From contig JAYTSD010000043.1 in the NCBI GenBank assembly GCA_043745805.1, forward strand, positions 96,001-160,000: a stretch of 64,000 nucleotides of DNA. The letters are read 5' to 3'. Position numbers and translations under genes: made by a program. Each line of letters begins with the position of its first letter. The stretch's first letter is position 1. Source of the stretch: Fibrobacteria bacterium. GTDB taxonomy: Bacteria > Fibrobacterota > Fibrobacteria > UBA11236. The notes under the pieces are model-generated. The model was given only the letters and a program-made list of their open reading frames with translations. It was not told the DNA's origin and searched no databases. Shown here one piece after another: positions 1-64,000 of this stretch.

Positions 1-1614
1 GTGTACATTATGTCTGGACGTATCTTTGTCGGTCAGAACGCGGGATGCCCACAAGAAATCACAATACAATCGGGAGCAGTTGTAAAGGGCGCGCTAGGCG
101 AGCTCGGCAATGCCTCTTCATTGATCATTACTAAATGGGGTAAAATCCATGCCATGGGTACTGCAACCCAACCTATCTTGTTCACCACCGTTTTGGATAA
201 TGAAGACGATGCCAACGACTTAGGTGCTTTTGATCGTTACATGTGGGGTGGCGTGATCTTGCTCGGTAATGCCCGCATTTCCGAAGACTCAGCCTACATT
301 GAGGGTATCAACTTCGATCCTCGAGGCTCTTATGGTGGATTAAACGACGTTGACAGCTCAGGTGAAATGCACTATGTCTCCATTCGTCATGGTGGCAAGA
401 TCATCGGTAATGATAACGAAATCAATGGCCTAACTTTCGGTGGAGTAGGTAGCAAGACTGTTATCGACCATATCGAAGTATTCGCTAATGGCGATGACGG
501 CTTTGAATGGTTCGGCGGCACAGTTAATTGCAAATATTTAGTTTCCGTATACGGAAATGATGATTTGTTTGACTTTGACTTTGGTTACAAAGGCAAGTTG
601 CAATACGGTTATGGTGCCTTCAGCCCAATGAACCCAGACATTAATGGCGGCGATCAAGGCATTGAAGGCGATGGCTTCGCTTACCCTCTCAATTCCGGTA
701 ACCAAGGTCTCACGGACACCACTCGCTATTCCAAGCCAAAATGGTCTAACCTTACTCTCATTGGCGCTGGCAATCCCCAGAACACCAATACCGCGAATGA
801 CTTGGTCTTCCGTCTCCGTGACGGTACGGCTGGTGACTTCAAGAATATGGTTGCACAGGATTGGCGTTTAAACCTTGGCCGTATTGAAAACCAAGGCGGA
901 ATTCCTTGCAATGCGCCTTGCAGACTTGCCAATGACGAACTCAATGTCGAAGGAAGCGTGTTCTGGAATTTAGGTAATTGGTTCGGTAGCTTCGCTGATG
1001 TTATGGTAGCCGGCATCGGTGCCGATTCTATCGCAGCTAAAAACGTTTATGCTAATCCTTTATTGAACAGCATGCCAAACGGCGCGAACTGGACTACCAA
1101 TTCCATCGACCCTCGTCCATCCCCAACCGGCCCTGCGGTAACAACCACGCATTACCAAATGCCAGTCGATGGTTTCTTCGAACCCGTGACCTATGCCGGC
1201 GCTTTCAGCCCTACCGAAAAGAGCTGGATGGAAGGCTGGACCGCTATTTCTCAGATGGGAATTGCCAAAAAATACTTGCTTACCCAACCTGAAGGCGGCA
1301 CTGAACTAAAACCCGCTAGGTTGTATACTCCAGCAGCATGGGATTTTGTACTCACTCAAACTGGTTTGAACGGCGCTATCAACGTTGCACAATCCGGAGC
1401 TTGGCTGGACGGCAATGACGTGAGCGGAACCTTTCAATCTGCCATTTTCCCTTTCCCAACTGTTCTCGGTAATGGCGATCGAGTTTACAAAGCCAATGGT
1501 CAAACTGGTGCAGTCTTTGGCGCTCCAGGCAAACATAACCTTCGAGTGAAGTTGGTGATCGCCGCGACTAATCAAGTCATCGACGAGACCAGCTACTGGG
1601 TAACGAACCCTTAA
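1..1614 (+). CDS. Secreted/surface right-handed beta-helix protein of the type encoded next to TonB-dependent receptors (probably 5'-truncated by the window)
   Basis: Motifs WGGVILLGNA, DSSGEMHYVSIRHGG, EINGLTFGGVGSKT and GDDGFEWFGGTV. It is paralogous to 5307..8399. The ORF starts at base 1 with no signal peptide, so the true start is likely upstream. Confidence 0.7.
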   Translation: MYIMSGRIFVGQNAGCPQEITIQSGAVVKGALGELGNASSLIITKWGKIHAMGTATQPILFTTVLDNEDDANDLGAFDRYMWGGVILLGNARISEDSAYIEGINFDPRGSYGGLNDVDSSGEMHYVSIRHGGKIIGNDNEINGLTFGGVGSKTVIDHIEVFANGDDGFEWFGGTVNCKYLVSVYGNDDLFDFDFGYKGKLQYGYGAFSPMNPDINGGDQGIEGDGFAYPLNSGNQGLTDTTRYSKPKWSNLTLIGAGNPQNTNTANDLVFRLRDGTAGDFKNMVAQDWRLNLGRIENQGGIPCNAPCRLANDELNVEGSVFWNLGNWFGSFADVMVAGIGADSIAAKNVYANPLLNSMPNGANWTTNSIDPRPSPTGPAVTTTHYQMPVDGFFEPVTYAGAFSPTEKSWMEGWTAISQMGIAKKYLLTQPEGGTELKPARLYTPAAWDFVLTQTGLNGAINVAQSGAWLDGNDVSGTFQSAIFPFPTVLGNGDRVYKANGQTGAVFGAPGKHNLRVKLVIAATNQVIDETSYWVTNP

Positions 1615-1645
1615 TTCGTAGATCTTTGGATCGACTATCTTTTCG

Positions 1646-1676
1646 GATCGAGGGCAGCCGCCCCCGATCTTTTTTT
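1646..1676 (+). terminator. Rho-independent terminator
   Basis: GATCGAGGGC-agcc-GCCCCCGATC stem (one mismatch) followed by T7, 31 nt after the stop at 1614. Confidence 0.75.
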
Positions 1677-1763
1677 CATCTAGAAACCCAATCTCCTCGA
1701 AATAATTTCTCCGCAACATATCAGTAACCGTTTTGAAAATCCTTTCTAGTACAGTTTCCCCCT

Positions 1764-4700
1764 ATGAAACTAGAAATCCGCCACCTTCTGCAAATCTTAC
1801 CCCTTTTCCTTATTGTTGCCTGTTGCACCGCCGGTACCTTGGATACGCTTTCCAATCGGAACTTCGTCCCCGTCCTCGATCTGGATTCTCTAATCGCAGA
1901 TACCCTCGGCATCCCAGCGAAGCAAGCGGAAAAACGTCTGAACAGCGCGAGCAGTAGCACTGCCAATGTGCATAACACTGTGAGAGACTCGACGGCTAAG
2001 ACGGACACTGTCACAAAATCCACTTCATCGGGTATTGTCTTCAATTCCGGCCTCAAAGGAGACCGAGGAATTTTGCGCGGCCTCGTACTCAGTGTCGATG
2101 GCGCTAAGCCTATAGCCGACGTCTCCATTAACCTGCAACGGGATACCATAAGGCTTTCGACGTCTACCGATGCGGCAGGCCTATATCGTATCGTCGGCAT
2201 CCCGCCGGGCGTTTGGAAAATTACCATACTGCGAAAAGGCTATGAGACCAAATTGATGGACGCAGAATCGGTCACAGCCGGCGAAGACCGTGTGATGGAA
2301 ATCCAATTAGAGCGTAAAATCCTGAAAGGCCAATTGGTGCAAGCGACATCGGGAAGGAAGGCCGGAAGCTCCCAAGATATCCTGACTAAGCGCAAGCAGG
2401 CTGCTGCCGTAATGGAAGGCGTCTCCGCAGAGAAGATTGCCAAAACCACTGACTCGGATGCTGGCGCCATCGCCAGGCGCATCACGGGCACCTCGCTGGT
2501 AGGTGGGAAATATATCTATGTGCGTGGGTTGGGTGAACGGTACACCAATATGACATTGAATGGGCTCCCAGTGCCTTCGCCGGAAAAGGATAAGCGGGTT
2601 GTTCCGCAAGATCTATTCCCAGCGGGAGCCTTGGAAAGTTTCTCCATTTACAAAACCTTCGTTCCTGATCTTTATTCCGATTTCGCGGGCGGTTCAGTTG
2701 CTTTGGTTACCAAGGGGATCCCCGAAAAGTCTTTTTTCAAAGTCAGCCTTTCCACCTCTAATTATTATCATGGGCGCTTGGACAGCGCTAATTACTTAAC
2801 CGCTTACCGTGAAGAGGCGCCGAAGAATGGCTTAGCCCCAGAAGCGCGTCCAGCCGGATGGATTGTGGGTGACCGTCGCTTAACCTATAATGGCGGTAAT
2901 ACCTTTTGGGGTTTTGACGATGGCACTCGATCCTTACCAAAAGGTTTTCCCGGAAGCATTCCTAGGGGACTTTCCGAGACCGCTGCCCAGGAGGCCCGCA
3001 ACAAGGGATTACCTGGCTACTCCACGAATGAGCGCATTCAACTGGCCAACGAACTATCCAATGTGTACGCCATTGACACAGCGAAGATAAAATCTCCCAC
3101 GAATTTCACGATATCTGGTGGAAGCGTATTCCCAGCTCCTGGCGACGGAAAATTCGGATACCTCGCTACCCTCGGCTTCAAGAATAAGTACGATCAGAAC
3201 CTGGTGGAGAAGCAAGATGTGGTCTTAGCCAATGCATATGTCGATGTGTCGGAGTTCAATACCCGATTGCAGATGAATGTGGTTCGCCGGGCGCAACTAT
3301 TTGATACGGTTCAGTCTGATTCGGGCCCCGTTGCCGTCCCCGTAAGCTCTCTGCAGCCTGGTATCACTGCTCAAAACGATCAAGGGACTTATGAAGCGCA
3401 ATTGACTGGCATGCTGAATATGCGCTATGAAAATCCCAACTGGGCCGTCTGGTGGAAAAATTTCGCTATTAATCTCGGCACGGATCATGCCAACATCACA
3501 CACAGCTACGTTTCCCCTCGCGCAGGAGGCCAAGTTACTGGCCAAGGAAGCCCGTATGAAGAGCGCTCTTTATTGGAATTCAATCGGCGGGATTTGATTT
3601 GTAGCCAAGTGGGGGGCGAGGCCTATGTCGGCAAGGGATTAATGGATTCCGTAACCTGGGCGGCGGGACTTTCAAACGTCACTGGAGAAACCCCAGACAG
3701 TCGCCGCTATATTTATAGTCAGTCCGTGGTAAAACCGGAACAGGCGTTCGAATTTCGCAATACCGATGTTTGGGGCACACGCATTTACGAATCGCTGGAT
3801 GAAGTGGCCGCGGCAGCTCGTGTCGACGCTATGCTGATCATTCCTCCGGAATATGCTTCGCGTGACACTTTTTTCCTTGAAGGCCAAATTTTCTCCCATC
3901 TCGCTCTGCCCACCTTTACTACCGGTCTTGCTTGGAATGGCAGGAAACGGCATTTTAATGCCACCCGTTATGCGTACAATGATGCTCGGTCACTAACAGG
4001 CCTAAAATTAGAACAGATTCGCGCGCCGGATTCTTTGTCCCGGGACATTACCGAAGGAGTATCCGATTTTTCCACCGGCCCAAAAGATTACGACACTTAC
4101 AATGCGAGTGAAATCCAGGCCGCGTCTTATTTGGCGAGCTCCATTTCTGCGCGTTTGTGGGATATTCCGTTGGGATTGGATGGGGGAGTAAGGGCAGAGT
4201 GGTACAATTTTAAACTACGGGCGCCATACACAGGGATCAACGAAGGTCAACCTGACAAGAAGATCAAAATTGGGGAGTGGGCGGCCTACCCGACGGTCGG
4301 CATTTGGATTCAGCCGACGCGCCCTTTGAAGTTACGTTTGCAATATGCACAAACCGCCGTTCGCCCAGAAATCCGCGAAGTAGCCCCTACTGCATTCGCG
4401 GACTTTACTAGCGGACGTACCATCTTAGGGAATCCGGATTTGCAAAAGACTAGGGTGATCCATTATGATACCCGCGCTGATTTGTATTTGCCTTTCCAGC
4501 AAACTATTTCCGTCTCGCTCTTTTACAAGGACTTCACTAAGCCGGTGGAAACGTCCGTCGACATTGATAAGATTGAATCTCAACAAAATGCTCAAGGTGC
4601 TTATGTGAAAGGCGTCGAATTCGAAGCGGTCATTAATCCCGGCCATTTGCTCGACGGGCTGGATCTATCACTTGCCTGGCTACAAGGGTTGGAGATTTCC

Positions 4701-5180
4701 GGAAACCTGGCACTGATGCAGTCAGAAGTGAGTCTCCGAAAGGAATCTAGTGGAGTCAATACCTCCAAACGCCGGCCCATGGTGGGACAGGCTCCTTATT
4801 TGATCAACCTATCCCTCACCCACGAAGCCGAAGCCGGGCCATTTGCCTTTCTCAATGCGGTATTGTTCAACCTAGCCGGGGAACGTATACACATCGCTGG
4901 AACTCAAGGACTACCGGATATCACGGAAAAACCCTATGCCAGTCTAGAATCCCTGCACCGCTTCACGTTTTGGAAGCGCACTGAGCTAAGCGTGCGCGTC
5001 AAAAATTGGCTAAGGCAATCTAAAGAATTTCGGGTCAAGGAATACAACGATAAACTTATTTATCATACTCTAACACCTGAGCAATACCAAGCCACATTTG
5101 GTAAGGTCGAACGTTACTTAACCCTTGAGCGCACCCAGGAAGGCCTTTCGGTAGAAGTTAATTTATCATGTCAACTGTAA
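1764..5180 (+). CDS. TonB-dependent outer-membrane receptor with N-terminal carboxypeptidase-regulatory-like domain
   Basis: Signal peptide; [17 protein letters not shown] (CarboxypepD_reg-like); plug motif [41 protein letters not shown]; barrel motifs GNPDL, SLFYKDF, GVEFE and GQAPYLIN. Confidence 0.9.
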
Positions 5181-5306
5181 TGAAATGGCGTTGCAATAAA
5201 TTGGGGCCTCGTTTGAAATGTCGCGTTATGATCTTTTACCCATTATTCCATCGGTAATTAAAATCCGGAGGATTCGACCAACACCACCCCATGGGAGACC
5301 ACCAAT

Positions 5307-8300
5307 ATGTTAAAATCGATATTATTAAAACCTTTTTTGCTGAGTGGAGCCATTGCCGCTACGCTTGGAGCGCAATTAGCAATTGCTGCTTTGCCGACCA
5401 AGGATATTCCAACCAAAAAGTCCGTAGGCGGTAGCCCCGCGGATAGCATTGTGGTAAATACTCGGCTTACCAATGATACAATTTGGATACTGAACGGCTA
5501 CACAATGGTCAAGTCCGGTGTCACCCTCACCATTGATCCGGGTACCACTATCCAGCCTAGTTTAACCAATCGCGGCACTTTGATGGTGGATCGTGGCGGG
5601 TACTTGGTGGCTGCGGGCACCAAAGCACAGCCCATTACCTTTCAGTGCGAGAAAAATTCGGATGGCACCCCAGCCGAACGTGGACAATGGGGCGGTATCG
5701 TAATGCTCGGAAAGGCACGAAGCAACCAACAAATTGGAGGTGGCTTACTCCAATATGAAGCTTTGGGCTGGGCCAAATTCGGCGCGAAAACAACTGACCT
5801 TGATCCCAACAACGACTCTTCTGGTGTGCTCACCTATGTACGTCTTGACGGACCCGGATTCCCGATTGCTGTGGACCGTGAGTTAAATGGAATCACCTTA
5901 TGCGCAGTAGGCAGAAAAACCTTAATCCACCATGTTCAGGTTGATCGTGGAGATGACGACGGTATTGAGTTTTTCGGAGGATCGGCCAATGCCGACCATA
6001 TGGTGATAACCAACCAAACAGATGACAGCTACGATGTGGATCAAGGGTATAGCGGAACCATCGATTATATGATAGGGATACAGAGGACTGAGGCACCTAG
6101 GCTTCGAGACCCAGGTAGCACTCTCCCGTTTGAACCGGTGGGCGATTTTGGGATTGAATGCAGCAGCACCTCCGCACCCGGTATTCGCCCTTTGAATGCT
6201 CTTCATTTCTCTCATATTACTTTGATAGACAATGGCGGTTATGATGGAGCCATGGAAGACAAGGAAGAATGCGCCGGCACTTTTGAGAAAATGGTTGTTG
6301 TGGCTGGAGGTGCTGCCAAGGATAAGCCATCGGGCTGGGCCTTCCGGATCACAGGCGATGGTACTGCCGCGAATATTACTTCGTCCCCTTCCAGCTTAAC
6401 TTATAGCGACGTTTTCCTAACCGGAAAGTGGACTGAACTTTATACTTTTTTAGGCCTTACCGGTACCCCAGCACAAGTGGCTGTCCAAAAAGCATTGGTC
6501 ACATCCATCTTGAACACTGAGATTAAAAACTATCCCTATGATGCTGTGAATTCCTACGGCCTATATAAAGATTTGACACCTTCAAATACCGATATCATCG
6601 CGGCCAAGTCCGGCGCCATTGTAGACGGAGATCTCTGGTATCAAGACTGGACTCTTCCTGGCACTATGGAATTCCCCTTGGGAGATCGCTTCAATGTTGA
6701 AGACCCCTCCGCAACCTTAACTCGTACACCTACGACCGATCTGACCTCCCCAGGTAGCTTCACCTTAAACGCTACTGCTACAGATCCCGATGATATTGCC
6801 AAGTTGGAAATACTTCAAGATGGCCTTGTCTTGGCATCGGCCACCACCGGAGCGGTTTCTTTCAATGTCGTTAATGCCCAGGCTGGCACGATTGTATATA
6901 CTGTCCGCGCTACGGATAAGCATCCCTATAAAGTGAGGACTTCCACGCAAGCCCTGTCGGTAACTGTCACCAATCTTCCCCCTGTCGTGACAATTGATAC
7001 GGCCTCTGCGCAGAACTTGGTTCAACCAGCCAGCTTTACTTTGAAAACCAGCGCCACAGATGCTGATGGTATTGCCACCTTAGAAATTCTTGAAGGGTCT
7101 ACAGTACTCAGCTCAAATACCAATTCCGGAACCTTGAATTTCGATCTCACCAACGTTTCGGCTGGCCTACACAAATATAGCGTTCGCGCCAAAGATAAAA
7201 GTGCCACGAATCCGTTGACTGCAACATCGGAAATGCTCATCTTTGTGGCTCCCCCTCCAGCTAACAAAGCCCCGGTGATAACGTCCTTCGGTCGCACGGG
7301 AGAGACCCTCATAGCAAATGCCAGCTTTACGCTCAATGCTGCTGCCACGGATTCGGATGGAGCAATTGCCAGCATGCAAATTCTAGAAGGCAATCAGGTT
7401 TTGGCTTCCAGCGCTAGCGGTACAATTTCCTTCGCAGTCCCTGATAAAGCTGCTGGCAATTATTCCTATCTCTTGAAAGTCACAGATAACCATGCTTCCG
7501 ATCCCCGTACGGTTGTCCAAGTTCTAAACGTAGTGGTATTTGCTCAGCCGCCGGCAGAAAACGTAGCCGGTCCGGTTATCAATATCACTCGCACAGGCAA
7601 TGATACCCTAATGGAACCCGCCAGCTTCACACTCAACGCAACGGCCGATGACCCCAATGGGATCGATACCGTGCAAATCCTAGTGAACGGCGAAGTTAAG
7701 GCCACAGGCACTTCGTTAACCTTAAGCTTCCCAATTTCCAATATGGTTGCTGGAACTTACAAGTACACCATCAAGGCTAAGGATAAGCATGCGACGGATC
7801 CCAAGTGGTCCAGTAAAGATTTCGATGTTGTGGTAGCTGCCAACGCGGCTCCGAGCATAGTTAGCTTTTCTCGGAGCGGAGAACCCAATCTTGTAGGCAC
7901 TGCGGCCTTTACTATGAGTGCCGTGGCCGCGGATTTGGATGGAATCGCCTCTTTGCAAATTCTGATTGGCAACACCGTCTTGGGCACCAGCAGCAATGGT
8001 GTACTTTCGGTTCAGATTAATAACCTTTTGCCAGGTAGTTATACCTATACCGTCAAAGCCACGGATAAGAATAGTGCCAATCCCAAGGTGACGACGCAGG
8101 AACTGAAAGTGACTGTTGAGGCTGTTGTTGTATCCATCGCCATTCCTCTGCGCGACCTGAGCGGCATTCGCTTCTCGTCAAGTCAAGGACAGAATCTGAT
8201 CATTGAATCTGAGGGCATTGGTTACGTCAAACTGGTAGTGTGGAACCTTTCCGGGCACAAAGTCAGCGCGCGTAATGTGCGCCTTGAGCAGGGGCAGAAT

Positions 8301-8399
8301 GCCGTTTTCATGGGTAACCTGCGCGGATTGCATATTGTACGTCTAACCAGCGGCAAGGAATCACGTTCCGCCCGCATTGTATTCAATCCTAATAATTAA
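5307..8399 (+). CDS. Secreted beta-helix protein with five tandem Ig-like domains and a T9SS-CTD-like C-terminus
   Basis: Signal peptide; WGGIVMLG, DSSGVLTYVR, ELNGITL and GDDDGIEFFGG motifs shared with 1..1614; five ~92-aa repeats of the form P..SFTL.A.A.D.DGI..L.IL; C-terminal KLVVWNLSGHKV...GLHIVRL. Confidence 0.75.
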   Translation: MLKSILLKPFLLSGAIAATLGAQLAIAALPTKDIPTKKSVGGSPADSIVVNTRLTNDTIWILNGYTMVKSGVTLTIDPGTTIQPSLTNRGTLMVDRGGYLVAAGTKAQPITFQCEKNSDGTPAERGQWGGIVMLGKARSNQQIGGGLLQYEALGWAKFGAKTTDLDPNNDSSGVLTYVRLDGPGFPIAVDRELNGITLCAVGRKTLIHHVQVDRGDDDGIEFFGGSANADHMVITNQTDDSYDVDQGYSGTIDYMIGIQRTEAPRLRDPGSTLPFEPVGDFGIECSSTSAPGIRPLNALHFSHITLIDNGGYDGAMEDKEECAGTFEKMVVVAGGAAKDKPSGWAFRITGDGTAANITSSPSSLTYSDVFLTGKWTELYTFLGLTGTPAQVAVQKALVTSILNTEIKNYPYDAVNSYGLYKDLTPSNTDIIAAKSGAIVDGDLWYQDWTLPGTMEFPLGDRFNVEDPSATLTRTPTTDLTSPGSFTLNATATDPDDIAKLEILQDGLVLASATTGAVSFNVVNAQAGTIVYTVRATDKHPYKVRTSTQALSVTVTNLPPVVTIDTASAQNLVQPASFTLKTSATDADGIATLEILEGSTVLSSNTNSGTLNFDLTNVSAGLHKYSVRAKDKSATNPLTATSEMLIFVAPPPANKAPVITSFGRTGETLIANASFTLNAAATDSDGAIASMQILEGNQVLASSASGTISFAVPDKAAGNYSYLLKVTDNHASDPRTVVQVLNVVVFAQPPAENVAGPVINITRTGNDTLMEPASFTLNATADDPNGIDTVQILVNGEVKATGTSLTLSFPISNMVAGTYKYTIKAKDKHATDPKWSSKDFDVVVAANAAPSIVSFSRSGEPNLVGTAAFTMSAVAADLDGIASLQILIGNTVLGTSSNGVLSVQINNLLPGSYTYTVKATDKNSANPKVTTQELKVTVEAVVVSIAIPLRDLSGIRFSSSQGQNLIIESEGIGYVKLVVWNLSGHKVSARNVRLEQGQNAVFMGNLRGLHIVRLTSGKESRSARIVFNPNN
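6704..8120 (+). repeat. Five diverged tandem Ig-like (Big/PKD-type) domain repeats within the CDS
   Basis: Repeating protein units SFTLNATATDPDD / SFTLKTSATDADG / SFTLNAAATDSDG / SFTLNATADDPNG / AFTMSAVAADLDG, each followed by a Y.V.A.DK-like strand. Confidence 0.8.
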
Positions 8400-8434
8400 T
8401 TTGTATAGCTTTGCCTGAAGGGAAAAAGAGGAAT

Positions 8435-9025
8435 ATGTCGACATTTATTAATCGTAAAGCGTTGGCAGGCCTCTGCCTTTCTGGCGGCCTTTTACTCCTA
8501 TCGGCTGAGAGCGTCCAGGGTATTCCTGGCCGTTTTCGGGCCGCTTCTATCATCGAAGACAGTATTCCGCAATTAGGCCGCATCGCGCATTCGCCCGATC
8601 AACTCATTCGCAATGCCATATCTCGACTTCTCGATCGGGACCTTTTGGGCTTAATCCTGATGGGCCCTGATCCTGAATTACTCATGACCATTTATAAGAA
8701 AACGCCTGAAGGCAAAAAAGCCGGCGAAGTCGAATTGAATTTTATTCGTGAATTTTATTACATGGACAATGGAAAATTATTGAGCCGCAGTGTGGAAAAA
8801 TACGGCGGAAAAAACCTCGAGCTAATTTCTTGGAAAACCAATACCCCCCCAGTTCAGTTGGACGGTGGCGGTAAAATATTACGCGACCTTGAAATTTGGG
8901 TCATGGATTTTAAAACCCATTCCAAAGAAAAAATATCCTTTGTGCAAAGTATCTACGTGGATCCGAAAGGATGTAAAATCTGGGGATTCCAGGATCATAA
9001 GGGCGGCCAGGAAACGAACCACTAA
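8435..9025 (+). CDS. Hypothetical exported protein
   Basis: ATG at 8435 preceded by GAGG; N-terminal hydrophobic signal-like segment; co-oriented within the cluster. Confidence 0.6.
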   Translation: MSTFINRKALAGLCLSGGLLLLSAESVQGIPGRFRAASIIEDSIPQLGRIAHSPDQLIRNAISRLLDRDLLGLILMGPDPELLMTIYKKTPEGKKAGEVELNFIREFYYMDNGKLLSRSVEKYGGKNLELISWKTNTPPVQLDGGGKILRDLEIWVMDFKTHSKEKISFVQSIYVDPKGCKIWGFQDHKGGQETNH

Positions 9026-9091
9026 TATGCCTTTTGTCTCCCTATATTGAGCGACATTCTTATGCATACCCACAATTCCAAGATTGACTTT

Positions 9092-11200
9092 ATGAATTCC
9101 AAGTTTCTTTTATTATTTACACTAGCCACATGCCTTATGAGCCTGGCCCATGGATCGGCAACGGTTGAGATGCCATCTCATATCGTTGGATCCGTTGTGA
9201 ACGTAAACGGAAAGCCGGTTTCGGGCATAGTGGTGCAACTCAAGAATAAGGGTATCACGGCCGTTACGGATGCTTCTGGAAATTACCAGCTGAATATCTT
9301 TGACTCGGGAAATAAGATCGTCTCCGAGGATTTCTTCAATGTGGAAGGCCCAAGATTTGCCTTTCATGTGCTAACCCTGCATGCCCATGTCAAGATTACC
9401 GTTTTCGATTTCGCGGGTCATGAACTTGAACAGGTCCTCGATGAGAACTTGGCGCGCGGACTTTATGGACTCTCGCCCTTGGCGGGCTTACGGCATTCAT
9501 TGAAGGCAGGCATTTATGGCGTACGCTTAGAAATTGGTGAACGTTCCTATTACCATCGAATCCCGTATATTGGCAAAAAGCTCGGTCGTATCGGTGTAAG
9601 ATTCGTTCCCTTGTCTTTAGAAAGTATTGCGAAGGTGGCCGCTACGGAGGTTGATACCCTCGTGATTTTCAAACTCGGCTATCGCACCGTTCGACAACCA
9701 GTCCTTTTGGAGGAAGATAGCCTTCCCGGTATGGTACTTATCCCAGATAGCCTGACCTCCTGGCGTAGCGATGATCGAGCCTATCTCAAAGCTATTGACC
9801 CAAGCGTTACCATTACCCCTTTACTTACGGTAGGGGAAAGCGTCCCCCTAACAGGCAACCCGTTGCAGGCCTTTCGTATGGGCGGCTTTCCCGCTGGATT
9901 GGGATTGACTCCCAGTGACAGTATGACCGCGCGCTTATTCATGTCTCATGACATCAACTCCAAAAATTTGTCCGATGCCTTCATCACCGGCCCTGCTCGC
10001 CGCGGGGCTTATGTGTCGGAATACCTGTTGGACAAGGCGACGGGCCGAGTCCTTTCGGGACGGTACGCTTTCGAAAGCGCTTACAAGATATCGGATATTA
10101 GCCCTACTCCTGGTTTCTTTAGCGGATTCGGTTCCGGTTTCCTAGCGGGAGCAGCCGAAGGAATATCTACTCCCTTTTACTTGACCTCCGAAGCCTCCAC
10201 TGACTCACTCGCCTTTTCGCCATTGGGACCGCAGCCGGTGGCTATTGTGGGCGAGCGAGCGCAAATCCTGCCCGATTTTGGTAAGCTGTCTTTCAGCGAT
10301 ATCGTAGTAGTTCCTAACGAGGATTCCATGCGCACGGTGACCTTTTTATTAGGGAAAGGGCCAGCTAATGCCGGTCAGCTCTACCTTTATGTAGGCCGTA
10401 AACTTCGCGATTTGAGAACGCCAGATCCAATTTATGAAAACGGCCTTGCCGGAGGGAAACTTTATGTTTTTGCTGCTCAGAGTAAGCACGATGAGGCGGG
10501 ATTTACTAGGGGAGCTTTGGAGGGGCATTGGGTAGATCCACTCAAGAACCGGCCCGATGCGCCTACCTCATTGACATCCATTTCCGCAGCTACTTTGCAG
10601 GCTTGGTGCGCTGTGAGCGCCGACGGCAAGGATAAAGCCTTCCGCTTCGATCATATTGAAAACGGAACCTACGATCCAAGTTCAAAGGGAGTCTTTTACT
10701 TTGCAACCGCAGGGGATCCCGGTGGGTCTCGCAATCGCTTCGGGCGTATATACAAATTGACCTACGACTCGGTGAATCCCGCGGATGGTTATGGACCTCG
10801 CTTGGAGATTCTTGCCTCGGGCGACCCTACCTCTGGATTTGCGAACCCAGGGGACATTCGTATAGGATCAACAAGAAAGATGATGATATGCGAAAAACCC
10901 TTATTGGAATCGGCTCGGATTCCCGCCGTTTGGATGCTGGATTTGGAAACAAAAGGCCTCCGCAAGCTGGCCGAGATGGATCCGTATGCAGTGCCGATAG
11001 CATCAAGGCCAGATTCAAAAACGCAATGGGAAGCGACCGGAATAATCGATGCCTCGGCCCAGTTGGGTGCAGGCGAATGGCTTTTGAATGTCCAAGCCCA
11101 TAGTGTTGGAAGCGAGTCGGCAGCAGAGATGCAAGACTCGCCAAAGTCTACGAGACTTATTCAAGGCGGGCAATTGCTATTATTGCATACAGCGCCTTAA
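9092..11200 (+). CDS. PhoX/DUF839-fold beta-propeller protein with apparently degenerate active site and an N-terminal carboxypeptidase-regulatory/CTD-like module
   Basis: Signal peptide MNSKFLLLFTLATCLMSLAHG; PhoX-like scaffold motifs LLTVGE, LYLYVG, NGLAGGKLY, YFAT, GRIYKL, WEATGIID, LLNVQAH and GGQLL. The start could also be 9047 or 9062. Confidence 0.7.
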   Translation: MNSKFLLLFTLATCLMSLAHGSATVEMPSHIVGSVVNVNGKPVSGIVVQLKNKGITAVTDASGNYQLNIFDSGNKIVSEDFFNVEGPRFAFHVLTLHAHVKITVFDFAGHELEQVLDENLARGLYGLSPLAGLRHSLKAGIYGVRLEIGERSYYHRIPYIGKKLGRIGVRFVPLSLESIAKVAATEVDTLVIFKLGYRTVRQPVLLEEDSLPGMVLIPDSLTSWRSDDRAYLKAIDPSVTITPLLTVGESVPLTGNPLQAFRMGGFPAGLGLTPSDSMTARLFMSHDINSKNLSDAFITGPARRGAYVSEYLLDKATGRVLSGRYAFESAYKISDISPTPGFFSGFGSGFLAGAAEGISTPFYLTSEASTDSLAFSPLGPQPVAIVGERAQILPDFGKLSFSDIVVVPNEDSMRTVTFLLGKGPANAGQLYLYVGRKLRDLRTPDPIYENGLAGGKLYVFAAQSKHDEAGFTRGALEGHWVDPLKNRPDAPTSLTSISAATLQAWCAVSADGKDKAFRFDHIENGTYDPSSKGVFYFATAGDPGGSRNRFGRIYKLTYDSVNPADGYGPRLEILASGDPTSGFANPGDIRIGSTRKMMICEKPLLESARIPAVWMLDLETKGLRKLAEMDPYAVPIASRPDSKTQWEATGIIDASAQLGAGEWLLNVQAHSVGSESAAEMQDSPKSTRLIQGGQLLLLHTAP

Positions 11201-11409
11201 TCCTTCCTAGAGCATATCCAAAACAAAGCCTCATTTTTGATCCTCGCTATTGAGTGCAACATATTTCTTTCATAAAGATCGGGCACTGTGCAAGCCCTTT
11301 ATTTTTTTCTGAATTCAAAATTAAATCCAGATGAAATATTGATCCTATAAATTTCAATCAGGAATTTTTAACCCCTGATCTTTTGGATCGTATCAACTAA
11401 GGAAAAATA

Positions 11410-12612
11410 ATGAATCATTACGGAAACAATTTCAAACCAAAGTCGGCAGCTATAGTGTTGATCGCGGGCCTTGCCTGCTTTTCCACTCTTAAAGCTGGAG
11501 AAATAATAGACCCCATTACCGATGAATGCCAAGGTTGCCTATTTTCCTTTTCTACCGTCGGCGACTCCCGCCAAGATCCAATTGCTCCCGATTCCACTCT
11601 GATGCCCTTATCCGGTCAAGACTCAATATGGCTGCAAAACACAAAGGCATGGTTTCGGATTGAAAAATCTATCTCAGAGCAAAAATCGAAAATGCTGTTT
11701 TTCAATGGCGACATGATTATGGGCTATGGCAATGCCATAGTACCAGCTAACAATACCACCGTGGCAGGCATTGTTGGATCGGACCTGATGGCGTTCTATA
11801 AGCAATATGCTTTTTGGCGCGGTATGGTTGCACCTTTGATGGAAACAGGAACCTACGTGATACCCGTAGCAGGAAATCATGAGACCCAATGGAAGGCAGG
11901 CGGTAAAAAAGCCCAGGTCGCAAATGAAAACGCTTGGCGTGACAATATGGGAGATTTGATCTCCAACAATAGCAAGCTCAGGGAAATCCTAGGAGCTTCT
12001 GCCGTTACTTCCCCCGCCATCGGCGATGAAAGAAATGCCCTCGACTCTCTTACATCTGATCAAAGTAAACTAACCTATAGCTTTGATTATATGGGATCGC
12101 ATTTCGCAGTCATCAATACCGATCCGGTGGGAAAAGATGCCCATGCACCGACTCAATGGCTCACAGCTGATTTGTCTGCGGCCAAGGCCCGTGGCGCCAA
12201 ACATATTTTTGTATTCGGCCACAAGCCAGCCTACACTTATTTTTATGGTTCTGTGATTCCGGCGCTTCCAGCATTGCCGCTGCCCGGTAAAGCCGCAGGA
12301 TTAGACGTAGATATCGCCGCCCGCAATGCTTTTTGGGACGTGATCGAGTTTTTCGGCGCGACCTATTTTTGTGGACATGAACATGTCTTTAACATGATGC
12401 AACCCCGTGGCGGAGCTTGGCAAATCATGGTTGGCTCTGGCGGATCTCCTTTTGAAGCATCCCCTCATACGCCAACCATTAGCCCTACTGATCGCGATTA
12501 TGCTTGGGCTACGGTCAAAGTTGATTCTGCCGACCATGTCCAACTCAAAGCCTTTGGTTTCGACGACCATGGTGGACCAACAATGTTGTTACAAACCATC
12601 ACGTTACCCTAA
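11410..12612 (+). CDS. Exported calcineurin-like metallophosphoesterase
   Basis: Ordered metal motifs GDSR, NGD, GNHE, FGH and GHEH; signal peptide; AAGGA RBS. Confidence 0.88.
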   Translation: MNHYGNNFKPKSAAIVLIAGLACFSTLKAGEIIDPITDECQGCLFSFSTVGDSRQDPIAPDSTLMPLSGQDSIWLQNTKAWFRIEKSISEQKSKMLFFNGDMIMGYGNAIVPANNTTVAGIVGSDLMAFYKQYAFWRGMVAPLMETGTYVIPVAGNHETQWKAGGKKAQVANENAWRDNMGDLISNNSKLREILGASAVTSPAIGDERNALDSLTSDQSKLTYSFDYMGSHFAVINTDPVGKDAHAPTQWLTADLSAAKARGAKHIFVFGHKPAYTYFYGSVIPALPALPLPGKAAGLDVDIAARNAFWDVIEFFGATYFCGHEHVFNMMQPRGGAWQIMVGSGGSPFEASPHTPTISPTDRDYAWATVKVDSADHVQLKAFGFDDHGGPTMLLQTITLP

Positions 12613-12628
12613 GCTATTATCAGCAAGC

Positions 12629-12669
12629 AGTTGTAGTTTCCATTCGCGAAGCTACAACTTTAAATTTTT
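12629..12669. terminator. Hairpin terminator between convergent genes (possibly bidirectional)
   Basis: AGTTGTAGTTTC-cattcgc-GAAGCTACAACT 12-bp stem with one G-U pair, followed by a T-rich tract. Confidence 0.65.
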
Positions 12670-12732
12670 CGAGAGCTAATTTCCATTTCTAGAAATTTTA
12701 ATAAATTTACTAAACAGCAAAGAAATTAAATA

Positions 12733-14115
12733 TTACAACGATTTCAAAAATCCCAACAAAGCCTGGCGGTCCTTTAATTTCAAAGCCTGAAAATCAATTC
12801 TCGATTTTGTCGCTTCACCACCATGCCAGAGTATAGCCTCGGTGAAGTTGTTGGCGCGGCCATCATGCAAAAACTGCGTATGCCCGTTCACTACTTCCGT
12901 TAAGCCAATACCCCAAAGTGGAGGGGTTCTCCATTCGTTGCCATTGGCCAGAAAGTCCGGACGATTATCCGACAAGGCATCGCCCATATCATGCAAAAGC
13001 AAATCGGTATAGGGATTAATAATTTGTTGTGATAATTCGGGATGCTGATCGAAATTTCCAGTTTTTAATTCCTGAATATGACATTCATTACATTGTAATT
13101 GGCGGAATATTTTTTCACCGGCTTGCACTTGGGCATCATTAACATTGCGTCGTGCGGGTACCGCCAAGGTACGTACATAGAATGTGACGGCAGCTACCGT
13201 AACGCTGTCTACTTCAGGTATAACATTGCCGCAACCTTTTTGGCTTTGTCCAAAGCAGGTTTCCTGAGGAAAAATCCAAGAGGTGACGCCCATATCATTA
13301 TTATAAGCCGCTGCACATTGCTGTAATAAATTAGGGGTATTGGATTTTAAGCCAAAGCGCCCTAAAGTTTTTTTTCCTGTTAATACATTGATTACATAAT
13401 TGGGTCGGCCCGATATACCATCATTATCCTTATCTGATTCATCCGCTAAAGCCACTATCGAGGCTTCGTCCAAGGCTTCCAAAAGTCCCAAACCAAAAAC
13501 TGGAGGCGCAATGCGCGGAGAAAGCAAGGCAGGGGCACTTAAGGACATATAAAGATCATTTAATTGATAATTGGGTACCTTTAAGGTTACCGTTTCCCCG
13601 TCGGCTAAATGTACCAAGCTATCATAATAGGTAATGATCACTTGTCCTTCGGGATTTTCTCCGAATATGGCGCGTGGTTGCAATTGGGTTCCATAATTAT
13701 CCATGGTCAAAGGACCACCGTTAACATCAGTTCCCGCTTTACTAATACGGAAAAGCATCGAGCTTAAAAGTTCGCCCGCTTCGGGAGGACGGCCGCGCCC
13801 ATCCTTCGAATGGCAAGCAGAGCAAGAGGTATTATTAAATACCGGCCCTAAGCCGGCATTATTGGCTGCCGGAGCAGTTACGAATTTCGCTTCAAAGGCG
13901 GCATCGCCTGTGGCATGTTCATCCAGTTGAGAAGCAGAAAGATTAGGGGCTGGCGAAGAAAAAGCTTTGCTGCTAGCATCTCTTAAAGTTGTAGAGCCTC
14001 CTGGCAAATTAACCACGGTGTTATCCGAGTCATGGTCGGTGGTTTGACAGGCGGTTAAGAGTAAAAATGCACTTGCCATGGAAAGGGCAAAGAGTTTTTT
14101 ATTTAAGAGAGGCAT
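12733..14115 (-). CDS. Di-heme oxidoreductase family (DHOR/DUF1111, thiol-oxidoreductase-like) lipoprotein
   Basis: Lipobox LTAC; two heme motifs CSACH and CNECH; GLGPVFN, PRIAPPVFGLGLLEA, YTDLLLHDMG, WRTPPLWG and LHDGRA. Confidence 0.9.
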   Translation of the reverse strand: MPLLNKKLFALSMASAFLLLTACQTTDHDSDNTVVNLPGGSTTLRDASSKAFSSPAPNLSASQLDEHATGDAAFEAKFVTAPAANNAGLGPVFNNTSCSACHSKDGRGRPPEAGELLSSMLFRISKAGTDVNGGPLTMDNYGTQLQPRAIFGENPEGQVIITYYDSLVHLADGETVTLKVPNYQLNDLYMSLSAPALLSPRIAPPVFGLGLLEALDEASIVALADESDKDNDGISGRPNYVINVLTGKKTLGRFGLKSNTPNLLQQCAAAYNNDMGVTSWIFPQETCFGQSQKGCGNVIPEVDSVTVAAVTFYVRTLAVPARRNVNDAQVQAGEKIFRQLQCNECHIQELKTGNFDQHPELSQQIINPYTDLLLHDMGDALSDNRPDFLANGNEWRTPPLWGIGLTEVVNGHTQFLHDGRANNFTEAILWHGGEATKSRIDFQALKLKDRQALLGFLKSL

Positions 14116-14153
14116 ACTAAAAAGCTTTCTGTATCAAGCAGGCGATAAAAGGA

Positions 14154-15257
14154 TTATTGTGTTATTAATGGTTTAATATCTTCTTCCAAAGTTTTTTGCA
14201 TTTTTTGAATAGCGATTTGGGCAGTAGCAACTTTTTCTTTATTTTTAGCAATAGCATCGCCGAAGGTGGGGATCATTTCTCCAATAGCTGTAATAGCCGC
14301 TGCAATTTCATTTTCTAAACGAGTGGCTAAAGTGGGGTTAAGTGCTTTTACGAATTCACGAATACCTTTATTGGTGGTGCCAGCAGCATATTTCCCTAAA
14401 TACACATTTTGAATACTACGAATATTATCTTGAAAATCAGCATTAGAATTATCGCTGAATTGTGATTCTTCCAAGCTTCTATCTTCTGCTGTAAAAGGAC
14501 CATTGATTTTACCATTGGCGACTTCATCACTAATGCCAATCATGCCATTCACTAATTCTTGCAAGGCGGCATTTTTACTAATATAAACACTACCTTCTAA
14601 ACCAGCCTTTTTAAAATTAGCGATGTAATTTCCATCAGTAGGTGACCACGCTTGTATAAGCTGTTGTGTGGCCGCTTGGAAACTGGCGGTTACGGCGTTG
14701 AGGTATTCAAACTCACGCACAGTAAAAGATTCTAAGGTTTTCGTGTTACCCTGACCAAAGAGTAAATATTCAATAGTGTGAAATCCTTTTTGTGTGCCTT
14801 CTAAGTTATCTACGAAACTTTGATTGAGCGTATTACCACTGGTCAACACTCCCTCCAAATCTGCTTTATTCAGAGGCCAGCTATCAATTGAAGGATCAAT
14901 GCCTTTGCTTTCCACAGGTCCAAAAATAAAAGCTTCGCTTTGTTCCCAAGGGCGACGGGCATTACGCCAGGCTTGTTTGGCTGCCGCTAAATGATCCATC
15001 GTTTTATGGTCTTTAAAATTTTTAATAGCAAAAGCCAAGCTATCGGCTTTTTGTCCCAGATCAACATAAGTGCCATAAATCACCGTGGTGGATACGGCAT
15101 CTAAAATCTCGCTAATCCCTTTCTCGCTAGAAAAAGAAATAGTCGGAGAGTCTTCATTACATCCCGCTTGCATGCCCGCCATACCTAGGGATAATAAACT
15201 TAAACCTATACAATAATGTTGGTGATGGTTTTTTATCTGACCTTTTTTAAATAACAT
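14154..15257 (-). CDS. Imelysin (peptidase M75-like) iron-regulated lipoprotein, IrpA-like
   Basis: AWRNARRPWEQSEAF.FGP, IDSWP, GFHTIEYLLFG (GxHxxE) and EESQFSDN; lipobox AGC. Confidence 0.9.
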   Translation of the reverse strand: MLFKKGQIKNHHQHYCIGLSLLSLGMAGMQAGCNEDSPTISFSSEKGISEILDAVSTTVIYGTYVDLGQKADSLAFAIKNFKDHKTMDHLAAAKQAWRNARRPWEQSEAFIFGPVESKGIDPSIDSWPLNKADLEGVLTSGNTLNQSFVDNLEGTQKGFHTIEYLLFGQGNTKTLESFTVREFEYLNAVTASFQAATQQLIQAWSPTDGNYIANFKKAGLEGSVYISKNAALQELVNGMIGISDEVANGKINGPFTAEDRSLEESQFSDNSNADFQDNIRSIQNVYLGKYAAGTTNKGIREFVKALNPTLATRLENEIAAAITAIGEMIPTFGDAIAKNKEKVATAQIAIQKMQKTLEEDIKPLITQ

Positions 15258-15299
15258 ACTTTCTCCGATTTAATAAAAATTTTCTCGTCATTTCACGAT

Positions 15300-16577
15300 T
15301 TAAAACACTAAGCCTAGTCCCAAGGAATAAGTATTTTCTTGATTATTAGTGGCTAATCCTAACGTGCGATAGGAAAGTTGCCCTTTTAAAATGACTTGGG
15401 GATGGGGTTTATAATTTACCCCAGTGGTCCAGGTTTCTTTCCCCCAACGTGGATTGTTAAAATACTCTTCAGGCATTTCGCGCATGGTGTCGTATCTATC
15501 ACAACGTGCAAAAATATCCAAGCTCTGTTTGGGAAATGTATTTTGTAATTCCATTTTCGTACGTAGTAATACAAAAACATCCACACCGACTTCTGCAAAC
15601 CAACCTAAGGCAGTTTTACCTACGGGTGTACGCTTAACCGCCAAGTTACTTGAGAGATTTTTATTAGCCAAAGAAACCGAGGCAGCATTTTGTAAAATCC
15701 CATATAAAAGCAAAGCTCTTGCTTTAAAAGGCCCTTGTTTATAATCCGCATGCATATCTAATACGGTAACATACGCAGGAATTGGTAAATCGGGCTTAGG
15801 CCGATTGCCGGCACTATTGCCATAATAGCCCGCAATGCCGAAAGTACTTTGGGGAAATAAATCACAATCTAAACGTCCTGCAAGGGCTAAGTTTTCCGCA
15901 TTCACAGTTTCAAAACGCCCTTGATGTCCGCGTGATATCCATGTGGAAGAGCTGAAGCCCGTGGCGTCCAATCCATTAATCACTTGTACTTGATAGAATA
16001 AAGCGCCAAGCTCTCCGAATATTTCAATGCCGGTTTCATGCCATAGCAAAGGGATGAGTTGACTTTCCATTTCCGATCTTTGCACCGTAAAATAATCTAC
16101 AGGCTCATCTAGAGTATAAGCCCAACCTATGGGTAAAAAGAAATGTCCCAAGCGAATATTAAAATTTGGATGCAAAGAGAAAACTATACAAAGTTCTTCG
16201 AGGGTAACTTCGCCGCCTTTTTCAACTTCGCTTTCATATTCGCCAAATTCTTCTAGCTTATCGAATTCCATGGTTGCGCCAGTGCCACCATGTTCAAATT
16301 CTATTTCTGCTTCAAAGCGAATTTTATTAGTGAGTATATACGTGGGTTCAATTGCAAGTCTTTCCAAATCCATTTGCGCTCGGCGTGTAGGATCGGTTTG
16401 CCAATTAAAAGTTTGGTAGTTAATAGTTCCGTAACCATGTAAAAAGAATTGATTTTTGTTTGACGAATTAGGAGTGGGTTCAACAGCGTAAATACATAGG
16501 GTTAGAGGAAACAATAAATAATATAAAGTGAATATTAGTGTGAGATGACATTTTTCAAATAGCATTTCCTTCCTCAT
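15300..16577 (-). CDS. Outer-membrane porin-like beta-barrel of an iron-uptake operon
   Basis: GYGTINY, EIEFEHGGTG, EKGGEVTLE and W.ETG motifs; C-terminal Phe (GLGLVF); first gene of the porin-imelysin-DHOR cluster. Confidence 0.8.
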   Translation of the reverse strand: MRKEMLFEKCHLTLIFTLYYLLFPLTLCIYAVEPTPNSSNKNQFFLHGYGTINYQTFNWQTDPTRRAQMDLERLAIEPTYILTNKIRFEAEIEFEHGGTGATMEFDKLEEFGEYESEVEKGGEVTLEELCIVFSLHPNFNIRLGHFFLPIGWAYTLDEPVDYFTVQRSEMESQLIPLLWHETGIEIFGELGALFYQVQVINGLDATGFSSSTWISRGHQGRFETVNAENLALAGRLDCDLFPQSTFGIAGYYGNSAGNRPKPDLPIPAYVTVLDMHADYKQGPFKARALLLYGILQNAASVSLANKNLSSNLAVKRTPVGKTALGWFAEVGVDVFVLLRTKMELQNTFPKQSLDIFARCDRYDTMREMPEEYFNNPRWGKETWTTGVNYKPHPQVILKGQLSYRTLGLATNNQENTYSLGLGLVF

Positions 16578-16606
16578 CCTTGCTTTCCGGCTAAAATTAA
16601 TCTAAT

Positions 16607-16625
16607 ATTAAGACTGAGTCTCAAT
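16607..16625. promoter_or_regulatory. Fur-box-like 9-1-9 inverted repeat
   Basis: ATTAAGACT-G-AGTCTCAAT (8 of 9 pairs), 30 bp upstream of the iron-uptake operon start. Confidence 0.65.
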
Positions 16626-17152
16626 CTTTTAAAAGGATAATAAGGATTGTAAGGCTCGGCAAGGAAATAAGGGATCCATTCCTAAACCTTTGTTCGCAAT
16701 GTTTGCAAAAGTTGAGTTTCAGAGGGTTTATGGTAAAAAGCAAATGAATTCGTGAGTGATGAAGAGGCTAATGATACTCCTACTTCAAAAAATCCTTCGC
16801 ATCCACAAACTACACCTCTCGAATTAGAAAAACAAAACAGGCTTATTGAAATACTTCAGAAATACAAAAAAATTTAATTCCGATTGATTATTGTTAAACA
16901 TTATGATTTACCCAGCTTTATTATAAGCACACTATAGAGATGTGCTGAACCTATAAATTCACTCATATTTAGAGTTATATATTAGGGTTTTATTTTAGAA
17001 GATTAGTTTTGATTTTATTTATTTTAGATTAGATCTGGGAATTTGAGTTTATTTATTTTATTTAATGGTTAGAAGTTTGCTCAATTTCTAGTTGTGCTTC
17101 TTTTGTTCTGCTATTTCCTATTGCCTTTGGATCAAATTTTAGGAGAGATACC

Positions 17153-19549
17153 ATGCCGATTCAACCTTCATACCCTGGTGTTTATGTTCAGGAAGTTTCC
17201 AGTGGAGTAAGGACAATAACAGGTGTCTCCACTTCGATTGCCGCTTTTTTTGGACGAACATTAAAAGGTCCCATTAATAAAGCCGTGCGATGCCTGAGCT
17301 ATACTGATTTTTTGCGATACTTCGGCGGCGGCCATGCTCTGAGTGATACTGGGATTAGTGTTAAACAGTTCTTCGATAATGGGGGAACGGATTGTTATGT
17401 AGTTCGGTTGGCTAAAAATCCAGCAGTGGCCAGTGTAACTTTAAAAAATGAAACAGCAGTTACGAAGAATGTCCTTATTGTTACTGCCAAGGCAGAGGGA
17501 ACTTGGGGACAGCAAATAAAATTATTCACGGATTACAATACCACTAATCCAGATGATAGCTTCAACTTAACTGTTGTTCATGAAATTGATGGGGCTGTTT
17601 TAGCTCAAGAAGTTCACAGTTTTCTTTCCATGAATCCAAATTCATCACGCTTTGCACCCATTTTTGTTTCGCAATCTTCAAAATTTGTCAATCTGGCCAT
17701 TCATTCTGATTTAGGTGATCCTAATATTTCAGGGTCTATTATGAATTTAACCGCCAATACCCCCGCAGGTTATAGTCAAAGCCGCAGAGTGTTTACGGGA
17801 GTATCGGATAATGCGCTTAGGGATGCGGTCAAAACGGAGATTGAATCTAAAATTACTGCGGGTAAATCTAAGTTTGAAATCAATGTAAATGGGATTAATG
17901 CTACCGTCGATCTCAAGGGAATCGAATTAAGGCCTGACTGGACTACTCCTGTTCCTAATGATGTAACGGGTTTGTTACCTTCGCTTGCTGCGCATATCAA
18001 CCCGCAACTTCAGGCTGTGAATGCAAGTTTAGTTGTTGCGTTTAGCTGGGATACTTTGGCAACAAGAACTTTGGTATTAAGGGTAACATCCGCTGTTGCG
18101 CCATTTTCCAATGTGTCCATTCGACGAAGTAACTCCAATGATATTAGTGCTGCTTTGATGTTGGGTGTAGAGCAAGGTGGTATTGAGGTTGCACGTTACA
18201 GTAATCTTCGTCCAATCCCCAATGGATCCTATTTTTGGGGAGGCGGTACGTATGGAAATTTTACCACTGAACTCGATAAATTCGCCGTGCTGGCTCAAAA
18301 TGGAATAACGAGTATCACCCTTGGGACAAAGGTTATCCCTTTAAACCTTGTCACGGCCGGTACTTTGATTTACGAACAAGCCGCAGGCGCACTGGATGGG
18401 GTGCGAGAAAAACTACGACTCATTGTACAGGCCGTAAATGCGGATGTGAATTCCCCCTGTACCGCTGAGTTATGGGGATATCATCTCGTATTTAAGCGCA
18501 AGATGGGTAATATAAATGATACTGCTTCCATTACCACAAGTCCTGGGGCTAACTTTGGAAATGGATTTGTATCCAATGTAAAACAGTATAGCCTAGGAGC
18601 TCTGGGAACGGGTGTTTATCAATCTGCGGGTACAGCGGGTAGTGATGGTATTGCTCCAGATAAAAATACTTATGTGGGTAGCCCTGTTGATCATACCGGT
18701 TTTTATGCCTTGGATAAAGTGGACCTTTTTAACCTAATGATAATTCCTGGAGATCGTGAAGTGCTCGCCTCACTCTATGCAGAATTGATTGCGGAGGCCA
18801 GTAATTTTTGCCAGCAAAAACGCGCGTTTTTTCTGGCGGATGCTCCTGCAGATTGGACTCAAGGGGAAATCATGGCGGCGGATGCTAGCGCAGTTAACAA
18901 TATTCGCATAGGTGTGGCAAAAACAAATTCGGCAATATTTTATCCGCGAGTACAATTTAGTGATGGTGGATTGCGTAAGTATATCGGCCCTTCCGGCATG
19001 ATTGCAGGATTAATGGCCAGAACCGATTCTCAACGCGGAGTGTGGAAAGCACCTGCGGGCATTGATGCGGATTTGCGTGGTGTACTCGATGTAGAATTAA
19101 ACTTAACAGATAATGAAAATGGTGTGTTAAATAAATTAGGCGTGAACTGCCTGCGTAAATTTCCGAATGGAATTGTGAACTGGGGCGCACGTACCTTGGA
19201 TGGTTCAGATGATTTTGGTTCGGAATGGAAATATATTCCTATTCGTCGTCTCGCACTTTTCTTGGAAGAGTCACTTTTTCGCGGAACTAAATGGGTAGTA
19301 TTTGAACCCAATGATGAACCCCTTTGGGCTAAGATTAGAATGAACTTAAATGCATTTATGAATAGTCTATTTAGACAGGGTGCATTTCAGGGAAGTACGC
19401 CTGATAAGGCCTTCTTCGTAAAATGCGATGGAGAAACGACCACAGCTAATGATCGCAACTTAGGTATTGTAAATATTCAGGTTGGCTTTGCACCAGTTAA
19501 GCCGGCGGAGTTCGTCATTATTAGCATACAACAAATCCCAGATGTCTAA
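17153..19549 (+). CDS. Contractile tail sheath protein (Afp2/3/4-like)
   Basis: YPGVYVQE N-terminus, FFDNGG, RGVWKAPAG, WGARTL, WKYIPIRR, VVFEPND and GFAPVKPAEFVII; AGGAG RBS. Confidence 0.96.
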   Translation: MPIQPSYPGVYVQEVSSGVRTITGVSTSIAAFFGRTLKGPINKAVRCLSYTDFLRYFGGGHALSDTGISVKQFFDNGGTDCYVVRLAKNPAVASVTLKNETAVTKNVLIVTAKAEGTWGQQIKLFTDYNTTNPDDSFNLTVVHEIDGAVLAQEVHSFLSMNPNSSRFAPIFVSQSSKFVNLAIHSDLGDPNISGSIMNLTANTPAGYSQSRRVFTGVSDNALRDAVKTEIESKITAGKSKFEINVNGINATVDLKGIELRPDWTTPVPNDVTGLLPSLAAHINPQLQAVNASLVVAFSWDTLATRTLVLRVTSAVAPFSNVSIRRSNSNDISAALMLGVEQGGIEVARYSNLRPIPNGSYFWGGGTYGNFTTELDKFAVLAQNGITSITLGTKVIPLNLVTAGTLIYEQAAGALDGVREKLRLIVQAVNADVNSPCTAELWGYHLVFKRKMGNINDTASITTSPGANFGNGFVSNVKQYSLGALGTGVYQSAGTAGSDGIAPDKNTYVGSPVDHTGFYALDKVDLFNLMIIPGDREVLASLYAELIAEASNFCQQKRAFFLADAPADWTQGEIMAADASAVNNIRIGVAKTNSAIFYPRVQFSDGGLRKYIGPSGMIAGLMARTDSQRGVWKAPAGIDADLRGVLDVELNLTDNENGVLNKLGVNCLRKFPNGIVNWGARTLDGSDDFGSEWKYIPIRRLALFLEESLFRGTKWVVFEPNDEPLWAKIRMNLNAFMNSLFRQGAFQGSTPDKAFFVKCDGETTTANDRNLGIVNIQVGFAPVKPAEFVIISIQQIPDV

Positions 19550-19578
19550 GCACTATTAAAGATCATTAGGAGATAAAA

Positions 19579-20100
19579 ATGGCCAAAGGTTTTGAAAAAA
19601 ATGCAAAGCGTATTGATCCTTATAAAAATTTTAAGTTCCGTATTCTATGGGACAATAAAACTGTATTAGGAGTTAGCAAGGTCAGCGCTTTAAAACGTAC
19701 TACCGAAGTGGTTTCGCATCGCGATGGGGGTGACAATAGCACTGATCATAAATCACCTGGTCGCACTAAATATGATGGCATCACCTTGGAACGTGGATTA
19801 ACCCATGATCCAGAGTTTGAAAAATGGGCAAATAAAGTTCATCCCTACGCGGGCGACTCGGCCATGGATTTAGCCGATTATAAAAAAAACTTAACCTTAG
19901 AAATGATGAATGAAAAAGGGCAGGTGGTTTATCGCTACTTTCTTTATCATTGCTGGGTTAGCGAATACACGGCCATGCCCGAGCTCAATGCCAATGCCAA
20001 TGCTATATCTATCGAATCTTTAAAAATAGAACTTGAAGGTTGGGATAGAGATTTGGATACCAAAGAACCGAATGAAAGTGATGACGTACCGAAATCATGA
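19579..20100 (+). CDS. Tail tube protein (T4 gp19 / Afp1-like)
   Basis: DPYKNFKF, KSPGRTKYDGITLERG, and CWVSEY..PELNA...IE motifs. Confidence 0.95.
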   Translation: MAKGFEKNAKRIDPYKNFKFRILWDNKTVLGVSKVSALKRTTEVVSHRDGGDNSTDHKSPGRTKYDGITLERGLTHDPEFEKWANKVHPYAGDSAMDLADYKKNLTLEMMNEKGQVVYRYFLYHCWVSEYTAMPELNANANAISIESLKIELEGWDRDLDTKEPNESDDVPKS

Positions 20101-20116
20101 TAGGGTGGAATAGAAC

Positions 20117-20947
20117 ATGAATGTTGCTCCGGGATCAAATGCTATTGGTCAGTTATCGGAGCAGACCACGTCCTTTGCCGGATTCTATCCAGCGAGCGAA
20201 ATACGCATGCGTAATTTTGGAATACTGCAAAGCGATCTCGGTATTAATTTTACTACAAAAAATACTTCGGCACTAATTACCCATTTACTCGAACAATGTT
20301 CATTTGATCCTATAGGTATTGGGTCAACCGGTTTTTTCAAAAATCTTTCTATTGGCAGACGAGTAGAATGCTTGCTTGTTTTGGCAAAGGGAGGAGACCA
20401 CTCAGATTTCAATTTCCCATTTGCTTGCTCCGGTTGCAAACAGATTATTGCGTTGGATATTACCATGGAAGAAATCACAACGCTGCAAAGAGAAGCGGAT
20501 CACATTGAAACCGTGCAGATTCAAGTAATGGGTAACAATTTCGGTTTGCGAAAACCTTGCGGTCATGATCAAGAAAAATGGGCTGAAATGGTTTTTCTCG
20601 ATCAAAATGAAGCCCAGATAAAGATGATTAATTCGCTTACACTTACGGAGAATTTTCCTGCAAAAATCAATGCCGAGGCTTTGCAGCTTATTGATGAAGC
20701 GATGAACGTAGCGGATCCCTTGATCAACTTTAATTGCCAAGTAACTTGCGAGGAATGTACTACAAAAAATGAAATTGTAATTGACCTTTGCGATGCGGCG
20801 ATAAATATGCTGAAGCGGCTTCAGCAGCAATTGATAGTGATGGCACATAAATTGGCTTCCCATTATCATTGGAGTGAAAGTGAAATTTTTGCTATTCCGC
20901 ATTGGCGTCGGAAAGTTTATCTCGACCTTATAGCTGTTGGACGATAA
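20117..20947 (+). CDS. Tail/baseplate-hub assembly chaperone-like protein
   Basis: Two CxxC pairs (CSGC, CEEC), DPL motif and C-terminal HKLASHYHWSESEIF..PHWRRKVY; located directly after the tube gene. Confidence 0.7.
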   Translation: MNVAPGSNAIGQLSEQTTSFAGFYPASEIRMRNFGILQSDLGINFTTKNTSALITHLLEQCSFDPIGIGSTGFFKNLSIGRRVECLLVLAKGGDHSDFNFPFACSGCKQIIALDITMEEITTLQREADHIETVQIQVMGNNFGLRKPCGHDQEKWAEMVFLDQNEAQIKMINSLTLTENFPAKINAEALQLIDEAMNVADPLINFNCQVTCEECTTKNEIVIDLCDAAINMLKRLQQQLIVMAHKLASHYHWSESEIFAIPHWRRKVYLDLIAVGR

Positions 20948-20950
20948 ATT

Positions 20951-21934
20951 ATGCCAAACTATTTTTCACGTCTTGCTGAGCAGAGTGGTTTTCAATTTAA
21001 GGGAAGCCAAGGAGTAAGGCCCGAAGTATTAGAAAAAAAAGCGGGTAGTGGACTTTCTCCGCTTGAACAAGAAGCGACGATTTTAAGTCCATCGCAACCA
21101 TTAGAAAAATCTTCCCTAACCTTAATAGATTCGAATAAGCATGAAATGCAACCCTCCATTTCTAAAAATGAAGAAATTAAAAATGAGCCTTCAGAGAAAG
21201 CGCCTATTAATCCGAAGGAAATTTTTGCTCAAAAACAGGTAACTCGTGAAGTTAATCCAATTGTCCAAAACATAGATTCTGTGACTGCGCCAATGGAAAA
21301 TAAAACCCTTGCTGCATCGCTTTTCAATAAAGCGATATTGCCTGTGAATAAAATGAACGAAAATAGTTTATCACAGGAGTCGAAAGAGTTTAAATCACCG
21401 AGTGCTGTTAAATTAGCTGATCCTGTTGAAGCGTCAGTACCGATACAAGATTCACCTCAGTTTGAGTCAGCAGAAAAACAAGAAAGCATTGTGTCTCTCC
21501 TTTCACCTTTGGAGAATTCTGAAAAGCCAAATTATTTTTCCAGAACTTCGGAGATTTTGAATCAAGGTCAAATCGAAAAACAGGATATTCATTCTCTTAT
21601 TCTGCAAGATGTTCAGGAATGGGTTGCGGCTTCGCCCACGGATACAAAAACGGTAAAAAGTAATATTGAAGTATTCAATACGGCTTTAAATTCAGAACCT
21701 GTATTCTCAAATGAGATAACTGATCCGTTAACACAAAATTTGTTTCGATCTAGAAATGCAGAAGTAGAAAGTTCGTTGGAACATAACTTTAATCTTTCCA
21801 TTGGATCCATTAGTATTATTATTGATGAACCCACAAAACCACAGCATTCAGAATTTAAAAGCCAGCCACAACCTCAACCTACAATACCGAAAAACGAAAA
21901 TCGTTTTTCGCGACTTAGTCGAAGTTATCTCTAA
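20951..21934 (+). CDS. Hypothetical low-complexity eCIS protein (tape-measure/accessory candidate)
   Basis: S/E/K/P-rich disordered body between short conserved-looking ends (YFSRLA; LSIGSISIII). Confidence 0.55.
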   Translation: MPNYFSRLAEQSGFQFKGSQGVRPEVLEKKAGSGLSPLEQEATILSPSQPLEKSSLTLIDSNKHEMQPSISKNEEIKNEPSEKAPINPKEIFAQKQVTREVNPIVQNIDSVTAPMENKTLAASLFNKAILPVNKMNENSLSQESKEFKSPSAVKLADPVEASVPIQDSPQFESAEKQESIVSLLSPLENSEKPNYFSRTSEILNQGQIEKQDIHSLILQDVQEWVAASPTDTKTVKSNIEVFNTALNSEPVFSNEITDPLTQNLFRSRNAEVESSLEHNFNLSIGSISIIIDEPTKPQHSEFKSQPQPQPTIPKNENRFSRLSRSYL

Positions 21935-21948
21935 ATTATTCAGGATTT

Positions 21949-23172
21949 ATGGCACTTGCTGATACATCAAAAGCTATTGGAGCCGTTACTAAAGGGCTTA
22001 AAGAACGTCTTGAATTTAGAACGGGTTATCATGTAAGTGCAGGTCGCATTGAAAAGCCCAATTTGACTATAGACGAGGCCTACTTAAATCTTTTTTTATA
22101 TGAAATCGCTTTTGATCCGCAATTAAAAAATACACCATTAAATGAAGGTGAAAAGCCACCTATATGGTTGGTGTTGAAATTTTTGCTAACCGCCTTTGCC
22201 TCGAAAACAGAAAGCGATACTCAAGCTGCCCATGAAATATTAGGTTTGGCGATTCGAGCTATTTATCAAGATGATTTGCTAAAACTAAATGGATTGGGAG
22301 ATGTCAAACCTTTAGAAAGTAATCCGAGTGAATTGCATGTTACCTTTGAGGAATCACCAGCTGATCTGGTCGCGAAGTTAACCCAGGGTTCTGATGAAAC
22401 GCCAAGACTTTCCATTGCCTTTCAAGTGCGTCCGGTGATGATTGCCTCAGCAGAACCCGGCCATTATTCTTTGCTTGTGGGTGTGGATTATACTAAACCG
22501 CCAATTACCCTTTCACCAGCGCCCGTTGGGCTGGATGTAATTCCTTCCATGGGATCCTTTATAACCGAGATAGTACCCTCAGGATTTGAAGTGAATGAAG
22601 AGATTACTCTGCGTGGTACGGATCTGCATTTGGCGAATCTCTCGGTGATGCTTGGATCAGTTGAACTCCCTATAACCATGCAGCAACCTGATGAATTAAA
22701 GTTTAAAATCGATAGTGCGATTATTGCAGCGAGTGGACTTTCCGCTGGAAGTTATTCGGTTATGATTGTGCAAACTCTTCCGGGTACGGGTAAAAAACGC
22801 AAGAGCAATGCGCTAATAGGAAATTTAGTACCCACACTTTTGAATGCTCCGATAGCGGCATTTAGCCTTATGGTTATTCCCGCAATTCCTCCCAGTAGTT
22901 TCGACACCGCTTATGCCACTATTAATCTGAATGGTATATTGCTAGGAAATAAAAATGATGATGTGATACTTGCTCTTTATCGTGATGGTAAAGTGTATCA
23001 ATCTTTTGACGTATTTTCTGTGTTACCCGTCCCACAACCTCCCTTACAACCTGCACAGCAATTGAAGATGATTGCTAAGGACGCGGTGCCCGTGGGTGAC
23101 TATCAGGCCATTTTACTAGTTAATGGGCAACAAGCTCCTCAAAGTCCAATTATTTCCCTGCATAATCCATGA
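21949..23172 (+). CDS. DUF4255/Pvc16-Afp16-like cap (tail terminator) protein with C-terminal IPT/TIG-like domains
   Basis: AIGAVT..LK..L, LNLFLYEI, LKFLLTA and RLSIAFQVRPVMI; later FITEIVP....ITLRGTDL (IPT-like). Confidence 0.8.
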   Translation: MALADTSKAIGAVTKGLKERLEFRTGYHVSAGRIEKPNLTIDEAYLNLFLYEIAFDPQLKNTPLNEGEKPPIWLVLKFLLTAFASKTESDTQAAHEILGLAIRAIYQDDLLKLNGLGDVKPLESNPSELHVTFEESPADLVAKLTQGSDETPRLSIAFQVRPVMIASAEPGHYSLLVGVDYTKPPITLSPAPVGLDVIPSMGSFITEIVPSGFEVNEEITLRGTDLHLANLSVMLGSVELPITMQQPDELKFKIDSAIIAASGLSAGSYSVMIVQTLPGTGKKRKSNALIGNLVPTLLNAPIAAFSLMVIPAIPPSSFDTAYATINLNGILLGNKNDDVILALYRDGKVYQSFDVFSVLPVPQPPLQPAQQLKMIAKDAVPVGDYQAILLVNGQQAPQSPIISLHNP

Positions 23173-25328
23173 GTACTTTAACCGGAAAATATGAGAATAT
23201 TGTATTCTCGACCAATTTACGAGCCGATGATGAATGGGCAAATTATTGGATGCGTCAGGCTACACTTAGGTTACGTCGTGAAATCGCATGGATTTGGAAT
23301 GAAAGAGGGCATACGGGGAAAGCGCGTATGGGCGAGTTGCCTCCTATTATTGACCAAGTTTCGAATTCCTTGGACTTTGCGCGTTACCGTGATGAAAAGC
23401 AAAGATTCTTTAAAGAAAATGCGGCAGCGAGATATTTGACTGAGCAATTGCAAATCGAAAAACCCGAAGATAACAAAGTTCATCGTGGCTCATTTGGCTG
23501 GGTTATTATGGAATTGGGCTTGGATGATATTTCGGCATTTGCGCTGGGCCTTGCGCTTGCGGCCGCTTTCGATGCGAGCTTTGGAGCGGTGATTGCAGCT
23601 TGTCTAAATGAACATGCACGTATTTATCCTAATCTAATGCTCATACAAAGGCTATGGGATTTGCCCGAGGATGCACTTTTGCTTTCCGATCCGATGCATT
23701 TACTATTCCGCTTTGGTCTTTTACGTCGCAGTGCCGTGGCTCAACGCGCTTATGCCGAGACCTTATGGGAGCAACCCTTATTTATTCCTTCCATGATCGC
23801 GCGTCAACTTTTATGCGAATACCCCATTGTTCCCGCAGGGTTGGAATTGCTTCATCCTGAAAAATTGCCAGCGGGAAAATTAGATAAATCCTGTGAGCTA
23901 ATAGCCTATCGACTCAAATCGGAAAAAGCCAAAAATTTACGCGTGTTACCTCTATTGGGAAATAAACGATCTGCTTATCGCCAAATCGCAGTGGACATTT
24001 CCAAGGTTACTAAACGCGCTTTGTGGGAATATCGCGGTAACCCTTCTCTACTGGCCGATGCGGATTATTTGAATATGCTGGTGACTTTATGTTGGTTACA
24101 AGATAGAGAATTACTTATCTCTCATGAGATATTTGATAGCAGTGAAAAAAACCGAGAGCGTAATGAAGGTTTACCCCTTGTCTCCATTCCTATTACTTTA
24201 TTTTTGGCAATTTCGGATCGTAGACAAATTAAACATATCGATTCGGAATGGATATTACCCCTAATTAAAACTCCCGTTCTGTCTTATGAAGAGAGGCTTA
24301 TTTTTTGGCATGCCGAATTTGGGGCGGAGGCAGAAAAACATGGATCTATTTTTACCGAGATTGCGCGAAGATTTCGTTATGACAAAGAAACTATTCGACA
24401 AATTATTAAAGAGTTAAAAGCGCTTCCCCATAAACTCACTGAGGATGATTTTAATATGGCTTGCCGTGTTGAGCTCAATTTTGATATTGGCGAATTAGCA
24501 GCTTATGTGGAGCCTCGCTTTGTGGATGAGCAACTCATTTTACCTAAAAAACAAGAGCAGCAATTTGAAGAACAATTAGCAGCCATGGAATCGCTTACAA
24601 AAGTGCATTATAGTTGGGGAACGGCACGTGCTTGGAATGAAGGCGGAATAACCGTTTTGTTTGCGGGGCCGCCGGGAACGGGAAAAACTATGGCCGCCGA
24701 AATTATGGCTTTGCGTTTGAAGTTACCCATGTATCGCATTGATTTATCGCAGGTGGTTAATAAATACATCGGTGAAACGGAAAAAAATTTAAAACGCATT
24801 TTTGATGCGGCTGAAATTTCCGATATGGTACTTTTCTTTGATGAAGCGGATTCGCTTTTTGGCAAGCGTACGGATGTGAATGATGCACGTGATCGCTATG
24901 CGAATTTGGAAGTGAGTTATTTGCTGGAACGCATGGAACGATTCAAAGGCTTAGCCATTTTGGCGACCAATCGCAAGCGCGATTTGGATGATGCCTTTAT
25001 GCGACGCATACGCTATATCATTGACTTTCCTGTGCCGGAAGAAGCGCAGCGTTTAGCGATTTGGAATCAGGTTATTCCTCAGGACGTGGCCAAAAATTCT
25101 TTATTGGACATTCCTTTTTTGGCAAGGCAATTTCCGCTTTCTGGTGGACATATTCGTTCCGTGGTATTCAATGCTTGTTTACAATCGGCACATGGGAATA
25201 GTGAAAAAAAGGAACTCTTTATGAAAGATGTTTTGATTGCCATTAAACGTGAATATGACAAAATGAATCGCTCTTTGAGTCTCGATCAACTGGGACGGTA
25301 TGCTCAGCATATTAGTGGGTTAGAGTAA
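23169..25328 (+). CDS. AAA+ ATPase (Afp15/Pvc15-like)
   Basis: Walker A GPPGTGKT, Walker B LFFDEAD, IDLSQVVNKYIGETEKNL, DRYANLEVSYLLERME and LDDAFMRR. Confidence 0.95.
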   Translation: MSTLTGKYENIVFSTNLRADDEWANYWMRQATLRLRREIAWIWNERGHTGKARMGELPPIIDQVSNSLDFARYRDEKQRFFKENAAARYLTEQLQIEKPEDNKVHRGSFGWVIMELGLDDISAFALGLALAAAFDASFGAVIAACLNEHARIYPNLMLIQRLWDLPEDALLLSDPMHLLFRFGLLRRSAVAQRAYAETLWEQPLFIPSMIARQLLCEYPIVPAGLELLHPEKLPAGKLDKSCELIAYRLKSEKAKNLRVLPLLGNKRSAYRQIAVDISKVTKRALWEYRGNPSLLADADYLNMLVTLCWLQDRELLISHEIFDSSEKNRERNEGLPLVSIPITLFLAISDRRQIKHIDSEWILPLIKTPVLSYEERLIFWHAEFGAEAEKHGSIFTEIARRFRYDKETIRQIIKELKALPHKLTEDDFNMACRVELNFDIGELAAYVEPRFVDEQLILPKKQEQQFEEQLAAMESLTKVHYSWGTARAWNEGGITVLFAGPPGTGKTMAAEIMALRLKLPMYRIDLSQVVNKYIGETEKNLKRIFDAAEISDMVLFFDEADSLFGKRTDVNDARDRYANLEVSYLLERMERFKGLAILATNRKRDLDDAFMRRIRYIIDFPVPEEAQRLAIWNQVIPQDVAKNSLLDIPFLARQFPLSGGHIRSVVFNACLQSAHGNSEKKELFMKDVLIAIKREYDKMNRSLSLDQLGRYAQHISGLE

Positions 25329-25332
25329 TAAT

Positions 25333-25593
25333 ATGGCTAATCGAAATATTCACATTGAAAATATACAAGTTAGCATGCCACCTCATTTGGTAGTGCAGGC
25401 GCATGAAATAGGGAATGGACTTGGTCAGGCTATTCTGCATGCCATTGCTGAATCTACGCTTGGAAAACATGGCCATAAAAAAATAGCCGCCTTAGAGGTC
25501 GGAAAAGTGAGTGTGAAAAACTATGCCGAACCGCGAGGAATACAACAACAAATTGCGAGTCATGTGGCGAATACGATTCGGGAAAAATTCTAA
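25333..25593 (+). CDS. Small hypothetical eCIS protein
   Basis: 86-aa ORF tightly packed in the operon, with N-terminal IHIENIQV strand. Confidence 0.65.
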   Translation: MANRNIHIENIQVSMPPHLVVQAHEIGNGLGQAILHAIAESTLGKHGHKKIAALEVGKVSVKNYAEPRGIQQQIASHVANTIREKF

Positions 25594-25610
25594 AAGTTAG
25601 GGTAGCGAAG

Positions 25611-26273
25611 ATGGCTGGTTTTTTAATGAGAGGCGCATTGATCGAATACGGTTCCGATTTTATGGGACCCATTCCTAATGTAGTGATCTTTCAATTCAAT
25701 CCTGAGACCTTGTCACGTACCGTACAAATTCCTCCGCGTCCGGCTTCTGCGACGGCACGCGAAACGACACAAGCGGGTCAACCTTCTATAGAAAAAATCA
25801 CCTTGAAGGCTAGCTTTAGTGCGGCAGATGAGCTGGGCGATAATAAAGCCTTAGCGCGATTGTTTGGTGTCGGGACTCGTTTAGCCGCATTGGAGAAAAT
25901 GGTTTATCCGTCCAATGAATTGACTGCTGCAATCGGTGCTGCGCTAGGCTTAGGAGGCAGCTCAACCGGTGGTGATCTTAGGCAGCCTATTCCGCGTCAA
26001 AAAATGCCAAGGATATTATTTATTTGGGGGCCATTAAAAGTATTACCGGTGGTACTCGAATCCATGAGCATTACCGAACAACAATATGATTTTTTATTGA
26101 ATCCCACGCAAGCTGAGGTTTCCATTACCATGGCCGTTAACTCTAATGATCAATGTTCGGATGATAATATAGGTAAAGGCGCTTTATCTTATTCTAATAT
26201 GGCAAAGGATGCCCAAGCCATGGCAAACCTTTCTAATACGGCTGCACAAATTGTGGACTTAATTCCATTTTGA
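25611..26273 (+). CDS. CIS tube-initiator protein (Afp7-like)
   Basis: FQFNPETL and ILFIWG...LPVVLESMSITEQ.YD..LNP..AEV motifs. Confidence 0.85.
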   Translation: MAGFLMRGALIEYGSDFMGPIPNVVIFQFNPETLSRTVQIPPRPASATARETTQAGQPSIEKITLKASFSAADELGDNKALARLFGVGTRLAALEKMVYPSNELTAAIGAALGLGGSSTGGDLRQPIPRQKMPRILFIWGPLKVLPVVLESMSITEQQYDFLLNPTQAEVSITMAVNSNDQCSDDNIGKGALSYSNMAKDAQAMANLSNTAAQIVDLIPF

Positions 26274-26286
26274 ATAAGGAGGTAAC

Positions 26287-26589
26287 ATGTTTGATGTAAA
26301 TTCTCGTTATGCCAAAAATCCAATCGTTGAGGTGGATAAGTCCAATAGCAAAAAGGTAAATGTTATCAAGTTACGCCACTTGCCTTATGTGGGAGGGAAT
26401 TTATCTGAGGTAAAAGGCATAGATAGACTCGATATTATGGCTCATCGTAATTATAAAGACGGCACAAAGTTTTGGCATGTGGCCGATGCGAATACCGAGC
26501 TTGAGGCTAATGATCTGGTAACTAATAAGTTACCTGAAAATCCACTGCAAAAGCAAGAAACCACTTTCATTTTCATTCCTGAGAACTAA
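26287..26589 (+). CDS. LysM/tail-X-like baseplate protein
   Basis: MF..NSRY start and DRLDIMAH..Y.D...FW.VADAN motif; AGGAGG RBS. Confidence 0.8.
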   Translation: MFDVNSRYAKNPIVEVDKSNSKKVNVIKLRHLPYVGGNLSEVKGIDRLDIMAHRNYKDGTKFWHVADANTELEANDLVTNKLPENPLQKQETTFIFIPEN

Positions 26590-26590
26590 A

Positions 26591-27748
26591 ATGAACAAAG
26601 CATTTCGAGTTTATTATGGGGGGAATTTGGCTACGCAAGAACAACTCAATGCTATTGAGGAAATTGTTGTGGTACAAGAAATGGGTATTGCTTGGGAAGC
26701 GCAGATAAAAATACCCGTTTGTATTGCTGAAGATGGTTCTTGGGAAGGTGAAAATGATTCCATCTTTGCAGAGTTTGCACGTGTTCGCATTGAGGCTCAA
26801 ATTGGTGAAAATGATTTTATCCCTCTAATCGAAGGGAGTATTCACTCAGGGGAGCCAGATTATAATGCATCGCCAGGCTTAAGTACCGTAACCGTTATTG
26901 TACATGATGACACTCGCTTACTACATCGCCAAGCCGAATCCGTTGCTTTTTCTGGACAAAGCGATAATGAAATTGTGAGTACTATATTTAATGATGCCTC
27001 GCTTGGTGAGAATGCTGAAATAGATAATCCTCCTGCTGGACCGGTACAAAATGCGGTCATAAACCAACAGGGCACAATGATGGAAATGTTACGTTCCATT
27101 GCGGCGCGTTATCAAAACTATTATGCCTATGTGCTTCCAGGATCCACAGTTGGAAATAGTAAAGGTGTTTTTAAAAAACTTCCGACAAGCCCAGATGCAG
27201 GTTTGCCTATTGCCTATTTGAGTGGCCCTAAGCAAAACATTTCGGAATTTCGCATTCGAAGAAATTCTGCTAGGGCCTCTCGTGTTGAAGGAGCTCATTT
27301 AAGTATGAGCGATAAAAGCGTTGCTAAAGCTAGCGCAAATCCGAGCGACAATATTCCTTCAGGAAGTGATAGTGCGACTAGTGGAAGGGATACCGATCTT
27401 CGTCTTCGTCGCCTTCCGTCGGGTATTGGCGATCATACTGATTTAACTGAAGCGGCCAATGGAATGGCTGAAGAATCTAGTTTCACACTTAGTGCTGAAG
27501 GCAGTGTAATTTCAGGACTTTTTCCAGCGATATTGCAACCGTATAAAATGCTTTCCGTGCAACTTTCCAATAGTCGTTACAGTTCCAATTATGTAATTAG
27601 CAAGGTGACACATACATTAGGCATTTCGGAATATACCCAAAGTTTTTCGGTAATAGGTAATGTGGTGTCGCCTGAGGGTAGCGCTACTATACCTGCGCCA
27701 GCAGCAGTGATGTCTGTCAGTTTTAATGTTCAAATGGGTGTATTCTAA
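26591..27748 (+). CDS. Baseplate hub protein (phage late control D / gp27-like half of VgrG)
   Basis: Position before the spike; SD..IV..IF motif; C-terminal YSSNYVISKVTHTL..SEYTQSF. Confidence 0.8.
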   Translation: MNKAFRVYYGGNLATQEQLNAIEEIVVVQEMGIAWEAQIKIPVCIAEDGSWEGENDSIFAEFARVRIEAQIGENDFIPLIEGSIHSGEPDYNASPGLSTVTVIVHDDTRLLHRQAESVAFSGQSDNEIVSTIFNDASLGENAEIDNPPAGPVQNAVINQQGTMMEMLRSIAARYQNYYAYVLPGSTVGNSKGVFKKLPTSPDAGLPIAYLSGPKQNISEFRIRRNSARASRVEGAHLSMSDKSVAKASANPSDNIPSGSDSATSGRDTDLRLRRLPSGIGDHTDLTEAANGMAEESSFTLSAEGSVISGLFPAILQPYKMLSVQLSNSRYSSNYVISKVTHTLGISEYTQSFSVIGNVVSPEGSATIPAPAAVMSVSFNVQMGVF

Positions 27749-28392
27749 TGCATAATTCTGAAGTAGAAGATCAATTAATAGGAATTTCGGAATGGAGAAA
27801 TCAACATTTCTTTGGGAAATACCGTGGTACCGTAGACGCCGTAGAAACGGGCAATGATCTCGGACTCATTTCTGTTAAAGTCCCAGATGTTTTTGGTGCC
27901 GATTTTATAGTGAAAAGAGTGCGGCCTTGTTCCCCTTTTGGAGGCAATAAACATGGCTTTGTCGCTATTCCAGAAGCGGGCGATGGAGTGTGGGTTGAAT
28001 TTGAAGCGGGAAAAACTTCCCTACCTATTTGGACAGGATTTTGGTGGGCGGATAATGAGATACCCGAACCTAAAGGTCCTTTGATACGCAGCTTTATTAC
28101 TACCAAGGGACATAAACTGCTTTTAAATGATGATGCCAATGAAGTGCAATTGCTCCATGCCAGTGGACCTGAAATCACCATGACGGATAGCGATATTACT
28201 ATTCAAATAGGGGATACCAGTATTAAATTGACTACTAGTGATTTAATCTTAAAAGTGGGCGCTTCATCTACTTCACCGCAAATCAAAATTACCGCCAGTG
28301 ACATTACCTTGCAAAGTAGTACAGTAGGTTCTATTAAGCTTACGTCAGGTGGCGTGGATATTGGTAATGGCGCTATGAAAGTAGGAGCCTAA
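27748..28392 (+). CDS. Spike protein (gp5/GpV OB-fold plus short beta-helix)
   Basis: FFGKYRGTV, VPDV and PEAGDGVWVEFEAG...PIWTG motifs; repeated I.(L/I)T.SDI strands; coupled TAATG start. Confidence 0.9.
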   Translation: MHNSEVEDQLIGISEWRNQHFFGKYRGTVDAVETGNDLGLISVKVPDVFGADFIVKRVRPCSPFGGNKHGFVAIPEAGDGVWVEFEAGKTSLPIWTGFWWADNEIPEPKGPLIRSFITTKGHKLLLNDDANEVQLLHASGPEITMTDSDITIQIGDTSIKLTTSDLILKVGASSTSPQIKITASDITLQSSTVGSIKLTSGGVDIGNGAMKVGA

Positions 28393-28728
28393 GTGCCCGG
28401 CTATATTTTAACCACGGCTAGTCAAGTAATGTGTACGCATGGAGGCAATGCGATATTAACGACTTCGAATACACAACTGCAAGTGGATAATGCACTGGCA
28501 TTATTAGAAACCGATGTGAATTCCATTGCCGGATGCCCTTTTACTTTACCCGGCCCAAAGCCATCGCCTTGTATTCGTATTGAATGGACCGCAGGTGCAA
28601 CCCAGTGTAAGAGCAATGGGACAAAGGTTTTAATTCAATCCAGTATGGGAAAATGTATTAGTGCCGAAGGGGCAACACAGGGTATAGCCATAGTGATTCA
28701 AACGCAAATGAAGGTGCAGGGGAATTGA
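28393..28728 (+). CDS. PAAR-like (DUF4280-type) spike tip protein
   Basis: VMCTHGG, IAGCPF, PC..IEW and terminal Q.KV; immediately follows the spike gene (GTG start). Confidence 0.8.
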   Translation: MPGYILTTASQVMCTHGGNAILTTSNTQLQVDNALALLETDVNSIAGCPFTLPGPKPSPCIRIEWTAGATQCKSNGTKVLIQSSMGKCISAEGATQGIAIVIQTQMKVQGN

Positions 28729-28732
28729 TTTT

Positions 28733-29113
28733 ATGAAACTGCAAAATGGTAAACATTTAAAGTTTCCCTTCCATGTAGGCAATGACGGTCGCATGAGCAC
28801 CGTTAAAACCTTGGATGAACATGTACATGATGAGCTTATCCAACTGATTCTCACTAATCAGGGAGAGCGTCCTTTTCTAGTAGACTTTGGCGCGGGTGTG
28901 CGTCGTTTGGTTTTTGAAGCGGCTGATGGAATGACGGGTGCCGTAGCGAAAGCAACGATTACTCAAGCTATTAATCGCTGGCTAGGTCATCGTGCGGTTT
29001 TGGAATTTCTAAATGTGATTGTTGAAAATTCTACCATATCCGTTGATATACGCTATCATTTGGCCGGTACAGCTGATTCGCGCTCACTTCGTTTTCAACA
29101 TGCGGGAGCTTGA
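28733..29113 (+). CDS. gp25/GPW baseplate (sheath-initiator) protein, Afp9-like
   Basis: FPF and ILTNQGERPF..DFGAG..LVFE motifs. Confidence 0.9.
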   Translation: MKLQNGKHLKFPFHVGNDGRMSTVKTLDEHVHDELIQLILTNQGERPFLVDFGAGVRRLVFEAADGMTGAVAKATITQAINRWLGHRAVLEFLNVIVENSTISVDIRYHLAGTADSRSLRFQHAGA

Positions 29114-29121
29114 TTTAGCAA

Positions 29122-31758
29122 ATGTTTAACGAATCCGTAATACCTTTAAGAGAAATGGCTTTGAGTGAGCCTTTGGCGGCACGTGCGCGATTGATGATCG
29201 AGGCCAGCTCATCGAATGCTCCGAATGGTATTAAGCTCATTCGCGTAATATCGGTGAATACGGTAAAGGATGAAGCATGGATAGAACTGCATTTTTTTAA
29301 TCTTAATTATTTATCCGCTATCGTTACAAAATATACAAATGATAAATCCTCGGCCCAAAAAATATTTCCTATTTCGGGTGGTTCAAGAATTCGTGCTGGA
29401 GGAGCTTTAGGGCAGGTTCAGGTGGATAGTTCACTACTTGTGGCATCCCCTTCGATTGCAATGCCTACTGCGACAAAACCCATATTGAAACTTCGCATTC
29501 ATCCTATTGGAGACTATTCAACGTATACCTTAGGGATTAGCGCGCTTCCGATTTCCGGATGGATATTCGATCCCTTATTTTCTGAGATTCGATTAAAGTT
29601 TCGTCCAGGTTGTTTCAATACCAATTGCGCACCCGAATGGGATATGGCCTTACCTCCTTTACCTGAGCCAACCATTGATTATTTAGCCAAGGATTATGGG
29701 TCTTTTCGTCAAACCATGATAACCGCCATGATGGAGCGCGTTCCGGAATGGCAACCCACAAGTGAAGCGGATCTCGATATGGTGCTCGCGGAACTTTTTA
29801 GTGTAGCTGCGGATGAACTTAGTGATTATCAAGATCGAGTGATGAATGAAGCCTATATTGCTTCTGCACGTAAACGTGTTTCCATTGCACGGCATGCACG
29901 CTTAATGGATTATCATATTCATCAAGGCAATCAAGCTTCTACATGGTTGGCCCTCGAAATTGAACATGATGGTATGGGACAAAAAATCTTTCAGCTTGTA
30001 CAAGGGCTCAAGGTATGGGCAGGCGAAAGTAATAGTGAGTCGGATAAAGAAGTAATTGATAGTTCCGTGGTTTTTATGTCGCGCCATGAAACCCAAACGG
30101 TACATCAGTATTTAAATAATATGGGGCTTTATACTTGGAGTGATACCATTACTTCGCTTAAGGCAGGATGCACTCGCGCAGATATAAAACTTTATGATAA
30201 ACTTTATTTGCATAGTCCTGATGCACCCATTGAAATCATCACCAAAGCTGCCGCCAAAGAAATACAAGATTTAATACGTCATGGAAATATTAAGCACTTT
30301 GTCATTGAGGAACATTTAAATCCCGAGACGGGATTGTTGGCCGGACGCGATCCTTCAAAAAGACAATTACTAAAACTGATTTCTGGAGAGGATACAAATC
30401 AATCCGCTTTGGCCATGGAAGATCCTATTACCGGTGAATGGTTTGTGCGCATACATTGGGAAAAAGCGGATGCCTTACATCGCGATTATTGTTTTAAAGT
30501 CCACTGTCCTTCGGGAAATTCCGGCACAGGTATCGGTGCAGTTAATAATATTTCTCTCTTTCATGGAAATTTGATTGAAATATTTCACGGCCGAGAAAAG
30601 ACTGTTCTTTTCAAGGATGAAAATGTTTTATTAGGCAATGATCCCAATAAATCTTATGAGTTTCATTATGAGCGAACACGCTGGGGAGCGCTTTGCCATA
30701 TACCGGATACTTTTTTGGCCTATCGTAATACAGATCCTGGCGGTGACGTAGCACCACTGTCAACAATTAACTTAACGGTTGAATTTCTCTCGGGGCCATC
30801 CGATCCATGGAATGAGGTTCCAAGCCTTATTCATAGTGACAATTCGGGTGAAGGTGGCGACCATTTTGTGGTAGAAACCGATGAAAATCATAAAAGCCTT
30901 ATTCGTTTTGGTAATAATAAAAATGGCATGGAATTGCCCGATGAGGCGACGGTTACCGTGACCTATCAATATGGCGATCCTCGTGAAGGCAATATTGGCG
31001 CGGATCGAATTATGTACTTCGATATTTCGACTGTGAAGATTGATCCTGCGACTCCAACATTTCTTTTGCATAGTTGTTGGAATCCATTCGATGTGGTTAA
31101 TGGACGTGATCGAGAGCCTTTAGCGGAAATTATTCGTCGCGTGCCCGAGGCTTATCGCCAAAGACAACTGCGCGCAGTGACGCTAAACGATTATATTGCT
31201 CGGGCCGAAGAAATTGAAGGCGTTTCTCGCGCAGTGGCAAAATATGCGTGGACAGGAAGCTGGCGTACCGTGCAAGTTACCATCGATCCAATAGGAACGA
31301 ATGAACTTTCGGAACCCCTGAGAAAGCAAATAGAGTCATATTTAAACGCGGTGCGTTTAATTGGTGAAGATCTCGAAGTGCGTCCGCCGAAATTTGTTCC
31401 CTTAGAAATTCAAGTCCATCTTTGCGCCAAGCCCGACGTTTGGATAGAAGATATTCGTTTTGTTTTGGAGCAAGAGTTTTCAGTAGGCTGGACGCCGGAT
31501 GGCCGCATGGGATTTTTTCATCCTGATTTATGGACATTTGGCCAATCTCTTCATGCCAGTCAAATTATGGGCCGCGCTTTTACTGTTCAGGGAGTAGAAC
31601 ATATTATTAGTGTTTCTATTAAACGTTGGAATTCCCCCTTTCCTCCTGTCGAATCGCTAACTCAGGTGGATTTCAATGAGATTATTCAAGTACAAAATGA
31701 TTCCGATCATATGGAATTAGGTACGATTACCTTTGCTATCAAAGGAGGTCGTCAATGA
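29122..31758 (+). CDS. Baseplate J-like wedge protein 1 (Afp11-like)
   Basis: IDYLAKDYGSFRQ, DELSDYQDRVMNEAY, ARLMDY, IRFGN..NG, RAVTLNDY and WTGSWRTV. Confidence 0.9.
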   Translation: MFNESVIPLREMALSEPLAARARLMIEASSSNAPNGIKLIRVISVNTVKDEAWIELHFFNLNYLSAIVTKYTNDKSSAQKIFPISGGSRIRAGGALGQVQVDSSLLVASPSIAMPTATKPILKLRIHPIGDYSTYTLGISALPISGWIFDPLFSEIRLKFRPGCFNTNCAPEWDMALPPLPEPTIDYLAKDYGSFRQTMITAMMERVPEWQPTSEADLDMVLAELFSVAADELSDYQDRVMNEAYIASARKRVSIARHARLMDYHIHQGNQASTWLALEIEHDGMGQKIFQLVQGLKVWAGESNSESDKEVIDSSVVFMSRHETQTVHQYLNNMGLYTWSDTITSLKAGCTRADIKLYDKLYLHSPDAPIEIITKAAAKEIQDLIRHGNIKHFVIEEHLNPETGLLAGRDPSKRQLLKLISGEDTNQSALAMEDPITGEWFVRIHWEKADALHRDYCFKVHCPSGNSGTGIGAVNNISLFHGNLIEIFHGREKTVLFKDENVLLGNDPNKSYEFHYERTRWGALCHIPDTFLAYRNTDPGGDVAPLSTINLTVEFLSGPSDPWNEVPSLIHSDNSGEGGDHFVVETDENHKSLIRFGNNKNGMELPDEATVTVTYQYGDPREGNIGADRIMYFDISTVKIDPATPTFLLHSCWNPFDVVNGRDREPLAEIIRRVPEAYRQRQLRAVTLNDYIARAEEIEGVSRAVAKYAWTGSWRTVQVTIDPIGTNELSEPLRKQIESYLNAVRLIGEDLEVRPPKFVPLEIQVHLCAKPDVWIEDIRFVLEQEFSVGWTPDGRMGFFHPDLWTFGQSLHASQIMGRAFTVQGVEHIISVSIKRWNSPFPPVESLTQVDFNEIIQVQNDSDHMELGTITFAIKGGRQ

Positions 31759-34700
31759 GCGAAGACTCTTGTGAAAATGGTTGCGTATTACCACTGTACT
31801 TTCCTCGCCGTCCAGGTGAGAATCCACCGACTCTGCATGCTAAGGATTGTCCCTGTTGCAGCCCCGAAAATCAAATCGGATCCGACATTAGCTCGGACAA
31901 TAGACCTGCATTATCGCATTTCAACTATCGAATTGGTTCTTATGGAACCATACGTGAATGGTTATTTCATCAAATAAATCAAACTCCTAATCTCAAGAAT
32001 TGGACGCATCGCGCTTCGGATGATCCGGCCATTGCTTTGTTGGAAGGCGCCTCCATTCTTGGAGATATTCTCACTTTTTATCAGGAAACTTATGCCAATG
32101 AAGCTTTTTTAAGAACAGCAAAGTGGCGGGAGAGTATTTCCGATTTGGTGCGCTTATTGGGTTATAGACTTTCGCCGGCCATTGGCGGCAATGCAACCTT
32201 TGCTTTTGAAATTAAGAAACCGGAACCTGTTGTCATCCCGAAAGGATTCCCTCTCAAAGCGACTTTAAAAGAAATTGCTCAACCTTCCATTTTTGAAACC
32301 AAAGAAGAAGTTAAAGCCTATCCTTGGCTGAATCGCTTCAATTTATTTAAGCCCTTGGATGAGGGTGATATTAGCCCTGCTACGACTGAGTTTTATATTA
32401 CTTATCCCGAACAACTTTTAATGCCCATTGATCTTAAAGTAGGTGATCGGTTACTGGTTGGGGATCCCGATATTTCGGCTATTTTTGGAGCAAGTGTTTT
32501 TTCGAATGCGGAAATAGTAATTGTCGATTCCATCACGGAATTACATGGACTTAAGACTTATAAAATCAAGGGTAACCTAAAGCGTACTTCAAATATAGGC
32601 GCATTTTATGCCTTTCGTTTAGGACGAACCTTTCATCATTTTGGACATAATGGTCCCTTACAAATAGTTGATAAATCAAAACCGATTAAATCCACTTCTA
32701 AATCTACTTCTGAAACGAATTCAGCTCCGGCAAAAATGGAATCTTCTTCAAAGGTTCCTTATTTAAATGTCCCGTTTACTCGTCCGATTAAAACCGATTC
32801 AGGCATTTTTTCAAATTCGGTTATAAGTCCATCGATAGGTGATGATGAATTTCCTTTAGACTCGGAAGTACAAGATATCCCCAGCAATGCAGCCGTAATT
32901 ATTCAGACACGTATTGCCTATCCGGGTGAAACGGATATTGCAAAATATACGGACTTTCAAACCTTAATTCGTTCCATTAAAAGAATTGATTCTACTACTA
33001 TGACTTGGGGTGGAATTTCAAGAACAGTCAGTAAGCTTAAAGTATCAGGTCCGGTTTCGGACTCTATTGGAATCGGTGATATAAATTTAATTAATGCCGC
33101 AATAAATACTGCGAACGTAGCAAATACTAATTCCAATAATGCCAGCTATGCAGCTATCCAAGCCCGAGACATTGCGAAAAATGCTAAAGCCGCTGCCGCT
33201 GCTGCGGCAATTGATGCTACTGATGCCGATAATGAGGTGATTTCAAAAAAGGCTGAATTTGCCACTGCTGAATCTAAAGCCGCGACATTAGCCGTTGCTG
33301 CTGCGGTTGCAGGCACTGCTCTAAAAGATAATACTACTGATTTACGAGCGCGGGATGCTGTTTTAAAAGCGCAGGATGCCGTTAATGCTATCAACACAGC
33401 TCAAGGCTCAACTAATATTGCATCTTTATCTGCCTCTTCATCAAAACAATATTGGGATTCGCTTACTACTCCTGGTGCCGTGGCTGGTCAAATAGGGCTT
33501 TCATTACTTATTCCGTGTGGACCATTTGCCGCTGGGTTCGCATTAACGGTTGCTGGAAAAGCCAAAAATCTAGCAATAATCGTTTCTCAAAACGTAACTA
33601 CGGCAAAAGGAAAAGTTGACCTTGCTAAATCAGCAGCAGATGATTCAAAAAGAGCAGTCGACGCTGTTGCTGCTGCCGCAGCTGCAGACGTCGATGCCAA
33701 AGCACGTTATGATAAAGCCAAGGATGTTGCGGATAAAGCCGAAATTGCAGTTACTACTGCAAAAAATGATGTTACTACATCACAAACAAAAGCAGATACC
33801 GCTCATGCAAAAGCAATTCAACTTGCTCAGGATGTTGAAGGTGCAGAAGTACTTGCAGAGATGGCGGAAGACTTGGCTGAAATTACGGCCGAAATCGCAG
33901 CTCTCAAAGAAGCGATTAAGGTAACGCGCTTGTATATTGGTGATGCACTTCTGCATGAAGTAACAAGCCCCTTATTCACATTAAAGCGAGCAAAAAAAGA
34001 AACCTCTTTAATATCGTTTAATACACTCAATTTTTATGGCACGGTAGAGGAAGTAAATTCCCTCAAAGGCCGAAGAATACTTTTGGAAAAAAAGGACCAA
34101 GCTCCTAAGGTATTGAATGTAGCGGAAGTAAATTCACTTTCGGCTAATGGAACAGAAATGCTCTCGCAACTTCATGAAATTGAACTTTCAGAGTCTGTGA
34201 CCTATAGCGATTTTCCCAATATAAATCCAATAGTTACGGTTTTTGGTAATCTGGTTGAGGCTAATGAAGGCAAAACCGTTCCCGAAGTAGTTCTGGGTAA
34301 CGGTGATGCTACTCTAGTATTTCAGAACTTTAAACTTCCTAAAACACCGTTGACTTATCACTTAAGACCTGACAACACACCTACTGAAACGCCGGAAGCG
34401 CAAATCTATGTAGATGGGCGCATGTGGGTAAAAGTGGACAGCTTTTTTGGACGAAGCGCTAAGGAACAAATTTATATCATTCGTGAAGATGCTGAAGGCA
34501 ATAGCTGGGTGCAATTTGGCGATGGTAAAACAGGTGCAAGATTGAGTTACGGTAATAGTAATGTTACGGCCATTTATCGCCTCGGGGCAGGATCTTTTGG
34601 ACCTTTAAAAGAGGATACCAAGATTCAGGCTTTAGCTAAGCTCAAGAATCTGGATAAAATTCAGATGTTAGATGTCGTCTCGGGTGGTGTTGCGCCGGAG

Positions 34701-35357
34701 GACGGTGAAAATGCGCGTTATGCAGCCCCAGCAAAGGTGCAAAGTCTTGGACGCATAGTCAGTATTAAAGATTTTGAAGCCGAGGCGGCTGCTATTCCAG
34801 GTGTGGATAGAGTCTCCGCAGCATGGCAATTGGTAGAAAATATTCCTGCCGTAGTGATAACGGTTTTGATGGCAACTGGACGCCATGCCGAATTTGAGTC
34901 TGTCCGTAATACGCTGATTACTTTTAATTCGCTTCGCGGTGCAGGACGAACTTCTATTATCGTTGCAGAAGGAAAACGAATGTATGTTACCGCTTCACTT
35001 CAATATATGCTGCAATCGGGATATAGAGCGGACTTAGTGGAGCCAGAAATTCGGCGCGCCTTAGGGGTAAATTTTGCGCGGACAATGGGGAAAGAGGATC
35101 AAACGGGAATTTTTAGTTTGCAGCAAAGGAATTTTGGCGCGCGAGAATATGCTTCCTCTCTCGAAGGAATGATGCAAAATATTGCGGGTGTATTATGGGC
35201 GGAGAGCAAAGCCTTTACCGAGCTCATGGAAAGTGACAGTCCTGAAGAAATAATGTTACCCATAAATTCGGAACTAAAACCCATTGTGCCTTGTAATTCC
35301 AAAAATATTCTTAGTCTCTATGACAAACATTTATTCTTAACAGCAGTAAGCGCATAG
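31755..35357 (+). CDS. Baseplate J-like wedge protein 2 with a large Ala-rich helical insertion
   Basis: NRPAL..F.YRIG, DDPAIALL, DILTFYQE..ANE.FLRTA, VQFGDGKTGARL and GRIVSIKDFE; residues ~443-722 form an Ala-rich heptad segment. Confidence 0.9.
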   Translation: MSEDSCENGCVLPLYFPRRPGENPPTLHAKDCPCCSPENQIGSDISSDNRPALSHFNYRIGSYGTIREWLFHQINQTPNLKNWTHRASDDPAIALLEGASILGDILTFYQETYANEAFLRTAKWRESISDLVRLLGYRLSPAIGGNATFAFEIKKPEPVVIPKGFPLKATLKEIAQPSIFETKEEVKAYPWLNRFNLFKPLDEGDISPATTEFYITYPEQLLMPIDLKVGDRLLVGDPDISAIFGASVFSNAEIVIVDSITELHGLKTYKIKGNLKRTSNIGAFYAFRLGRTFHHFGHNGPLQIVDKSKPIKSTSKSTSETNSAPAKMESSSKVPYLNVPFTRPIKTDSGIFSNSVISPSIGDDEFPLDSEVQDIPSNAAVIIQTRIAYPGETDIAKYTDFQTLIRSIKRIDSTTMTWGGISRTVSKLKVSGPVSDSIGIGDINLINAAINTANVANTNSNNASYAAIQARDIAKNAKAAAAAAAIDATDADNEVISKKAEFATAESKAATLAVAAAVAGTALKDNTTDLRARDAVLKAQDAVNAINTAQGSTNIASLSASSSKQYWDSLTTPGAVAGQIGLSLLIPCGPFAAGFALTVAGKAKNLAIIVSQNVTTAKGKVDLAKSAADDSKRAVDAVAAAAAADVDAKARYDKAKDVADKAEIAVTTAKNDVTTSQTKADTAHAKAIQLAQDVEGAEVLAEMAEDLAEITAEIAALKEAIKVTRLYIGDALLHEVTSPLFTLKRAKKETSLISFNTLNFYGTVEEVNSLKGRRILLEKKDQAPKVLNVAEVNSLSANGTEMLSQLHEIELSESVTYSDFPNINPIVTVFGNLVEANEGKTVPEVVLGNGDATLVFQNFKLPKTPLTYHLRPDNTPTETPEAQIYVDGRMWVKVDSFFGRSAKEQIYIIREDAEGNSWVQFGDGKTGARLSYGNSNVTAIYRLGAGSFGPLKEDTKIQALAKLKNLDKIQMLDVVSGGVAPEDGENARYAAPAKVQSLGRIVSIKDFEAEAAAIPGVDRVSAAWQLVENIPAVVITVLMATGRHAEFESVRNTLITFNSLRGAGRTSIIVAEGKRMYVTASLQYMLQSGYRADLVEPEIRRALGVNFARTMGKEDQTGIFSLQQRNFGAREYASSLEGMMQNIAGVLWAESKAFTELMESDSPEEIMLPINSELKPIVPCNSKNILSLYDKHLFLTAVSA

Positions 35358-35361
35358 GGTA

Positions 35362-38010
35362 ATGGATATGACAAAGCATAAACGCGTAGAACTTTATCGT
35401 CGCCTTCCGGAAATTTACCGAATTAAAGATGAAGGTTTACCCGAAAATTTTCTTTATGCAGGAGAGCCGGTTGAAGCTTTTCAATTGCGCAGCTATCTCG
35501 CACCTGTCGAAGATATGTTTTCGGCTATTCATGAAAATATTGAATCGCTCTATCATGATTTAAGCATCGAAACCTGTGATGATTGGGTGATTCCTTATAT
35601 TGCCGACCTTTTAGGTGCTAGTCATTTATCGGGAGACCCATGGACATTGCGTGCCGATGTCGCGGATACCATTGCTCTTCGCCGTCGCAAGGGTACTCTG
35701 GGTGCTATCGAATTATTGGCTTTTATTTTGACGAAATGGGGTGTGCATTCCGTTGAGTTAATGGAAAACTTAATTTGGAATCAATCTCTCAATCATCAGC
35801 GCCCTGATGAAGGCGGAACACCGCCTTATAGTTTACCGAAGTATTTGCGTACCGCACCGATTCGTGGGGGCACGGTTAATTTACGCGATCCATCTTTATT
35901 AGCGCAATTGAATACACCCTTTGATCCTTTTGCGCATGTGGTGGATGTGCAACCGCATGCAACAGGACAGGTTCGCTACAACCTTCCCAATCTGGCAATT
36001 TATTTTTGGCGCTTAAAAAGTTATCGCCTAAATGCTATAAAGCCACTCACGCGAATAGTAACACCGGTATCAGGTGCAGCACGTGTAGTACGTGTTAACA
36101 TAGATCCTATGCCAATTAATAATCTTTCGTTCCCCTATGTTAAACCTGCCAATACACCAGCAGGAAGACCCATAACGCTTTTCAACAATAGTCGCCTAGA
36201 TTTATTTAATCAACGTCGTACGGGAACCGATAAATTGAATCTTGCTGCTATTGCACCGCGCATTTCTTCGGTCGATCAGGTTGCTGGTCCCATTCCAGTT
36301 GAGCGCTTATCCGATTTCGATATTGCCCAAGCTTACGATGACTCATTAGCTTCAGCAATGCCACAAAGCTTATCCGTGTTTACTGAAGCATCTTTTACCG
36401 CACCTCAGGAATATATCTCTATTGCAAGTTATGATGAAACAAAACCGCTACTTAATACCTTAAATATTTCTGATCAAGGATTACAGTTACATATTCCCCA
36501 TTTAACTTTTCCGAATCAAGGTTGGCCACATACCACTCTCCCTCGTAATTGGACTATACGAGGAGAAAATTTATGCGCTTGGGAAAAAGGATTACAGCCA
36601 CCCTTAAAAGATCGTGAAATTGCTATTGATCCGCTTCGTGGCCGTATTTGCATGGGCGTATCAACTGATACACAAGCCAACGCTTTGCTTAATGATTTGT
36701 TGCTCACCTTTTCTTATGGAGCGGTGGGCGAGGTGGGCGCGCATCCTATTGAGTATCCAGAGTTACCCCATGATTTTAATCATAAGTTGAATCCCTCTGT
36801 AATTTATAAGTCCGTGAATTTTCGTCAAGGGCCGAGTTTACAAAAGGCTTTAGAGGAAGCACTTAAAGAAGCTCAGCAAAAAGTGAATATCGATCCGATG
36901 AGTCTAGGCAATGTACCTATTGTCATAGAAATTACCGATAACTTTACCCATAGCCTAAATATTTCTGCCATTCCCGTACTTGATCTTACAACTATTATTG
37001 AAGCGGGAATGACCAGCATTAAACTTAATGCGTCGCTAATCATTCGTTCAGCAGATGGGCAAAGGCCCATTATCGAACTTGGCCAGCCGCTTGCATTTCG
37101 TCCGGCACAAGTTCTTGGGGCTAATACAACCCAGCAATTGCAATTTGATGCGGTGATGGACGCATTGTTCGTAAGACTCGAAGGATTATATATTGCGCGT
37201 GGATTGAAATATGCGGCAGGACTTCCACTTTTAGCGCGTGCTGCACTTAATAAGTTGGAAATTTTAAACTGTACGCTTGATCCTGGTGGCTTCAGTCGCC
37301 TTGATAAATCGCGTGCTCCGCTATTATCGGGGATAAGAATATTTGCAAACTATGGTTTTGATACCCTTAATGAAAAACTCAAATTTAAGCAGGTGCCAGA
37401 AATTATTATTCAGCGTTCCATTTGCGGTGCAATTTTTACGGATGAGGGATATCGACTTTGCCTAAGCGATTCGATTATCGAATCTATTCCCATAGAAGTT
37501 ACCCTTAGTGGAGGTAGCAAACGAATGGAGTCCTTTGCTATTGCAGGTGCAGCCAATATTGTGAAGGAATATGCTGGAGAAATTATTATTAATTGTGTAA
37601 CTATTTTGGGTCGAGTGCGCGCTTCCAATATTAAAGGCTACGGTGGAATTTTTAAAAATGTACTCGAAGTTTTTGATGAGCAAAGTGGCTGCTTAAAATA
37701 TAGCTACTTCGCGGATGATTCGAAAAGTCCTGCATCACCCGATGAAATTAAAAATCGATTACCACAACATTTTGCTTGCGTTATGGGTAAAGATGCGAAA
37801 TTAATATTTACGAGTGAAATTTTTGGTGAAGCCGCCTATTGTCAACTTTCGCTTGAATGTGATACACGCATTTTAGAAGAAGGCGTGGGCAATGATCAAA
37901 TGGGAGCTTTTAATTTTCAATTAGAAGCCCATAAATGGCGCAATTTAAAAATCAGATTTCGAGAATTTATGCCGGTTGGAATCAGACCGCTTTTGATTCC
38001 AATTAATTAG
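35362..38010 (+). CDS. Baseplate wedge / tail protein I-like (Afp12-like) with C-terminal beta-solenoid region
   Basis: LYRRLPEIYR, IETCDDWVIPYIADLLG, RADVADTIALRRRKGT, IDPLRGR and MGAF...RFREFMPVG. Confidence 0.85.
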   Translation: MDMTKHKRVELYRRLPEIYRIKDEGLPENFLYAGEPVEAFQLRSYLAPVEDMFSAIHENIESLYHDLSIETCDDWVIPYIADLLGASHLSGDPWTLRADVADTIALRRRKGTLGAIELLAFILTKWGVHSVELMENLIWNQSLNHQRPDEGGTPPYSLPKYLRTAPIRGGTVNLRDPSLLAQLNTPFDPFAHVVDVQPHATGQVRYNLPNLAIYFWRLKSYRLNAIKPLTRIVTPVSGAARVVRVNIDPMPINNLSFPYVKPANTPAGRPITLFNNSRLDLFNQRRTGTDKLNLAAIAPRISSVDQVAGPIPVERLSDFDIAQAYDDSLASAMPQSLSVFTEASFTAPQEYISIASYDETKPLLNTLNISDQGLQLHIPHLTFPNQGWPHTTLPRNWTIRGENLCAWEKGLQPPLKDREIAIDPLRGRICMGVSTDTQANALLNDLLLTFSYGAVGEVGAHPIEYPELPHDFNHKLNPSVIYKSVNFRQGPSLQKALEEALKEAQQKVNIDPMSLGNVPIVIEITDNFTHSLNISAIPVLDLTTIIEAGMTSIKLNASLIIRSADGQRPIIELGQPLAFRPAQVLGANTTQQLQFDAVMDALFVRLEGLYIARGLKYAAGLPLLARAALNKLEILNCTLDPGGFSRLDKSRAPLLSGIRIFANYGFDTLNEKLKFKQVPEIIIQRSICGAIFTDEGYRLCLSDSIIESIPIEVTLSGGSKRMESFAIAGAANIVKEYAGEIIINCVTILGRVRASNIKGYGGIFKNVLEVFDEQSGCLKYSYFADDSKSPASPDEIKNRLPQHFACVMGKDAKLIFTSEIFGEAAYCQLSLECDTRILEEGVGNDQMGAFNFQLEAHKWRNLKIRFREFMPVGIRPLLIPIN

Positions 38011-38022
38011 AAAGAGGATAAG

Positions 38023-41000
38023 ATGAAAGGTGATTTTTCCGCTTGGAATAAAGACCGAGCTCAGAACTTTAGAGGAGTACTTCATCAACAAGGAAGAGTA
38101 TTACTCGACCGTGATTGGAATGCACAAACTGAAATATTCAATGAATGGCAGGAAACCGCTGGTAGAGATGCTTTTGGCGCAGGCGTCGCCGCCGTACCCG
38201 CTGAAGTCTCACAAAGTTTTAAAATAACCGAAGCCAAAATAGAATCTGGAAAAATCAAGATTTCCGCCAATAAGGGGCGAGTATGGGCAGATGGTTTATT
38301 AGTAGAATCATTACAAGATATTACTAATCGTATTGCCACCTATTTAAATCTTCCTCCCGCTTCCGTTCCCAATCCTGCGGCGCATCAACGTGACACGGTG
38401 ATACTGGAAACATGGATGGACGCTTTGAATCCTTTTCAAGTCCCCTCTTTACTGATTGAGCCCGCATTGGGTGGTGTCGATACTACAGAGCGTGTACTTA
38501 CCTCCACACGATTTCGACTATTTCGAATGGAAGCTGGGGAAACATGTGATTCTATTATCCCTATGCTTAAAGATGATTTTTCGGCAAAAGGTAAGCTTAC
38601 GGTTAAGCTTAATCCAAATACCAGTACCGATGGCGATTGCCCAGTTATAGAAAGCGGTGGTTATACAGGATTTGAACATCGACTATATCGCATTGAAATT
38701 GCTGAAACCAAAAAGCCCGACGCTTATTTTAAGTGGTCGCAATTTAATGGCGGATTGGTCGGCACAGGCGACTTTGATGTAGTTAACCGGAAAGTGACTC
38801 TTCATGGAAACATCAATGCCATACAACATTCCGGCCTTAAAGATTTTTATCTCGAAGCATTAGAATTCGATGCGACATTGGGGGCCTGGAATGTGGCGTA
38901 TGCGGCTAAGGCTACACTTGGCCCAGATCATTTGTTGACCTTACCTGCTGATGGCGTGGCAGATGAATTTTTAGGAAAAATGATGTCGGGAAGAAAGTTT
39001 TTTCGACTTTGGAATGGGATAGCCGCGATAGCCAATTTTGCTGCTGCGGATAAGGACTTACCGGATTTGGTAGGAATCAAATTGAAATTTGATTCGGTTT
39101 TGGCGAATAAATATACTCCAGCCGATTTTTGGACCTTTGAAGTTCGTGCTGGTGGATTAGGAAATCCTGCGGTATTGTTGGGTGATCCTGTCACCTTTGC
39201 AGGTTCGCCACCGCAGGGTATTTTTTATCATCGTGTGCCTTTAGCAGAGCTAATGTGGACTAGTAATGTCATTACTGGAGATCAAATTGAAGATTGTCGT
39301 CGTGTTTTTCAACCGCTGACAAAACAAAAAACATGCTGCACCTATCGAGTCGGTGACGGTATTCATTCGCATGGTGATTTTACCAAAATTCAGGATGCCA
39401 TCAACGCACTTCCAAAAAAAGAAGGTGGAGAAGTATGCGTGTTACCTGGCTATTATGAAGAAAATATCGAAATTAAAGCGCCGCATAATCGAAATATTAT
39501 TCTCAAGGGATGCGGGCCTCGCACCGTTATTCAATTTAAAACCAATGCTCCTGTGATTCATATACATTATGGACAAAATATTAGGATTGAATCGCTGGCC
39601 ATTGTGGCTCATGATGAGGGGATGGGGATTTTTCTTGAAGGCGAAGAGAAATCGGCTAACCATAAAAATAGCGAGAAATATTTGAAGGATATTGTGCTAA
39701 CCGAGTTATTTGTGAAAGCGGTAAAGAATTCTGCCATCAAAGGGCATCTAGCTCAATTTCTTACGCTCAGTAATTCCATTATACATATTAAAGATTTTGA
39801 AACAAAAAAAGTGGCTGTGTATTTGGCCGGCGATGATATGTTAATTGAACGGTCGGAGATTCGTGTTCTCCCCGAAGTCATTACATCACAGGATAATAAA
39901 ACTAAAATTAGTTTCGATTTATTGAACAAAGTAAACGAGATGGGTAATAATTCTCTCGAAGTTGAAAATGTTGGAATTCGTTCTCGAGGTGGAATCAGCG
40001 ATCCATTTGGTGTCGAATCGAATGCCAAATCTGGTAAAACTCTTCCTTCTGATGCTGAAAAGAAACAAAGTGGTAATACAGATATTTTAAATGATTTGGA
40101 TTTTTTGTTACCCTCCCAGGGTGCCGCGGGTGGCCTACAAATCGGAGGTGGCTCGGATCGTGTTCGTATTATTGATAACCTTATTGTTAGTGGAACTGGA
40201 AACGGAATCACTTTAGGAAGTATTGACTTAATAAAAAATCAGGTAGTCATTACTAATCATGATCCCATCGAGCCAAAAAATCCAAAAAAAGATTGTTGCT
40301 TTCCAGATACCGGAATCGTTGATGAGGGCGATGTCACAGTCGAAGGTGCAAAACAAGTCGCAGGTCCTCCACTAAGCGATATTTTAATTAAAGATAATCG
40401 CATCTTTAATATGGGCCGTAATGGAATCGGTGTGGTTGCTTTTTTTAGTCTGGGTGAATTGGATATTAAGATTAAGGATAAAATAGATCTTAAGGATAAG
40501 AATTCGGTAATGGGTTTAGTTTCAGTAACTCGGCTTAAAATCATCGAAAATCGTATTGAACAATGTATGAATATTTCAATTGGCGACATTCCCGAAAAAT
40601 TCAAATGGAAAATTGGTTATGGGGGAATTTCCCTTGCTAATACCGAAACCTTGGTGATACGTGATAATACGATAGTTAATAATGGGCCAGATTTTTTAGA
40701 GCCGATTTGTGGCATTTTTATATTGTCGGGTGAAGGGATAGAAATATCTCGCAATCATATTTTGAACAATGGTATTGCTAATGAAAAAGAGGTAACTAGT
40801 AAATCTGTAAAAAGTGGCCCTCGCGGTGGAATTTTCATTGCCCGTGCTCGCCAATCTAATATTGAGTTACAGCAGGGTTTCGCTCATAAATCGAATTTTA
40901 CTCGTGATTTTCCTGCCGCAAAGATTCAAGAAAATATTGTTTCCGCTCCCCTCGGGAGAAGTTTAACGCTTTTTGCAGATGGCGCGGTATCCGTTATTGG

Positions 41001-41742
41001 CAATCAATTTACCAGCTTGGGTATTCCGCCTTTTGATTTTCTGGGTTTGATTCGCAATTTAAGTAAAATGGATAAATCAGATAAAAATTTTCTATGGCAA
41101 ATTATCGATCTCATTGCTGGGAACATTTTAATTTTCGATTTAGGTAAATCATCATTCCTCTCTAAAAATGGATTTCAGGATATAAAGAGTGGTGAGGCTG
41201 CACAAAGCTTTAAGGCTAGGAATACTTCTTCCGTAAATGACCAAATGGGAACATCAGCAGTGACTGGAAACATAAGTAAACGATATTTTTCGAACGGAAA
41301 TGTTTTATTTACTAATAATCAATGCCATTTAAATTTGTTCAATTTTAAAGAAGGAATGGCTTTAGCTGCCATTTTTGTTGGTAGCTTAGATGATATTGGA
41401 TTTCACAACAATCAAACTGATTGTGATATTGATGATGATTTTCTATTAGTAAATACGTTTGTTTTTGGAATTTCTTTACGCGTTAGTGACAATCATTTCA
41501 CGGAAACTATTTCTAAGGCGATTTTTTCAGCAATGACTTTGGGCGTACAAAATATTACTACCGACAATGAATCCATTCATTGCCTAATGGTTAAAGGGAC
41601 TGCTTATCTTAGTAAACACAATTTGGTATTCACTGAAATAGCCACGGTTAATGGCGATATCAGTGAATATGTTGGCCCACATCTTTGTGATGACGGCAAA
41701 AGTTCATTTGATAATTTCGGCATGGTATTTCTTCCGGGATAA
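38023..41742 (+). CDS. DUF6519-domain tail-fibre-like protein with right-handed parallel beta-helix
   Basis: MKGDFS, VLHQQGRVLLD.DWN, EPALGGVDT, GGYTGFEHRLYRIEI, FKWS..NG and DCRRVFQPL; then IQDAINALP..GGEVCVLPG and repeated I..N.I beta-helix rungs. Confidence 0.88.
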   Translation: MKGDFSAWNKDRAQNFRGVLHQQGRVLLDRDWNAQTEIFNEWQETAGRDAFGAGVAAVPAEVSQSFKITEAKIESGKIKISANKGRVWADGLLVESLQDITNRIATYLNLPPASVPNPAAHQRDTVILETWMDALNPFQVPSLLIEPALGGVDTTERVLTSTRFRLFRMEAGETCDSIIPMLKDDFSAKGKLTVKLNPNTSTDGDCPVIESGGYTGFEHRLYRIEIAETKKPDAYFKWSQFNGGLVGTGDFDVVNRKVTLHGNINAIQHSGLKDFYLEALEFDATLGAWNVAYAAKATLGPDHLLTLPADGVADEFLGKMMSGRKFFRLWNGIAAIANFAAADKDLPDLVGIKLKFDSVLANKYTPADFWTFEVRAGGLGNPAVLLGDPVTFAGSPPQGIFYHRVPLAELMWTSNVITGDQIEDCRRVFQPLTKQKTCCTYRVGDGIHSHGDFTKIQDAINALPKKEGGEVCVLPGYYEENIEIKAPHNRNIILKGCGPRTVIQFKTNAPVIHIHYGQNIRIESLAIVAHDEGMGIFLEGEEKSANHKNSEKYLKDIVLTELFVKAVKNSAIKGHLAQFLTLSNSIIHIKDFETKKVAVYLAGDDMLIERSEIRVLPEVITSQDNKTKISFDLLNKVNEMGNNSLEVENVGIRSRGGISDPFGVESNAKSGKTLPSDAEKKQSGNTDILNDLDFLLPSQGAAGGLQIGGGSDRVRIIDNLIVSGTGNGITLGSIDLIKNQVVITNHDPIEPKNPKKDCCFPDTGIVDEGDVTVEGAKQVAGPPLSDILIKDNRIFNMGRNGIGVVAFFSLGELDIKIKDKIDLKDKNSVMGLVSVTRLKIIENRIEQCMNISIGDIPEKFKWKIGYGGISLANTETLVIRDNTIVNNGPDFLEPICGIFILSGEGIEISRNHILNNGIANEKEVTSKSVKSGPRGGIFIARARQSNIELQQGFAHKSNFTRDFPAAKIQENIVSAPLGRSLTLFADGAVSVIGNQFTSLGIPPFDFLGLIRNLSKMDKSDKNFLWQIIDLIAGNILIFDLGKSSFLSKNGFQDIKSGEAAQSFKARNTSSVNDQMGTSAVTGNISKRYFSNGNVLFTNNQCHLNLFNFKEGMALAAIFVGSLDDIGFHNNQTDCDIDDDFLLVNTFVFGISLRVSDNHFTETISKAIFSAMTLGVQNITTDNESIHCLMVKGTAYLSKHNLVFTEIATVNGDISEYVGPHLCDDGKSSFDNFGMVFLPG

Positions 41743-41772
41743 GTTTAATTTTTTGAAATTTATAATTGAGGT

Positions 41773-42237
41773 TTGAAAATGACTATAAAACAAAAAACTC
41801 GCCTTGAGCAAACGGCTGCTGAATTTGATAATATCGTATTAGCGCTCGATCAAGTTCGTACTCTGCAAATCGCAGATGGACATAGTCTTGAAAATGCGAA
41901 GGGCAATGTTTATGAAAGAGAACATGAACGTTTGTTGCGAAAATTTGGAAAAGAACATCCTCGTACCGTAGAAATGGGATTGCGAATCAAAGGCAATGAA
42001 AAATATAAAACGGCGATTATTGTAGAATACAAAAAAGCCTCTTCGTCGATTGAAAAAAAATCTCAGCGTCCAGCACCCCCTAATAATACAGGCTCAAATA
42101 AATTTACCAAGGTTGCAGAAGCAAAGGTAACCGATGCCAAGGAAACAACGCCTTCTCCTGAATCTGGAAGAGAAGTTCCTAAAACATCGGTAACAAAAAT
42201 AGTGAAGAAAACTGCCGCTAAGAAAAAGAAAAAATAA
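41773..42237 (+). CDS. Hypothetical helical eCIS-associated protein with Lys-rich tail
   Basis: TTG start after GAGG; RE.ERL..KFG.EHPR motif; basic C-terminus. Confidence 0.65.
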   Translation: MKMTIKQKTRLEQTAAEFDNIVLALDQVRTLQIADGHSLENAKGNVYEREHERLLRKFGKEHPRTVEMGLRIKGNEKYKTAIIVEYKKASSSIEKKSQRPAPPNNTGSNKFTKVAEAKVTDAKETTPSPESGREVPKTSVTKIVKKTAAKKKKK

Positions 42238-42282
42238 TTTTTACTAAAAATAAAGCAAATGGTTATGACATAGAGTAAAAGT

Positions 42283-45200
42283 ATGAAGGCATTGGTTTCA
42301 GAAAAAGCTGAGGTAGAGAAGGCTGGAAAAGTCTCAACTAGCCATAGCTCTGATAGTCTACAGCCAATTTTTGGATCCGCCAACCAATCCTCTCCTTCTA
42401 TATTTCGCAAAGCGACTTGTGCTTGCGGCGGTGGTTGTTCTAGTTGTCAAGCTTCTACGAATGATTTAAAAATATCTCAACCTAATGATCCCGCAGAAAT
42501 TGAAGCGGATCAAATAGCGGATAGGGTAATGCGCATGCCGAAGGAAAATGTTTCTTCGGATAGTAACATGCAACGGTCATCCAAAGTCGATGGAAATAAT
42601 CTCCAACGAAAATCATTACCCTCAAGTAGTGGAATTATTTCTCAAAGTTCTGGGCATGTGCAAAATGCCATGCAAAGTGGTGGTCGTCCTTTAGAGCTTG
42701 GCACTCGTAATTATTTTGAACCAAGATTAGGTTATGATTTAAGTTCCGTCCGTCTGCATACGGATGCAAAAGCGAATGAGTCGGCTCATGCTCTCAATGC
42801 AAAGGCTTATACCGTTGGCAAAGATATTGTATTCGGGCGCGATGAATACAAAACAAATTCTGAGGGCGGGAATCGTTTATTGGCCCATGAGCTTGCACAT
42901 GTCACACAGAATAATTCTGTCATTCATCGGGATGAAAAACCCGATGCCGTAGTTGATCCTGTAGAAGTGAGGCTTGAAGGGCTCCCCGAAGACGGACTTA
43001 AATTAATGGCGAAGTCCACACGTGTGGATGCGAATATAATTGATAAGGAGATGGTAAAGAATGGAGATTTGGTTTTTCCCGAATTTGGGGTGCACGATAA
43101 TCAAGGGAAAACCTGGGCCTGGATAAATGTGCCTAGTAGAAATGCAATAGATGTACCCATCAATAAACTTTATGCAAAAGATCGCAGGTTTAACTATCCA
43201 ATTTTGCATGGATTTATTGAATTCAAATATTTGGGAAATATTACTATTCATATTACTATATATGCTAAACCACCGGTAAAGATAGATCCTCCGGCTCCGG
43301 TTTCTTTAGAACCCCCTAAACGAGATAAACCCGCTGCTCCTGAAACACAATCTGCCAAAGATTTGATCAATCATGAAACATCTTGGTACCTAGAATTAAA
43401 TGAGGAGGCGCTTGGAAAAAAGCTACTTGAATATGCAGATGGAGGAAATTTTTCTACACCCGATTCTGTACTTGAAGAGCTTGGTAGTAGTGATCGTGAT
43501 GATGTCTCCTTTGAATTAATAAAGGCATCCAGCGAGGAACAGCTTTCGGGAATGGCAGAAACTGAACAGGGCAGAAAATTTTTAGATCGACTCTATGATG
43601 AATTAACCAGCGGATCTGCAGATGAAGCGGAAACGGTGCAGGCTGAGCGAATTCTCATGGCCAAGGCGCGTCGAATCGACCCGGAAAAATTCATGAATGC
43701 GGATAAATATGCTATGGTTATTCCCTTTTCTGCTTCTGGATTTACCAAATTCAATTCAGCTTCACTTTCAGTTCATCGAATGGATAATGGAAATATTTGG
43801 GTACGTAGCCATATGACAGGGGAACATTACCCGAATTCAAAAATTTCGCCTGAACATTATGCCATTATGTATTCGGGAATGGAAATGGACCCTGATACAG
43901 TAGTTGGGCTTTATCTTTATGATGATGGAGGTAAAATCATTTATATGCCTGCACTCTACCTCCTTCAGCTTAGTAATAGTGAAACTACTAAAATTGGTAC
44001 TATGGCTGGTGAGGCATTTTTAACTGGCTTAACCCTTGGTGCTGGTGGTGAAGCTGTTGCCATTGCGGAAGGTGCAAATGCGTCGCGTGCAGCCATTTGG
44101 GGAGCTCGGGCATTTACGGTGCTTAAATGGACTGATAGAGCGGCTGCGGTTTTCGCTGCAGCAAGTACAATAATTAATGAGCATCGTGGTTGGATTATCG
44201 AAAAATTTGGCGAAGATGGACGTGAATTTCTAAAAGATTGGGCAAAAGTTGATCGCATTCTAATGATTTATGGGTTGGCAAGAGGTGCCGTTGCCTTAGG
44301 CCAAATGGGATGGGGTTTGCGGGCAAGCTACAAGAATTGGCGTTCGGCAGCTGATAAATTGGATGATTTGGCTGAAGATGAGAAAAAAATAGTTAATGAT
44401 TTAGCCTCAAATACGGAATCGACTATAGAGGAAATAGAAACTGCCCAAAACAATGCAGGCATGGGAACAAAAGCGGCTACCACCGATGCTGCAAAGCAAA
44501 TGGATGAAGCTACTGATGATATTAAAGTTTTGAATAAAAATGATATTACCGTTTCTAATACTGGAAAAGCAACCGGTGAAGTTGAAGAGGCAGGAGCGGA
44601 GGTTGTTGAGCTTGACAAATACCGACAGCAAAAATCTTTAAAACAAAAAGCACGTCAGCCTGCTCAGCAAATGAAAAAAACCGGCACAGATGATACTGTG
44701 GCGGTAGCGCAAGATGCGCCGATTGCAGCTAATGACAATGTCGAAATAGTTTCTGATTCAACTACAACAACAACAGGTAATTCTACTCGTAACGCAAAAG
44801 TTACTCCTATTAATGGGCAACCGAAAGTTGACCTTTCTGAATTTACCAATGGTGCGAAGCTAGAAAAAGATAAATGGATTGGGAAAAAATGGAAAAAAGG
44901 AGATCCCCTTCCTGAGGGTTATGTCAGCCTTGAAGATGGTGGAATACGAAGGGGTCCTGGATTTCGTGAAAAAAATTATGTACCCCTTGAAGTAAAAGAA
45001 GGAAAGCTTGTTGTGGGAACGGGTGGTGAACGCATAAGTAACCCCTCGGTAATGAATCGGAATTATAAGAAGGGATTGGCTCAAGATTTGGAAGTTAAAA
45101 ATCCAAGTTGGTCAAAGGCAAGATTAGAAAAGGAAGTGGCAAAGGAAGTTGAAAAAAATGCCGTTCATCATTTAATACCTGATAATGTGGTTCAGGACCA

Positions 45201-45555
45201 TCCTCTCGCTCAGGCGGCAAGAGATGTTGGATACGATCTGGACAATAGTGAAAATTTAATTGGGTTACCTAAATCCAAATCCCTCACCGATATTGAGGCA
45301 GGGGAAATGGGACATTGGACAAGCCATCCTCAATATGACAAGATTGTAAAGGACGAGCTCACAAAGGTTCAGAAATTATTGGAAAAAAAATTCGGAAGCC
45401 TAGACAAAGTTCCTAAGCAAAGATTAATGGATGCGATGAAAAATGTTGAAGAGAAACTTCAAAAACTTATTGAAGACGGTTTGGCTCCAATCAAAGATGG
45501 TCACCTCGCCGAAGAAGAACAGGAGGAATCCAAAAATCCATCTTCATTTGCCTAG
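42283..45555 (+). CDS. DUF4157 (eCIS core, HExxH) polymorphic toxin with C-terminal AHH (HNH-fold) nuclease
   Basis: CACGGGCSSC leader; GRPL...FEPRLG.DLSSVRLHTD..A.AYTVG.DIVFG..LLAHELAHV; C-terminal VHHLIP...YDLDNSENLIGLP...H..SHPQY. Confidence 0.88.
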   Translation: MKALVSEKAEVEKAGKVSTSHSSDSLQPIFGSANQSSPSIFRKATCACGGGCSSCQASTNDLKISQPNDPAEIEADQIADRVMRMPKENVSSDSNMQRSSKVDGNNLQRKSLPSSSGIISQSSGHVQNAMQSGGRPLELGTRNYFEPRLGYDLSSVRLHTDAKANESAHALNAKAYTVGKDIVFGRDEYKTNSEGGNRLLAHELAHVTQNNSVIHRDEKPDAVVDPVEVRLEGLPEDGLKLMAKSTRVDANIIDKEMVKNGDLVFPEFGVHDNQGKTWAWINVPSRNAIDVPINKLYAKDRRFNYPILHGFIEFKYLGNITIHITIYAKPPVKIDPPAPVSLEPPKRDKPAAPETQSAKDLINHETSWYLELNEEALGKKLLEYADGGNFSTPDSVLEELGSSDRDDVSFELIKASSEEQLSGMAETEQGRKFLDRLYDELTSGSADEAETVQAERILMAKARRIDPEKFMNADKYAMVIPFSASGFTKFNSASLSVHRMDNGNIWVRSHMTGEHYPNSKISPEHYAIMYSGMEMDPDTVVGLYLYDDGGKIIYMPALYLLQLSNSETTKIGTMAGEAFLTGLTLGAGGEAVAIAEGANASRAAIWGARAFTVLKWTDRAAAVFAAASTIINEHRGWIIEKFGEDGREFLKDWAKVDRILMIYGLARGAVALGQMGWGLRASYKNWRSAADKLDDLAEDEKKIVNDLASNTESTIEEIETAQNNAGMGTKAATTDAAKQMDEATDDIKVLNKNDITVSNTGKATGEVEEAGAEVVELDKYRQQKSLKQKARQPAQQMKKTGTDDTVAVAQDAPIAANDNVEIVSDSTTTTTGNSTRNAKVTPINGQPKVDLSEFTNGAKLEKDKWIGKKWKKGDPLPEGYVSLEDGGIRRGPGFREKNYVPLEVKEGKLVVGTGGERISNPSVMNRNYKKGLAQDLEVKNPSWSKARLEKEVAKEVEKNAVHHLIPDNVVQDHPLAQAARDVGYDLDNSENLIGLPKSKSLTDIEAGEMGHWTSHPQYDKIVKDELTKVQKLLEKKFGSLDKVPKQRLMDAMKNVEEKLQKLIEDGLAPIKDGHLAEEEQEESKNPSSFA

Positions 45556-45672
45556 TGCCAACAATAAAATAGTGGAATAACTTTAATTTTTTTTTAAAAA
45601 GTAATGATGGAAAATTTTAAACATCACAATGATATTAATTTCAATACCAAAATGATTTTGGCTTGAATTTTT

Positions 45673-47841
45673 ATGTTTAGTCAAACCACAAAATTATCTG
45701 AACAAAAATCCGACTATAAAAGTAAGTCGCATGGAAGCAATTCAGATTATGGAAGAACTGAACAATTTAATAAAAACTCGTCTGAGCACTTATTGTATCG
45801 CAAAGCAGCCTGTCCTTGTGGCGGCGGTTGTTCGACTTGTCAATCCTCCTCTAATGATTTAAAAATATCCCAACCTAATGACACAGCAGAAATTGAGGCT
45901 GATCAAATTGCGGATAAGGTAATGCGTATGCCTGCCGATATTCCCATGAAAGTAAATACTAATATTTCTGTAACGGATAAGTTACATGCGAAATGTGACA
46001 CCTACGAGGAAGAGAAAAAAACCGAAACGATTTTTAGAAAAGAAGGATTTGATGCAGTAAGTAGTTCTGCTTCAATATATGAAAATTCTTCAGTAAAAAG
46101 CGTCGTTAATTCCAATGGCCGATCTCTTGATTCTGCAAGTCGATCATTTTTCGAGCCTCGATTTGGTCGAGATCTTGGCCATGTTCGAGTGCATAATGAT
46201 TCCACAGCGGCCAATTCTGCTCGTGCTATAAATGCACGTGCCTATACAGTTGGGAGTAATATTGTTTTCGGTAAAGGTGAATATGGACCTGAGCATGAAA
46301 GAGGCAGACATTTATTAGCGCATGAGCTTGCACATGTGATGCAACAGGAGGGCTCTTCATCGAAATTAGATCGCAGCGTTATTTATCGGCAACCTTTAAG
46401 CGACGAGCAACAAGACTTAAATAATATTGACATTGAGATTGAAATTTTGAGTGAGCAATTATTAGATCCAATGGCTGCGCCATTAATGATGCGAATAAAT
46501 TATTTACAACAACGAAAAGCCATTTTATTAAGTCGAACATCGGCAACAATACCACGAACACAGAAATCTCTCAATGAAGAAGCTGTTCGCCTAGGCACCA
46601 AGCAAGCTATTCGGCGAAATCTTTGGGATGATTTAGATAAAATTCCTTCTTGGATCATTGAGGATTGGTTGTCAACGGATTTAATTCAAAGTGTAACCAA
46701 AGAACTTAATCTTTATTGGGATTCGGATGAAAAGGCTTTTATTCGCAATCGGATTGTTGATGCAATTGAACACGATGTAATGAACAACATTGAGGCAAAG
46801 AGAATTTATAATGCAACGGTTTGGGACTTAACAGTAAATAGAAAAGTTGAAAAATCTTGGTTTAAAAAATCCATGGATGTTGTCTGTGATTATACGAATC
46901 CCTGTCATGGTAACATGGAAGAATTTCATGCGGACATTGAAAGTGGAATGAGCGTAGAGGAAGCACGCAAACACGGACTCAATCGGATATTTGGATGGGG
47001 TTTGGAGCAATCTCTCTCTTTTGGTGGATCGAGTGAATCTGGAAGTAGTAATGGACCAAAATTGGAATTAGTACCAGGAAAATTTTCTAACCCTATTCCT
47101 GCAACATCAGAAATCACCGGTGGAAATCCAGGTATGATTCGTGAAAGTGTTCCTAAAATACCCATTCATCCGGAGCCTATATGGGAGCCCACTCCCATAA
47201 CGAAGCCAAAAGCAGCTCCGGAAGCTTTACCTGAACATACTACTACATCGTCAGACAATACTGGGGTGGTTCGAGCATCCAAACCACCACCAAAATTGAA
47301 TCCTAATTCAACTAATAGTACTAATGAAAATCCACAACCCTTCCCCGTTCCACCCACAATCCGAATTAAACCTCCCGACGTTGATACTGATTTGGATAAA
47401 AAAAAGCGTCGGGGAAAATGCACTTATGAATCTATTGGCCAGCAATCAGGACGATTTCCATGTCATGCCGATTATGCGAAAAAATTAAGTGGCGTTCCGC
47501 GTGAAGTAAGAATTCAAAGTCCCGACGGAGAATCTGTGGATTTCGATGCAATGGATCATGGGAATACTTTGTATGAAGTTAAAACGGGGTATCGTTGGAT
47601 AGCCTTCATGAGTGACGGACCGCGGAAGACTGAAATAATTACCAGGTTTTGGACACAAGCTATTTCTCAAATAATAGTCGCAGCAAGTTGTGGTCATCCG
47701 TTAATGTGGTATTTTAATGATCCCTATGCCGCTAGTTTTTTTGGGGCTGAGAATTCACCGTATCCGAATTACTTTCAGATTCATTTACCCGTTCGGGTTT
47801 GGTATGTTCCCTTCAACTGCAAGGAGGATAGCGATGGCTGA
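45673..47841 (+). CDS. DUF4157 polymorphic toxin with C-terminal PD-(D/E)xK restriction-endonuclease-fold domain
   Basis: CPCGGGCSTC leader; DUF4157 with HELAH; Pro-rich linker; VDFDAM...LYEVKTGY...Q...A..CG..L.WYF (Tox-REase-5/DUF6310-like). Confidence 0.82.
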   Translation: MFSQTTKLSEQKSDYKSKSHGSNSDYGRTEQFNKNSSEHLLYRKAACPCGGGCSTCQSSSNDLKISQPNDTAEIEADQIADKVMRMPADIPMKVNTNISVTDKLHAKCDTYEEEKKTETIFRKEGFDAVSSSASIYENSSVKSVVNSNGRSLDSASRSFFEPRFGRDLGHVRVHNDSTAANSARAINARAYTVGSNIVFGKGEYGPEHERGRHLLAHELAHVMQQEGSSSKLDRSVIYRQPLSDEQQDLNNIDIEIEILSEQLLDPMAAPLMMRINYLQQRKAILLSRTSATIPRTQKSLNEEAVRLGTKQAIRRNLWDDLDKIPSWIIEDWLSTDLIQSVTKELNLYWDSDEKAFIRNRIVDAIEHDVMNNIEAKRIYNATVWDLTVNRKVEKSWFKKSMDVVCDYTNPCHGNMEEFHADIESGMSVEEARKHGLNRIFGWGLEQSLSFGGSSESGSSNGPKLELVPGKFSNPIPATSEITGGNPGMIRESVPKIPIHPEPIWEPTPITKPKAAPEALPEHTTTSSDNTGVVRASKPPPKLNPNSTNSTNENPQPFPVPPTIRIKPPDVDTDLDKKKRRGKCTYESIGQQSGRFPCHADYAKKLSGVPREVRIQSPDGESVDFDAMDHGNTLYEVKTGYRWIAFMSDGPRKTEIITRFWTQAISQIIVAASCGHPLMWYFNDPYAASFFGAENSPYPNYFQIHLPVRVWYVPFNCKEDSDG

Positions 47842-48231
47842 GGCATTGGGTTTAAAAAAAATGACAATGGGAGAAACCCATTCAAAGTCATTAATGCAGA
47901 AGTCGAAAAATGAATTTTATAATGACGAAATAAAATCCTCATTTGATAGCTTACCATTTTGGGGTCCGGATACGAAAATCAATCGCAAAGCCTCTTGCCC
48001 TTGTGGCGGCGGTTGTTCGACTTGTCAATCCTCCTTCAACGATTTAAAAATATCTCAACCCAATGATGCCGCAGAAATTGAAGCGGATCAAATAGCGGAT
48101 AAGGTGATGCGCATGTCCGCCGATGTTCCGGTGAAAGTAAATACTAATATTTCAGTAACTGATAAGTTACATGCGAAATGTGACAGTTGCGAGGAAGAGA
48201 AAGAAACCGAAACTGTTTTTAGAAAGGAAAG
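45799..48231 (+). repeat. Dispersed ~250-bp repeat (45799-46046 and 47984-48231; shorter copy 42406-42540) encoding the shared DUF4157 leader
   Basis: Near-identical DNA such as tgtggcggcggttgttcgacttgtcaatcctcc, gatttaaaaatatc.caacc.aatga and aaagtaaatactaatatttc.gtaac.gataagttacatgcgaaatgtgaca. Confidence 0.85.
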
Positions 48232-50770
48232 TTTTGCTGCCGCAATGGAACCTCCTCCCGAGGAGATAAGCTCCACAGTAAAAAGAACTCTAAATTACGG
48301 TGGAAAATCACTAGACGAAAATAGTAGAGCATTCTTTGAACCTCGTTTTGGGATAGATTTTAGTCATATCCAAATTCACAATGATTCCCACGCTGCCGAT
48401 TCTGCGCGTTCGATCAATGCTCGTGCTTACACGTTTAGCAATAATATTGTTTTCGGAAAAGGTGAATACCAACCTGAAAATGAAGCTGGAAAGGCATTGC
48501 TCGCCCATGAATTAGCCCATGTTGCTCAACAAAAAAATGGAAGTATTTCACCAAAAATACATCGGCTAGTAGGTGATGAGGAATCCGAGGTTACCTCTGC
48601 AAGCACGGAATCTACCCATGAAGCTGATGTTGCAACGGAGGAAAGTTATACAGACCGGCTTGTTAGGGAAGCCATCGAAAATGTATCCGTTCACATGGCA
48701 CGTACCATGCGAGCTACTAGTCAGGTACCCATTCCAGAAACCATCATGGCCGCCCTTATTGCGGCTGAGGTGAGTTTTTTGTATCGGAGTTATGAGCGAT
48801 TAGTTGAACGGGGCGAAGGCCTACAAATACTTAGTCGAATTACGGAGTTATTGAGCCCACTCGTTTTTGCCGAATTCTGCGCGCGATTTATTTGGGGAGT
48901 GATTCAGGGTTTGGTCAGTCCCATTACCGGTTTAGTGCATTTGGCTGCAGGGGCTATTCGACTAACTTTGTCCGCACTTGATTGGCTAGATACTCTGCCC
49001 TCGCGATTTCCCGCCTTGGTTGAAGAAGCTCAGGCGCTTAATGTTGCCATGACAGTATTTGGTACCCAAGCTTCCACCATATTGGAGTCCCTTACAAATC
49101 GAAGCAATTTGTTAACCTTCGCCGGTGGAATTTTCGAAGCCGCAACTTCCGCATCGGATGCAATAGAACATACAATAGTACGAGGAGCTCAAGCACAGGG
49201 GCGTTCAGCGGCAGATTCTTTGGCTACCCATTTTCTCGAAACTCCGCTTCCAGAACTGGCAGAAACTTCGGGAGAAATTATTGGCACAGTCATAATTGAA
49301 TTAGTAATTCTGATATTTACTGACGGAGTAGGAAATCTCATTACTAAACTTGGAGAGTTTGCTCGTTCGCTAAGACCATTATCTCGTGGGGTTGTAGCTT
49401 TTACTGAAGTTGCAATTCGCGCAGGCCGTATTATTTCACAAATCGAGCATTTGATTGGAGTGCTGCTTAGCAGAACGGTTTTACGTCCATTAATGCCTTT
49501 ATTTGAGGCTTTAGAACCGTTACTTATAAGGATGAGAAGTTTTACTCAAAGCTTGATTGGTGCGGGAGAAGAAAGTGCCATAGTACTCGCACGTAGAAGT
49601 GCAAGGGCTATTGAAGAAACTGCTGCCGCTACCACGCGTACCTCTGAAAGAGCAGGATCACATCATACCACTATGCGAACATCGCCACCTCGGAATCCTG
49701 CAACATCGGCTCCGCGAGTTACGGAGCCAATTCCAGAAGCAGCTGTAGTTGAACCCATTTCCGAACCATTAATGATGGAGCCACGAGTTACGGAAACGCC
49801 TAGGGAACCTGTCGTTACGGACTCGGAACCAAGACCTTTGTCCTCTGAACCCGAAGCGACAAATCCTACGACGGAAACTATTGAACCCCGTGCACCTGAA
49901 GCTGGGCTTAATCCCCAAGAGTTAGCTGAAGTTGGACCGGTCAATGATGAAACCCTAATTAATTTTCAAGAGCATCCCGATCGATTACAAGCATGGGCAG
50001 AAAATCCGGAAGCTGCTGAGGCATTTAGATTTTGTAATTCTCCTTGCTTTCCCGAAAACATGACACCAGATCAAATTCGCAGAGCCGAAGCAATCATGCG
50101 GGATTTTCCAGAATTCGCACGAGCCAATCGCAGATCCCTTCATGAAGCCTTTGAAGCTGCCGATGAAGATGGCATAGAAGTTTTGCTTGAGGGACTTGAT
50201 ACTCGATTAAGGAGTCCGATAGAGGATGTTGTTGATCCTATGATGGATCCGGCGGATCGAGAGCTTTTATCAGGAACAAGTGAAGCCGACGCACCGACTG
50301 GATTAAGGGAATCTGAAGAAATGGCGGCAGATCGTGTTGAAGCCGGTTTGACTCCACGAGAGGCTTGGGAGCCACCAAGTGGTGTAAGACCTAGACCATC
50401 CGAGACATCAACCATTTCAGAACGGACTGAATGGATGCGTGAACGATTACAAATGCATGTTGACGAGGCCATTGAACACTATCGAGTAGGTGGAGGTTTA
50501 ACTTCAGCGCAAGAGGCGGCTTTGTTGAAAAATCCTCACATGTTACCTGCGTTTCGCGGTAGTCGTGTAGATCAGTTTGCCAAGGATACCATCATGCAAG
50601 ATATTGATCTTGCCGATATTGTTACGGCCCCTGATTTTTTTGCTGAACCTGATATCCTAAGTTCTATTTTACCAGAATGGTTTGATATCACGACTCGAGC
50701 CGCTTGGGTGGCGCATATTCAAAGATATCAATCTCGTTATGGTTTGGGTGTTCTTTTGCCAACGAATTGA
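47834..50770 (+). CDS. DUF4157 polymorphic toxin with hydrophobic helical region and uncharacterised C-terminal domain
   Basis: The ATG at 47834 follows AAGGAGG and overlaps the previous stop, so it is a better start than 47717. CPCGGGCSTC leader, HELAH, Gly/Ala/hydrophobic helices, and C-terminal FRG..VD...PDI...WFDITT...W..H...Y. Confidence 0.82.
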   Translation: MAEALGLKKMTMGETHSKSLMQKSKNEFYNDEIKSSFDSLPFWGPDTKINRKASCPCGGGCSTCQSSFNDLKISQPNDAAEIEADQIADKVMRMSADVPVKVNTNISVTDKLHAKCDSCEEEKETETVFRKESFAAAMEPPPEEISSTVKRTLNYGGKSLDENSRAFFEPRFGIDFSHIQIHNDSHAADSARSINARAYTFSNNIVFGKGEYQPENEAGKALLAHELAHVAQQKNGSISPKIHRLVGDEESEVTSASTESTHEADVATEESYTDRLVREAIENVSVHMARTMRATSQVPIPETIMAALIAAEVSFLYRSYERLVERGEGLQILSRITELLSPLVFAEFCARFIWGVIQGLVSPITGLVHLAAGAIRLTLSALDWLDTLPSRFPALVEEAQALNVAMTVFGTQASTILESLTNRSNLLTFAGGIFEAATSASDAIEHTIVRGAQAQGRSAADSLATHFLETPLPELAETSGEIIGTVIIELVILIFTDGVGNLITKLGEFARSLRPLSRGVVAFTEVAIRAGRIISQIEHLIGVLLSRTVLRPLMPLFEALEPLLIRMRSFTQSLIGAGEESAIVLARRSARAIEETAAATTRTSERAGSHHTTMRTSPPRNPATSAPRVTEPIPEAAVVEPISEPLMMEPRVTETPREPVVTDSEPRPLSSEPEATNPTTETIEPRAPEAGLNPQELAEVGPVNDETLINFQEHPDRLQAWAENPEAAEAFRFCNSPCFPENMTPDQIRRAEAIMRDFPEFARANRRSLHEAFEAADEDGIEVLLEGLDTRLRSPIEDVVDPMMDPADRELLSGTSEADAPTGLRESEEMAADRVEAGLTPREAWEPPSGVRPRPSETSTISERTEWMRERLQMHVDEAIEHYRVGGGLTSAQEAALLKNPHMLPAFRGSRVDQFAKDTIMQDIDLADIVTAPDFFAEPDILSSILPEWFDITTRAAWVAHIQRYQSRYGLGVLLPTN

Positions 50771-50825
50771 AATATTCTCTTTGAGAATGCACCATATTTA
50801 AGGCATTATTATCGTAATACCTAAT

Positions 50826-50915
50826 TTACTTCTTCGATTTCTTCCGCGTGAAAACCATCATACCCACCAACAAACCGGTAAGCACCAAAAAAGCAAAGGG
50901 AATCATTTTAGCCAT
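50826..50915 (-). CDS. 29-aa single-transmembrane small protein (not in the ORF track)
   Basis: MAKMIPFAFLVLTGLLVGMMVFTRKKSKK*; AAGGA six nt upstream of the ATG, overlapping the ABC ATPase stop codon. Confidence 0.6.
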   Translation of the reverse strand: MAKMIPFAFLVLTGLLVGMMVFTRKKSKK

Positions 50916-50924
50916 CTCGCGTCC

Positions 50925-52025
50925 TTAAATTCTTTTCTCAGTTTGCGCTTCAAAAAAATGCAATGCTTCATTTGGAAATGTTAACACCAAGGTTTCCCCT
51001 AATTTATATTGCCTATTACTTTCCGCGCGTACCGTCACGGATTGATTTTGAACATCCATCACTAAAAAGGACTGGGCGCCCATATGTTCGATTAATTTCA
51101 CTTGACCACTTATTCCATAAGGTCCAACTGGCTCACTCACCGCTTGGCTGTGGATATTTTCTGGACGTATGCCTACGGTTACCTTTCCAGATATAGCTTT
51201 TATTTTGTTGAAAAGTGTGGCTTCAAGTCCATCAAGAGGGATTTTAATTCCCGCGCCGAAAAAATAAATTTGCGCTTCCGCTTTAATTTCACCCATAAAA
51301 AAATTCATACTAGGCATGCCAATAAAATCAGCGACAAACTTATTGGCGGGCTGATGATATAAAGTTTGTGGATCAGCGACTTGTTGAATTAGGCCATCGC
51401 GCAATACCACAATTCTATCACCCAAGGTCATTGCTTCCACTTGATCATGAGTCACAAATAACATAGTGGTGCCTAAAGATTTTTGTAATTGCCCAATTTC
51501 TACCCGCATTTGGGAACGCATTTTAGCATCGAGATTAGATAAAGGTTCGTCAAGTAAAAAAGCTTTGGGCTTGCGCAGAATGGCTCGTCCCAAGGCTGCA
51601 CGTTGTCTTTGGCCGCCAGAAAGGGCATGAGGGTAACGTTCCAGTAACTCGGTTAATCCCAAAGTTTTAGCCATGCCCACTACGCGTTCGCGAATGGTAG
51701 GAGGGTTTTCTTTGCGGAGCTTAAGCCCAAAGGCCATATTTTCATAAACCGTCAAATGCGGAAATAAAGTATAGCTTTGAAACATCAAAGCGAGGTCACG
51801 ATCTTTCGGCGGTAAATTATTCAAAAGACGTCCCTCGAGATTTATCTCTCCCGAAGTTAAGGCTTCTAAGCCTGCTACTATGCGCAAGAGCGTCGATTTA
51901 CCGCAGCCGGAAGGACCGACAATGGCAATCAATTCTCCATCGGCAATATTTAAATCAAAATTTTGTAAGGCTTTTACACCGTTTGGAAAAGTCTTACAAA
52001 TATTCTTCAAAGAAAGCTTAGCCAT
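50925..52025 (-). CDS. Carbohydrate ABC transporter ATP-binding protein (MalK/UgpC family)
   Basis: GPSGCGKST, LSGGQRQR, LLDEPLSNLD and VTHDQVEAM motifs; C-terminal TOBE-like region. Confidence 0.95.
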   Translation of the reverse strand: MAKLSLKNICKTFPNGVKALQNFDLNIADGELIAIVGPSGCGKSTLLRIVAGLEALTSGEINLEGRLLNNLPPKDRDLALMFQSYTLFPHLTVYENMAFGLKLRKENPPTIRERVVGMAKTLGLTELLERYPHALSGGQRQRAALGRAILRKPKAFLLDEPLSNLDAKMRSQMRVEIGQLQKSLGTTMLFVTHDQVEAMTLGDRIVVLRDGLIQQVADPQTLYHQPANKFVADFIGMPSMNFFMGEIKAEAQIYFFGAGIKIPLDGLEATLFNKIKAISGKVTVGIRPENIHSQAVSEPVGPYGISGQVKLIEHMGAQSFLVMDVQNQSVTVRAESNRQYKLGETLVLTFPNEALHFFEAQTEKRI

Positions 52026-52033
52026 GATTTCTC

Positions 52034-52870
52034 TTAGAGTCCCGTCAATTCGGACAAGGAGGTTTTAAACTGTTTAAACAAAAATAAAAATAACAATGTG
52101 GTGGGAATTAATGTGAGACTGGAGCCGACCATTAGTAAGGCATAGGGCATATGCATACTTCCACCGTATAAGCTATTTAAGGCGACGGACACCGTCATAT
52201 TTTCTTTGGTGGTAATCATTACCAGCGGTATTAAATGTTCTTGCCAAGCGAGTACAAAATGAATGAGGCCATAAGCAAAGAGCGCAGGTTTAAGCATCGG
52301 TAAACACATAAAAAAAATCTGATACTCCGAAGCGCCTTCGCTACGTGCTAAATCAATTAAAGGCTTGGGCAAGCGCTTACTTACTTGGGTGAAGTAAATA
52401 ATTCCAATTCCCGAAACCATTCCTGGCAAAATGACTGCGGCACTTTTATCCAATAAATGCAAACTATTCATCCATAAAAACAAAGGTAAAACCATGACTT
52501 GGCGAGGGATTAAAACGACTAATACGGCAAGAGCGTAAATAATTTTCGCGCCTTTAAAATTAAAGCGCCCCAGTACGTAACTTGCGGGTACCGTAATGAG
52601 CAAGGCACCCAAGGTTTCGGCAAAGGCAATCCATAAGGAATTCAAAAATTGCAGCGGATAAGGAATCCATTTTCCATTTAACAATTCATGATAATAAGCT
52701 AAAGAAAAAGTTTTGGGCCAAAGAGGGAAAGGGGTGAATATATCGGGATCGTCTTTAAAGGTGGCAAAAAACATCCATAAAAAAGGATAGGCAAATAGTA
52801 GGCAAAGTAAAAGCAAGGTTAGTGTACATAACCATGCTGTTTTAGAATGGAAGAATGGTTTATTAAACAT
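52034..52870 (-). CDS. Carbohydrate ABC transporter permease (MalG-type)
   Basis: Six hydrophobic helices; PFLWMF; EAA-loop-like LIDLARSEGAS. Confidence 0.9.
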   Translation of the reverse strand: MFNKPFFHSKTAWLCTLTLLLLCLLFAYPFLWMFFATFKDDPDIFTPFPLWPKTFSLAYYHELLNGKWIPYPLQFLNSLWIAFAETLGALLITVPASYVLGRFNFKGAKIIYALAVLVVLIPRQVMVLPLFLWMNSLHLLDKSAAVILPGMVSGIGIIYFTQVSKRLPKPLIDLARSEGASEYQIFFMCLPMLKPALFAYGLIHFVLAWQEHLIPLVMITTKENMTVSVALNSLYGGSMHMPYALLMVGSSLTLIPTTLLFLFLFKQFKTSLSELTGL

Positions 52871-53798
52871 TTACTTCCAGTTGTTGGTTTTTCCGATTAA
52901 AGGAAGGTCTTAATAAAATCAACCAAATTAAAAAAAGTAGGGGCGGCACTATAGAAAAGCTAATGGCTGCCGCTTGCGAAAATTTTCCATATGTAAAGGC
53001 GCTTTGATAAGTATAACCAACCAGTAGTAAACCTGCATCTAAGGTTCCACCGGATCCACCAAGTAATACATAAGCGCCTTCGAATAAAACAAAAGCATCG
53101 AGACATAAAAATATGCCCACAAAAATTAAAATGGGTTTAAGCATCGGTAAGGTGATATTTCGTAATTGCCACCAAAAACTTGCGCCTTCGGCATAGGCGA
53201 CTTCATAATAGGTTTTGGGAATGCCTTCCATACCGGAAAGGAAAAATAAGGTGATAAATCCCGACCAGCGCCAAAGCGTTTGTAATACAATGGAAAACTT
53301 TATGAAATTAGGATCGCGAATCCAATCAATTGCGGGTAAGCCAAAAGGAGTCAAAAATATACTATTGAGTATTCCATGCGGTCCATTAAAAACTAATAAG
53401 TATAAATAGGCTAATACTGAAGGAGGCGTAAGGCCAGGTAACAATAAACAAAAGCTTAAAGGTCCGCGCCATTTGGGTAAACTTTTCTGTAAAAGATGTG
53501 CTAAGGTTAAGGAGAACAGTGAGACTAAAACAATACTCATTCCTGCATAGAGAACAGTATTATAAACGGCATGGAAATAACGGTGATCGCTTAATAGGTC
53601 CCTATAATTTTGCCAACCCGCAAATTCACCCTCTCCCAAAAGATTATCCGTTTGTAAACTCAAATAAAACCCCTGTAACAAGGGTGTTAACCAAAACAAA
53701 GCAAAGCAGAATAGAAAGGGAATCAATAATAAAAGCGGGACTTGCAAGCGTTTGGTTTTTGTCGACTTTTCTGTCGACAAAGTGTTAGGCAATCCCAA
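52863..53798 (-). CDS. Carbohydrate ABC transporter permease (MalF-type)
   Basis: GWQNY..LL.D motif; EAA-loop YEVAYAEGAS.W.QLRNITLP. Confidence 0.9.
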   Translation of the reverse strand: MGLPNTLSTEKSTKTKRLQVPLLLLIPFLFCFALFWLTPLLQGFYLSLQTDNLLGEGEFAGWQNYRDLLSDHRYFHAVYNTVLYAGMSIVLVSLFSLTLAHLLQKSLPKWRGPLSFCLLLPGLTPPSVLAYLYLLVFNGPHGILNSIFLTPFGLPAIDWIRDPNFIKFSIVLQTLWRWSGFITLFFLSGMEGIPKTYYEVAYAEGASFWWQLRNITLPMLKPILIFVGIFLCLDAFVLFEGAYVLLGGSGGTLDAGLLLVGYTYQSAFTYGKFSQAAAISFSIVPPLLFLIWLILLRPSFNRKNQQLEVNV

Positions 53799-53811
53799 AA
53801 TGCTTTGTCGC

Positions 53812-55140
53812 TTATTTAGTGGGGGCCGGTTTTTTAGATTTGGTGGATGCAGGTTTTGATGCGGCAGGCTTGGTTAATTCACTCTGAATGATTTGCAAGC
53901 TTTCTTCAATGTTGGCTCCACCTTTTATGAGTGCTTGCCAATAATTTTCACGTAAGAGATTTACGAATTTCGCACGATAAGGAGACTGTACAACCATAGG
54001 CGATTTTGGAGCTTGCTCAATTAATAAACTGGCTACCGATTGACCACCAAAATATGGCTCAGGACGACTTAAGCGCATATCGAGCCAAGCTGGTTTATAA
54101 GGGGTTAAGCAATTGCCTTGTAAATATCTTTGCACATTTGCTTCGGTATTGCTCATGGTCCAACTCATGAATTTCCAAGCGCGTTCTTGTTGTTTGCTTT
54201 TTTGCATAATGACAAAACCCTGTCCCGAAAAATTCGAAGTGGTATTTTTGCCTTTCGATTTAGTATCGGTCCAAACGGGAAGTGGCATGGCGCGCCATTT
54301 ACCTGCGAGTTTGGGTGAAAAGCCCTGTAACATATCTAGTCCATACCAGTCTGCACCGATAATACTTACTACTCCATTATTAGCGACATAGCTATTAAAA
54401 AATTCGGGTTCAAAAATTGATCCGCGATCGGGAACCATACCTACGCTATCATTTTTTAAGGAAACCAGAAATTTCATGGTTTCGATGGAGGCTTCGGAAA
54501 GTAATTGCGGATTACCTTTTTCATCAAATATATCGAAACCGCGTTGGCGTAATAAAATTTCGAATAGTGACCAATCTAAAGCTAGCATGCTACGTGATTC
54601 CGTATGAATTTTTTTACTCACCGCAATAAATTTATCCCAAGTATCAATGCTTGCAGGCGTAATTCCTAAATCTTTAAAAATATCATCGCGATAGTACAAA
54701 ACCACATTGGCAATAGATTGAGGTAACCCATAAGTTTTCCCTTTATAACTAAAGAGACCCATACGTTGTGGCATCACCGTTTGATTAAATCCTGCGGCTT
54801 CAATTTTTTTGGTTAAGTCGGCAAAAGGCATGGCCGATCCATTTAAATAAATGCTGAAATAAATTTCATCGAGTTGCACTAAGTCGGGCGCATTGATTCC
54901 CGTTTTAATGGCGATGGCTAATTTGTCGGGCATTTCCGTAAAGCCATAAGAATGCACTGTGGCTGCAAAATCTTTATCCACCGTTTCTTGATAGATCTTA
55001 ATCATATTTCGATAATAGGCATCATCTGTTGCGGAGTTAACCCATATTTCAACGGGATCTAATTTCGCCTGCGCAATGCTTAATGTCAAAGACAGTAAAG
55101 ATAAGGAAAGAATTTTTTTAATCATCTGCATTTTCATCAC
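53812..55140 (-). CDS. Carbohydrate ABC transporter substrate-binding protein
   Basis: Signal peptide; APDLVQL, GKTYGLP, LYYRDDIF, TWD.F, GKWRAMPLP and YFGGQ (SBP_bac_1-type). Confidence 0.9.
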   Translation of the reverse strand: MMKMQMIKKILSLSLLSLTLSIAQAKLDPVEIWVNSATDDAYYRNMIKIYQETVDKDFAATVHSYGFTEMPDKLAIAIKTGINAPDLVQLDEIYFSIYLNGSAMPFADLTKKIEAAGFNQTVMPQRMGLFSYKGKTYGLPQSIANVVLYYRDDIFKDLGITPASIDTWDKFIAVSKKIHTESRSMLALDWSLFEILLRQRGFDIFDEKGNPQLLSEASIETMKFLVSLKNDSVGMVPDRGSIFEPEFFNSYVANNGVVSIIGADWYGLDMLQGFSPKLAGKWRAMPLPVWTDTKSKGKNTTSNFSGQGFVIMQKSKQQERAWKFMSWTMSNTEANVQRYLQGNCLTPYKPAWLDMRLSRPEPYFGGQSVASLLIEQAPKSPMVVQSPYRAKFVNLLRENYWQALIKGGANIEESLQIIQSELTKPAASKPASTKSKKPAPTK

Positions 55141-55183
55141 TCGCTTTTAGGAAAAGTCCTTCAAAAATATTGGGTATAATATA

Positions 55184-55927
55184 CTACTTCTTGTCTTCAA
55201 AATGATTTAGTCCCAGCAAATAACCTCCTGCCACATCGACATTTATTCCTGTGATATAGCGTGCTTTTTCACTAATTAAAAAAGCAACCGTGCTAGCAAT
55301 ATCTTCACATTCTCCTAAATACCCTAAAGGCACAACCGTCTTGGGATTGCTGGGGAACTCCACCGAGTTTGCCAATATGCCCGGCGAAACCATATTTATG
55401 CGAATGCCTTTAGGGCCAAGGGCTTCAGCATAAGATTTGGTCAAAATCAATAAACCACTTTTGGAAATAAGATAGGCGGTATTATGTATGGAAGAGGTTA
55501 AATTTTCAATACCCGCATAGCCGATATTAATAATATTACCTCCGGAAGGAGGGAAAAGCGCAAGGCTTAATTGAATAGTATAAAAGCAGCCGAATAAATT
55601 TGTTTGTAAAGTATTTTCAAAATCCTCAATCGCATAGTCGATTAATGATCCCGTTTTATATATTCCCACATTATTAATCAATAGGTCGAGTTGACCAGAA
55701 TGTTCTTTGATGGTAGTTAACATAGAGGTTACTTGTTGGCGAGAAGCAATATCCGCACTAACAATTTTACCTACACCTCCACGACGACGAATTTCTGCTA
55801 AAGTGGCTTCGGCTTCGAGGCGCGATTCTTTATAATGTACCCACACGAAATATCCCGCGCGACCTAGGCTAATGGCTAGTTCGCGACCTAAACGTTTTGC
55901 GGCACCCGTGACTAAAGCAATTTTCAT
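55184..55927 (-). CDS. SDR oxidoreductase, pteridine reductase/FolM-like
   Basis: ALVTGAAKRLG (Arg typical of pteridine reductases), WVHY, LINNVG and YLISK; overlaps folB. Confidence 0.8.
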   Translation of the reverse strand: MKIALVTGAAKRLGRELAISLGRAGYFVWVHYKESRLEAEATLAEIRRRGGVGKIVSADIASRQQVTSMLTTIKEHSGQLDLLINNVGIYKTGSLIDYAIEDFENTLQTNLFGCFYTIQLSLALFPPSGGNIINIGYAGIENLTSSIHNTAYLISKSGLLILTKSYAEALGPKGIRINMVSPGILANSVEFPSNPKTVVPLGYLGECEDIASTVAFLISEKARYITGINVDVAGGYLLGLNHFEDKK

Positions 55928-56295
55928 GAGACGGCCCTTTCCACAATAACGGCTGCAAAACTGGCTTTGGCCAAGGCACCGGGTTTTTTAATTTCAATAC
56001 GACATTTTTTAACGGCAGGCCAACGTTGTAAAATTTGTGTAGTAGCATGTTCCGCCAAGGTTTCAATGAGCATGAATTTTTCGGTTTGAATCCATTCTTC
56101 CAGCCATGCTGCTAACTCAGTATAATCTAAAGTATGTTCCAAGTTATCCGTAGCGGCCGCTTGCGTAAAATCTAAATGCAAATCTAAATCCACAAAAATA
56201 TCTTGTTGTACCTTACGTTCATGTGGATATAAACCCACAATGCAGTTAATTTTTAAATCGCGAATGGCTATAATCCCCATATTCTTATCCTTCAT
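55924..56295 (-). CDS. folB: Dihydroneopterin aldolase
   Basis: I.I.DL...CIVG..PHER...Q.I.VDL, TLDY, LIETLAE and KPGAL motifs. Confidence 0.92.
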   Translation of the reverse strand: MKDKNMGIIAIRDLKINCIVGLYPHERKVQQDIFVDLDLHLDFTQAAATDNLEHTLDYTELAAWLEEWIQTEKFMLIETLAEHATTQILQRWPAVKKCRIEIKKPGALAKASFAAVIVERAVS

Positions 56296-57172
56296 TTATT
56301 AACTCTAAAACTTTACGGATCAAAACGGCCGTAGGCTCATTCACACGCTGTTGTAAAGCCTCTTGCAGGGGTACCCACCTATAGGCATCACTCTCATAAT
56401 TTAATTGCACCGTAGTTTCTTGGGTAACATCTATTTCCGCCCAATAATTCAATAATAAAAAGTGACGCAAGCGATAGAATTCTGGATGTTCAATGCAATC
56501 CTGATTGCAAACAAAGCGTAGATTTTTTAAGGATAATCCGGTTTCTTCTTTGATCTCTCGTCTTAAGGCGGCTTCAGTTGTCTCACCATAATGAATTTTT
56601 CCACCCGGAATGCCATAAAGATTAGACCATTTTGCTGTGCGCACCAATAAAACTTCTTGTTTTGCATTTTGAATTAAAGCGCCTACGGTGGCAATAGGCC
56701 ATAAGCGACTTTCCGAAAAATTAGCGCGATCGAAAAATATTTTTAATTCCCCAAGGCTGGTAAAAACTTCATCGGGTTTTGTGCGCATGAGCATTTGATA
56801 TTCAATATTTTCAACTGAGCCATCCCAAAAAATGGCGGTGGCGATTTTAGCCTGGCTTGCGGCAAGTAAGGCGCTGGGAGAATTGCCGATAAAAATGGTT
56901 TCGGCAGGCTGCAAATTAAATTCAACTAAGAGGTTCAAAAAATCTTTTTTATCATACTCGAGGGAATGAACGGCTTCAAAAATTTTAAAATGGGCGTCTA
57001 AAATAAGCGTCGACGTTTGTGGCATTTCATTGTCTAACTTAGGTGTTAAGTCAATTGTAGGAGTCGATAGTGAACTAAATTGAAGCGCCAAAAGACGGTT
57101 TTTGAGTTTAAGACTTTGCAGTAATTCGTAGTTTTTGGTAAGGGCACTTGGCCACATTAAGAGAATATTCAT
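56285..57172 (-). CDS. HAD-like/NUDIX hydrolase fusion (candidate dihydroneopterin triphosphate pyrophosphatase)
   Basis: Complete Nudix box GGKIHYGETTEAALRREIKEETGL; N-terminal HAD-like fold (TIFIGN...AA, PDEVF.SL.EL); overlaps folB. Confidence 0.8.
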   Translation of the reverse strand: MNILLMWPSALTKNYELLQSLKLKNRLLALQFSSLSTPTIDLTPKLDNEMPQTSTLILDAHFKIFEAVHSLEYDKKDFLNLLVEFNLQPAETIFIGNSPSALLAASQAKIATAIFWDGSVENIEYQMLMRTKPDEVFTSLGELKIFFDRANFSESRLWPIATVGALIQNAKQEVLLVRTAKWSNLYGIPGGKIHYGETTEAALRREIKEETGLSLKNLRFVCNQDCIEHPEFYRLRHFLLLNYWAEIDVTQETTVQLNYESDAYRWVPLQEALQQRVNEPTAVLIRKVLELINEG

Positions 57173-57249
57173 CGGTTTTTCATGCTCAACATTGGTAGAT
57201 TATTCAGATAAATTATTCACCAACACTTCAAAAAGTTAGATTAATAGAA

Positions 57250-58611
57250 ATGTCTTGCAAGAAATTTTCCCGCCGAACATATAAGGTCGCAAAAACCCTT
57301 GGATGCTTAAGTGTAGTTATAGCCTTGCAGGGGAATGCCTTTTTATTTGCCGACGATTTATCCAACGGACTTAATGAAGCAGCGGGTGTTAACCTTACGG
57401 CAGAGGAAGGTTTTGGTGCGCGCCAATCGGCACGTTCTATCACCTTTGCAGGCTATAGTGGGGATGCGGACGCAGTGGCTAATGCACCAGCAGCCATGAA
57501 TGATGTTAATGATTTTACTTTTAGTGTGGGACATCTCGAAAAATTTGGGACCGCGAAATTCGATCATTTTAATGTGCTTTTCCCCTTTCAAAGCAATAGT
57601 ACATTGGGCTTGGGCTTGTCTCGCTTTGGCGTGAATGATATTGAAAAAAGGGTAGGGGTGGTTGGCAATTTTACTGAACCGGATGGCTATTTTTCTAGTG
57701 CCGATTATTTGATAGTTGGTGCTTTGGCACGACATTTTGGTGATTTAGATATAGGCGCTAATTTACATATGCTTTACCGCCAATTAGACCAAAGCGGTGT
57801 CGGATTGCGTGGGGATGTGATGGCGCAATATACGGTGGCAGAAAATTTTCGTGTGAATACCCTTATAAAAGGCGCATTACCTTCTTCAGCGCATTGGAGT
57901 AGTGGCTATACTGAATATCAACCCACTGACGTTTTTTTAGGATGCGGATTAAAAGTTCCTGCTGAATATTTTTATGGTGAATTACAAATAGCCCTACAAA
58001 CAGAAGGTTTATTTCAACAAAATGGTAAAAGTCCTACTTCATTAACAGGGGGACGTATTCACGAAAGCCCTCTTGATATTTTGACGACTACAAATTTGGG
58101 ATTGGAATATATTTTTGATTTTGGTCTAGCCCTTAGAGCGGGAACAAATAATTTGGATATAGCGGATTTAATGTCAGTATTTTCTTTAGGATTGGGATAT
58201 TCATGGCGGCATATTGTGACGGTAGATTATAGCTTTGCTCCCGCTCCAGGCTTATTGGCAGCGCAAAGAATCTCCATTCAATGCACGCCTTCTTTTGCGC
58301 ATTTTAACGGTTTAAATTATCGCGGACATAATGCTAAGACAGACGAACAAAAAAAATCTCCAATATCTGTTCCACAAGCTCCTTCTGAGAATGGGGAGAT
58401 GGAGGAAGCGGTTCAAGAAGAGGAATTACCCTTAGCGACAAGACCTAAAACCGAAGTTCAACTCACGCGTCCTGTTTCACCTGCTCAAAGCGCATCAACA
58501 AACGCATCACCAAAAGTGATAGCACCAGATCCATCTAAGCAAACTCCTGCGGCGGACGAAGAACCAAAATCCACTTCGGAAGTATTAGAGAAGGAAGAAA
58601 TTGAAAATTAA
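57250..58611 (+). CDS. PorV/PorQ-like (FadL-type) outer-membrane beta-barrel with disordered C-terminal tail
   Basis: GARQSA...F.G...DA.A..NAPAAM N-terminal pattern; alternating strands LALRAG, FSLGLG and VDYSF. Confidence 0.65.
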   Translation: MSCKKFSRRTYKVAKTLGCLSVVIALQGNAFLFADDLSNGLNEAAGVNLTAEEGFGARQSARSITFAGYSGDADAVANAPAAMNDVNDFTFSVGHLEKFGTAKFDHFNVLFPFQSNSTLGLGLSRFGVNDIEKRVGVVGNFTEPDGYFSSADYLIVGALARHFGDLDIGANLHMLYRQLDQSGVGLRGDVMAQYTVAENFRVNTLIKGALPSSAHWSSGYTEYQPTDVFLGCGLKVPAEYFYGELQIALQTEGLFQQNGKSPTSLTGGRIHESPLDILTTTNLGLEYIFDFGLALRAGTNNLDIADLMSVFSLGLGYSWRHIVTVDYSFAPAPGLLAAQRISIQCTPSFAHFNGLNYRGHNAKTDEQKKSPISVPQAPSENGEMEEAVQEEELPLATRPKTEVQLTRPVSPAQSASTNASPKVIAPDPSKQTPAADEEPKSTSEVLEKEEIEN

Positions 58612-58617
58612 GTTTGC

Positions 58618-59103
58618 TTAATCTTGCCCAATAAAATTGTGCTGATAAGTTTCAAAATTAGGGAGTATGGATACCACCCTATCTAAGCCCACGGTGCGCA
58701 AGCTTTCAATTAAATGTTCATCGTCCGTGATTATGCAGGCCTTTTTCATTTCTTGCGAAAGTCTTTGAATGGATTTGGCCAATAAATGAATGACGGTGCT
58801 ATCGAGATAGGAGCTGGATTTAAATTCAAAGGCTAAGGATTTGGGGTTTTCGTCCAAGCTTTTAGCCACTTCGACTTTCAACAATTCCACATCTTTAATT
58901 TTATATAGTGTACCCATAATAGTCATACGTACATGGCCATGCAGACTTTGTTTTTCAAGCCAGAAGGGGAAATCTTTTTCGGGTTGAAAGGCGGCTTGGC
59001 AGTTGGAGCATTGATTTTCCCCCGAAAGTGATTCGGTAAAAATATGCCCACAATTTTTACATTTTAAAAAGCGAACTGTTGGATATTTCTCTTCGTTTCT
59101 CAA
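58618..59103 (-). CDS. Zinc-ribbon plus STAS (anti-anti-sigma-like) protein
   Basis: CKNC..CSNC, followed by YLDSTVI and LRTVGLDRV (STAS). Confidence 0.75.
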   Translation of the reverse strand: MRNEEKYPTVRFLKCKNCGHIFTESLSGENQCSNCQAAFQPEKDFPFWLEKQSLHGHVRMTIMGTLYKIKDVELLKVEVAKSLDENPKSLAFEFKSSSYLDSTVIHLLAKSIQRLSQEMKKACIITDDEHLIESLRTVGLDRVVSILPNFETYQHNFIGQD

Positions 59104-59267
59104 TTTATCCTGCAGTTATTAATTAGTTTCGTTTTACTCAAAAAAAGTGTGTAAAATATACTTAATGACATCTCATTATTTGTTAGTTTTAGGCATCATT
59201 TTCCACAGGCTCACTGTAGACTTTGTCAGGACTATTAATCGCTCGGTTAAATTCGAGGGGGTAGCTT

Positions 59268-61298
59268 ATCAAATTTGATATTCGATCTGTTGGTATTTTC
59301 GATGTTGTCTCCGCTCGTTTAAACGACGGTGAAGTATTCGATTCTGCTAAACTGAAAAATACAATTCGTTTTTTAATTGAAAACGATATGCGCAATGTGG
59401 TTATCGATCTCGGTACTTTAGAGTACTTGTATAGCGACACTATCAATGCTTTTATCGCCTCCAATCGACATATGCTTGAGGTGAGTGGACGCATAGCCAT
59501 TTTAACTGAACATCCAAAAGTGCAAGATATTTTAAAGCGCGCGGGACTCGATAATATTATGCGCATCTACCGTTCCGAAGCAGAAATGATCGCCGACTCG
59601 AAAGAGATTTTGCGACAAACTTCTAGTTATCGAATTGAAGAATTGCAAAAAATTTCCAGCCAAGCCAATGAACCCCCACCAGTGCCTAAAACTGAATTCG
59701 ATGAATTCCGTATGGAAATGGGTGAACAGCTTGGTAATAAGCTCGAAAATAATGAATTACCGCAGTATCAATTTGGGGCACCACAAGTTACCCCTCAACC
59801 TGTGAGTCCACCGCCTGCGCAGCCACCTGTAAACGCTCCAGCAAATTTTGATTTTCCCACAGTGCAAATGCCTGCTCAACCGTATGCACAAGTCCCTCCC
59901 GTTAGCAATACACCGAATCATGGTGCCACGCAACCTCCCGTGGGCTTTATGCCTACGGATCTCAGTGACGAAGATATTGATCCACGCCAACGTAAAGCTG
60001 GACAAGAACGTTTACGCAATGCACGTCGTCCACAAGGTCGTCGTGTAGGAGGACGTTTTGAAGGGGATGATGCTGAGCTCGAAAACTCACCCGCTCAAAA
60101 TGAAGCAATGGCCTATTCCGAGCCCGCTCCCCAAGCCACTTATGGCATGTCACAAGATATCGCGCCAGAAAATCAACCCTATGAAAAACCCATTTCTTCT
60201 TCAAAATTAGAAGACGATAACAAGTCAGTGGGTAAATGGATATTTATTGTTTTGGCCATTTTATTATTTGGTGGCCTTGCCGTGTTTTATTTCTCCAATA
60301 GTACTTCATCCACACAAGATAAATTGACGAAGGTCGCTCCTAAAGTGGAAACCCCGACAGCTCCAGTGAATGAGTCGTTGCCTCCAGTCGCTGCAAAGCC
60401 TGTTGAAGTCGTTCCCACACCAGGCATTCCAGCTGTAAAGCCAGTGGAAGACGTAAAGCCTGTGTCTGCAGGGAAATCGGGCCATGAGAAAAACCAAGGC
60501 AAGAAACCTAAAGCCGAAGTCAAACCAATTGCACCTACAGAGCCTGTTACACCTACCGCTCCGGTCGAGGTACAAAAGCCTATAGTACCCACTCCCCCTC
60601 CGGCCGTAACAAAGCCTGTAAAGTCCGCCAAGCCCACTTCAACGCCGGCTGTGGCAAATGCTTTTAAAGTGATTAGCAATCCTCCGGGTGCCGAAGTATT
60701 AGTGAACTTCTCTAAAAAAGGAGTTACCCCTCTTGAATTGGAATTAGCAAATAACACTAATAAAATTATGATTCGTTTATCGGGTTATAAAAAATTCGAA
60801 GCAACGGTAGCCAAAAATTCTACGGAACATGAAATCAATGTGACCTTAGAAAAAGACGGCGGCGCAGCTCCTGCTCCTACACCTAAAGTTGAAGAACCGA
60901 AACCAACTCCTCCGCCAAAGCCCACTCCTGTGGTGGAAAAGCCTAAGCCCGAGCCAAAGGAAGAGCCGGTGGTGGAAAAGCCCAAACCAGCTCCTAAACC
61001 CGCGCCGGTGGTGGAAAAACCAAAGCCAGAACCTAAGATTGAAGAACCTGCGGCTGAAAAGCCAAAGTCGGCTCCTCAACCAGGAACGGGTGCTATTGGA
61101 ATAATTTTCTTATCGAGTAGCCCTGCCCGTGCCGATATAACTATCGATGGAAATGCTACAGGAAAGAAAACTCCGGTTAAGGTGGAGCTACCTTCCGGTA
61201 TGCATCGCATTCAAATGTCCAAGGGTGGTCAATCGGCAACGATGGACCAAGAGGTTAATGAAGGCAAGAATAAAGCCTTACACATGACTCTTCAATAG
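59268..61298 (+). CDS. STAS - Pro-rich - TM - PEGA x2 membrane protein
   Basis: STAS motifs VVIDL..LEYLYS and ILKRAGLD; TM WIFIVLAILLFGGLAVFYF; PEGA motifs SNPPGAEV and SSPARADITIDG..KTP. The frame is open from 59265, with an SD-supported ATC at 59268; the first ATG is at 59388. Confidence 0.8.
   Translation: MKFDIRSVGIFDVVSARLNDGEVFDSAKLKNTIRFLIENDMRNVVIDLGTLEYLYSDTINAFIASNRHMLEVSGRIAILTEHPKVQDILKRAGLDNIMRIYRSEAEMIADSKEILRQTSSYRIEELQKISSQANEPPPVPKTEFDEFRMEMGEQLGNKLENNELPQYQFGAPQVTPQPVSPPPAQPPVNAPANFDFPTVQMPAQPYAQVPPVSNTPNHGATQPPVGFMPTDLSDEDIDPRQRKAGQERLRNARRPQGRRVGGRFEGDDAELENSPAQNEAMAYSEPAPQATYGMSQDIAPENQPYEKPISSSKLEDDNKSVGKWIFIVLAILLFGGLAVFYFSNSTSSTQDKLTKVAPKVETPTAPVNESLPPVAAKPVEVVPTPGIPAVKPVEDVKPVSAGKSGHEKNQGKKPKAEVKPIAPTEPVTPTAPVEVQKPIVPTPPPAVTKPVKSAKPTSTPAVANAFKVISNPPGAEVLVNFSKKGVTPLELELANNTNKIMIRLSGYKKFEATVAKNSTEHEINVTLEKDGGAAPAPTPKVEEPKPTPPPKPTPVVEKPKPEPKEEPVVEKPKPAPKPAPVVEKPKPEPKIEEPAAEKPKSAPQPGTGAIGIIFLSSSPARADITIDGNATGKKTPVKVELPSGMHRIQMSKGGQSATMDQEVNEGKNKALHMTLQ
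60928..61030 (+). repeat. PVVEKPKP x3 Pro/Lys/Glu spacer repeat
   Basis: cc.gtggtggaaaa.cc.aa.cc occurs three times between the PEGA domains. Confidence 0.7.
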
Positions 61299-61314
61299 TG
61301 TTTATAATTAGAGT

Positions 61315-62004
61315 GTGAAGCTCTCGCAGCTAGAATTCAAGCCTGGAAAGCGGACCAAATTTGTGGGTCCGCCTCCTTTAAAAAAACCTAAACTGCGGTT
61401 GCTTTTATTGTTGTTACTTGCAGCCCCGGTTTATTTTATTTTAGAAAAACCTGTGGTGATAAAGTTTTTTCATCACACATTACCGGGAAATTTTGCGGGC
61501 TTTATGGATTCGGGAGATGCTATAAAGACGAATCTTGAAGAGACTAAGATTGAATCAGTAAAATCCGAAAAAACTTCTTTGTTGCCAGCACGTCCCATTT
61601 TCAACGCACAAACGCCTTTGCAATCTTTTCGTTTATTTAATCCTGCAGATTCTGCCAGCCAAAATTTGGAAAATAAAAATTGGTTGGGGGATGAAAAGAG
61701 TTTGCTTTTTTTTCCACCAAATAATAATCGTAATTGTGATATTCGCCCCATTTTGCCGGGAAAGTTGGTGAAACTACATCGCGAAGGAAAAAACTCTTGG
61801 GTTAAAATTTATCATGGTTTAAATCTATACTCTACTTATACACATTTTTACCCACTCGCTAATTTGCTGGAAGGTGAAAAAGTTGGAAATATTCTAGGTT
61901 ATATTATGGCTAAAGATAGCAGTGCCTTACCTTTTGAATTGCAAATCGAAAAAGAGGGTTTAATGATTTCTCCCGCCAAATTTTTGAATATGCTATCCGA
62001 ATGA
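61315..62004 (+). CDS. Membrane-anchored protein with degenerate M23-peptidase-like domain
   Basis: N-terminal TM; IRPILPGKLV, VKIYH...STYTH and ILGY...L.FEL resemble the M23 fold, but the HxxxD/HxH ligands are not evident. Confidence 0.5.
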   Translation: MKLSQLEFKPGKRTKFVGPPPLKKPKLRLLLLLLLAAPVYFILEKPVVIKFFHHTLPGNFAGFMDSGDAIKTNLEETKIESVKSEKTSLLPARPIFNAQTPLQSFRLFNPADSASQNLENKNWLGDEKSLLFFPPNNNRNCDIRPILPGKLVKLHREGKNSWVKIYHGLNLYSTYTHFYPLANLLEGEKVGNILGYIMAKDSSALPFELQIEKEGLMISPAKFLNMLSE

Positions 62005-62369
62005 GAGCATCTTGGGAATTCAAAAATGCATATTTGCAAATTTATCAGCAGGGTCATCGATGGCCACAGTCCGCGGTAGCTTATATTTATCATTTACTTG
62101 CACGTAGAATTAGACCTGCTGCGAGATCTGTCATTGGGCCTGTGGAACTACAACATTTAAATACCGAAATTATTTGTCAAAAATTTAAACAAGAATTAAA
62201 AAATGATTTTGGAAAATTGGCGAAAAACGTTCTGTATGATTGGGGAATAAATAGCTATTCTCAATTGGGGCAAATTATATTTGCCTTGGCAGAAAACAAA
62301 TGTTTGGTTTTACAGGAAAGTGATCGCTTGGAAGATTATGAAAAGGCCGGAAACATTGAGTTGGAATAG
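62001..62369 (+). CDS. Minf_1886-family-like protein
   Basis: H....IC.......FG.LA..VL..WGI.....G.IIF.L.E pattern. Confidence 0.6.
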   Translation: MRASWEFKNAYLQIYQQGHRWPQSAVAYIYHLLARRIRPAARSVIGPVELQHLNTEIICQKFKQELKNDFGKLAKNVLYDWGINSYSQLGQIIFALAENKCLVLQESDRLEDYEKAGNIELE

Positions 62370-63069
62370 CTTGCTTGGCATTGCAGTATTATCGGCAAGT
62401 TTTTTTTGGGCTTGCTTAGGCGATAATAATGTGGTGCGTGAACCCACCAAGGTCAGCACAATTCAAGTAGATAGTTTACGCTTTTTACCCGTGGGCAAAA
62501 GATTTATAACTGACTCGAATGCGCAAATTTTATTTCAGCATATCCATGCCGGTTTTAAATGCTCCATGATTTCCCCCTTTGGAATGAATAGTGATATGCA
62601 TGGCGATACTTTATTTTTATCTCCTAACATTGGAGCGATTTTACCGGCTAATGAAAATTGTGCTTTAGATTCTAATGGACGGGATAGCATTTCCCTTTTT
62701 TACTTTCATGATTCATTAAACTCTATTCAGCTTAGAAACTCTAAGGGTACGGTAACCGACAAAGCTTTAAGAGTCAAAGCGCATAGTTATGCGGATAGTT
62801 TTTTATTGATTAAAGGAATTTCTCAGCAAAGCGATTCTAGTCGCTTTGCTTTTAGCGACACAGCAGGAATTTTTCCACGCCTATTAAGGGCGAAAAGTTT
62901 AACAGCTTGCGAAGCCTTGAATTATGCAAATTATCGTAAGTATGGAGACACTTTAAAAATCACTTTTGGTTGGGTACTTTTTGACTCATTGCTTGTCCCT
63001 ACACATTGCGATACGGCCATTTCTCGACAAGAATTTTTGCAAGTGTTGCCGGCTTTAATAATTCCTTAA
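62338..63069 (+). CDS. Hypothetical lipoprotein
   Basis: The ATG at 62338 gives MKRPETLSWNSLLGIAVLSASFFWAC (lipobox-like). Confidence 0.55.
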   Translation: MKRPETLSWNSLLGIAVLSASFFWACLGDNNVVREPTKVSTIQVDSLRFLPVGKRFITDSNAQILFQHIHAGFKCSMISPFGMNSDMHGDTLFLSPNIGAILPANENCALDSNGRDSISLFYFHDSLNSIQLRNSKGTVTDKALRVKAHSYADSFLLIKGISQQSDSSRFAFSDTAGIFPRLLRAKSLTACEALNYANYRKYGDTLKITFGWVLFDSLLVPTHCDTAISRQEFLQVLPALIIP

Positions 63070-63089
63070 AAGGATTACTTAGTTTTATT

Positions 63090-64000
63090 TTAAGTCGATA
63101 AAATTTTTGTTAAATAACCACATAGGTTTTTGGGTAAATCATCAGTGGCGATATTTTTCATCCCTTCGCTTGCCAAGTGTTGATAGTGATGCCGTAAAGT
63201 CTCATCATTCCATAATTGCATAATCGCCTCGGCCAATTTATGTTCATCAGCACAATTAATTCCCAAGGCTAACCCTTGTGCGAATTCTGCTTGGCTAGAG
63301 GCATCATGATAAATACAGGCTTTGCCTTGTGTGAGCGCTTCGTATAAAGGGAATCCAAAGCCTTCGTATAAGGAACTGCTGATGAAAAGTGTGCATTGCG
63401 CATAATACGCCCACAAAAGGTTTTCTTCAATATACCCTAATAAATGCACATGATTTTGCATAGCATGTGTTTGAATAGTTTGTTCTAGTTCCGCTAGTCC
63501 CCAAGCTTTATTGCCAACAATAAATAAATCGGGTATTGTCGGGTTTTGTTTTTTTGCCCCAGCAAAAGCTTTTACCAAGAGCGGAAAGTTTTTGCGTGGT
63601 TCAATATTTCCCACTCCTAGCAGAAACGGCACAGAGAAAATGGTTTTTGAGAAAGTAATATTTTTATGACTTTGCATCGGTTTATAATTAGGTGGGATTA
63701 CAGCGATATGGGGTATGGCGTCAGTAAATAAGTGTCTTATTCTTTGTTGGGTAAATTGAGTGCTAGTGATAAGAGCTTGTGCTTGAGGGATTTTTTTTCG
63801 TAACCAATTTCGATTATAATTATCAAATTTCGAATTGCGCCAGCCTAATTTTTCCAATGGAGCAACATCGGCAATCAATAGAATATAAAGCGCATGTGGC
63901 TTCCACCAAGGTAGGGTTTGCCCTAAACACAAGACACCTTTAGGAGCTTTTCGCCAAATGAGAAAGGGGAAAATAATTTGCGTCCATAAACGAAAAGGTT
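63090..64000 (-). CDS. Glycosyltransferase family 4 (GT-B), 5'-truncated by the window end
   Basis: VGNIEPRKN and SLYEGFGFP.YEA motifs; the frame stays open to base 64000. Confidence 0.9.
   Translation of the reverse strand, partial: PFRLWTQIIFPFLIWRKAPKGVLCLGQTLPWWKPHALYILLIADVAPLEKLGWRNSKFDNYNRNWLRKKIPQAQALITSTQFTQQRIRHLFTDAIPHIAVIPPNYKPMQSHKNITFSKTIFSVPFLLGVGNIEPRKNFPLLVKAFAGAKKQNPTIPDLFIVGNKAWGLAELEQTIQTHAMQNHVHLLGYIEENLLWAYYAQCTLFISSSLYEGFGFPLYEALTQGKACIYHDASSQAEFAQGLALGINCADEHKLAEAIMQLWNDETLRHHYQHLASEGMKNIATDDLPKNLCGYLTKILST

What the first reader, a model, noticed from the sequence alone, without database searches (positions are those of the whole stretch)
17153..50770. Near-complete contractile injection system with a toxin array but no lysis, anchoring or immunity genes
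Seen: one sheath, one tube, chaperone, cap, AAA ATPase, split hub and spike, PAAR-like tip, gp25, two baseplate-J proteins, wedge, DUF6519 fibre and three DUF4157 toxins. There is no head, holin/endolysin or TssJLM-like gene in the window. Established: this gene set defines eCIS-type loci (Afp/PVC/MAC relatives). Inference: a little-studied DUF6519 subtype in a probable Fibrobacterota host, with an unknown release route (unlinked lysis genes or membrane-tethered firing).
Basis: partly seen in the sequence, partly recalled or inferred. Interest (0 to 1): 0.8.

Follow-up and report, generated by a model that had tools for sequence, protein, structure and literature searches.

The report
Phage-tail-like toxin injector gene cluster
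An intact 21-gene cluster in an uncultured sediment bacterium encodes a phage-tail-like syringe with three toxin cargo proteins; it belongs to a type that is already catalogued but has never been studied at the bench, so it is a solid but unsurprising find.

Summary
Window 17153-50770 (+) is one tightly packed run of 21 intact genes: sheath, tube, cap, AAA+ ATPase, split Afp7-like pair, split hub and spike, PAAR-like tip, gp25, two Baseplate-J proteins, a Tail_P2_I-like wedge, a DUF6519 beta-helix fibre and three eCIS_core (DUF4157) cargo proteins. The window has no head, lysis, membrane-complex or immunity genes. RpoB relatives place the host in Fibrobacterota.

The locus is not a new kind. 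Two afp11 copies, a split afp8 and a PAAR are the published gene-content marks of dbeCIS lineage II subtypes IIa/IIc. DUF6519 is the published "eBAP5" fibre anchor (658 genes). Missing immunity genes are already described for most tested eCIS toxins, and lysis genes are not among the published core domains. The same architecture occurs in a related Fibrobacterota genome and in Arenimonas and Plasticicumulans, which points to horizontal spread.

Cargo 2 ends in a TseT-like PD-(D/E)xK nuclease fold (Z 10.3). Cargo 3 is unassigned. All six cargo proteins compared share a Cys-rich N-terminal leader.

The mode of action cannot be read from sequence. The closest solved sheaths come from a cytoplasmic and a membrane-bound system. 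The extracellular mode is favoured because there is a fibre and no membrane protein. This scan had not reported the locus before.

The parts
17153..19549 (+). g1, contractile sheath, 798 aa, enlarged by about 300 residues between the conserved N- and C-terminal parts
   Evidence: Pfam Phage_sheath_1 and Phage_sheath_1C. Best solved relatives 8bky_A E 1.7e-73, 9ezm_A 2.9e-71. It is the only sheath match in the genome.
19579..20100 (+). g2, inner tube protein, 173 aa
   Evidence: Pfam Phage_T4_gp19 E 1e-40; TIGR02241 E 1.4e-40.
   Evidence: Below cut-off DUF6760; phrog_150 'baseplate hub' E 3.8e-4. The 11-sequence alignment includes a Streptomyces row; C104, C107, C211 and C214 are invariant. 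No match among solved structures.
20951..21934 (+). g4, low-complexity 327-aa protein; candidate tape measure, inferred from position and composition only
   Evidence: No family match. Matched only in G006, 32% identity over the C-terminal half. Sequence.
21949..23172 (+). g5, tube/sheath cap (Afp16/Pvc16 type) with a C-terminal extension, 407 aa
   Evidence: Pfam Pvc16_N E 1e-16, 61.6 bits.
23169..25328 (+). g6, AAA+ ATPase (Afp15/Pvc15/Alg15 type), 719 aa
   Evidence: Pfam AAA E 4.8e-28 at residues 496-621. The role in cargo loading is taken from the AlgoCIS preprint.
25333..25593 (+). g7, 86-aa protein of unknown function
   Evidence: No family match. 40% identical copy in G006.
25611..26273 (+). 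g8, tube-like half of an Afp7/Cis7-type baseplate hub protein (weak)
   Evidence: Below cut-off CIS_tube. The 11-sequence profile hits 9rce_H 'peptidoglycan-binding protein' E 0.047.
26287..26589 (+). g9, LysM-like half of Afp7/Cis7 (weak)
   Evidence: The 8-sequence profile hits the C-terminal LysM part of All3321 (7b5h_AK, E 0.018), Kbp LysM (0.021) and the AlgoCIS LysM protein (0.49).
26591..27748 (+). g10, gp27-like hub half of a split Afp8/VgrG
   Evidence: Profile hits residues 73-349 of 9gtr_q (E 5.8e-4), 9qgm_8A, 9rce_F and Afp8; phrog_196 'baseplate hub' E 0.0019.
27748..28392 (+). g11, gp5 OB-fold spike half of a split Afp8/VgrG
   Evidence: Pfam Phage_base_V E 1.5e-14.
28393..28728 (+). 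g12, PAAR-like spike tip
   Evidence: Below cut-off DUF4280. The 7-sequence profile hits the phiKZ PAAR tip 6p1z_D E 0.0032.
28733..29113 (+). g13, gp25-type baseplate wedge protein
   Evidence: Pfam GPW_gp25 E 5.1e-10.
29122..31758 (+). g14, first Baseplate-J (Afp11-type) protein, 878 aa
   Evidence: Pfam Baseplate_J; TIGR02243 E 6.8e-45.
31755..35357 (+). g15, second Baseplate-J-like protein, 1200 aa
   Evidence: TIGR02243 E 7.5e-36; phrog_219 'baseplate wedge subunit' E 3.3e-17.
35362..38010 (+). g16, Tail_P2_I-like wedge/adaptor, 882 aa
   Evidence: Pfam Tail_P2_I 19.1 bits, below the 20.6 cut-off. 40-70% identical orthologues at the same position in G006, Arenimonas and Plasticicumulans.
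38023..41742 (+). g17, fibre: DUF6519 (eBAP5) N-terminal anchor plus right-handed beta-helix, 1239 aa
   Evidence: Pfam DUF6519 37.2 bits (cut-off 22.4). Beta_helix and Pectinesterase matches are below cut-off.
41773..42237 (+). g18, 154-aa lysine-rich protein of unknown function between the fibre and cargo genes
   Evidence: No family match. 39% identical copy in G006.
42283..45555 (+). g19, cargo 1: Cys-rich leader, eCIS_core/DUF4157, long linker, C-terminal AHH (HNH/EndoVII) nuclease
   Evidence: Pfam eCIS_core E 4.8e-29 and AHH E 5.4e-13. Histidine pair and downstream histidines present. 71% identical orthologue in G006.
45673..47841 (+). g20, cargo 2: leader, eCIS_core, helical middle part, C-terminal TseT-like PD-(D/E)xK nuclease fold
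   Evidence: eCIS_core E 1.2e-30. D625, E635 and K637 invariant in 23 sequences. The C-terminal domain has pLDDT above 90 over most of residues 580-715. VIA Z 10.3 and 10.1 to 9oz0_B and 7dym_A.
47834..50770 (+). g21, cargo 3 (978 aa from the corrected start): leader, eCIS_core, hydrophobic helical domain, Pro-rich linker, about 110-aa C-terminal module of unknown function
   Evidence: eCIS_core E 9.3e-30; start codon. Only 12 relatives, all eCIS_core proteins. No fold match.

Best explanation
This is one operon for a complete lineage-II contractile injection system of the DUF6519/eBAP5 baseplate type. Shown by homology: the genes encode sheath, tube, cap, ATPase, hub, spike, tip, wedge proteins, a fibre and three cargo proteins.

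Inferred mechanism:
- The particle assembles in the cytoplasm on a baseplate made of g8-g16.
- Tube length is possibly set by g4.
- The AAA+ ATPase g6 feeds the three cargo proteins into the tube lumen through their shared N-terminal leader, as described for AlgoCIS.
- The particle leaves the cell when the producer lyses, by genes that are not linked to the locus and not identified.
- The beta-helix fibre g17 binds a surface glycan on a target cell.
- The sheath contracts and the spike delivers the cargo: two nucleases (AHH type and TseT-like PD-(D/E)xK type) and one unknown cargo.

The nuclease modules are of kinds known from interbacterial toxin systems, so other microbes are the likeliest targets (inference). 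The locus spread horizontally between phyla.
For: The full set of CIS parts is present, 11 of 21 ORFs above Pfam cut-offs. All 21 ORFs are open and packed, with four overlapping gene junctions. The order g1-g18 is conserved at 32-88% identity in G006 within an unrelated neighbourhood: 0 of 8 flanking proteins matched. The 3' half (g14-g17, then 2 or 3 eCIS_core genes) is conserved in Arenimonas and Plasticicumulans, and 5 of 5 long-sheath genomes tested have DUF6519 downstream, 4 above cut-off.

The fibre is present and has the domain make-up published for eBAP5 fibres, including a pectin-lyase-type beta-helix. No protein of the locus has an N-terminal signal-like or convincing membrane helix: the hydrophobic stretches flagged in g5 and g6 contain prolines or charges, and those in g15 and g21 are internal.

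The cargo architecture of leader, DUF4157 and C-terminal domain matches AlgoCIS Cgo1/Cgo2, whose N-terminal region is needed for loading and whose Alg15 ATPase mediates it. Six cargo proteins (three here, three in G006) share the leader. The sheath tree places the locus with G006 (SH-aLRT 100), then with Arenimonas, Plasticicumulans and G011 (96), inside a 13-row clade spanning five named phyla (100).
Against: No lysis genes were found. There are none in the window, and the 99%-complete genome gave 0 hits for Phage_lysozyme, Amidase_2 and Glyco_hydro_108; for the last, no control genome rang. Only these three endolysin families and no holin family were searched.

The closest solved sheaths belong to a cytoplasmic system (Streptomyces) and a membrane-bound system (haloarchaea), not to a released one. 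A 2026 paper states that mode of action cannot be reliably predicted from sequence alone.

Two nuclease cargos have no adjacent immunity gene, so how the producer survives is unexplained. The Tail_P2_I, PAAR-like and Afp7-like assignments are weak, and the tape-measure and loading steps are analogy only.
Confidence: 0.55

Rival explanations
1. Cytoplasmic, self-directed system like Streptomyces CIS-Sc or the Roseiflexus CIS. The particles stay in the producer, fire under stress and kill the producer itself. Neither a lysis cassette nor immunity genes would then be needed, because the nucleases act on the cell's own DNA.
For: The best solved sheath match is S. coelicolor Cis2 (8bky_A, E 1.7e-73). 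That system is cytoplasmic and mediates cell death. There are no immunity genes beside the two nuclease cargos and no lysis genes were found.
Against: The Streptomyces clusters lack a fibre and belong to subtype IId, which has a single afp11 and an unsplit afp8. This locus has a large beta-helix fibre, two afp11 copies and a split afp8. In the sheath tree the two Streptomyces rows fall in the other main clade of 50 rows. No CisA-like membrane protein is evident from hydropathy; homology to CisA itself was not tested.
Confidence: 0.12
2. Membrane-tethered, contact-dependent firing of a T6SS-like mode, as in the haloarchaeal CIS, T6SS subtype iv or the thylakoid-anchored CIS. The baseplate and fibre would dock on the inner face of the producer's cytoplasmic membrane.
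For: The second-best solved sheath is the Halogeometricum Cis2 (9ezm_A, E 2.9e-71). That cluster also has two cis11 genes, and archaea occur in subtypes IIa/IIc. In the thylakoid-anchored system, fibre-like proteins do the anchoring.
Against: The haloarchaeal mode correlates with a dedicated membrane protein (Hbor_38620) in the cluster. Here no protein of the locus has a convincing membrane helix. A Gram-negative host would need a route through the peptidoglycan and outer membrane, and no such envelope-spanning genes are in the window. The haloarchaeal toxins come with immunity genes (section title seen); here there are none.
Confidence: 0.12
3. Prophage remnant or R-type tailocin: a degraded phage tail that kills by membrane puncture alone.
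For: Sheath, tube and baseplate genes are phage-tail homologues.
Against: The locus has the eCIS-specific AAA+ ATPase, Pvc16-type cap and three eCIS_core cargo genes. The pyocin sheath is a very distant match (E 1.1e-6, against 1e-73 for CIS sheaths). There are no head, terminase, integrase or lysis genes in the window, no Terminase_6N hit in the genome and no tRNA in the window.
Confidence: 0.02
4. Silent or decaying cargo of horizontal transfer that is not expressed in this host.
For: The locus GC of 41.7% is at the 97th percentile of 33-kb windows in a 40.0% genome. The sheath phylogeny is incongruent with host taxonomy.
Against: All 21 reading frames are intact over 33.6 kb. The orthologous cluster in a different genus (G006) is also intact, with conserved order and diverged, partly exchanged cargo ends. 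That pattern fits maintained function.
Confidence: 0.1

Closest known systems
dbeCIS lineage II, subtypes IIa/IIc (Chen et al. 2019, PMC6899500) and the eBAP5/DUF6519 fibre class (Nachmias et al. 2026, PMC12923769)
   Same: Two afp11 copies, afp8 split into gp27 and gp5 ORFs, PAAR present, and no typical Afp14 (rules quoted; met). The DUF6519 N-terminal anchor sits on a fibre downstream of a Tail_P2_I gene and has a beta-helix C-terminus.
   Different: No member of this class has been studied experimentally, as far as the passages I read show. eBAP5 is reported as correlated with Actinobacteriota, whereas this host is Fibrobacterota. 'Fibrobacter' does not occur in the 5 of 6 supplementary files of that paper that could be searched. 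The choice between IIa and IIc was not settled, because no Afp11 tree with dbeCIS references was built.
Streptomyces coelicolor CIS-Sc (Casu et al. 2023, PMC10066040; PDB 8BKY)
   Same: Best solved sheath relative (E 1.7e-73). It has the same general lineage II gene order starting with sheath and tube, and g3, g8, g11 and g12 homologues are present in the Streptomyces loci L059/L076.
   Different: It is subtype IId, with no fibre, and acts in the cytoplasm. IId loci have a single afp11 and an unsplit afp8. It sits in a different main clade of the sheath tree.
Halogeometricum borinquense T6SS-like CIS (Zachs et al. 2024, PMC11566945; PDB 9EZM)
   Same: Second-best solved sheath (E 2.9e-71). It has two cis11 genes.
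   Different: It is archaeal, membrane-bound through a putative anchor protein in the cluster, and has toxin-immunity pairs. None of these is seen here.
AlgoCIS of Algoriphagus machipongonensis and its cargo Cgo1/Cgo2 (PMC8894135 seen in a search listing only; preprint 10.64898/2026.05.27.728243, passages read)
   Same: Cargo built as N-terminal leader, DUF4157 and variable C-terminal domain, with several cargo genes per locus and an AAA+ ATPase implicated in loading.
   Different: It is a lineage I relative and its sheath is a distant match (E 6e-37). The AlgoCIS leaders are described as disordered and system-specific. Here the leader carries a conserved four-cysteine motif.
Afp (Serratia) and PVC (Photorhabdus)
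   Same: Same core parts list.
   Different: They are lineage I, with three sheath paralogues, two tube paralogues, an unsplit Afp8, and Afp12/13/14. Afp has an upstream lysis cassette. The sheath matches are only E 1e-44 to 1e-23.
TseT (PA3907) T6SS nuclease effector of Pseudomonas aeruginosa (PDB 9OZ0, 7DYM)
   Same: The fold of the g20 C-terminal domain: Z 10.3 and 10.1, rmsd 3.5, 121 residues aligned. The next nuclease-fold row scores Z 6.0. There is an invariant D...ExK motif.
   Different: 14-16% sequence identity. TseT is delivered by a T6SS and crystallised with an immunity protein (entry titles). No Imm52 match was found in this genome, but that search had no positive control. That TseT belongs to Tox-REase-5 and TsiT to Imm52 is recalled, not from a call.
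eCIS operons of cultured Fibrobacter spp. in eCIStem (Geller et al. 2021, supplementary operon table)
   Same: Same phylum: 8 operons are listed. A DUF4157 gene lies at the 3' end of the UWH6 operon.
   Different: The UWH6 operon is labelled in a different order, with the cap first, two tube genes, a single afp8, and afp12/13/14. This locus is therefore a second, unrelated CIS type in the phylum.

Membership tests
eCIS/CIS superfamily (Afp-like core set of Chen 2019 and Geller 2021) | Sheath and inner tube genes | tested here: met
   Phage_sheath_1, Phage_sheath_1C and Phage_T4_gp19, all above cut-off.
eCIS/CIS superfamily (Afp-like core set of Chen 2019 and Geller 2021) | Afp8-type spike and Afp11-type Baseplate-J, the pair that co-occurs in 98.7% of loci according to Geller 2021 | tested here: met
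   Phage_base_V on g11, hub profile match for g10, Baseplate_J/TIGR02243 on g14 and g15. The rule is quoted.
eCIS/CIS superfamily (Afp-like core set of Chen 2019 and Geller 2021) | AAA+ ATPase (Afp15) and DUF4255/Pvc16 cap (Afp16), which set eCIS apart from phage tails and tailocins | tested here: met
   AAA 98.7 bits; Pvc16_N 61.6 bits.
eCIS/CIS superfamily (Afp-like core set of Chen 2019 and Geller 2021) | DUF4157/eCIS_core genes associated with toxins at the 3' end | tested here: met
   Three eCIS_core proteins at the 3' end. They are the only three in the genome.
eCIS/CIS superfamily (Afp-like core set of Chen 2019 and Geller 2021) | No capsid or packaging genes linked | tested here: met
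   0 of 24 flanking ORFs. Terminase_6N gave 0 hits in the genome; only that one terminase family was searched.
eCIS in the strict sense (released, extracellular action) | Particles released from the producer and active from outside | not testable with these tools
   Needs particle purification or cryo-ET. The literature warns that sequence does not settle the mode.
dbeCIS lineage II subtype IIa or IIc | Two afp11 copies | tested here: met
   g14 and g15 both match TIGR02243. Rule.
dbeCIS lineage II subtype IIa or IIc | afp8 split into gp27-like and gp5-like ORFs | tested here: met
   g10 and g11. Rule.
dbeCIS lineage II subtype IIa or IIc | afp10 (PAAR) present, which excludes IIb | tested here: met
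   g12: DUF4280 below cut-off; profile hit to the phiKZ PAAR tip E 0.0032. The support is weak.
dbeCIS lineage II subtype IIa or IIc | Placement on the Afp11 tree with dbeCIS reference loci | not tested
   No dbeCIS reference sequences were on hand. Only a sheath tree of 87 rows drawn from genome collections was built.
eBAP5 (DUF6519) baseplate type (Nachmias 2026) | N-terminal DUF6519 domain on the fibre | tested here: met
   37.2 bits against a cut-off of 22.4, residues 1-167.
eBAP5 (DUF6519) baseplate type (Nachmias 2026) | Tail_P2_I adaptor gene just upstream of the fibre | tested here: inconclusive
   g16 scores 19.1 bits, below the 20.6 cut-off. Its position and conservation fit.
Cytoplasmic CIS (Streptomyces type, subtype IId) | No fibre gene; single afp11; unsplit afp8 | tested here: not met
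   A fibre is present, there are two afp11 copies and afp8 is split. Rules.
Cytoplasmic CIS (Streptomyces type, subtype IId) | CisA/Sco4242-type membrane protein in the cluster | tested here: inconclusive
   No convincing membrane helix in any of the 21 proteins. Homology to CisA itself was not tested, because no sequence was on hand.
Membrane-anchored CIS (T6SS subtype iv, haloarchaeal, thylakoid-anchored) | Dedicated membrane anchor protein or trans-envelope complex genes | tested here: inconclusive
   None seen by hydropathy or by family scans of the window. The known anchors have no family model that I searched.
R-type tailocin or prophage tail | Linked holin/endolysin cassette; no ATPase, cap or cargo genes | tested here: not met
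   No lysis genes in the window. ATPase, cap and cargo genes are present.

The most novel reading that the evidence does not exclude
In this Gram-negative Fibrobacterota lineage the particles are not released at all. They fire inside or from within the producer, either as a stress- or phage-triggered suicide device or as a contact-dependent weapon. This would explain at once why two potent nucleases carry no immunity genes and why no lysis genes can be found. In that case the DUF6519 beta-helix 'fibre' would dock on the cell's own envelope, not on a foreign surface.
Probability: 0.15. Interest if true: 0.7.

Novelty: new member of a known kind. Interest (0 to 1): 0.3.

Why it matters
The locus adds a complete example of the uncharacterised DUF6519/eBAP5, lineage II injection system in Fibrobacterota. 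The only catalogue records I found for that phylum are operons labelled in a different gene order, in cultured gut Fibrobacter. The same cluster is shared with Gammaproteobacteria, so it documents cross-phylum spread. It also gives a compact natural case of the open question already raised in the field: how do producers load nucleases without immunity proteins, and how do particles get out? Here there are two nuclease cargos of recognisable type, a shared cysteine-rich leader and an intact 33.6-kb operon that could be expressed heterologously. The value is as a test system. It is not a surprise.

Tried and rejected
- The search for related loci with the single g14 protein found no relative. 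It was repeated with a sheath alignment.
- Single-sequence searches of solved structures with g14, g10 and g5 gave nothing usable. The g3 profile gave nothing.
- Protein-atlas look-alikes for the C-terminal parts of g20 and g21 scored only 0.80-0.88, pointing to REase-fold toxin clusters. I used them as leads only. The lead held for g20 but not for g21.
- Relaxed Pfam scans of the cargo C-terminal parts, g18, the sheath insertion and the cap extension gave nothing new (one search was my frame slip).
- The AlphaFold model of g21 had mean pLDDT 54.5, and Foldseek against PDB gave only helical noise, best E 0.094. The cargo 3 function stays unknown.
- The Foldseek E-values for the g20 model were all above 0.09, because the model has 722 residues. 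The VIA second look gave the clear TseT match.
- Promoter and terminator scans at both ends were uninformative.
- Sequencing runs: four DNA runs of one sediment study hold the stretch and no RNA holder is listed, so nothing can be said on expression.
- Complex prediction of g16 (1-600) with g17 (1-380) returned no verdict.
- The Imm52 and Glyco_hydro_108 searches of the genome were blank, but no control genome rang either.
- The Fib_succ_major domain (TIGR02145) is not found in this genome, so the host is not like cultured Fibrobacter in that respect.
- Earlier notes of this scan on the same genome concern other loci.

Full report
**What is there.** The window has 21 co-directional ORFs from 17153 to 50770. 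By my reading of those coordinates, gaps run from -8 to 117 bp, with four overlapping gene junctions. Pfam matched 15 of the 21 at E<=0.01, 11 above the curated cut-off. These are sheath (g1), gp19 tube (g2), Pvc16_N cap (g5), AAA ATPase (g6), gp5 OB spike (g11), gp25 (g13), Baseplate_J (g14), DUF6519 with a beta-helix (g17) and three eCIS_core proteins (g19-g21), the first ending in an AHH nuclease.

NCBIfam puts TIGR02243 'baseplate assembly protein' on both g14 and g15, and PHROGs calls g15 a baseplate wedge subunit. Profiles built from orthologues fill further gaps:
- g10 matches the N-terminal, gp27-like half of CIS VgrG/Afp8 chains (best E 5.8e-4).
- g12 matches a PAAR tip (E 0.0032).
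- g8 and g9 weakly match the tube-like and LysM halves of Afp7/Cis7-type proteins (E 0.018-0.49).

g4 is low-complexity and poorly conserved, and is a tape-measure candidate by position only. g7 and g18 are unknown. The third cargo gene starts most likely at 47834.

**Surroundings.** None of 24 flanking ORFs matches head, lysis, integrase or T6SS membrane-complex families. Ten flanking ORFs, eight of them without a Pfam hit, gave nothing of that kind in NCBIfam. The neighbours are TonB-receptor-like and Ig-domain proteins and an imelysin/DHOR cluster upstream, and an ABC sugar transporter, SDR, FolB, NUDIX and a PorV-like gene downstream. No free ORF lies between or behind the cargo genes. The window has no tRNA. 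The locus GC is 41.7% in a 40.0% genome.

**Host.** The genome is 3.95 Mb in 50 contigs and 99% complete. Among the 120 listed relatives of its RpoB, 15 carry an organism name and all 15 are Fibrobacterota, with the closest named rows at 70-74% identity (Fibrobacterota, Fibrobacteria, Fibrobacterales). Five fibro-slime domain genes are present, against 0 of 14 control genomes. The Fib_succ_major domain is not found. The DNA occurs in four sediment metagenome runs of one study.

**Relatives.** A sheath search of 41 genomes of the host's class found matches in 11, but full-length ones only in G006 (78% identity) and G011 (52%). In G006 all of g1-g18 recur in the same order at 32-88% identity, followed by three eCIS_core genes, while none of 8 flanking proteins matched. 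The cargo ends are partly exchanged: the AHH cargo is first here and last there, and the g20 C-terminal domain sits on a different protein.

A quick maximum-likelihood tree was built from 87 sheaths, one best match per locus, with no row dropped. It pairs the window with G006 (SH-aLRT 100), then with Arenimonas, Plasticicumulans and G011 (96), inside a 13-row clade with Bacteroidota, Acidobacteriota, Chloroflexota and Myxococcota (100). Other sheaths from the host's own class fall elsewhere in the tree, and the two Streptomyces rows lie in the other main clade of 50 rows.

All 5 long-sheath genomes tested have a DUF6519 match downstream of the sheath, 4 above cut-off. The Arenimonas and Plasticicumulans loci continue g14, g15, g16, g17 and then 2 or 3 eCIS_core genes, one with a GH-E HNH nuclease and one with an OmpA domain. 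No lysis cassette was seen beside any of these loci. One difference within the wider family concerns the first DUF4157 gene. In 44 of the 59 loci with an ATPase match, a DUF4157-region match lies within 4 kb after the ATPase. In this locus, L009, L010, L016 and 11 others none lies in the stretch fetched.

**Comparison with the literature.** I read passages, not whole papers, unless stated.
- Chen 2019 defines lineage II subtypes by gene content. IIa and IIc have two afp11 copies. IIa, IIb and IIc split afp8. Only IIb lacks afp10. afp14 is generally absent from lineage II. This locus meets the IIa/IIc rules.
- Nachmias 2026 names DUF6519 'eBAP5'. It is found in 658 fibre genes, is tied to Tail_P2_I adaptors, often has pectin-lyase beta-helices, is correlated with Actinobacteriota and is called a previously missed subtype.
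- Geller 2021 describes DUF4157 at the N-terminus of toxins at the 3' end with long linkers. It calls the lack of immunity genes next to most of its verified toxins an 'intriguing mystery', and its model has particles released after cell lysis.
- A 2026 review reports an upstream lysis cassette for Afp.
- The AlgoCIS preprint shows that the N-terminal region of Cgo1/Cgo2 is required for loading, that DUF4157 is dispensable, and that the Alg15 ATPase mediates loading.
- 'Fibrobacter' is absent from the main texts of Chen 2019, Geller 2021, Nachmias 2026 and the 2025 MAG survey. It is also absent from the 5 of 6 Nachmias supplementary files that could be searched.
- Geller's operon table does list 8 operons in cultured Fibrobacter spp.. 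The UWH6 operon is labelled in a different order: cap first, two tubes, single afp8, and afp12/13/14.
- Three supplementary files of Geller 2021 were not searched.

**Cargo.**
- Six cargo proteins (three here, three in G006) share an N-terminal leader with a C-x-C-G-G-G-C-x-x-C motif followed by a conserved acidic stretch, then the HExxH-bearing DUF4157 domain. The same motif is in the majority consensus of 23 DUF4157 proteins from elsewhere.
- g19 keeps the AHH histidines.
- The g20 C-terminal domain has 22 relatives, all on DUF4157 proteins, with D625, E635 and K637 invariant. It is modelled with pLDDT above 90 over most of residues 580-715. It aligns to the P. aeruginosa T6SS effector TseT at Z 10.3 and 10.1 (rmsd 3.5, 121 residues), well above the next nuclease-fold row at Z 6.0.
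- The g21 C-terminal part has only 12 relatives, all DUF4157 proteins. It has a conserved hydrophobic helical domain, a Pro-rich linker and a module of about 110 residues, and no fold match.

**Mode of action.** The best solved sheath relatives are S. coelicolor Cis2 (cytoplasmic, cell death), E 1.7e-73, and Halogeometricum Cis2 (membrane-bound, contact-dependent), E 2.9e-71. Pvc, Afp, thylakoid-anchored CIS and AlgoCIS sheaths score from 1e-44 down to 1e-23. Both of the closest systems depend on, or correlate with, a membrane protein encoded in the cluster. Here no protein has a convincing membrane helix; the flagged hydrophobic stretches of g5 and g6 contain prolines or charges. A large beta-helix fibre is present.

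I therefore favour the extracellular mode (0.55), while noting the published warning that sequence alone is unreliable for this. Genome searches for Phage_lysozyme, Amidase_2, Glyco_hydro_108 and Terminase_6N were all blank. The GH108 search had no positive control, and no holin family was searched. The release route stays open.

**Verdict.** The locus is a new member of a catalogued but uncharacterised kind. The features stressed in the title (no lysis, anchoring or immunity genes) are common in the superfamily and not special to this locus. Interest is modest.

Noticed in passing
window 42283-42700, 45673-46130, 47834-48300; L089 (G006): All six cargo proteins compared share an N-terminal C-x-C-G-G-G-C-x-x-C motif and a conserved acidic stretch just before DUF4157. 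The motif also appears in the consensus of 23 unrelated DUF4157 proteins. It may bind a metal and be part of the loading signal. The AlgoCIS work describes leaders as disordered and not conserved between systems.
   Followed up: partly
window 17750-18640 (sheath residues about 200-495): The sheath carries an insertion of about 300 residues with no Pfam match. Enlarged sheaths of 634-830 aa are typical of the 33-row clade of the tree, against roughly 505-620 aa for most rows of the other main clade.
   Followed up: partly
window 1-12612: The upstream block has 47-50% GC in a 40% GC genome, which is more deviant than the injection locus itself. It holds CarboxypepD_reg/Plug receptor-like proteins, a 1030-aa Big_7/Y_Y_Y protein and a metallophosphoesterase. 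It may be foreign DNA.
   Followed up: no
window 12733-16577 (- strand): An imelysin (Peptidase_M75) gene, a di-haem DHOR peroxidase-like gene and a 425-aa unknown gene form a likely iron-uptake cluster divergent from the injection operon.
   Followed up: no
window 57250-61298: A PorV/PorQ-family gene (type IX secretion) lies next to two STAS-domain proteins, one of them fused to PEGA domains. G006 has a GH95 protein with a type IX sorting domain beside its injection locus.
   Followed up: no
L092:15438-15932 (Arenimonas, G042): A 164-aa DUF4240 gene sits between the two cargo genes of the Arenimonas locus. It may be an immunity or accessory gene that the Fibrobacterota loci lack.
   Followed up: no
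L093:238-4930 (Arenimonas, G042) and L009:7480-9767 (Plasticicumulans): Mobile-element genes flank the related loci: filamentous-phage Rep_trans, DUF2523 and Zot downstream in Arenimonas, and an integrase plus a KfrA-like gene upstream in Plasticicumulans. These are possible vehicles for the cross-phylum spread.
   Followed up: no
G027:C7:173501-180428 (relative of the host, same order): This genome has six sheath-like matches clustered within 7 kb, that is, several tandem sheath paralogues, on a very long branch of the tree. It is a different injection-system type.
   Followed up: no

Follow-up and report, generated by a model that had tools for sequence, protein, structure and literature searches.

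The second gp6/Baseplate-J-like wedge protein of a putative contractile injection system, here called J2, carries a clean in-frame insertion (aa 443-722) in place of a loop of about 15 residues between beta-strands. The insertion was found in a window of 64,000 nucleotides, the whole stretch of Fibrobacteria DNA that was analysed, and is predicted to fold as an alanine zipper (Alacoil type), in which two antiparallel helices make up a stalk some 19 nm long. It consists of three parts, a proximal part of fixed length, a conserved polar node and a distal cassette of about 130 residues. This distal part is hypervariable and, as comparisons of related genes show, has been exchanged by recombination, with breakpoints at two node motifs. 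The stalk is most likely a probe of the target surface rather than part of a pore-forming toxin. New here are the recombining hypervariable cassette and a second, unrelated insertion with a hydrophobic tip; baseplate extensions as such were already known.

According to Pfam and NCBIfam scans, the locus contains genes for a sheath, a tube, a Pvc16-like protein, an AAA ATPase, a gpV/VgrG-like spike, a PAAR-like protein, gp25, two gp6/J-like proteins (J1 and J2), a P2-gpI-like protein, a DUF6519 fibre and three eCIS_core (DUF4157) effectors. The gene set of the Afp/PVC type (PF04984/PF17482, PF06841, PF14065, PF00004, PF04717 and three copies of PF13699) is assembled in one locus, which would encode an Afp/PVC-type extracellular system. 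The gene order is kept in all eight examined loci from other phyla. When J1 and the Cis12-like protein were searched by sequence against solved structures, the matches were at chance level only. In the available text of PMC12923769, DUF6519 is a legend entry beside the N-terminal baseplate-anchor (eBAP) domains of fibres and an eCIS marker Pfam. The coordinates of the features are collected in Table 1.

Table 1. Position of the injection locus, the wedge genes and the predicted parts of the J2 stalk in the window.
Feature	Residues or length	Coordinates	Strand	Basis or remark
Putative Afp/PVC-type contractile injection system locus		17153..50770	+	Pfam and NCBIfam scans
gp25		28733-29113		gene order gp25, J1, J2, Tail_P2_I protein
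J1, first gp6/Baseplate-J-like wedge paralog	878 aa	29122..31758	+	PF04865 E 1.7e-6; TIGR02243 E 6.8e-45
J2, second gp6/Baseplate-J-like wedge protein	1200 aa	31755..35357	+	TIGR02243; C-terminal structure matches
Whole insertion, predicted two-helix antiparallel Ala-rich coiled-coil stalk	aa 443-722	33081..33920	+	alignments, AlphaFold2, structure matches, Ala heptads
Proximal arm 1	aa 443-508	33081..33278	+	block pLDDT 83-92 (431-510); Ala 449, 456, 463, 470, 474, 481
Node motif 1, AATLAVAAAVAGTALKDNTTD	aa 509-529	33279..33341	+	left boundary of variable cassette
Distal arm 1, in variable cassette	aa 530-568	33342..33458	+	identity matrices; block pLDDT 58-72
Tip, uncharged 33-aa segment SLTTPGAVAGQIGLSLLIPCGPFAAGFALTVAG, turn at IPCGP	aa 569-601	33459..33557	+	pLDDT <50
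Distal arm 2, in variable cassette	aa 602-640	33558..33674	+	
Node motif 2, AAAADVDAKARY, R651 invariant	aa 641-652	33675..33710	+	right boundary of variable cassette
Proximal arm 2	aa 653-722	33711..33920	+	block pLDDT 81-92; conserved Ala 655, 662, 669, 676, 683
Tail_P2_I (P2-gpI-like) wedge protein, Cis12-like	882 aa	35362..38010	+	PF09684 E 0.0012, just under the family cut-off; conserved position
DUF6519 and beta-helix protein, tail-fibre candidate	1239 aa	38023..41742	+	PF20129 E 1.8e-9

J2 is assigned to the wedge by its fold and its position. It matches TIGR02243 over residues 831-1151 with an E-value of 7.5e-36 and 123.9 bits, the family cut-off being higher at 155.8 bits. A Pfam scan returned 0 families at E up to 0.01, PF04865 being absent from the results, and a sequence search of the Protein Data Bank returned 0 matches; the profile of alignment A1 matches Klebsiella phage gp6 (E 0.00098). 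A gp6-like fold is indicated by the predicted model of the C-terminal domain, which Foldseek matches to T4 gp6 (5iv5_B, E 2e-7) and to the Streptomyces system (9gtp_1G, E 2.2e-7), while residues 1000-1200 are matched by VIA to 8kea_d (Z 13.2) and 9gtp_1G (Z 12.7). Baseplate chains of Algoriphagus, Anabaena and Photorhabdus are likewise among the Foldseek and VIA matches, and 7aeb_A and 7b5h_AD reach Z 11.5 each. The gene lies between the gp25-like and gpI/gp7-like genes of the contractile-tail module, as a gp6-like gene would, and its start ATG shares bases with the stop codon of the upstream gene (ATGA). J1 and J2 are 24-28% identical, confined to two segments.

The original prediction, made from the DNA alone, had placed an abrupt switch to alanine-rich helical sequence inside a beta-rich baseplate protein at residues 443-722, and these residues map exactly onto the J2 reading frame. 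The alanine content amounts to 29% in residues 443-572 and 28% in residues 602-722 as opposed to 6-9% in the flanks, which AlphaFold2 models with confidence as beta-rich. That the segment is an insertion, as had been supposed, is borne out by the alignment of homologs: between the conserved flanks, 14 of 34 aligned homologs have 309-333 aa and the other 20 have 27-34 aa, and short forms with 14-16 residues at the same region make up 89 of 120 aligned homologs. The concern that it might be an assembly artefact was also addressed. The insertion has the same GC3 and alanine codon use as the rest of the J2 gene, it is covered with 0 differences by contigs of four sediment-metagenome runs, all of one study, and contigs of a third run bridge both of its junctions; two contigs cover the whole stretch, but these may be the source of the assembly itself. 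For these reasons, the insertion is not an artefact. There are no meaningful repeats in the J2 gene, and the genome itself contains a single copy of the insertion and no silent cassettes.

The insertion is lineage-restricted. Of the 120 homologs listed, 14 have the long form, which is also seen in 3 of 57 species-level genome loci and in 4 of 42 classifiable metagenome loci, and it occurs in loci of unrelated phyla (Pseudaquabacterium and Fibrobacteria), including that of the cultured isolate Pseudaquabacterium terrae S2 (L001). The frame is intact in 15 distinct insertion sequences from independent assemblies. That the proteins with the insertion form one clade is rejected by an AU test on 36 rows (p 0.00048), but the test assumes a single tree for a gene that is recombinant. 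The gene order, including the DUF6519 tail-fibre gene, is unchanged in the five loci examined that lack the insertion, so the proposal that the insertion explains the missing lysis and anchor genes was not upheld. In a phmmer search of 1.84 billion representatives with the insertion alone, only one relative was found (P0002, E 2.8e-8), and the profile of alignment A2 gave at least five matches to longer proteins, all of the same subfamily, which is weak evidence that the module may be confined to its own subfamily. The ESM Atlas held no usable match to the insertion, and of 128 pattern matches in a metagenome scan with A2 patterns, probably a composition effect, tblastn confirmed 0. No RNA is on record among the sequencing runs listed. 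Full-text literature searches returned no paper in which the baseplate of a contractile injection system has an insertion that is alanine-rich or an antiparallel coiled coil, and the available text of PMC12998442 has nothing on the subject.

An Alacoil is an antiparallel two-helix coiled coil with a small residue (Ala) at every seventh position. Both features are found in the insertion, the spacing in the alignment of both helices and the antiparallel packing of long helices in the predicted models, which superpose on solved hairpins. In the homolog alignment, alanine is at least 85% conserved at positions 449/456/463/470 and 641/648/655/662/669/676/683, and the lag-7 autocorrelation of the alanine fraction is 0.27 in arm 1 and 0.43 in arm 2, values that were reached in 1 and in 0 of 2000 shuffles, respectively; hydrophobic periodicity is weak in the window sequence alone, and the alanine pattern of the alignment is decisive. 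In the full-length AlphaFold2 model, helices span residues 443-521, 526-571 and 594-720, with a block pLDDT of 83-92 near the base, and the model of the insertion alone has a mean pLDDT of 76. An antiparallel helical hairpin of roughly 18 nm had been expected, and 18-19 nm with a Pro/Gly-rich uncharged turn is what the models predict. The arms themselves are of nearly constant length: among the 14 homologs, arm 1 has 126 aa in 12 and 129 aa in the other two, and arm 2 has 119 aa in 13 and 115 aa in the remaining one, while the insertions of the homologs are 27-45% identical to that of the window protein. At the conserved node, ALKDxxTD lies opposite AAAADxDAxxR; K524, D525 and D529 are invariant and a helix break is predicted at 522-525.

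Structure searches point to the same architecture. In a search independent of Foldseek, PrgA was the top match (6z9l_A, Z 16.4, rmsd 4.8 with 300 residues aligned). The same search found colicin E9 (5ew5_A, rmsd 1.6 over 130, Z 12.3) and the R-domain of colicin E2 in complex with BtuB (2ysu_B, Z 11.3), and colicin E3 was found with the full J2 model (1jch_A, Z 12.8, rmsd 2.5 over 141), although matches between long helices at Z below about 13 may show no more than a common arrangement. The two-helix stalks among the 50 + 50 matches listed include PrgA, colicin R-domains, Smc arms and chemoreceptors.

The two arms were expected to enclose an uncharged segment of 29 residues, with about 130 aa before and about 120 aa after it. 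The reported segment PGAVAGQIGLSLLIPCGPFAAGFALTVAG corresponds to residues 573-601 (33471-33557) and is preceded by 130 and followed by 121 aa; its lack of charge is as described, but the uncharged run is in fact 33 aa long (569-601). Residues 573-601 contain every one of the three prolines in the 280-aa segment and 6 of its 10 glycines. When the whole protein was shuffled 5000 times, 165 shuffles had an uncharged run of at least 33 residues; for the insertion, 45 of 5000 did. The 19-residue Kyte-Doolittle peak of 1.77 is the highest in J2; taken alone it is not exceptional, because it was commonly reached in shuffles (3141 of 5000, or 63%, for the whole protein and 1419 of 5000 for the insertion). 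Buried segments of soluble proteins of the locus are equally high (AAA 1.99, Pvc16-like 1.73), and no structural protein of the locus has a span above 2.0, the only one above this value (2.13) being in an effector. Since the best 19-residue span contains two prolines and two glycines, a canonical transmembrane helix is unlikely. Across the 14 homologs, the fraction of bulky hydrophobic residues is 0.24-0.41 in the tip as opposed to 0.09-0.21 in the arms, and the tip has 2-9 Pro and Gly; acidic residues number 2-6 in 13 of 14, and basic residues 0-2 in 13 of 14 and 4 in the remaining one. The tip is centred on Pro/Gly, poor in basic residues and only moderately hydrophobic. Its pLDDT is below 50 in both AlphaFold2 models.

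The distal cassette comprises two helices of about 38 residues each and a tip of 34-56 residues. Between P0008 and P0014, 98% of the core and 93% of the proximal stalk are identical, but only 19% of the distal arms and 28% of the tip. At the DNA level, L009 and L019 have an identity of 0.85-1.00 outside the cassette and 0.38-0.60 inside it; the identity falls from ALKD, is 0.67 in the interval across the right-hand motif and recovers at AAAADADA. The distal cassette types conflict with the core tree: the distal arms of P0005 are 74% identical to those of P0003 as opposed to 32% for P0004, although P0004 is its nearest relative in the core (85%). Locus L059 is a mosaic. Weak constraint could by itself account for a variable tip, and it is only the sharpness of the breakpoints that speaks for an exchange of cassettes. 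A diversity-generating retroelement as the source of variation was rejected, as the cassettes differ by indels and at all residues and not by adenine-specific substitutions.

A helical insertion of 407-431 aa is present at another loop in 6 of the 120 homologs, none of which belongs to the 14 with the stalk described here. The two insertions are unrelated according to hhalign (probability 0.2%). The arms of the longer one are conserved as well, and its tip is hypervariable, uncharged, Pro/Gly-centred and hydrophobic. Two unrelated insertions of one design suggest a selected solution and not an accident.

In T4, the wedge is built as (gp6)2-gp7. J1, J2 and the gpI-like protein would build a wedge in the same way, so that each particle would bear six stalks. 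The role of the stalk we wholly infer: the stalks would serve as probes with exchangeable tips that touch the surface of the target cell or dip into its membrane, and they may add adhesion, target range or a firing trigger beyond what the DUF6519 fibre contributes. They would then resemble a colicin R-domain or a PrgA-like stalk in function, with the business end far from the anchor. To the reading that six such stalks per particle touch the target surface or membrane we give slightly less than an even chance; against it counts the DUF6519 fibre gene, which is already present for targeting. It is possible, if doubtful, that the stalk is a targeting and triggering device independent of the fibre, in which six hydrophobic-tipped Alacoil legs dip into or bind at the target membrane ahead of the spike, clamp the baseplate and gate firing. 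This design would have arisen twice, and the loops of wedge proteins would then be another site, as yet undescribed, at which the host range of contractile injection systems evolves.

A different use of the hydrophobic tips would be to tether the machine to the cytoplasmic membrane of the producer, which would make its mode of action cell-bound and not extracellular. Parallels are Cis13/Cis12 in the cyanobacterial thylakoid-anchored system and the cage site in the type iv T6SS, and the available texts of PMC8894136 and PMC8894135 describe baseplate or fibre extensions that fix contractile injection systems to membranes. The lack of charge in the tip and its rank as the most hydrophobic span of J2, in a locus with no structural protein above 2.0, are consistent with such an anchor. 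However, swapping of cassettes between nearly identical genes is unexpected for a tether to the cell's own lipid bilayer, and such a hypervariable cassette is easier to reconcile with contact to a target than with a housekeeping tether. In addition, loci that have the insertion and loci that lack it do not differ in the fibre gene or in gene order, the insertion-bearing loci belong to unrelated phyla, and the two prolines, the modest peak and the acidic residues of most homologs speak against a canonical transmembrane helix, which together make an anchor quite unlikely. Alternatively, the six stalks could brace the particle from within, their tips buried against each other or a partner; possible arrangements are that they hold or dock the DUF6519 fibres, that they run along the sheath, or that they meet below the baseplate as a helical spike cage of the Alg11/Cis11 type. 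Extra domains of the gp6-like Cis11 do form a spike cage and docking sites for fibres, as stated in accessible parts of PMC8894136 and PMC8894135. The fixed arm lengths of 14 of 14 homologs and the conserved node suggest a ruler to a defined site, and with the tips buried, no hydrophobic ends would be left exposed to compromise solubility. A fixed partner would nevertheless constrain the tip and distal arms, which differ wholly between genes that are 93-100% identical elsewhere, and the stalk is missing in most relatives with the same gene set and is therefore dispensable for assembly; we consider bracing unlikely.

It is very unlikely that the insertion is just a low-complexity, alanine-rich expansion without a specific role, tolerated because the surface loop is permissive. 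Such an origin would agree with the other short inserts at this site (83 aa in P0071, 91 aa in P0077), the low identity among insertions and the single relative found by phmmer, but not with the conservation of arm lengths, of alanine heptads far beyond shuffles and of the invariant K, D and R of the node, nor with the intact frames and the second, convergent insertion of the same design. A pore-forming or perforating device is extremely improbable. Helix pairs of the TcA pore domain are among the structure matches (6rwb_A, Z 11.0; 5lki_A, Z 10.2), but these values fall in the non-specific range for long helices. The available text of PMC6795518 describes the tips of the pentameric TcA channel as hydrophobic loops between long helices, a point in favour of such a device, but also as highly conserved, whereas the J2 tip is hypervariable. 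J2 also lacks any Pfam family, and the locus already encodes a spike and a tube for perforation.

The targeting of contractile injection systems is now credited to tail fibres, and their re-engineering proceeds through these fibres. If the wedge protein also bears a stalk whose outer residues, about 130 in number, are swapped as a cassette, it would offer a second handle on target range and a natural model of modular tip swapping with defined junction motifs. Since Pseudaquabacterium terrae S2 is cultured, the role of the stalk can be put to a bench test.

The original prediction had likened the stalk to the helix-tongue-helix layout of ClyA/Hbl-type pore formers. In ClyA-type toxins a tongue packs against a bundle of helices, and together with Hbl, Nhe and TcA these toxins share with the J2 stalk only long helices that end in a hydrophobic element. 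The comparison with ClyA and Hbl found no support: the Pfam and solved-structure sequence searches described above place J2 in no ClyA, Hbl or Nhe family, and none of their entries is among the 50 + 50 matches listed by the two structure searches, where the fold may rank lower. The R domains of colicins E2, E3 and E9 are, like the J2 stalk, Ala-rich antiparallel coiled-coil hairpins and give the best-fitting superpositions on it (rmsd 1.6-2.5 Å over 130-141 residues, Z 12.3-12.8, within the range of a possibly common arrangement). They are shorter than the stalk and stand outside any injection machine; the identity in the superpositions is 15-17% and the PDB sequence search with J2 was empty, which gives no indication of sequence homology. 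The tip of the R-domain hairpin binds the receptor, and these tips are polar. The enterococcal PrgA shares with the stalk a very long two-helix coiled coil, which is kinked and presents a functional element far from its anchor, according to the available text of bioRxiv 10.1101/2020.06.18.156562. PrgA is 38.5 nm long, anchored in the cell wall and tipped by a globular CAP protease, in contrast to the hydrophobic tip of 34-56 residues in J2.

Among injection systems, domain IV of Alg11 ('spike cage', Algoriphagus) and the cage and C-terminal extension of Anabaena Cis11 are comparable to the J2 insertion, as they place a large module in a loop of a gp6/J-like protein, and such module sites in gp6-like wedge proteins are called evolutionary hotspots in the available texts of PMC8894135 and PMC8894136. 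The modules of Alg11 and Cis11 are beta-rich and resemble carbohydrate-binding modules, whereas that of J2 would be a stalk of two helices, about 19 nm long, whose tip can be exchanged. In the thylakoid-anchored system of Anabaena, a helical element associated with the baseplate contacts the membrane through a hydrophobic segment (available text of PMC8894136), and the J2 stalk shares with Cis13/Cis12 such a helical baseplate element bearing a hydrophobic segment. According to the same text, Cis13 is a protein in its own right, trimeric and fibre-like, which ends in a C-terminal transmembrane helix, occurs only in filamentous cyanobacteria and anchors the system to the thylakoid of the producer. 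Compared by description, the element of J2 differs from Cis13 in being a predicted hairpin within the wedge protein itself, with a tip that turns at Pro/Gly and lies in a hypervariable cassette.

The insertion in J2, the second gp6/Baseplate-J-like wedge protein of the locus, lies exactly where the original prediction placed it, with aa 443-722 encoded at 33081-33920 and the uncharged aa 573-601 at 33471-33557. Its Ala-rich arms were recovered as described, with 28-29% Ala in both arms versus 6-9% in the flanks, and the uncharged central segment was also found, as a run of 33 residues (aa 569-601) rather than 29. Residues 573-601 hold all three prolines and 6 of the 10 glycines of aa 443-722. 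An uncharged run of that length occurred in 165 of 5000 whole-protein shuffles, and the hydrophobicity peak of 1.77 was equalled or exceeded in 3141 of 5000, so that the window sequence alone argues only modestly for a hydrophobic tip out of the ordinary; it is the homologs that supply the support.

A search over 5.8 billion proteins yielded 292 homologs of J2. Among the 120 listed, most are 857-1036 aa long, 14 are 1195-1260 aa and 6 are 1333-1357 aa. The alignment confirmed a true insertion, as about 290-320 residues lie between the conserved flanks in 14 of the 120 listed homologs, as opposed to 14-16 residues in 89 of them. The insertion is present in 3 of 57 one-genome-per-species loci, namely Pseudaquabacterium terrae S2 and two Fibrobacteria assemblies, and in 4 of 42 classifiable metagenome loci; the remaining 18 metagenome rows gave no match to the insertion query. 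GC3 and Ala codon use of the insertion are those of the host gene. Four runs of a single sediment study yielded contigs that match the stretch with 0 differences, although two contigs spanning all of it may be the source of the assembly, and both insertion junctions are bridged by contigs of a third sediment run. An assembly artefact is excluded, because independent assemblies carry the same in-frame insertion.

In the full-length AlphaFold2 model of J2 (mean pLDDT 68.4), the insertion is placed between strands 421-430 and 725-727, in a beta-rich module modelled with confidence, and forms helices at 443-521, 526-571, 573-581 and 594-720. Confidence by block falls from pLDDT 83-92 near the base through 58-75 farther out to 37-47 at the tip; folded by itself, from an alignment of 14 sequences, the insertion gave the same picture (mean pLDDT 76). 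The geometry of this stalk was derived from structure comparison of the predicted models. The antiparallel helical hairpin proposed originally is supported by AlphaFold2 and by the structure search, whose leading matches are without exception long antiparallel stalks of two helices. They comprise PrgA (Z 16.4, 300 residues aligned), the R-domains of colicins E9, E3 and E2 (Z 11.3-12.8, rmsd 1.6-3.1 Å), the RipA N-terminal domain, Smc/MukB arms, chemoreceptor hairpins, YscO and TcA channel helices, and they count for the hairpin shape only, since the search tool warns that Z below ~13 can be non-specific for long helices. The C-terminal 200 residues of J2 match gp6-type baseplate proteins (Z 10-13), and the top Foldseek hits are T4 gp6 and the baseplate chain 9gtp_1G of a Streptomyces system.

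Across 14 homologs, the insertion is only 27-45% identical to that of the window protein, and Ala residues spaced seven apart are conserved to at least 85%, e.g., at 449/456/463/470 and 641/648/655/662/669/676/683. For the Ala fraction, lag-7 autocorrelation amounts to 0.27 in arm 1, a value attained by 1 of 2000 shuffles, and to 0.43 in arm 2, attained by 0 of 2000. We take this heptad-spaced Ala to be the signature of an Alacoil. Of the 14 homologs, 12 have an arm 1 of 126 residues and two have one of 129; arm 2 measures 119 residues in 13 and 115 in one. The most conserved parts are AATLAVAAA.A..ALKD..TD in arm 1, which contains a predicted helix break at 522-525 (AlphaFold2), and AAAAD.DA..R in arm 2; K524, D525, D529 and R651 are invariant. 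Judged by their residue distance from the tip, these motifs should lie opposite one another and make a node ~7 nm below it.

The contractile injection system locus is complete within the window (~17153-50770) and its genes are listed in the table. The first eCIS_core effector ends in an AHH nuclease domain; the third contains a stretch of strong hydrophobicity (peak 2.13 at aa 521), and its ORF, from the start listed, overlaps the preceding gene by 125 bases. The DUF6519 gene is provisionally taken as the tail-fibre gene, because a legend in PMC12923769 places DUF6519 next to the eBAP domains, the N-terminal baseplate anchors of eCIS tail fibres, and the same source has it among the eCIS marker Pfams. 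GC is 0.37-0.43 across the locus versus 0.48-0.52 in the upstream flank; by position, it drops from 0.46-0.52 (window 1-14000) to 0.37-0.43 (window 14001-50770), which, together with the spread of the locus over many phyla, is consistent with horizontal acquisition. The window is internal to contig C43 of a genome assembly of 3.95 Mb and 50 contigs.

Genes of the contractile injection system locus, in order
Feature	Position	Strand
Sheath (PF04984/PF17482), then tube (PF06841)	locus start	+
Pvc16-like protein and AAA ATPase	after tube	+
gpV/VgrG-like spike, PAAR-like protein, gp25	after AAA ATPase	+
J1, gp6/Baseplate-J-like, 878 aa	29122-31758	+
J2, gp6/Baseplate-J-like, 1200 aa	31755-35357	+
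Tail_P2_I protein	35362-38010	+
DUF6519 and beta-helix protein	38023-41742	+
Three consecutive eCIS_core/DUF4157 effector genes	42283-50770	+

The gene order from the inner-tube-like gene through to J1, J2, gpI-like and DUF6519 is identical in 8 of 8 loci examined from other organisms, which include Nitrospira, Pyrinomonadaceae, Verrucomicrobia, Nodosilinea, Jettenia and a Methanosaeta archaeon; two carry the insertion and six lack the 280-aa insertion (five of these lack any). The partner proteins are alike in length in all eight. Since the order is the same and partner lengths are similar with or without it, the insertion is an optional add-on to an otherwise unaltered machine, and the idea that it explains the missing anchor was not borne out. 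Within the wedge (window 29122-38010), J1 and J2 are distant paralogs (24-28% identical in two segments) accompanied by a P2-gpI-like protein, and this triplet recurs in the same order in the examined Acidobacteriota, Nitrospira, Verrucomicrobia, cyanobacterial, Planctomycetota (Jettenia) and Methanosaeta loci. J2 also has an N-terminal Cys cluster (C6, C10, C32, C34, C35; aa 1-40, window 31755-31874), with C6 and C10 nearly invariant among 34 aligned homologs; it may be a metal-binding knuckle in a region of low AlphaFold2 confidence.

The new finding here is that the distal cassette, i.e., the distal arms and tip, is exchanged by recombination. Identity matrices split by region revealed mosaicism among the insertion-bearing homologs. 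P0008 and P0014 have identities of 98% in the core and 93% in the proximal stalk, as opposed to 19% in the distal arms and 28% in the tip. The distal arms of P0005 are 74% identical to P0003 and 32% to P0004, its nearest core relative (85%). Those of the window protein are 17% identical to its closest core relative P0002 (core 75%) and 46-49% to P0003 and P0005. At the DNA level, two Fibrobacteria genes (L009 and L019) show identities of 0.85-1.00 outside the cassette (20-codon windows) versus 0.38-0.60, with indels, from ALKD to AAAADADA; identity is 0.67 in the window spanning the right-hand motif and 0.98 immediately beyond. The J2 homolog of a metagenome contig (L059) is likewise mosaic, its C-terminal core being 94% identical to P0007 and its N-terminal core 84% to P0006 and only 56% to P0007, and it carries a new type of distal cassette. 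Its parentage switches in or near the stalk. The mosaic pattern points to module exchange rather than slow drift. In the core-only tree the insertion requires five changes, at least four forced by supported branches; the AU test (36 rows: 14 with the insertion and 22 chosen neighbours and outgroups) rejects a single clade of insertion-bearers with p 0.00048, a value confounded by recombination.

At the centre of the insertion, all 14 homologs have a tip of 34-56 residues, with a bulky hydrophobic fraction of 0.24-0.41 versus 0.09-0.21 in the arms. It contains 0-2 basic residues in 13 homologs and four in one, 2-6 acidic residues in 13 of 14, several within an L-x-D-P-F/L turn, and 2-9 Pro plus Gly. 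Longer tips resemble two short hydrophobic helices with a Pro-rich turn between them. The window tip, AVAGQIGLSLLI-PCGP-FAAGFALTVAG, would form two helices of ~11-12 residues, which would be enough to dip into one leaflet and too short to span a bilayer. Cys occurs in the insertions of 5 of 15 sequences (window protein, P0003, P0008, P0009, L059), always at the tip turn (IPCGP, NPCLP, DPICAP, TPCAP, FLCGG; in the window 33516-33527, J2 aa 588-591), and prolines flank it in four of the five; the arms have none. This Cys might form a disulphide, bind metal or be acylated.

A separate clade of 6 of the 120 listed homologs (P0033, P0057, P0068, P0076, P0079, P0080), and probably also the loci L062, L067 and L104, carries a different, largely Ala-rich insertion of 407-431 residues. 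It enters a second loop of the beta-module, following J2 reference position 242. No similarity between the two insertions was detectable (hhalign probability 0.2%; best blastp E 0.07). The layout is alike, with conserved arms (e.g., AVRLAAIA.SSAAAGA.DRV) around a hydrophobic segment that is hypervariable, uncharged and centred on Pro/Gly, SVGIGATVLTFGPLAGLLLGALLAALPTGS being one example (hydrophobicity peak 2.16), suggesting a convergent design of helical character. At the first site, P0071 has an 83-aa insert, helical in character and without a hydrophobic tip, and P0077 a 91-aa acidic insert; both are placed in the sister branch of the insertion-bearing P0016.

By analogy with T4 (gp6)2-gp7 and P2 gpJ/gpI, J1, J2 and the gpI-like protein would make up the wedge, and each particle would then bear six stalks. 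The observations to be accommodated are an insertion with fixed arms, a conserved node and a hydrophobic tip that varies, the exchange of its cassette and a second, convergent insertion, to which the models add a predicted Alacoil hairpin. The stalks are putative exchangeable-tip probes of the target surface or membrane, a reading that we regard as just short of probable. The exchange of the cassette weighs against two other roles, a brace or helical cage within the particle, which is unlikely, and an anchor in the producer membrane, which is slightly less likely again. Neutral expansion, with no role for the stalk, appears improbable, with conservation of the geometry and convergence both speaking against it, and a pore-forming stalk is given the least credence of all.

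Extensions of wedge proteins are documented hotspots; PMC8894135 and PMC8894136 describe the cage of Alg11 and Cis11, an extension of Cis12 and a transmembrane helix in Cis13. Full-text literature searches, covering main texts, found no long coiled-coil stalk with a swappable hydrophobic tip in a gp6-like protein.
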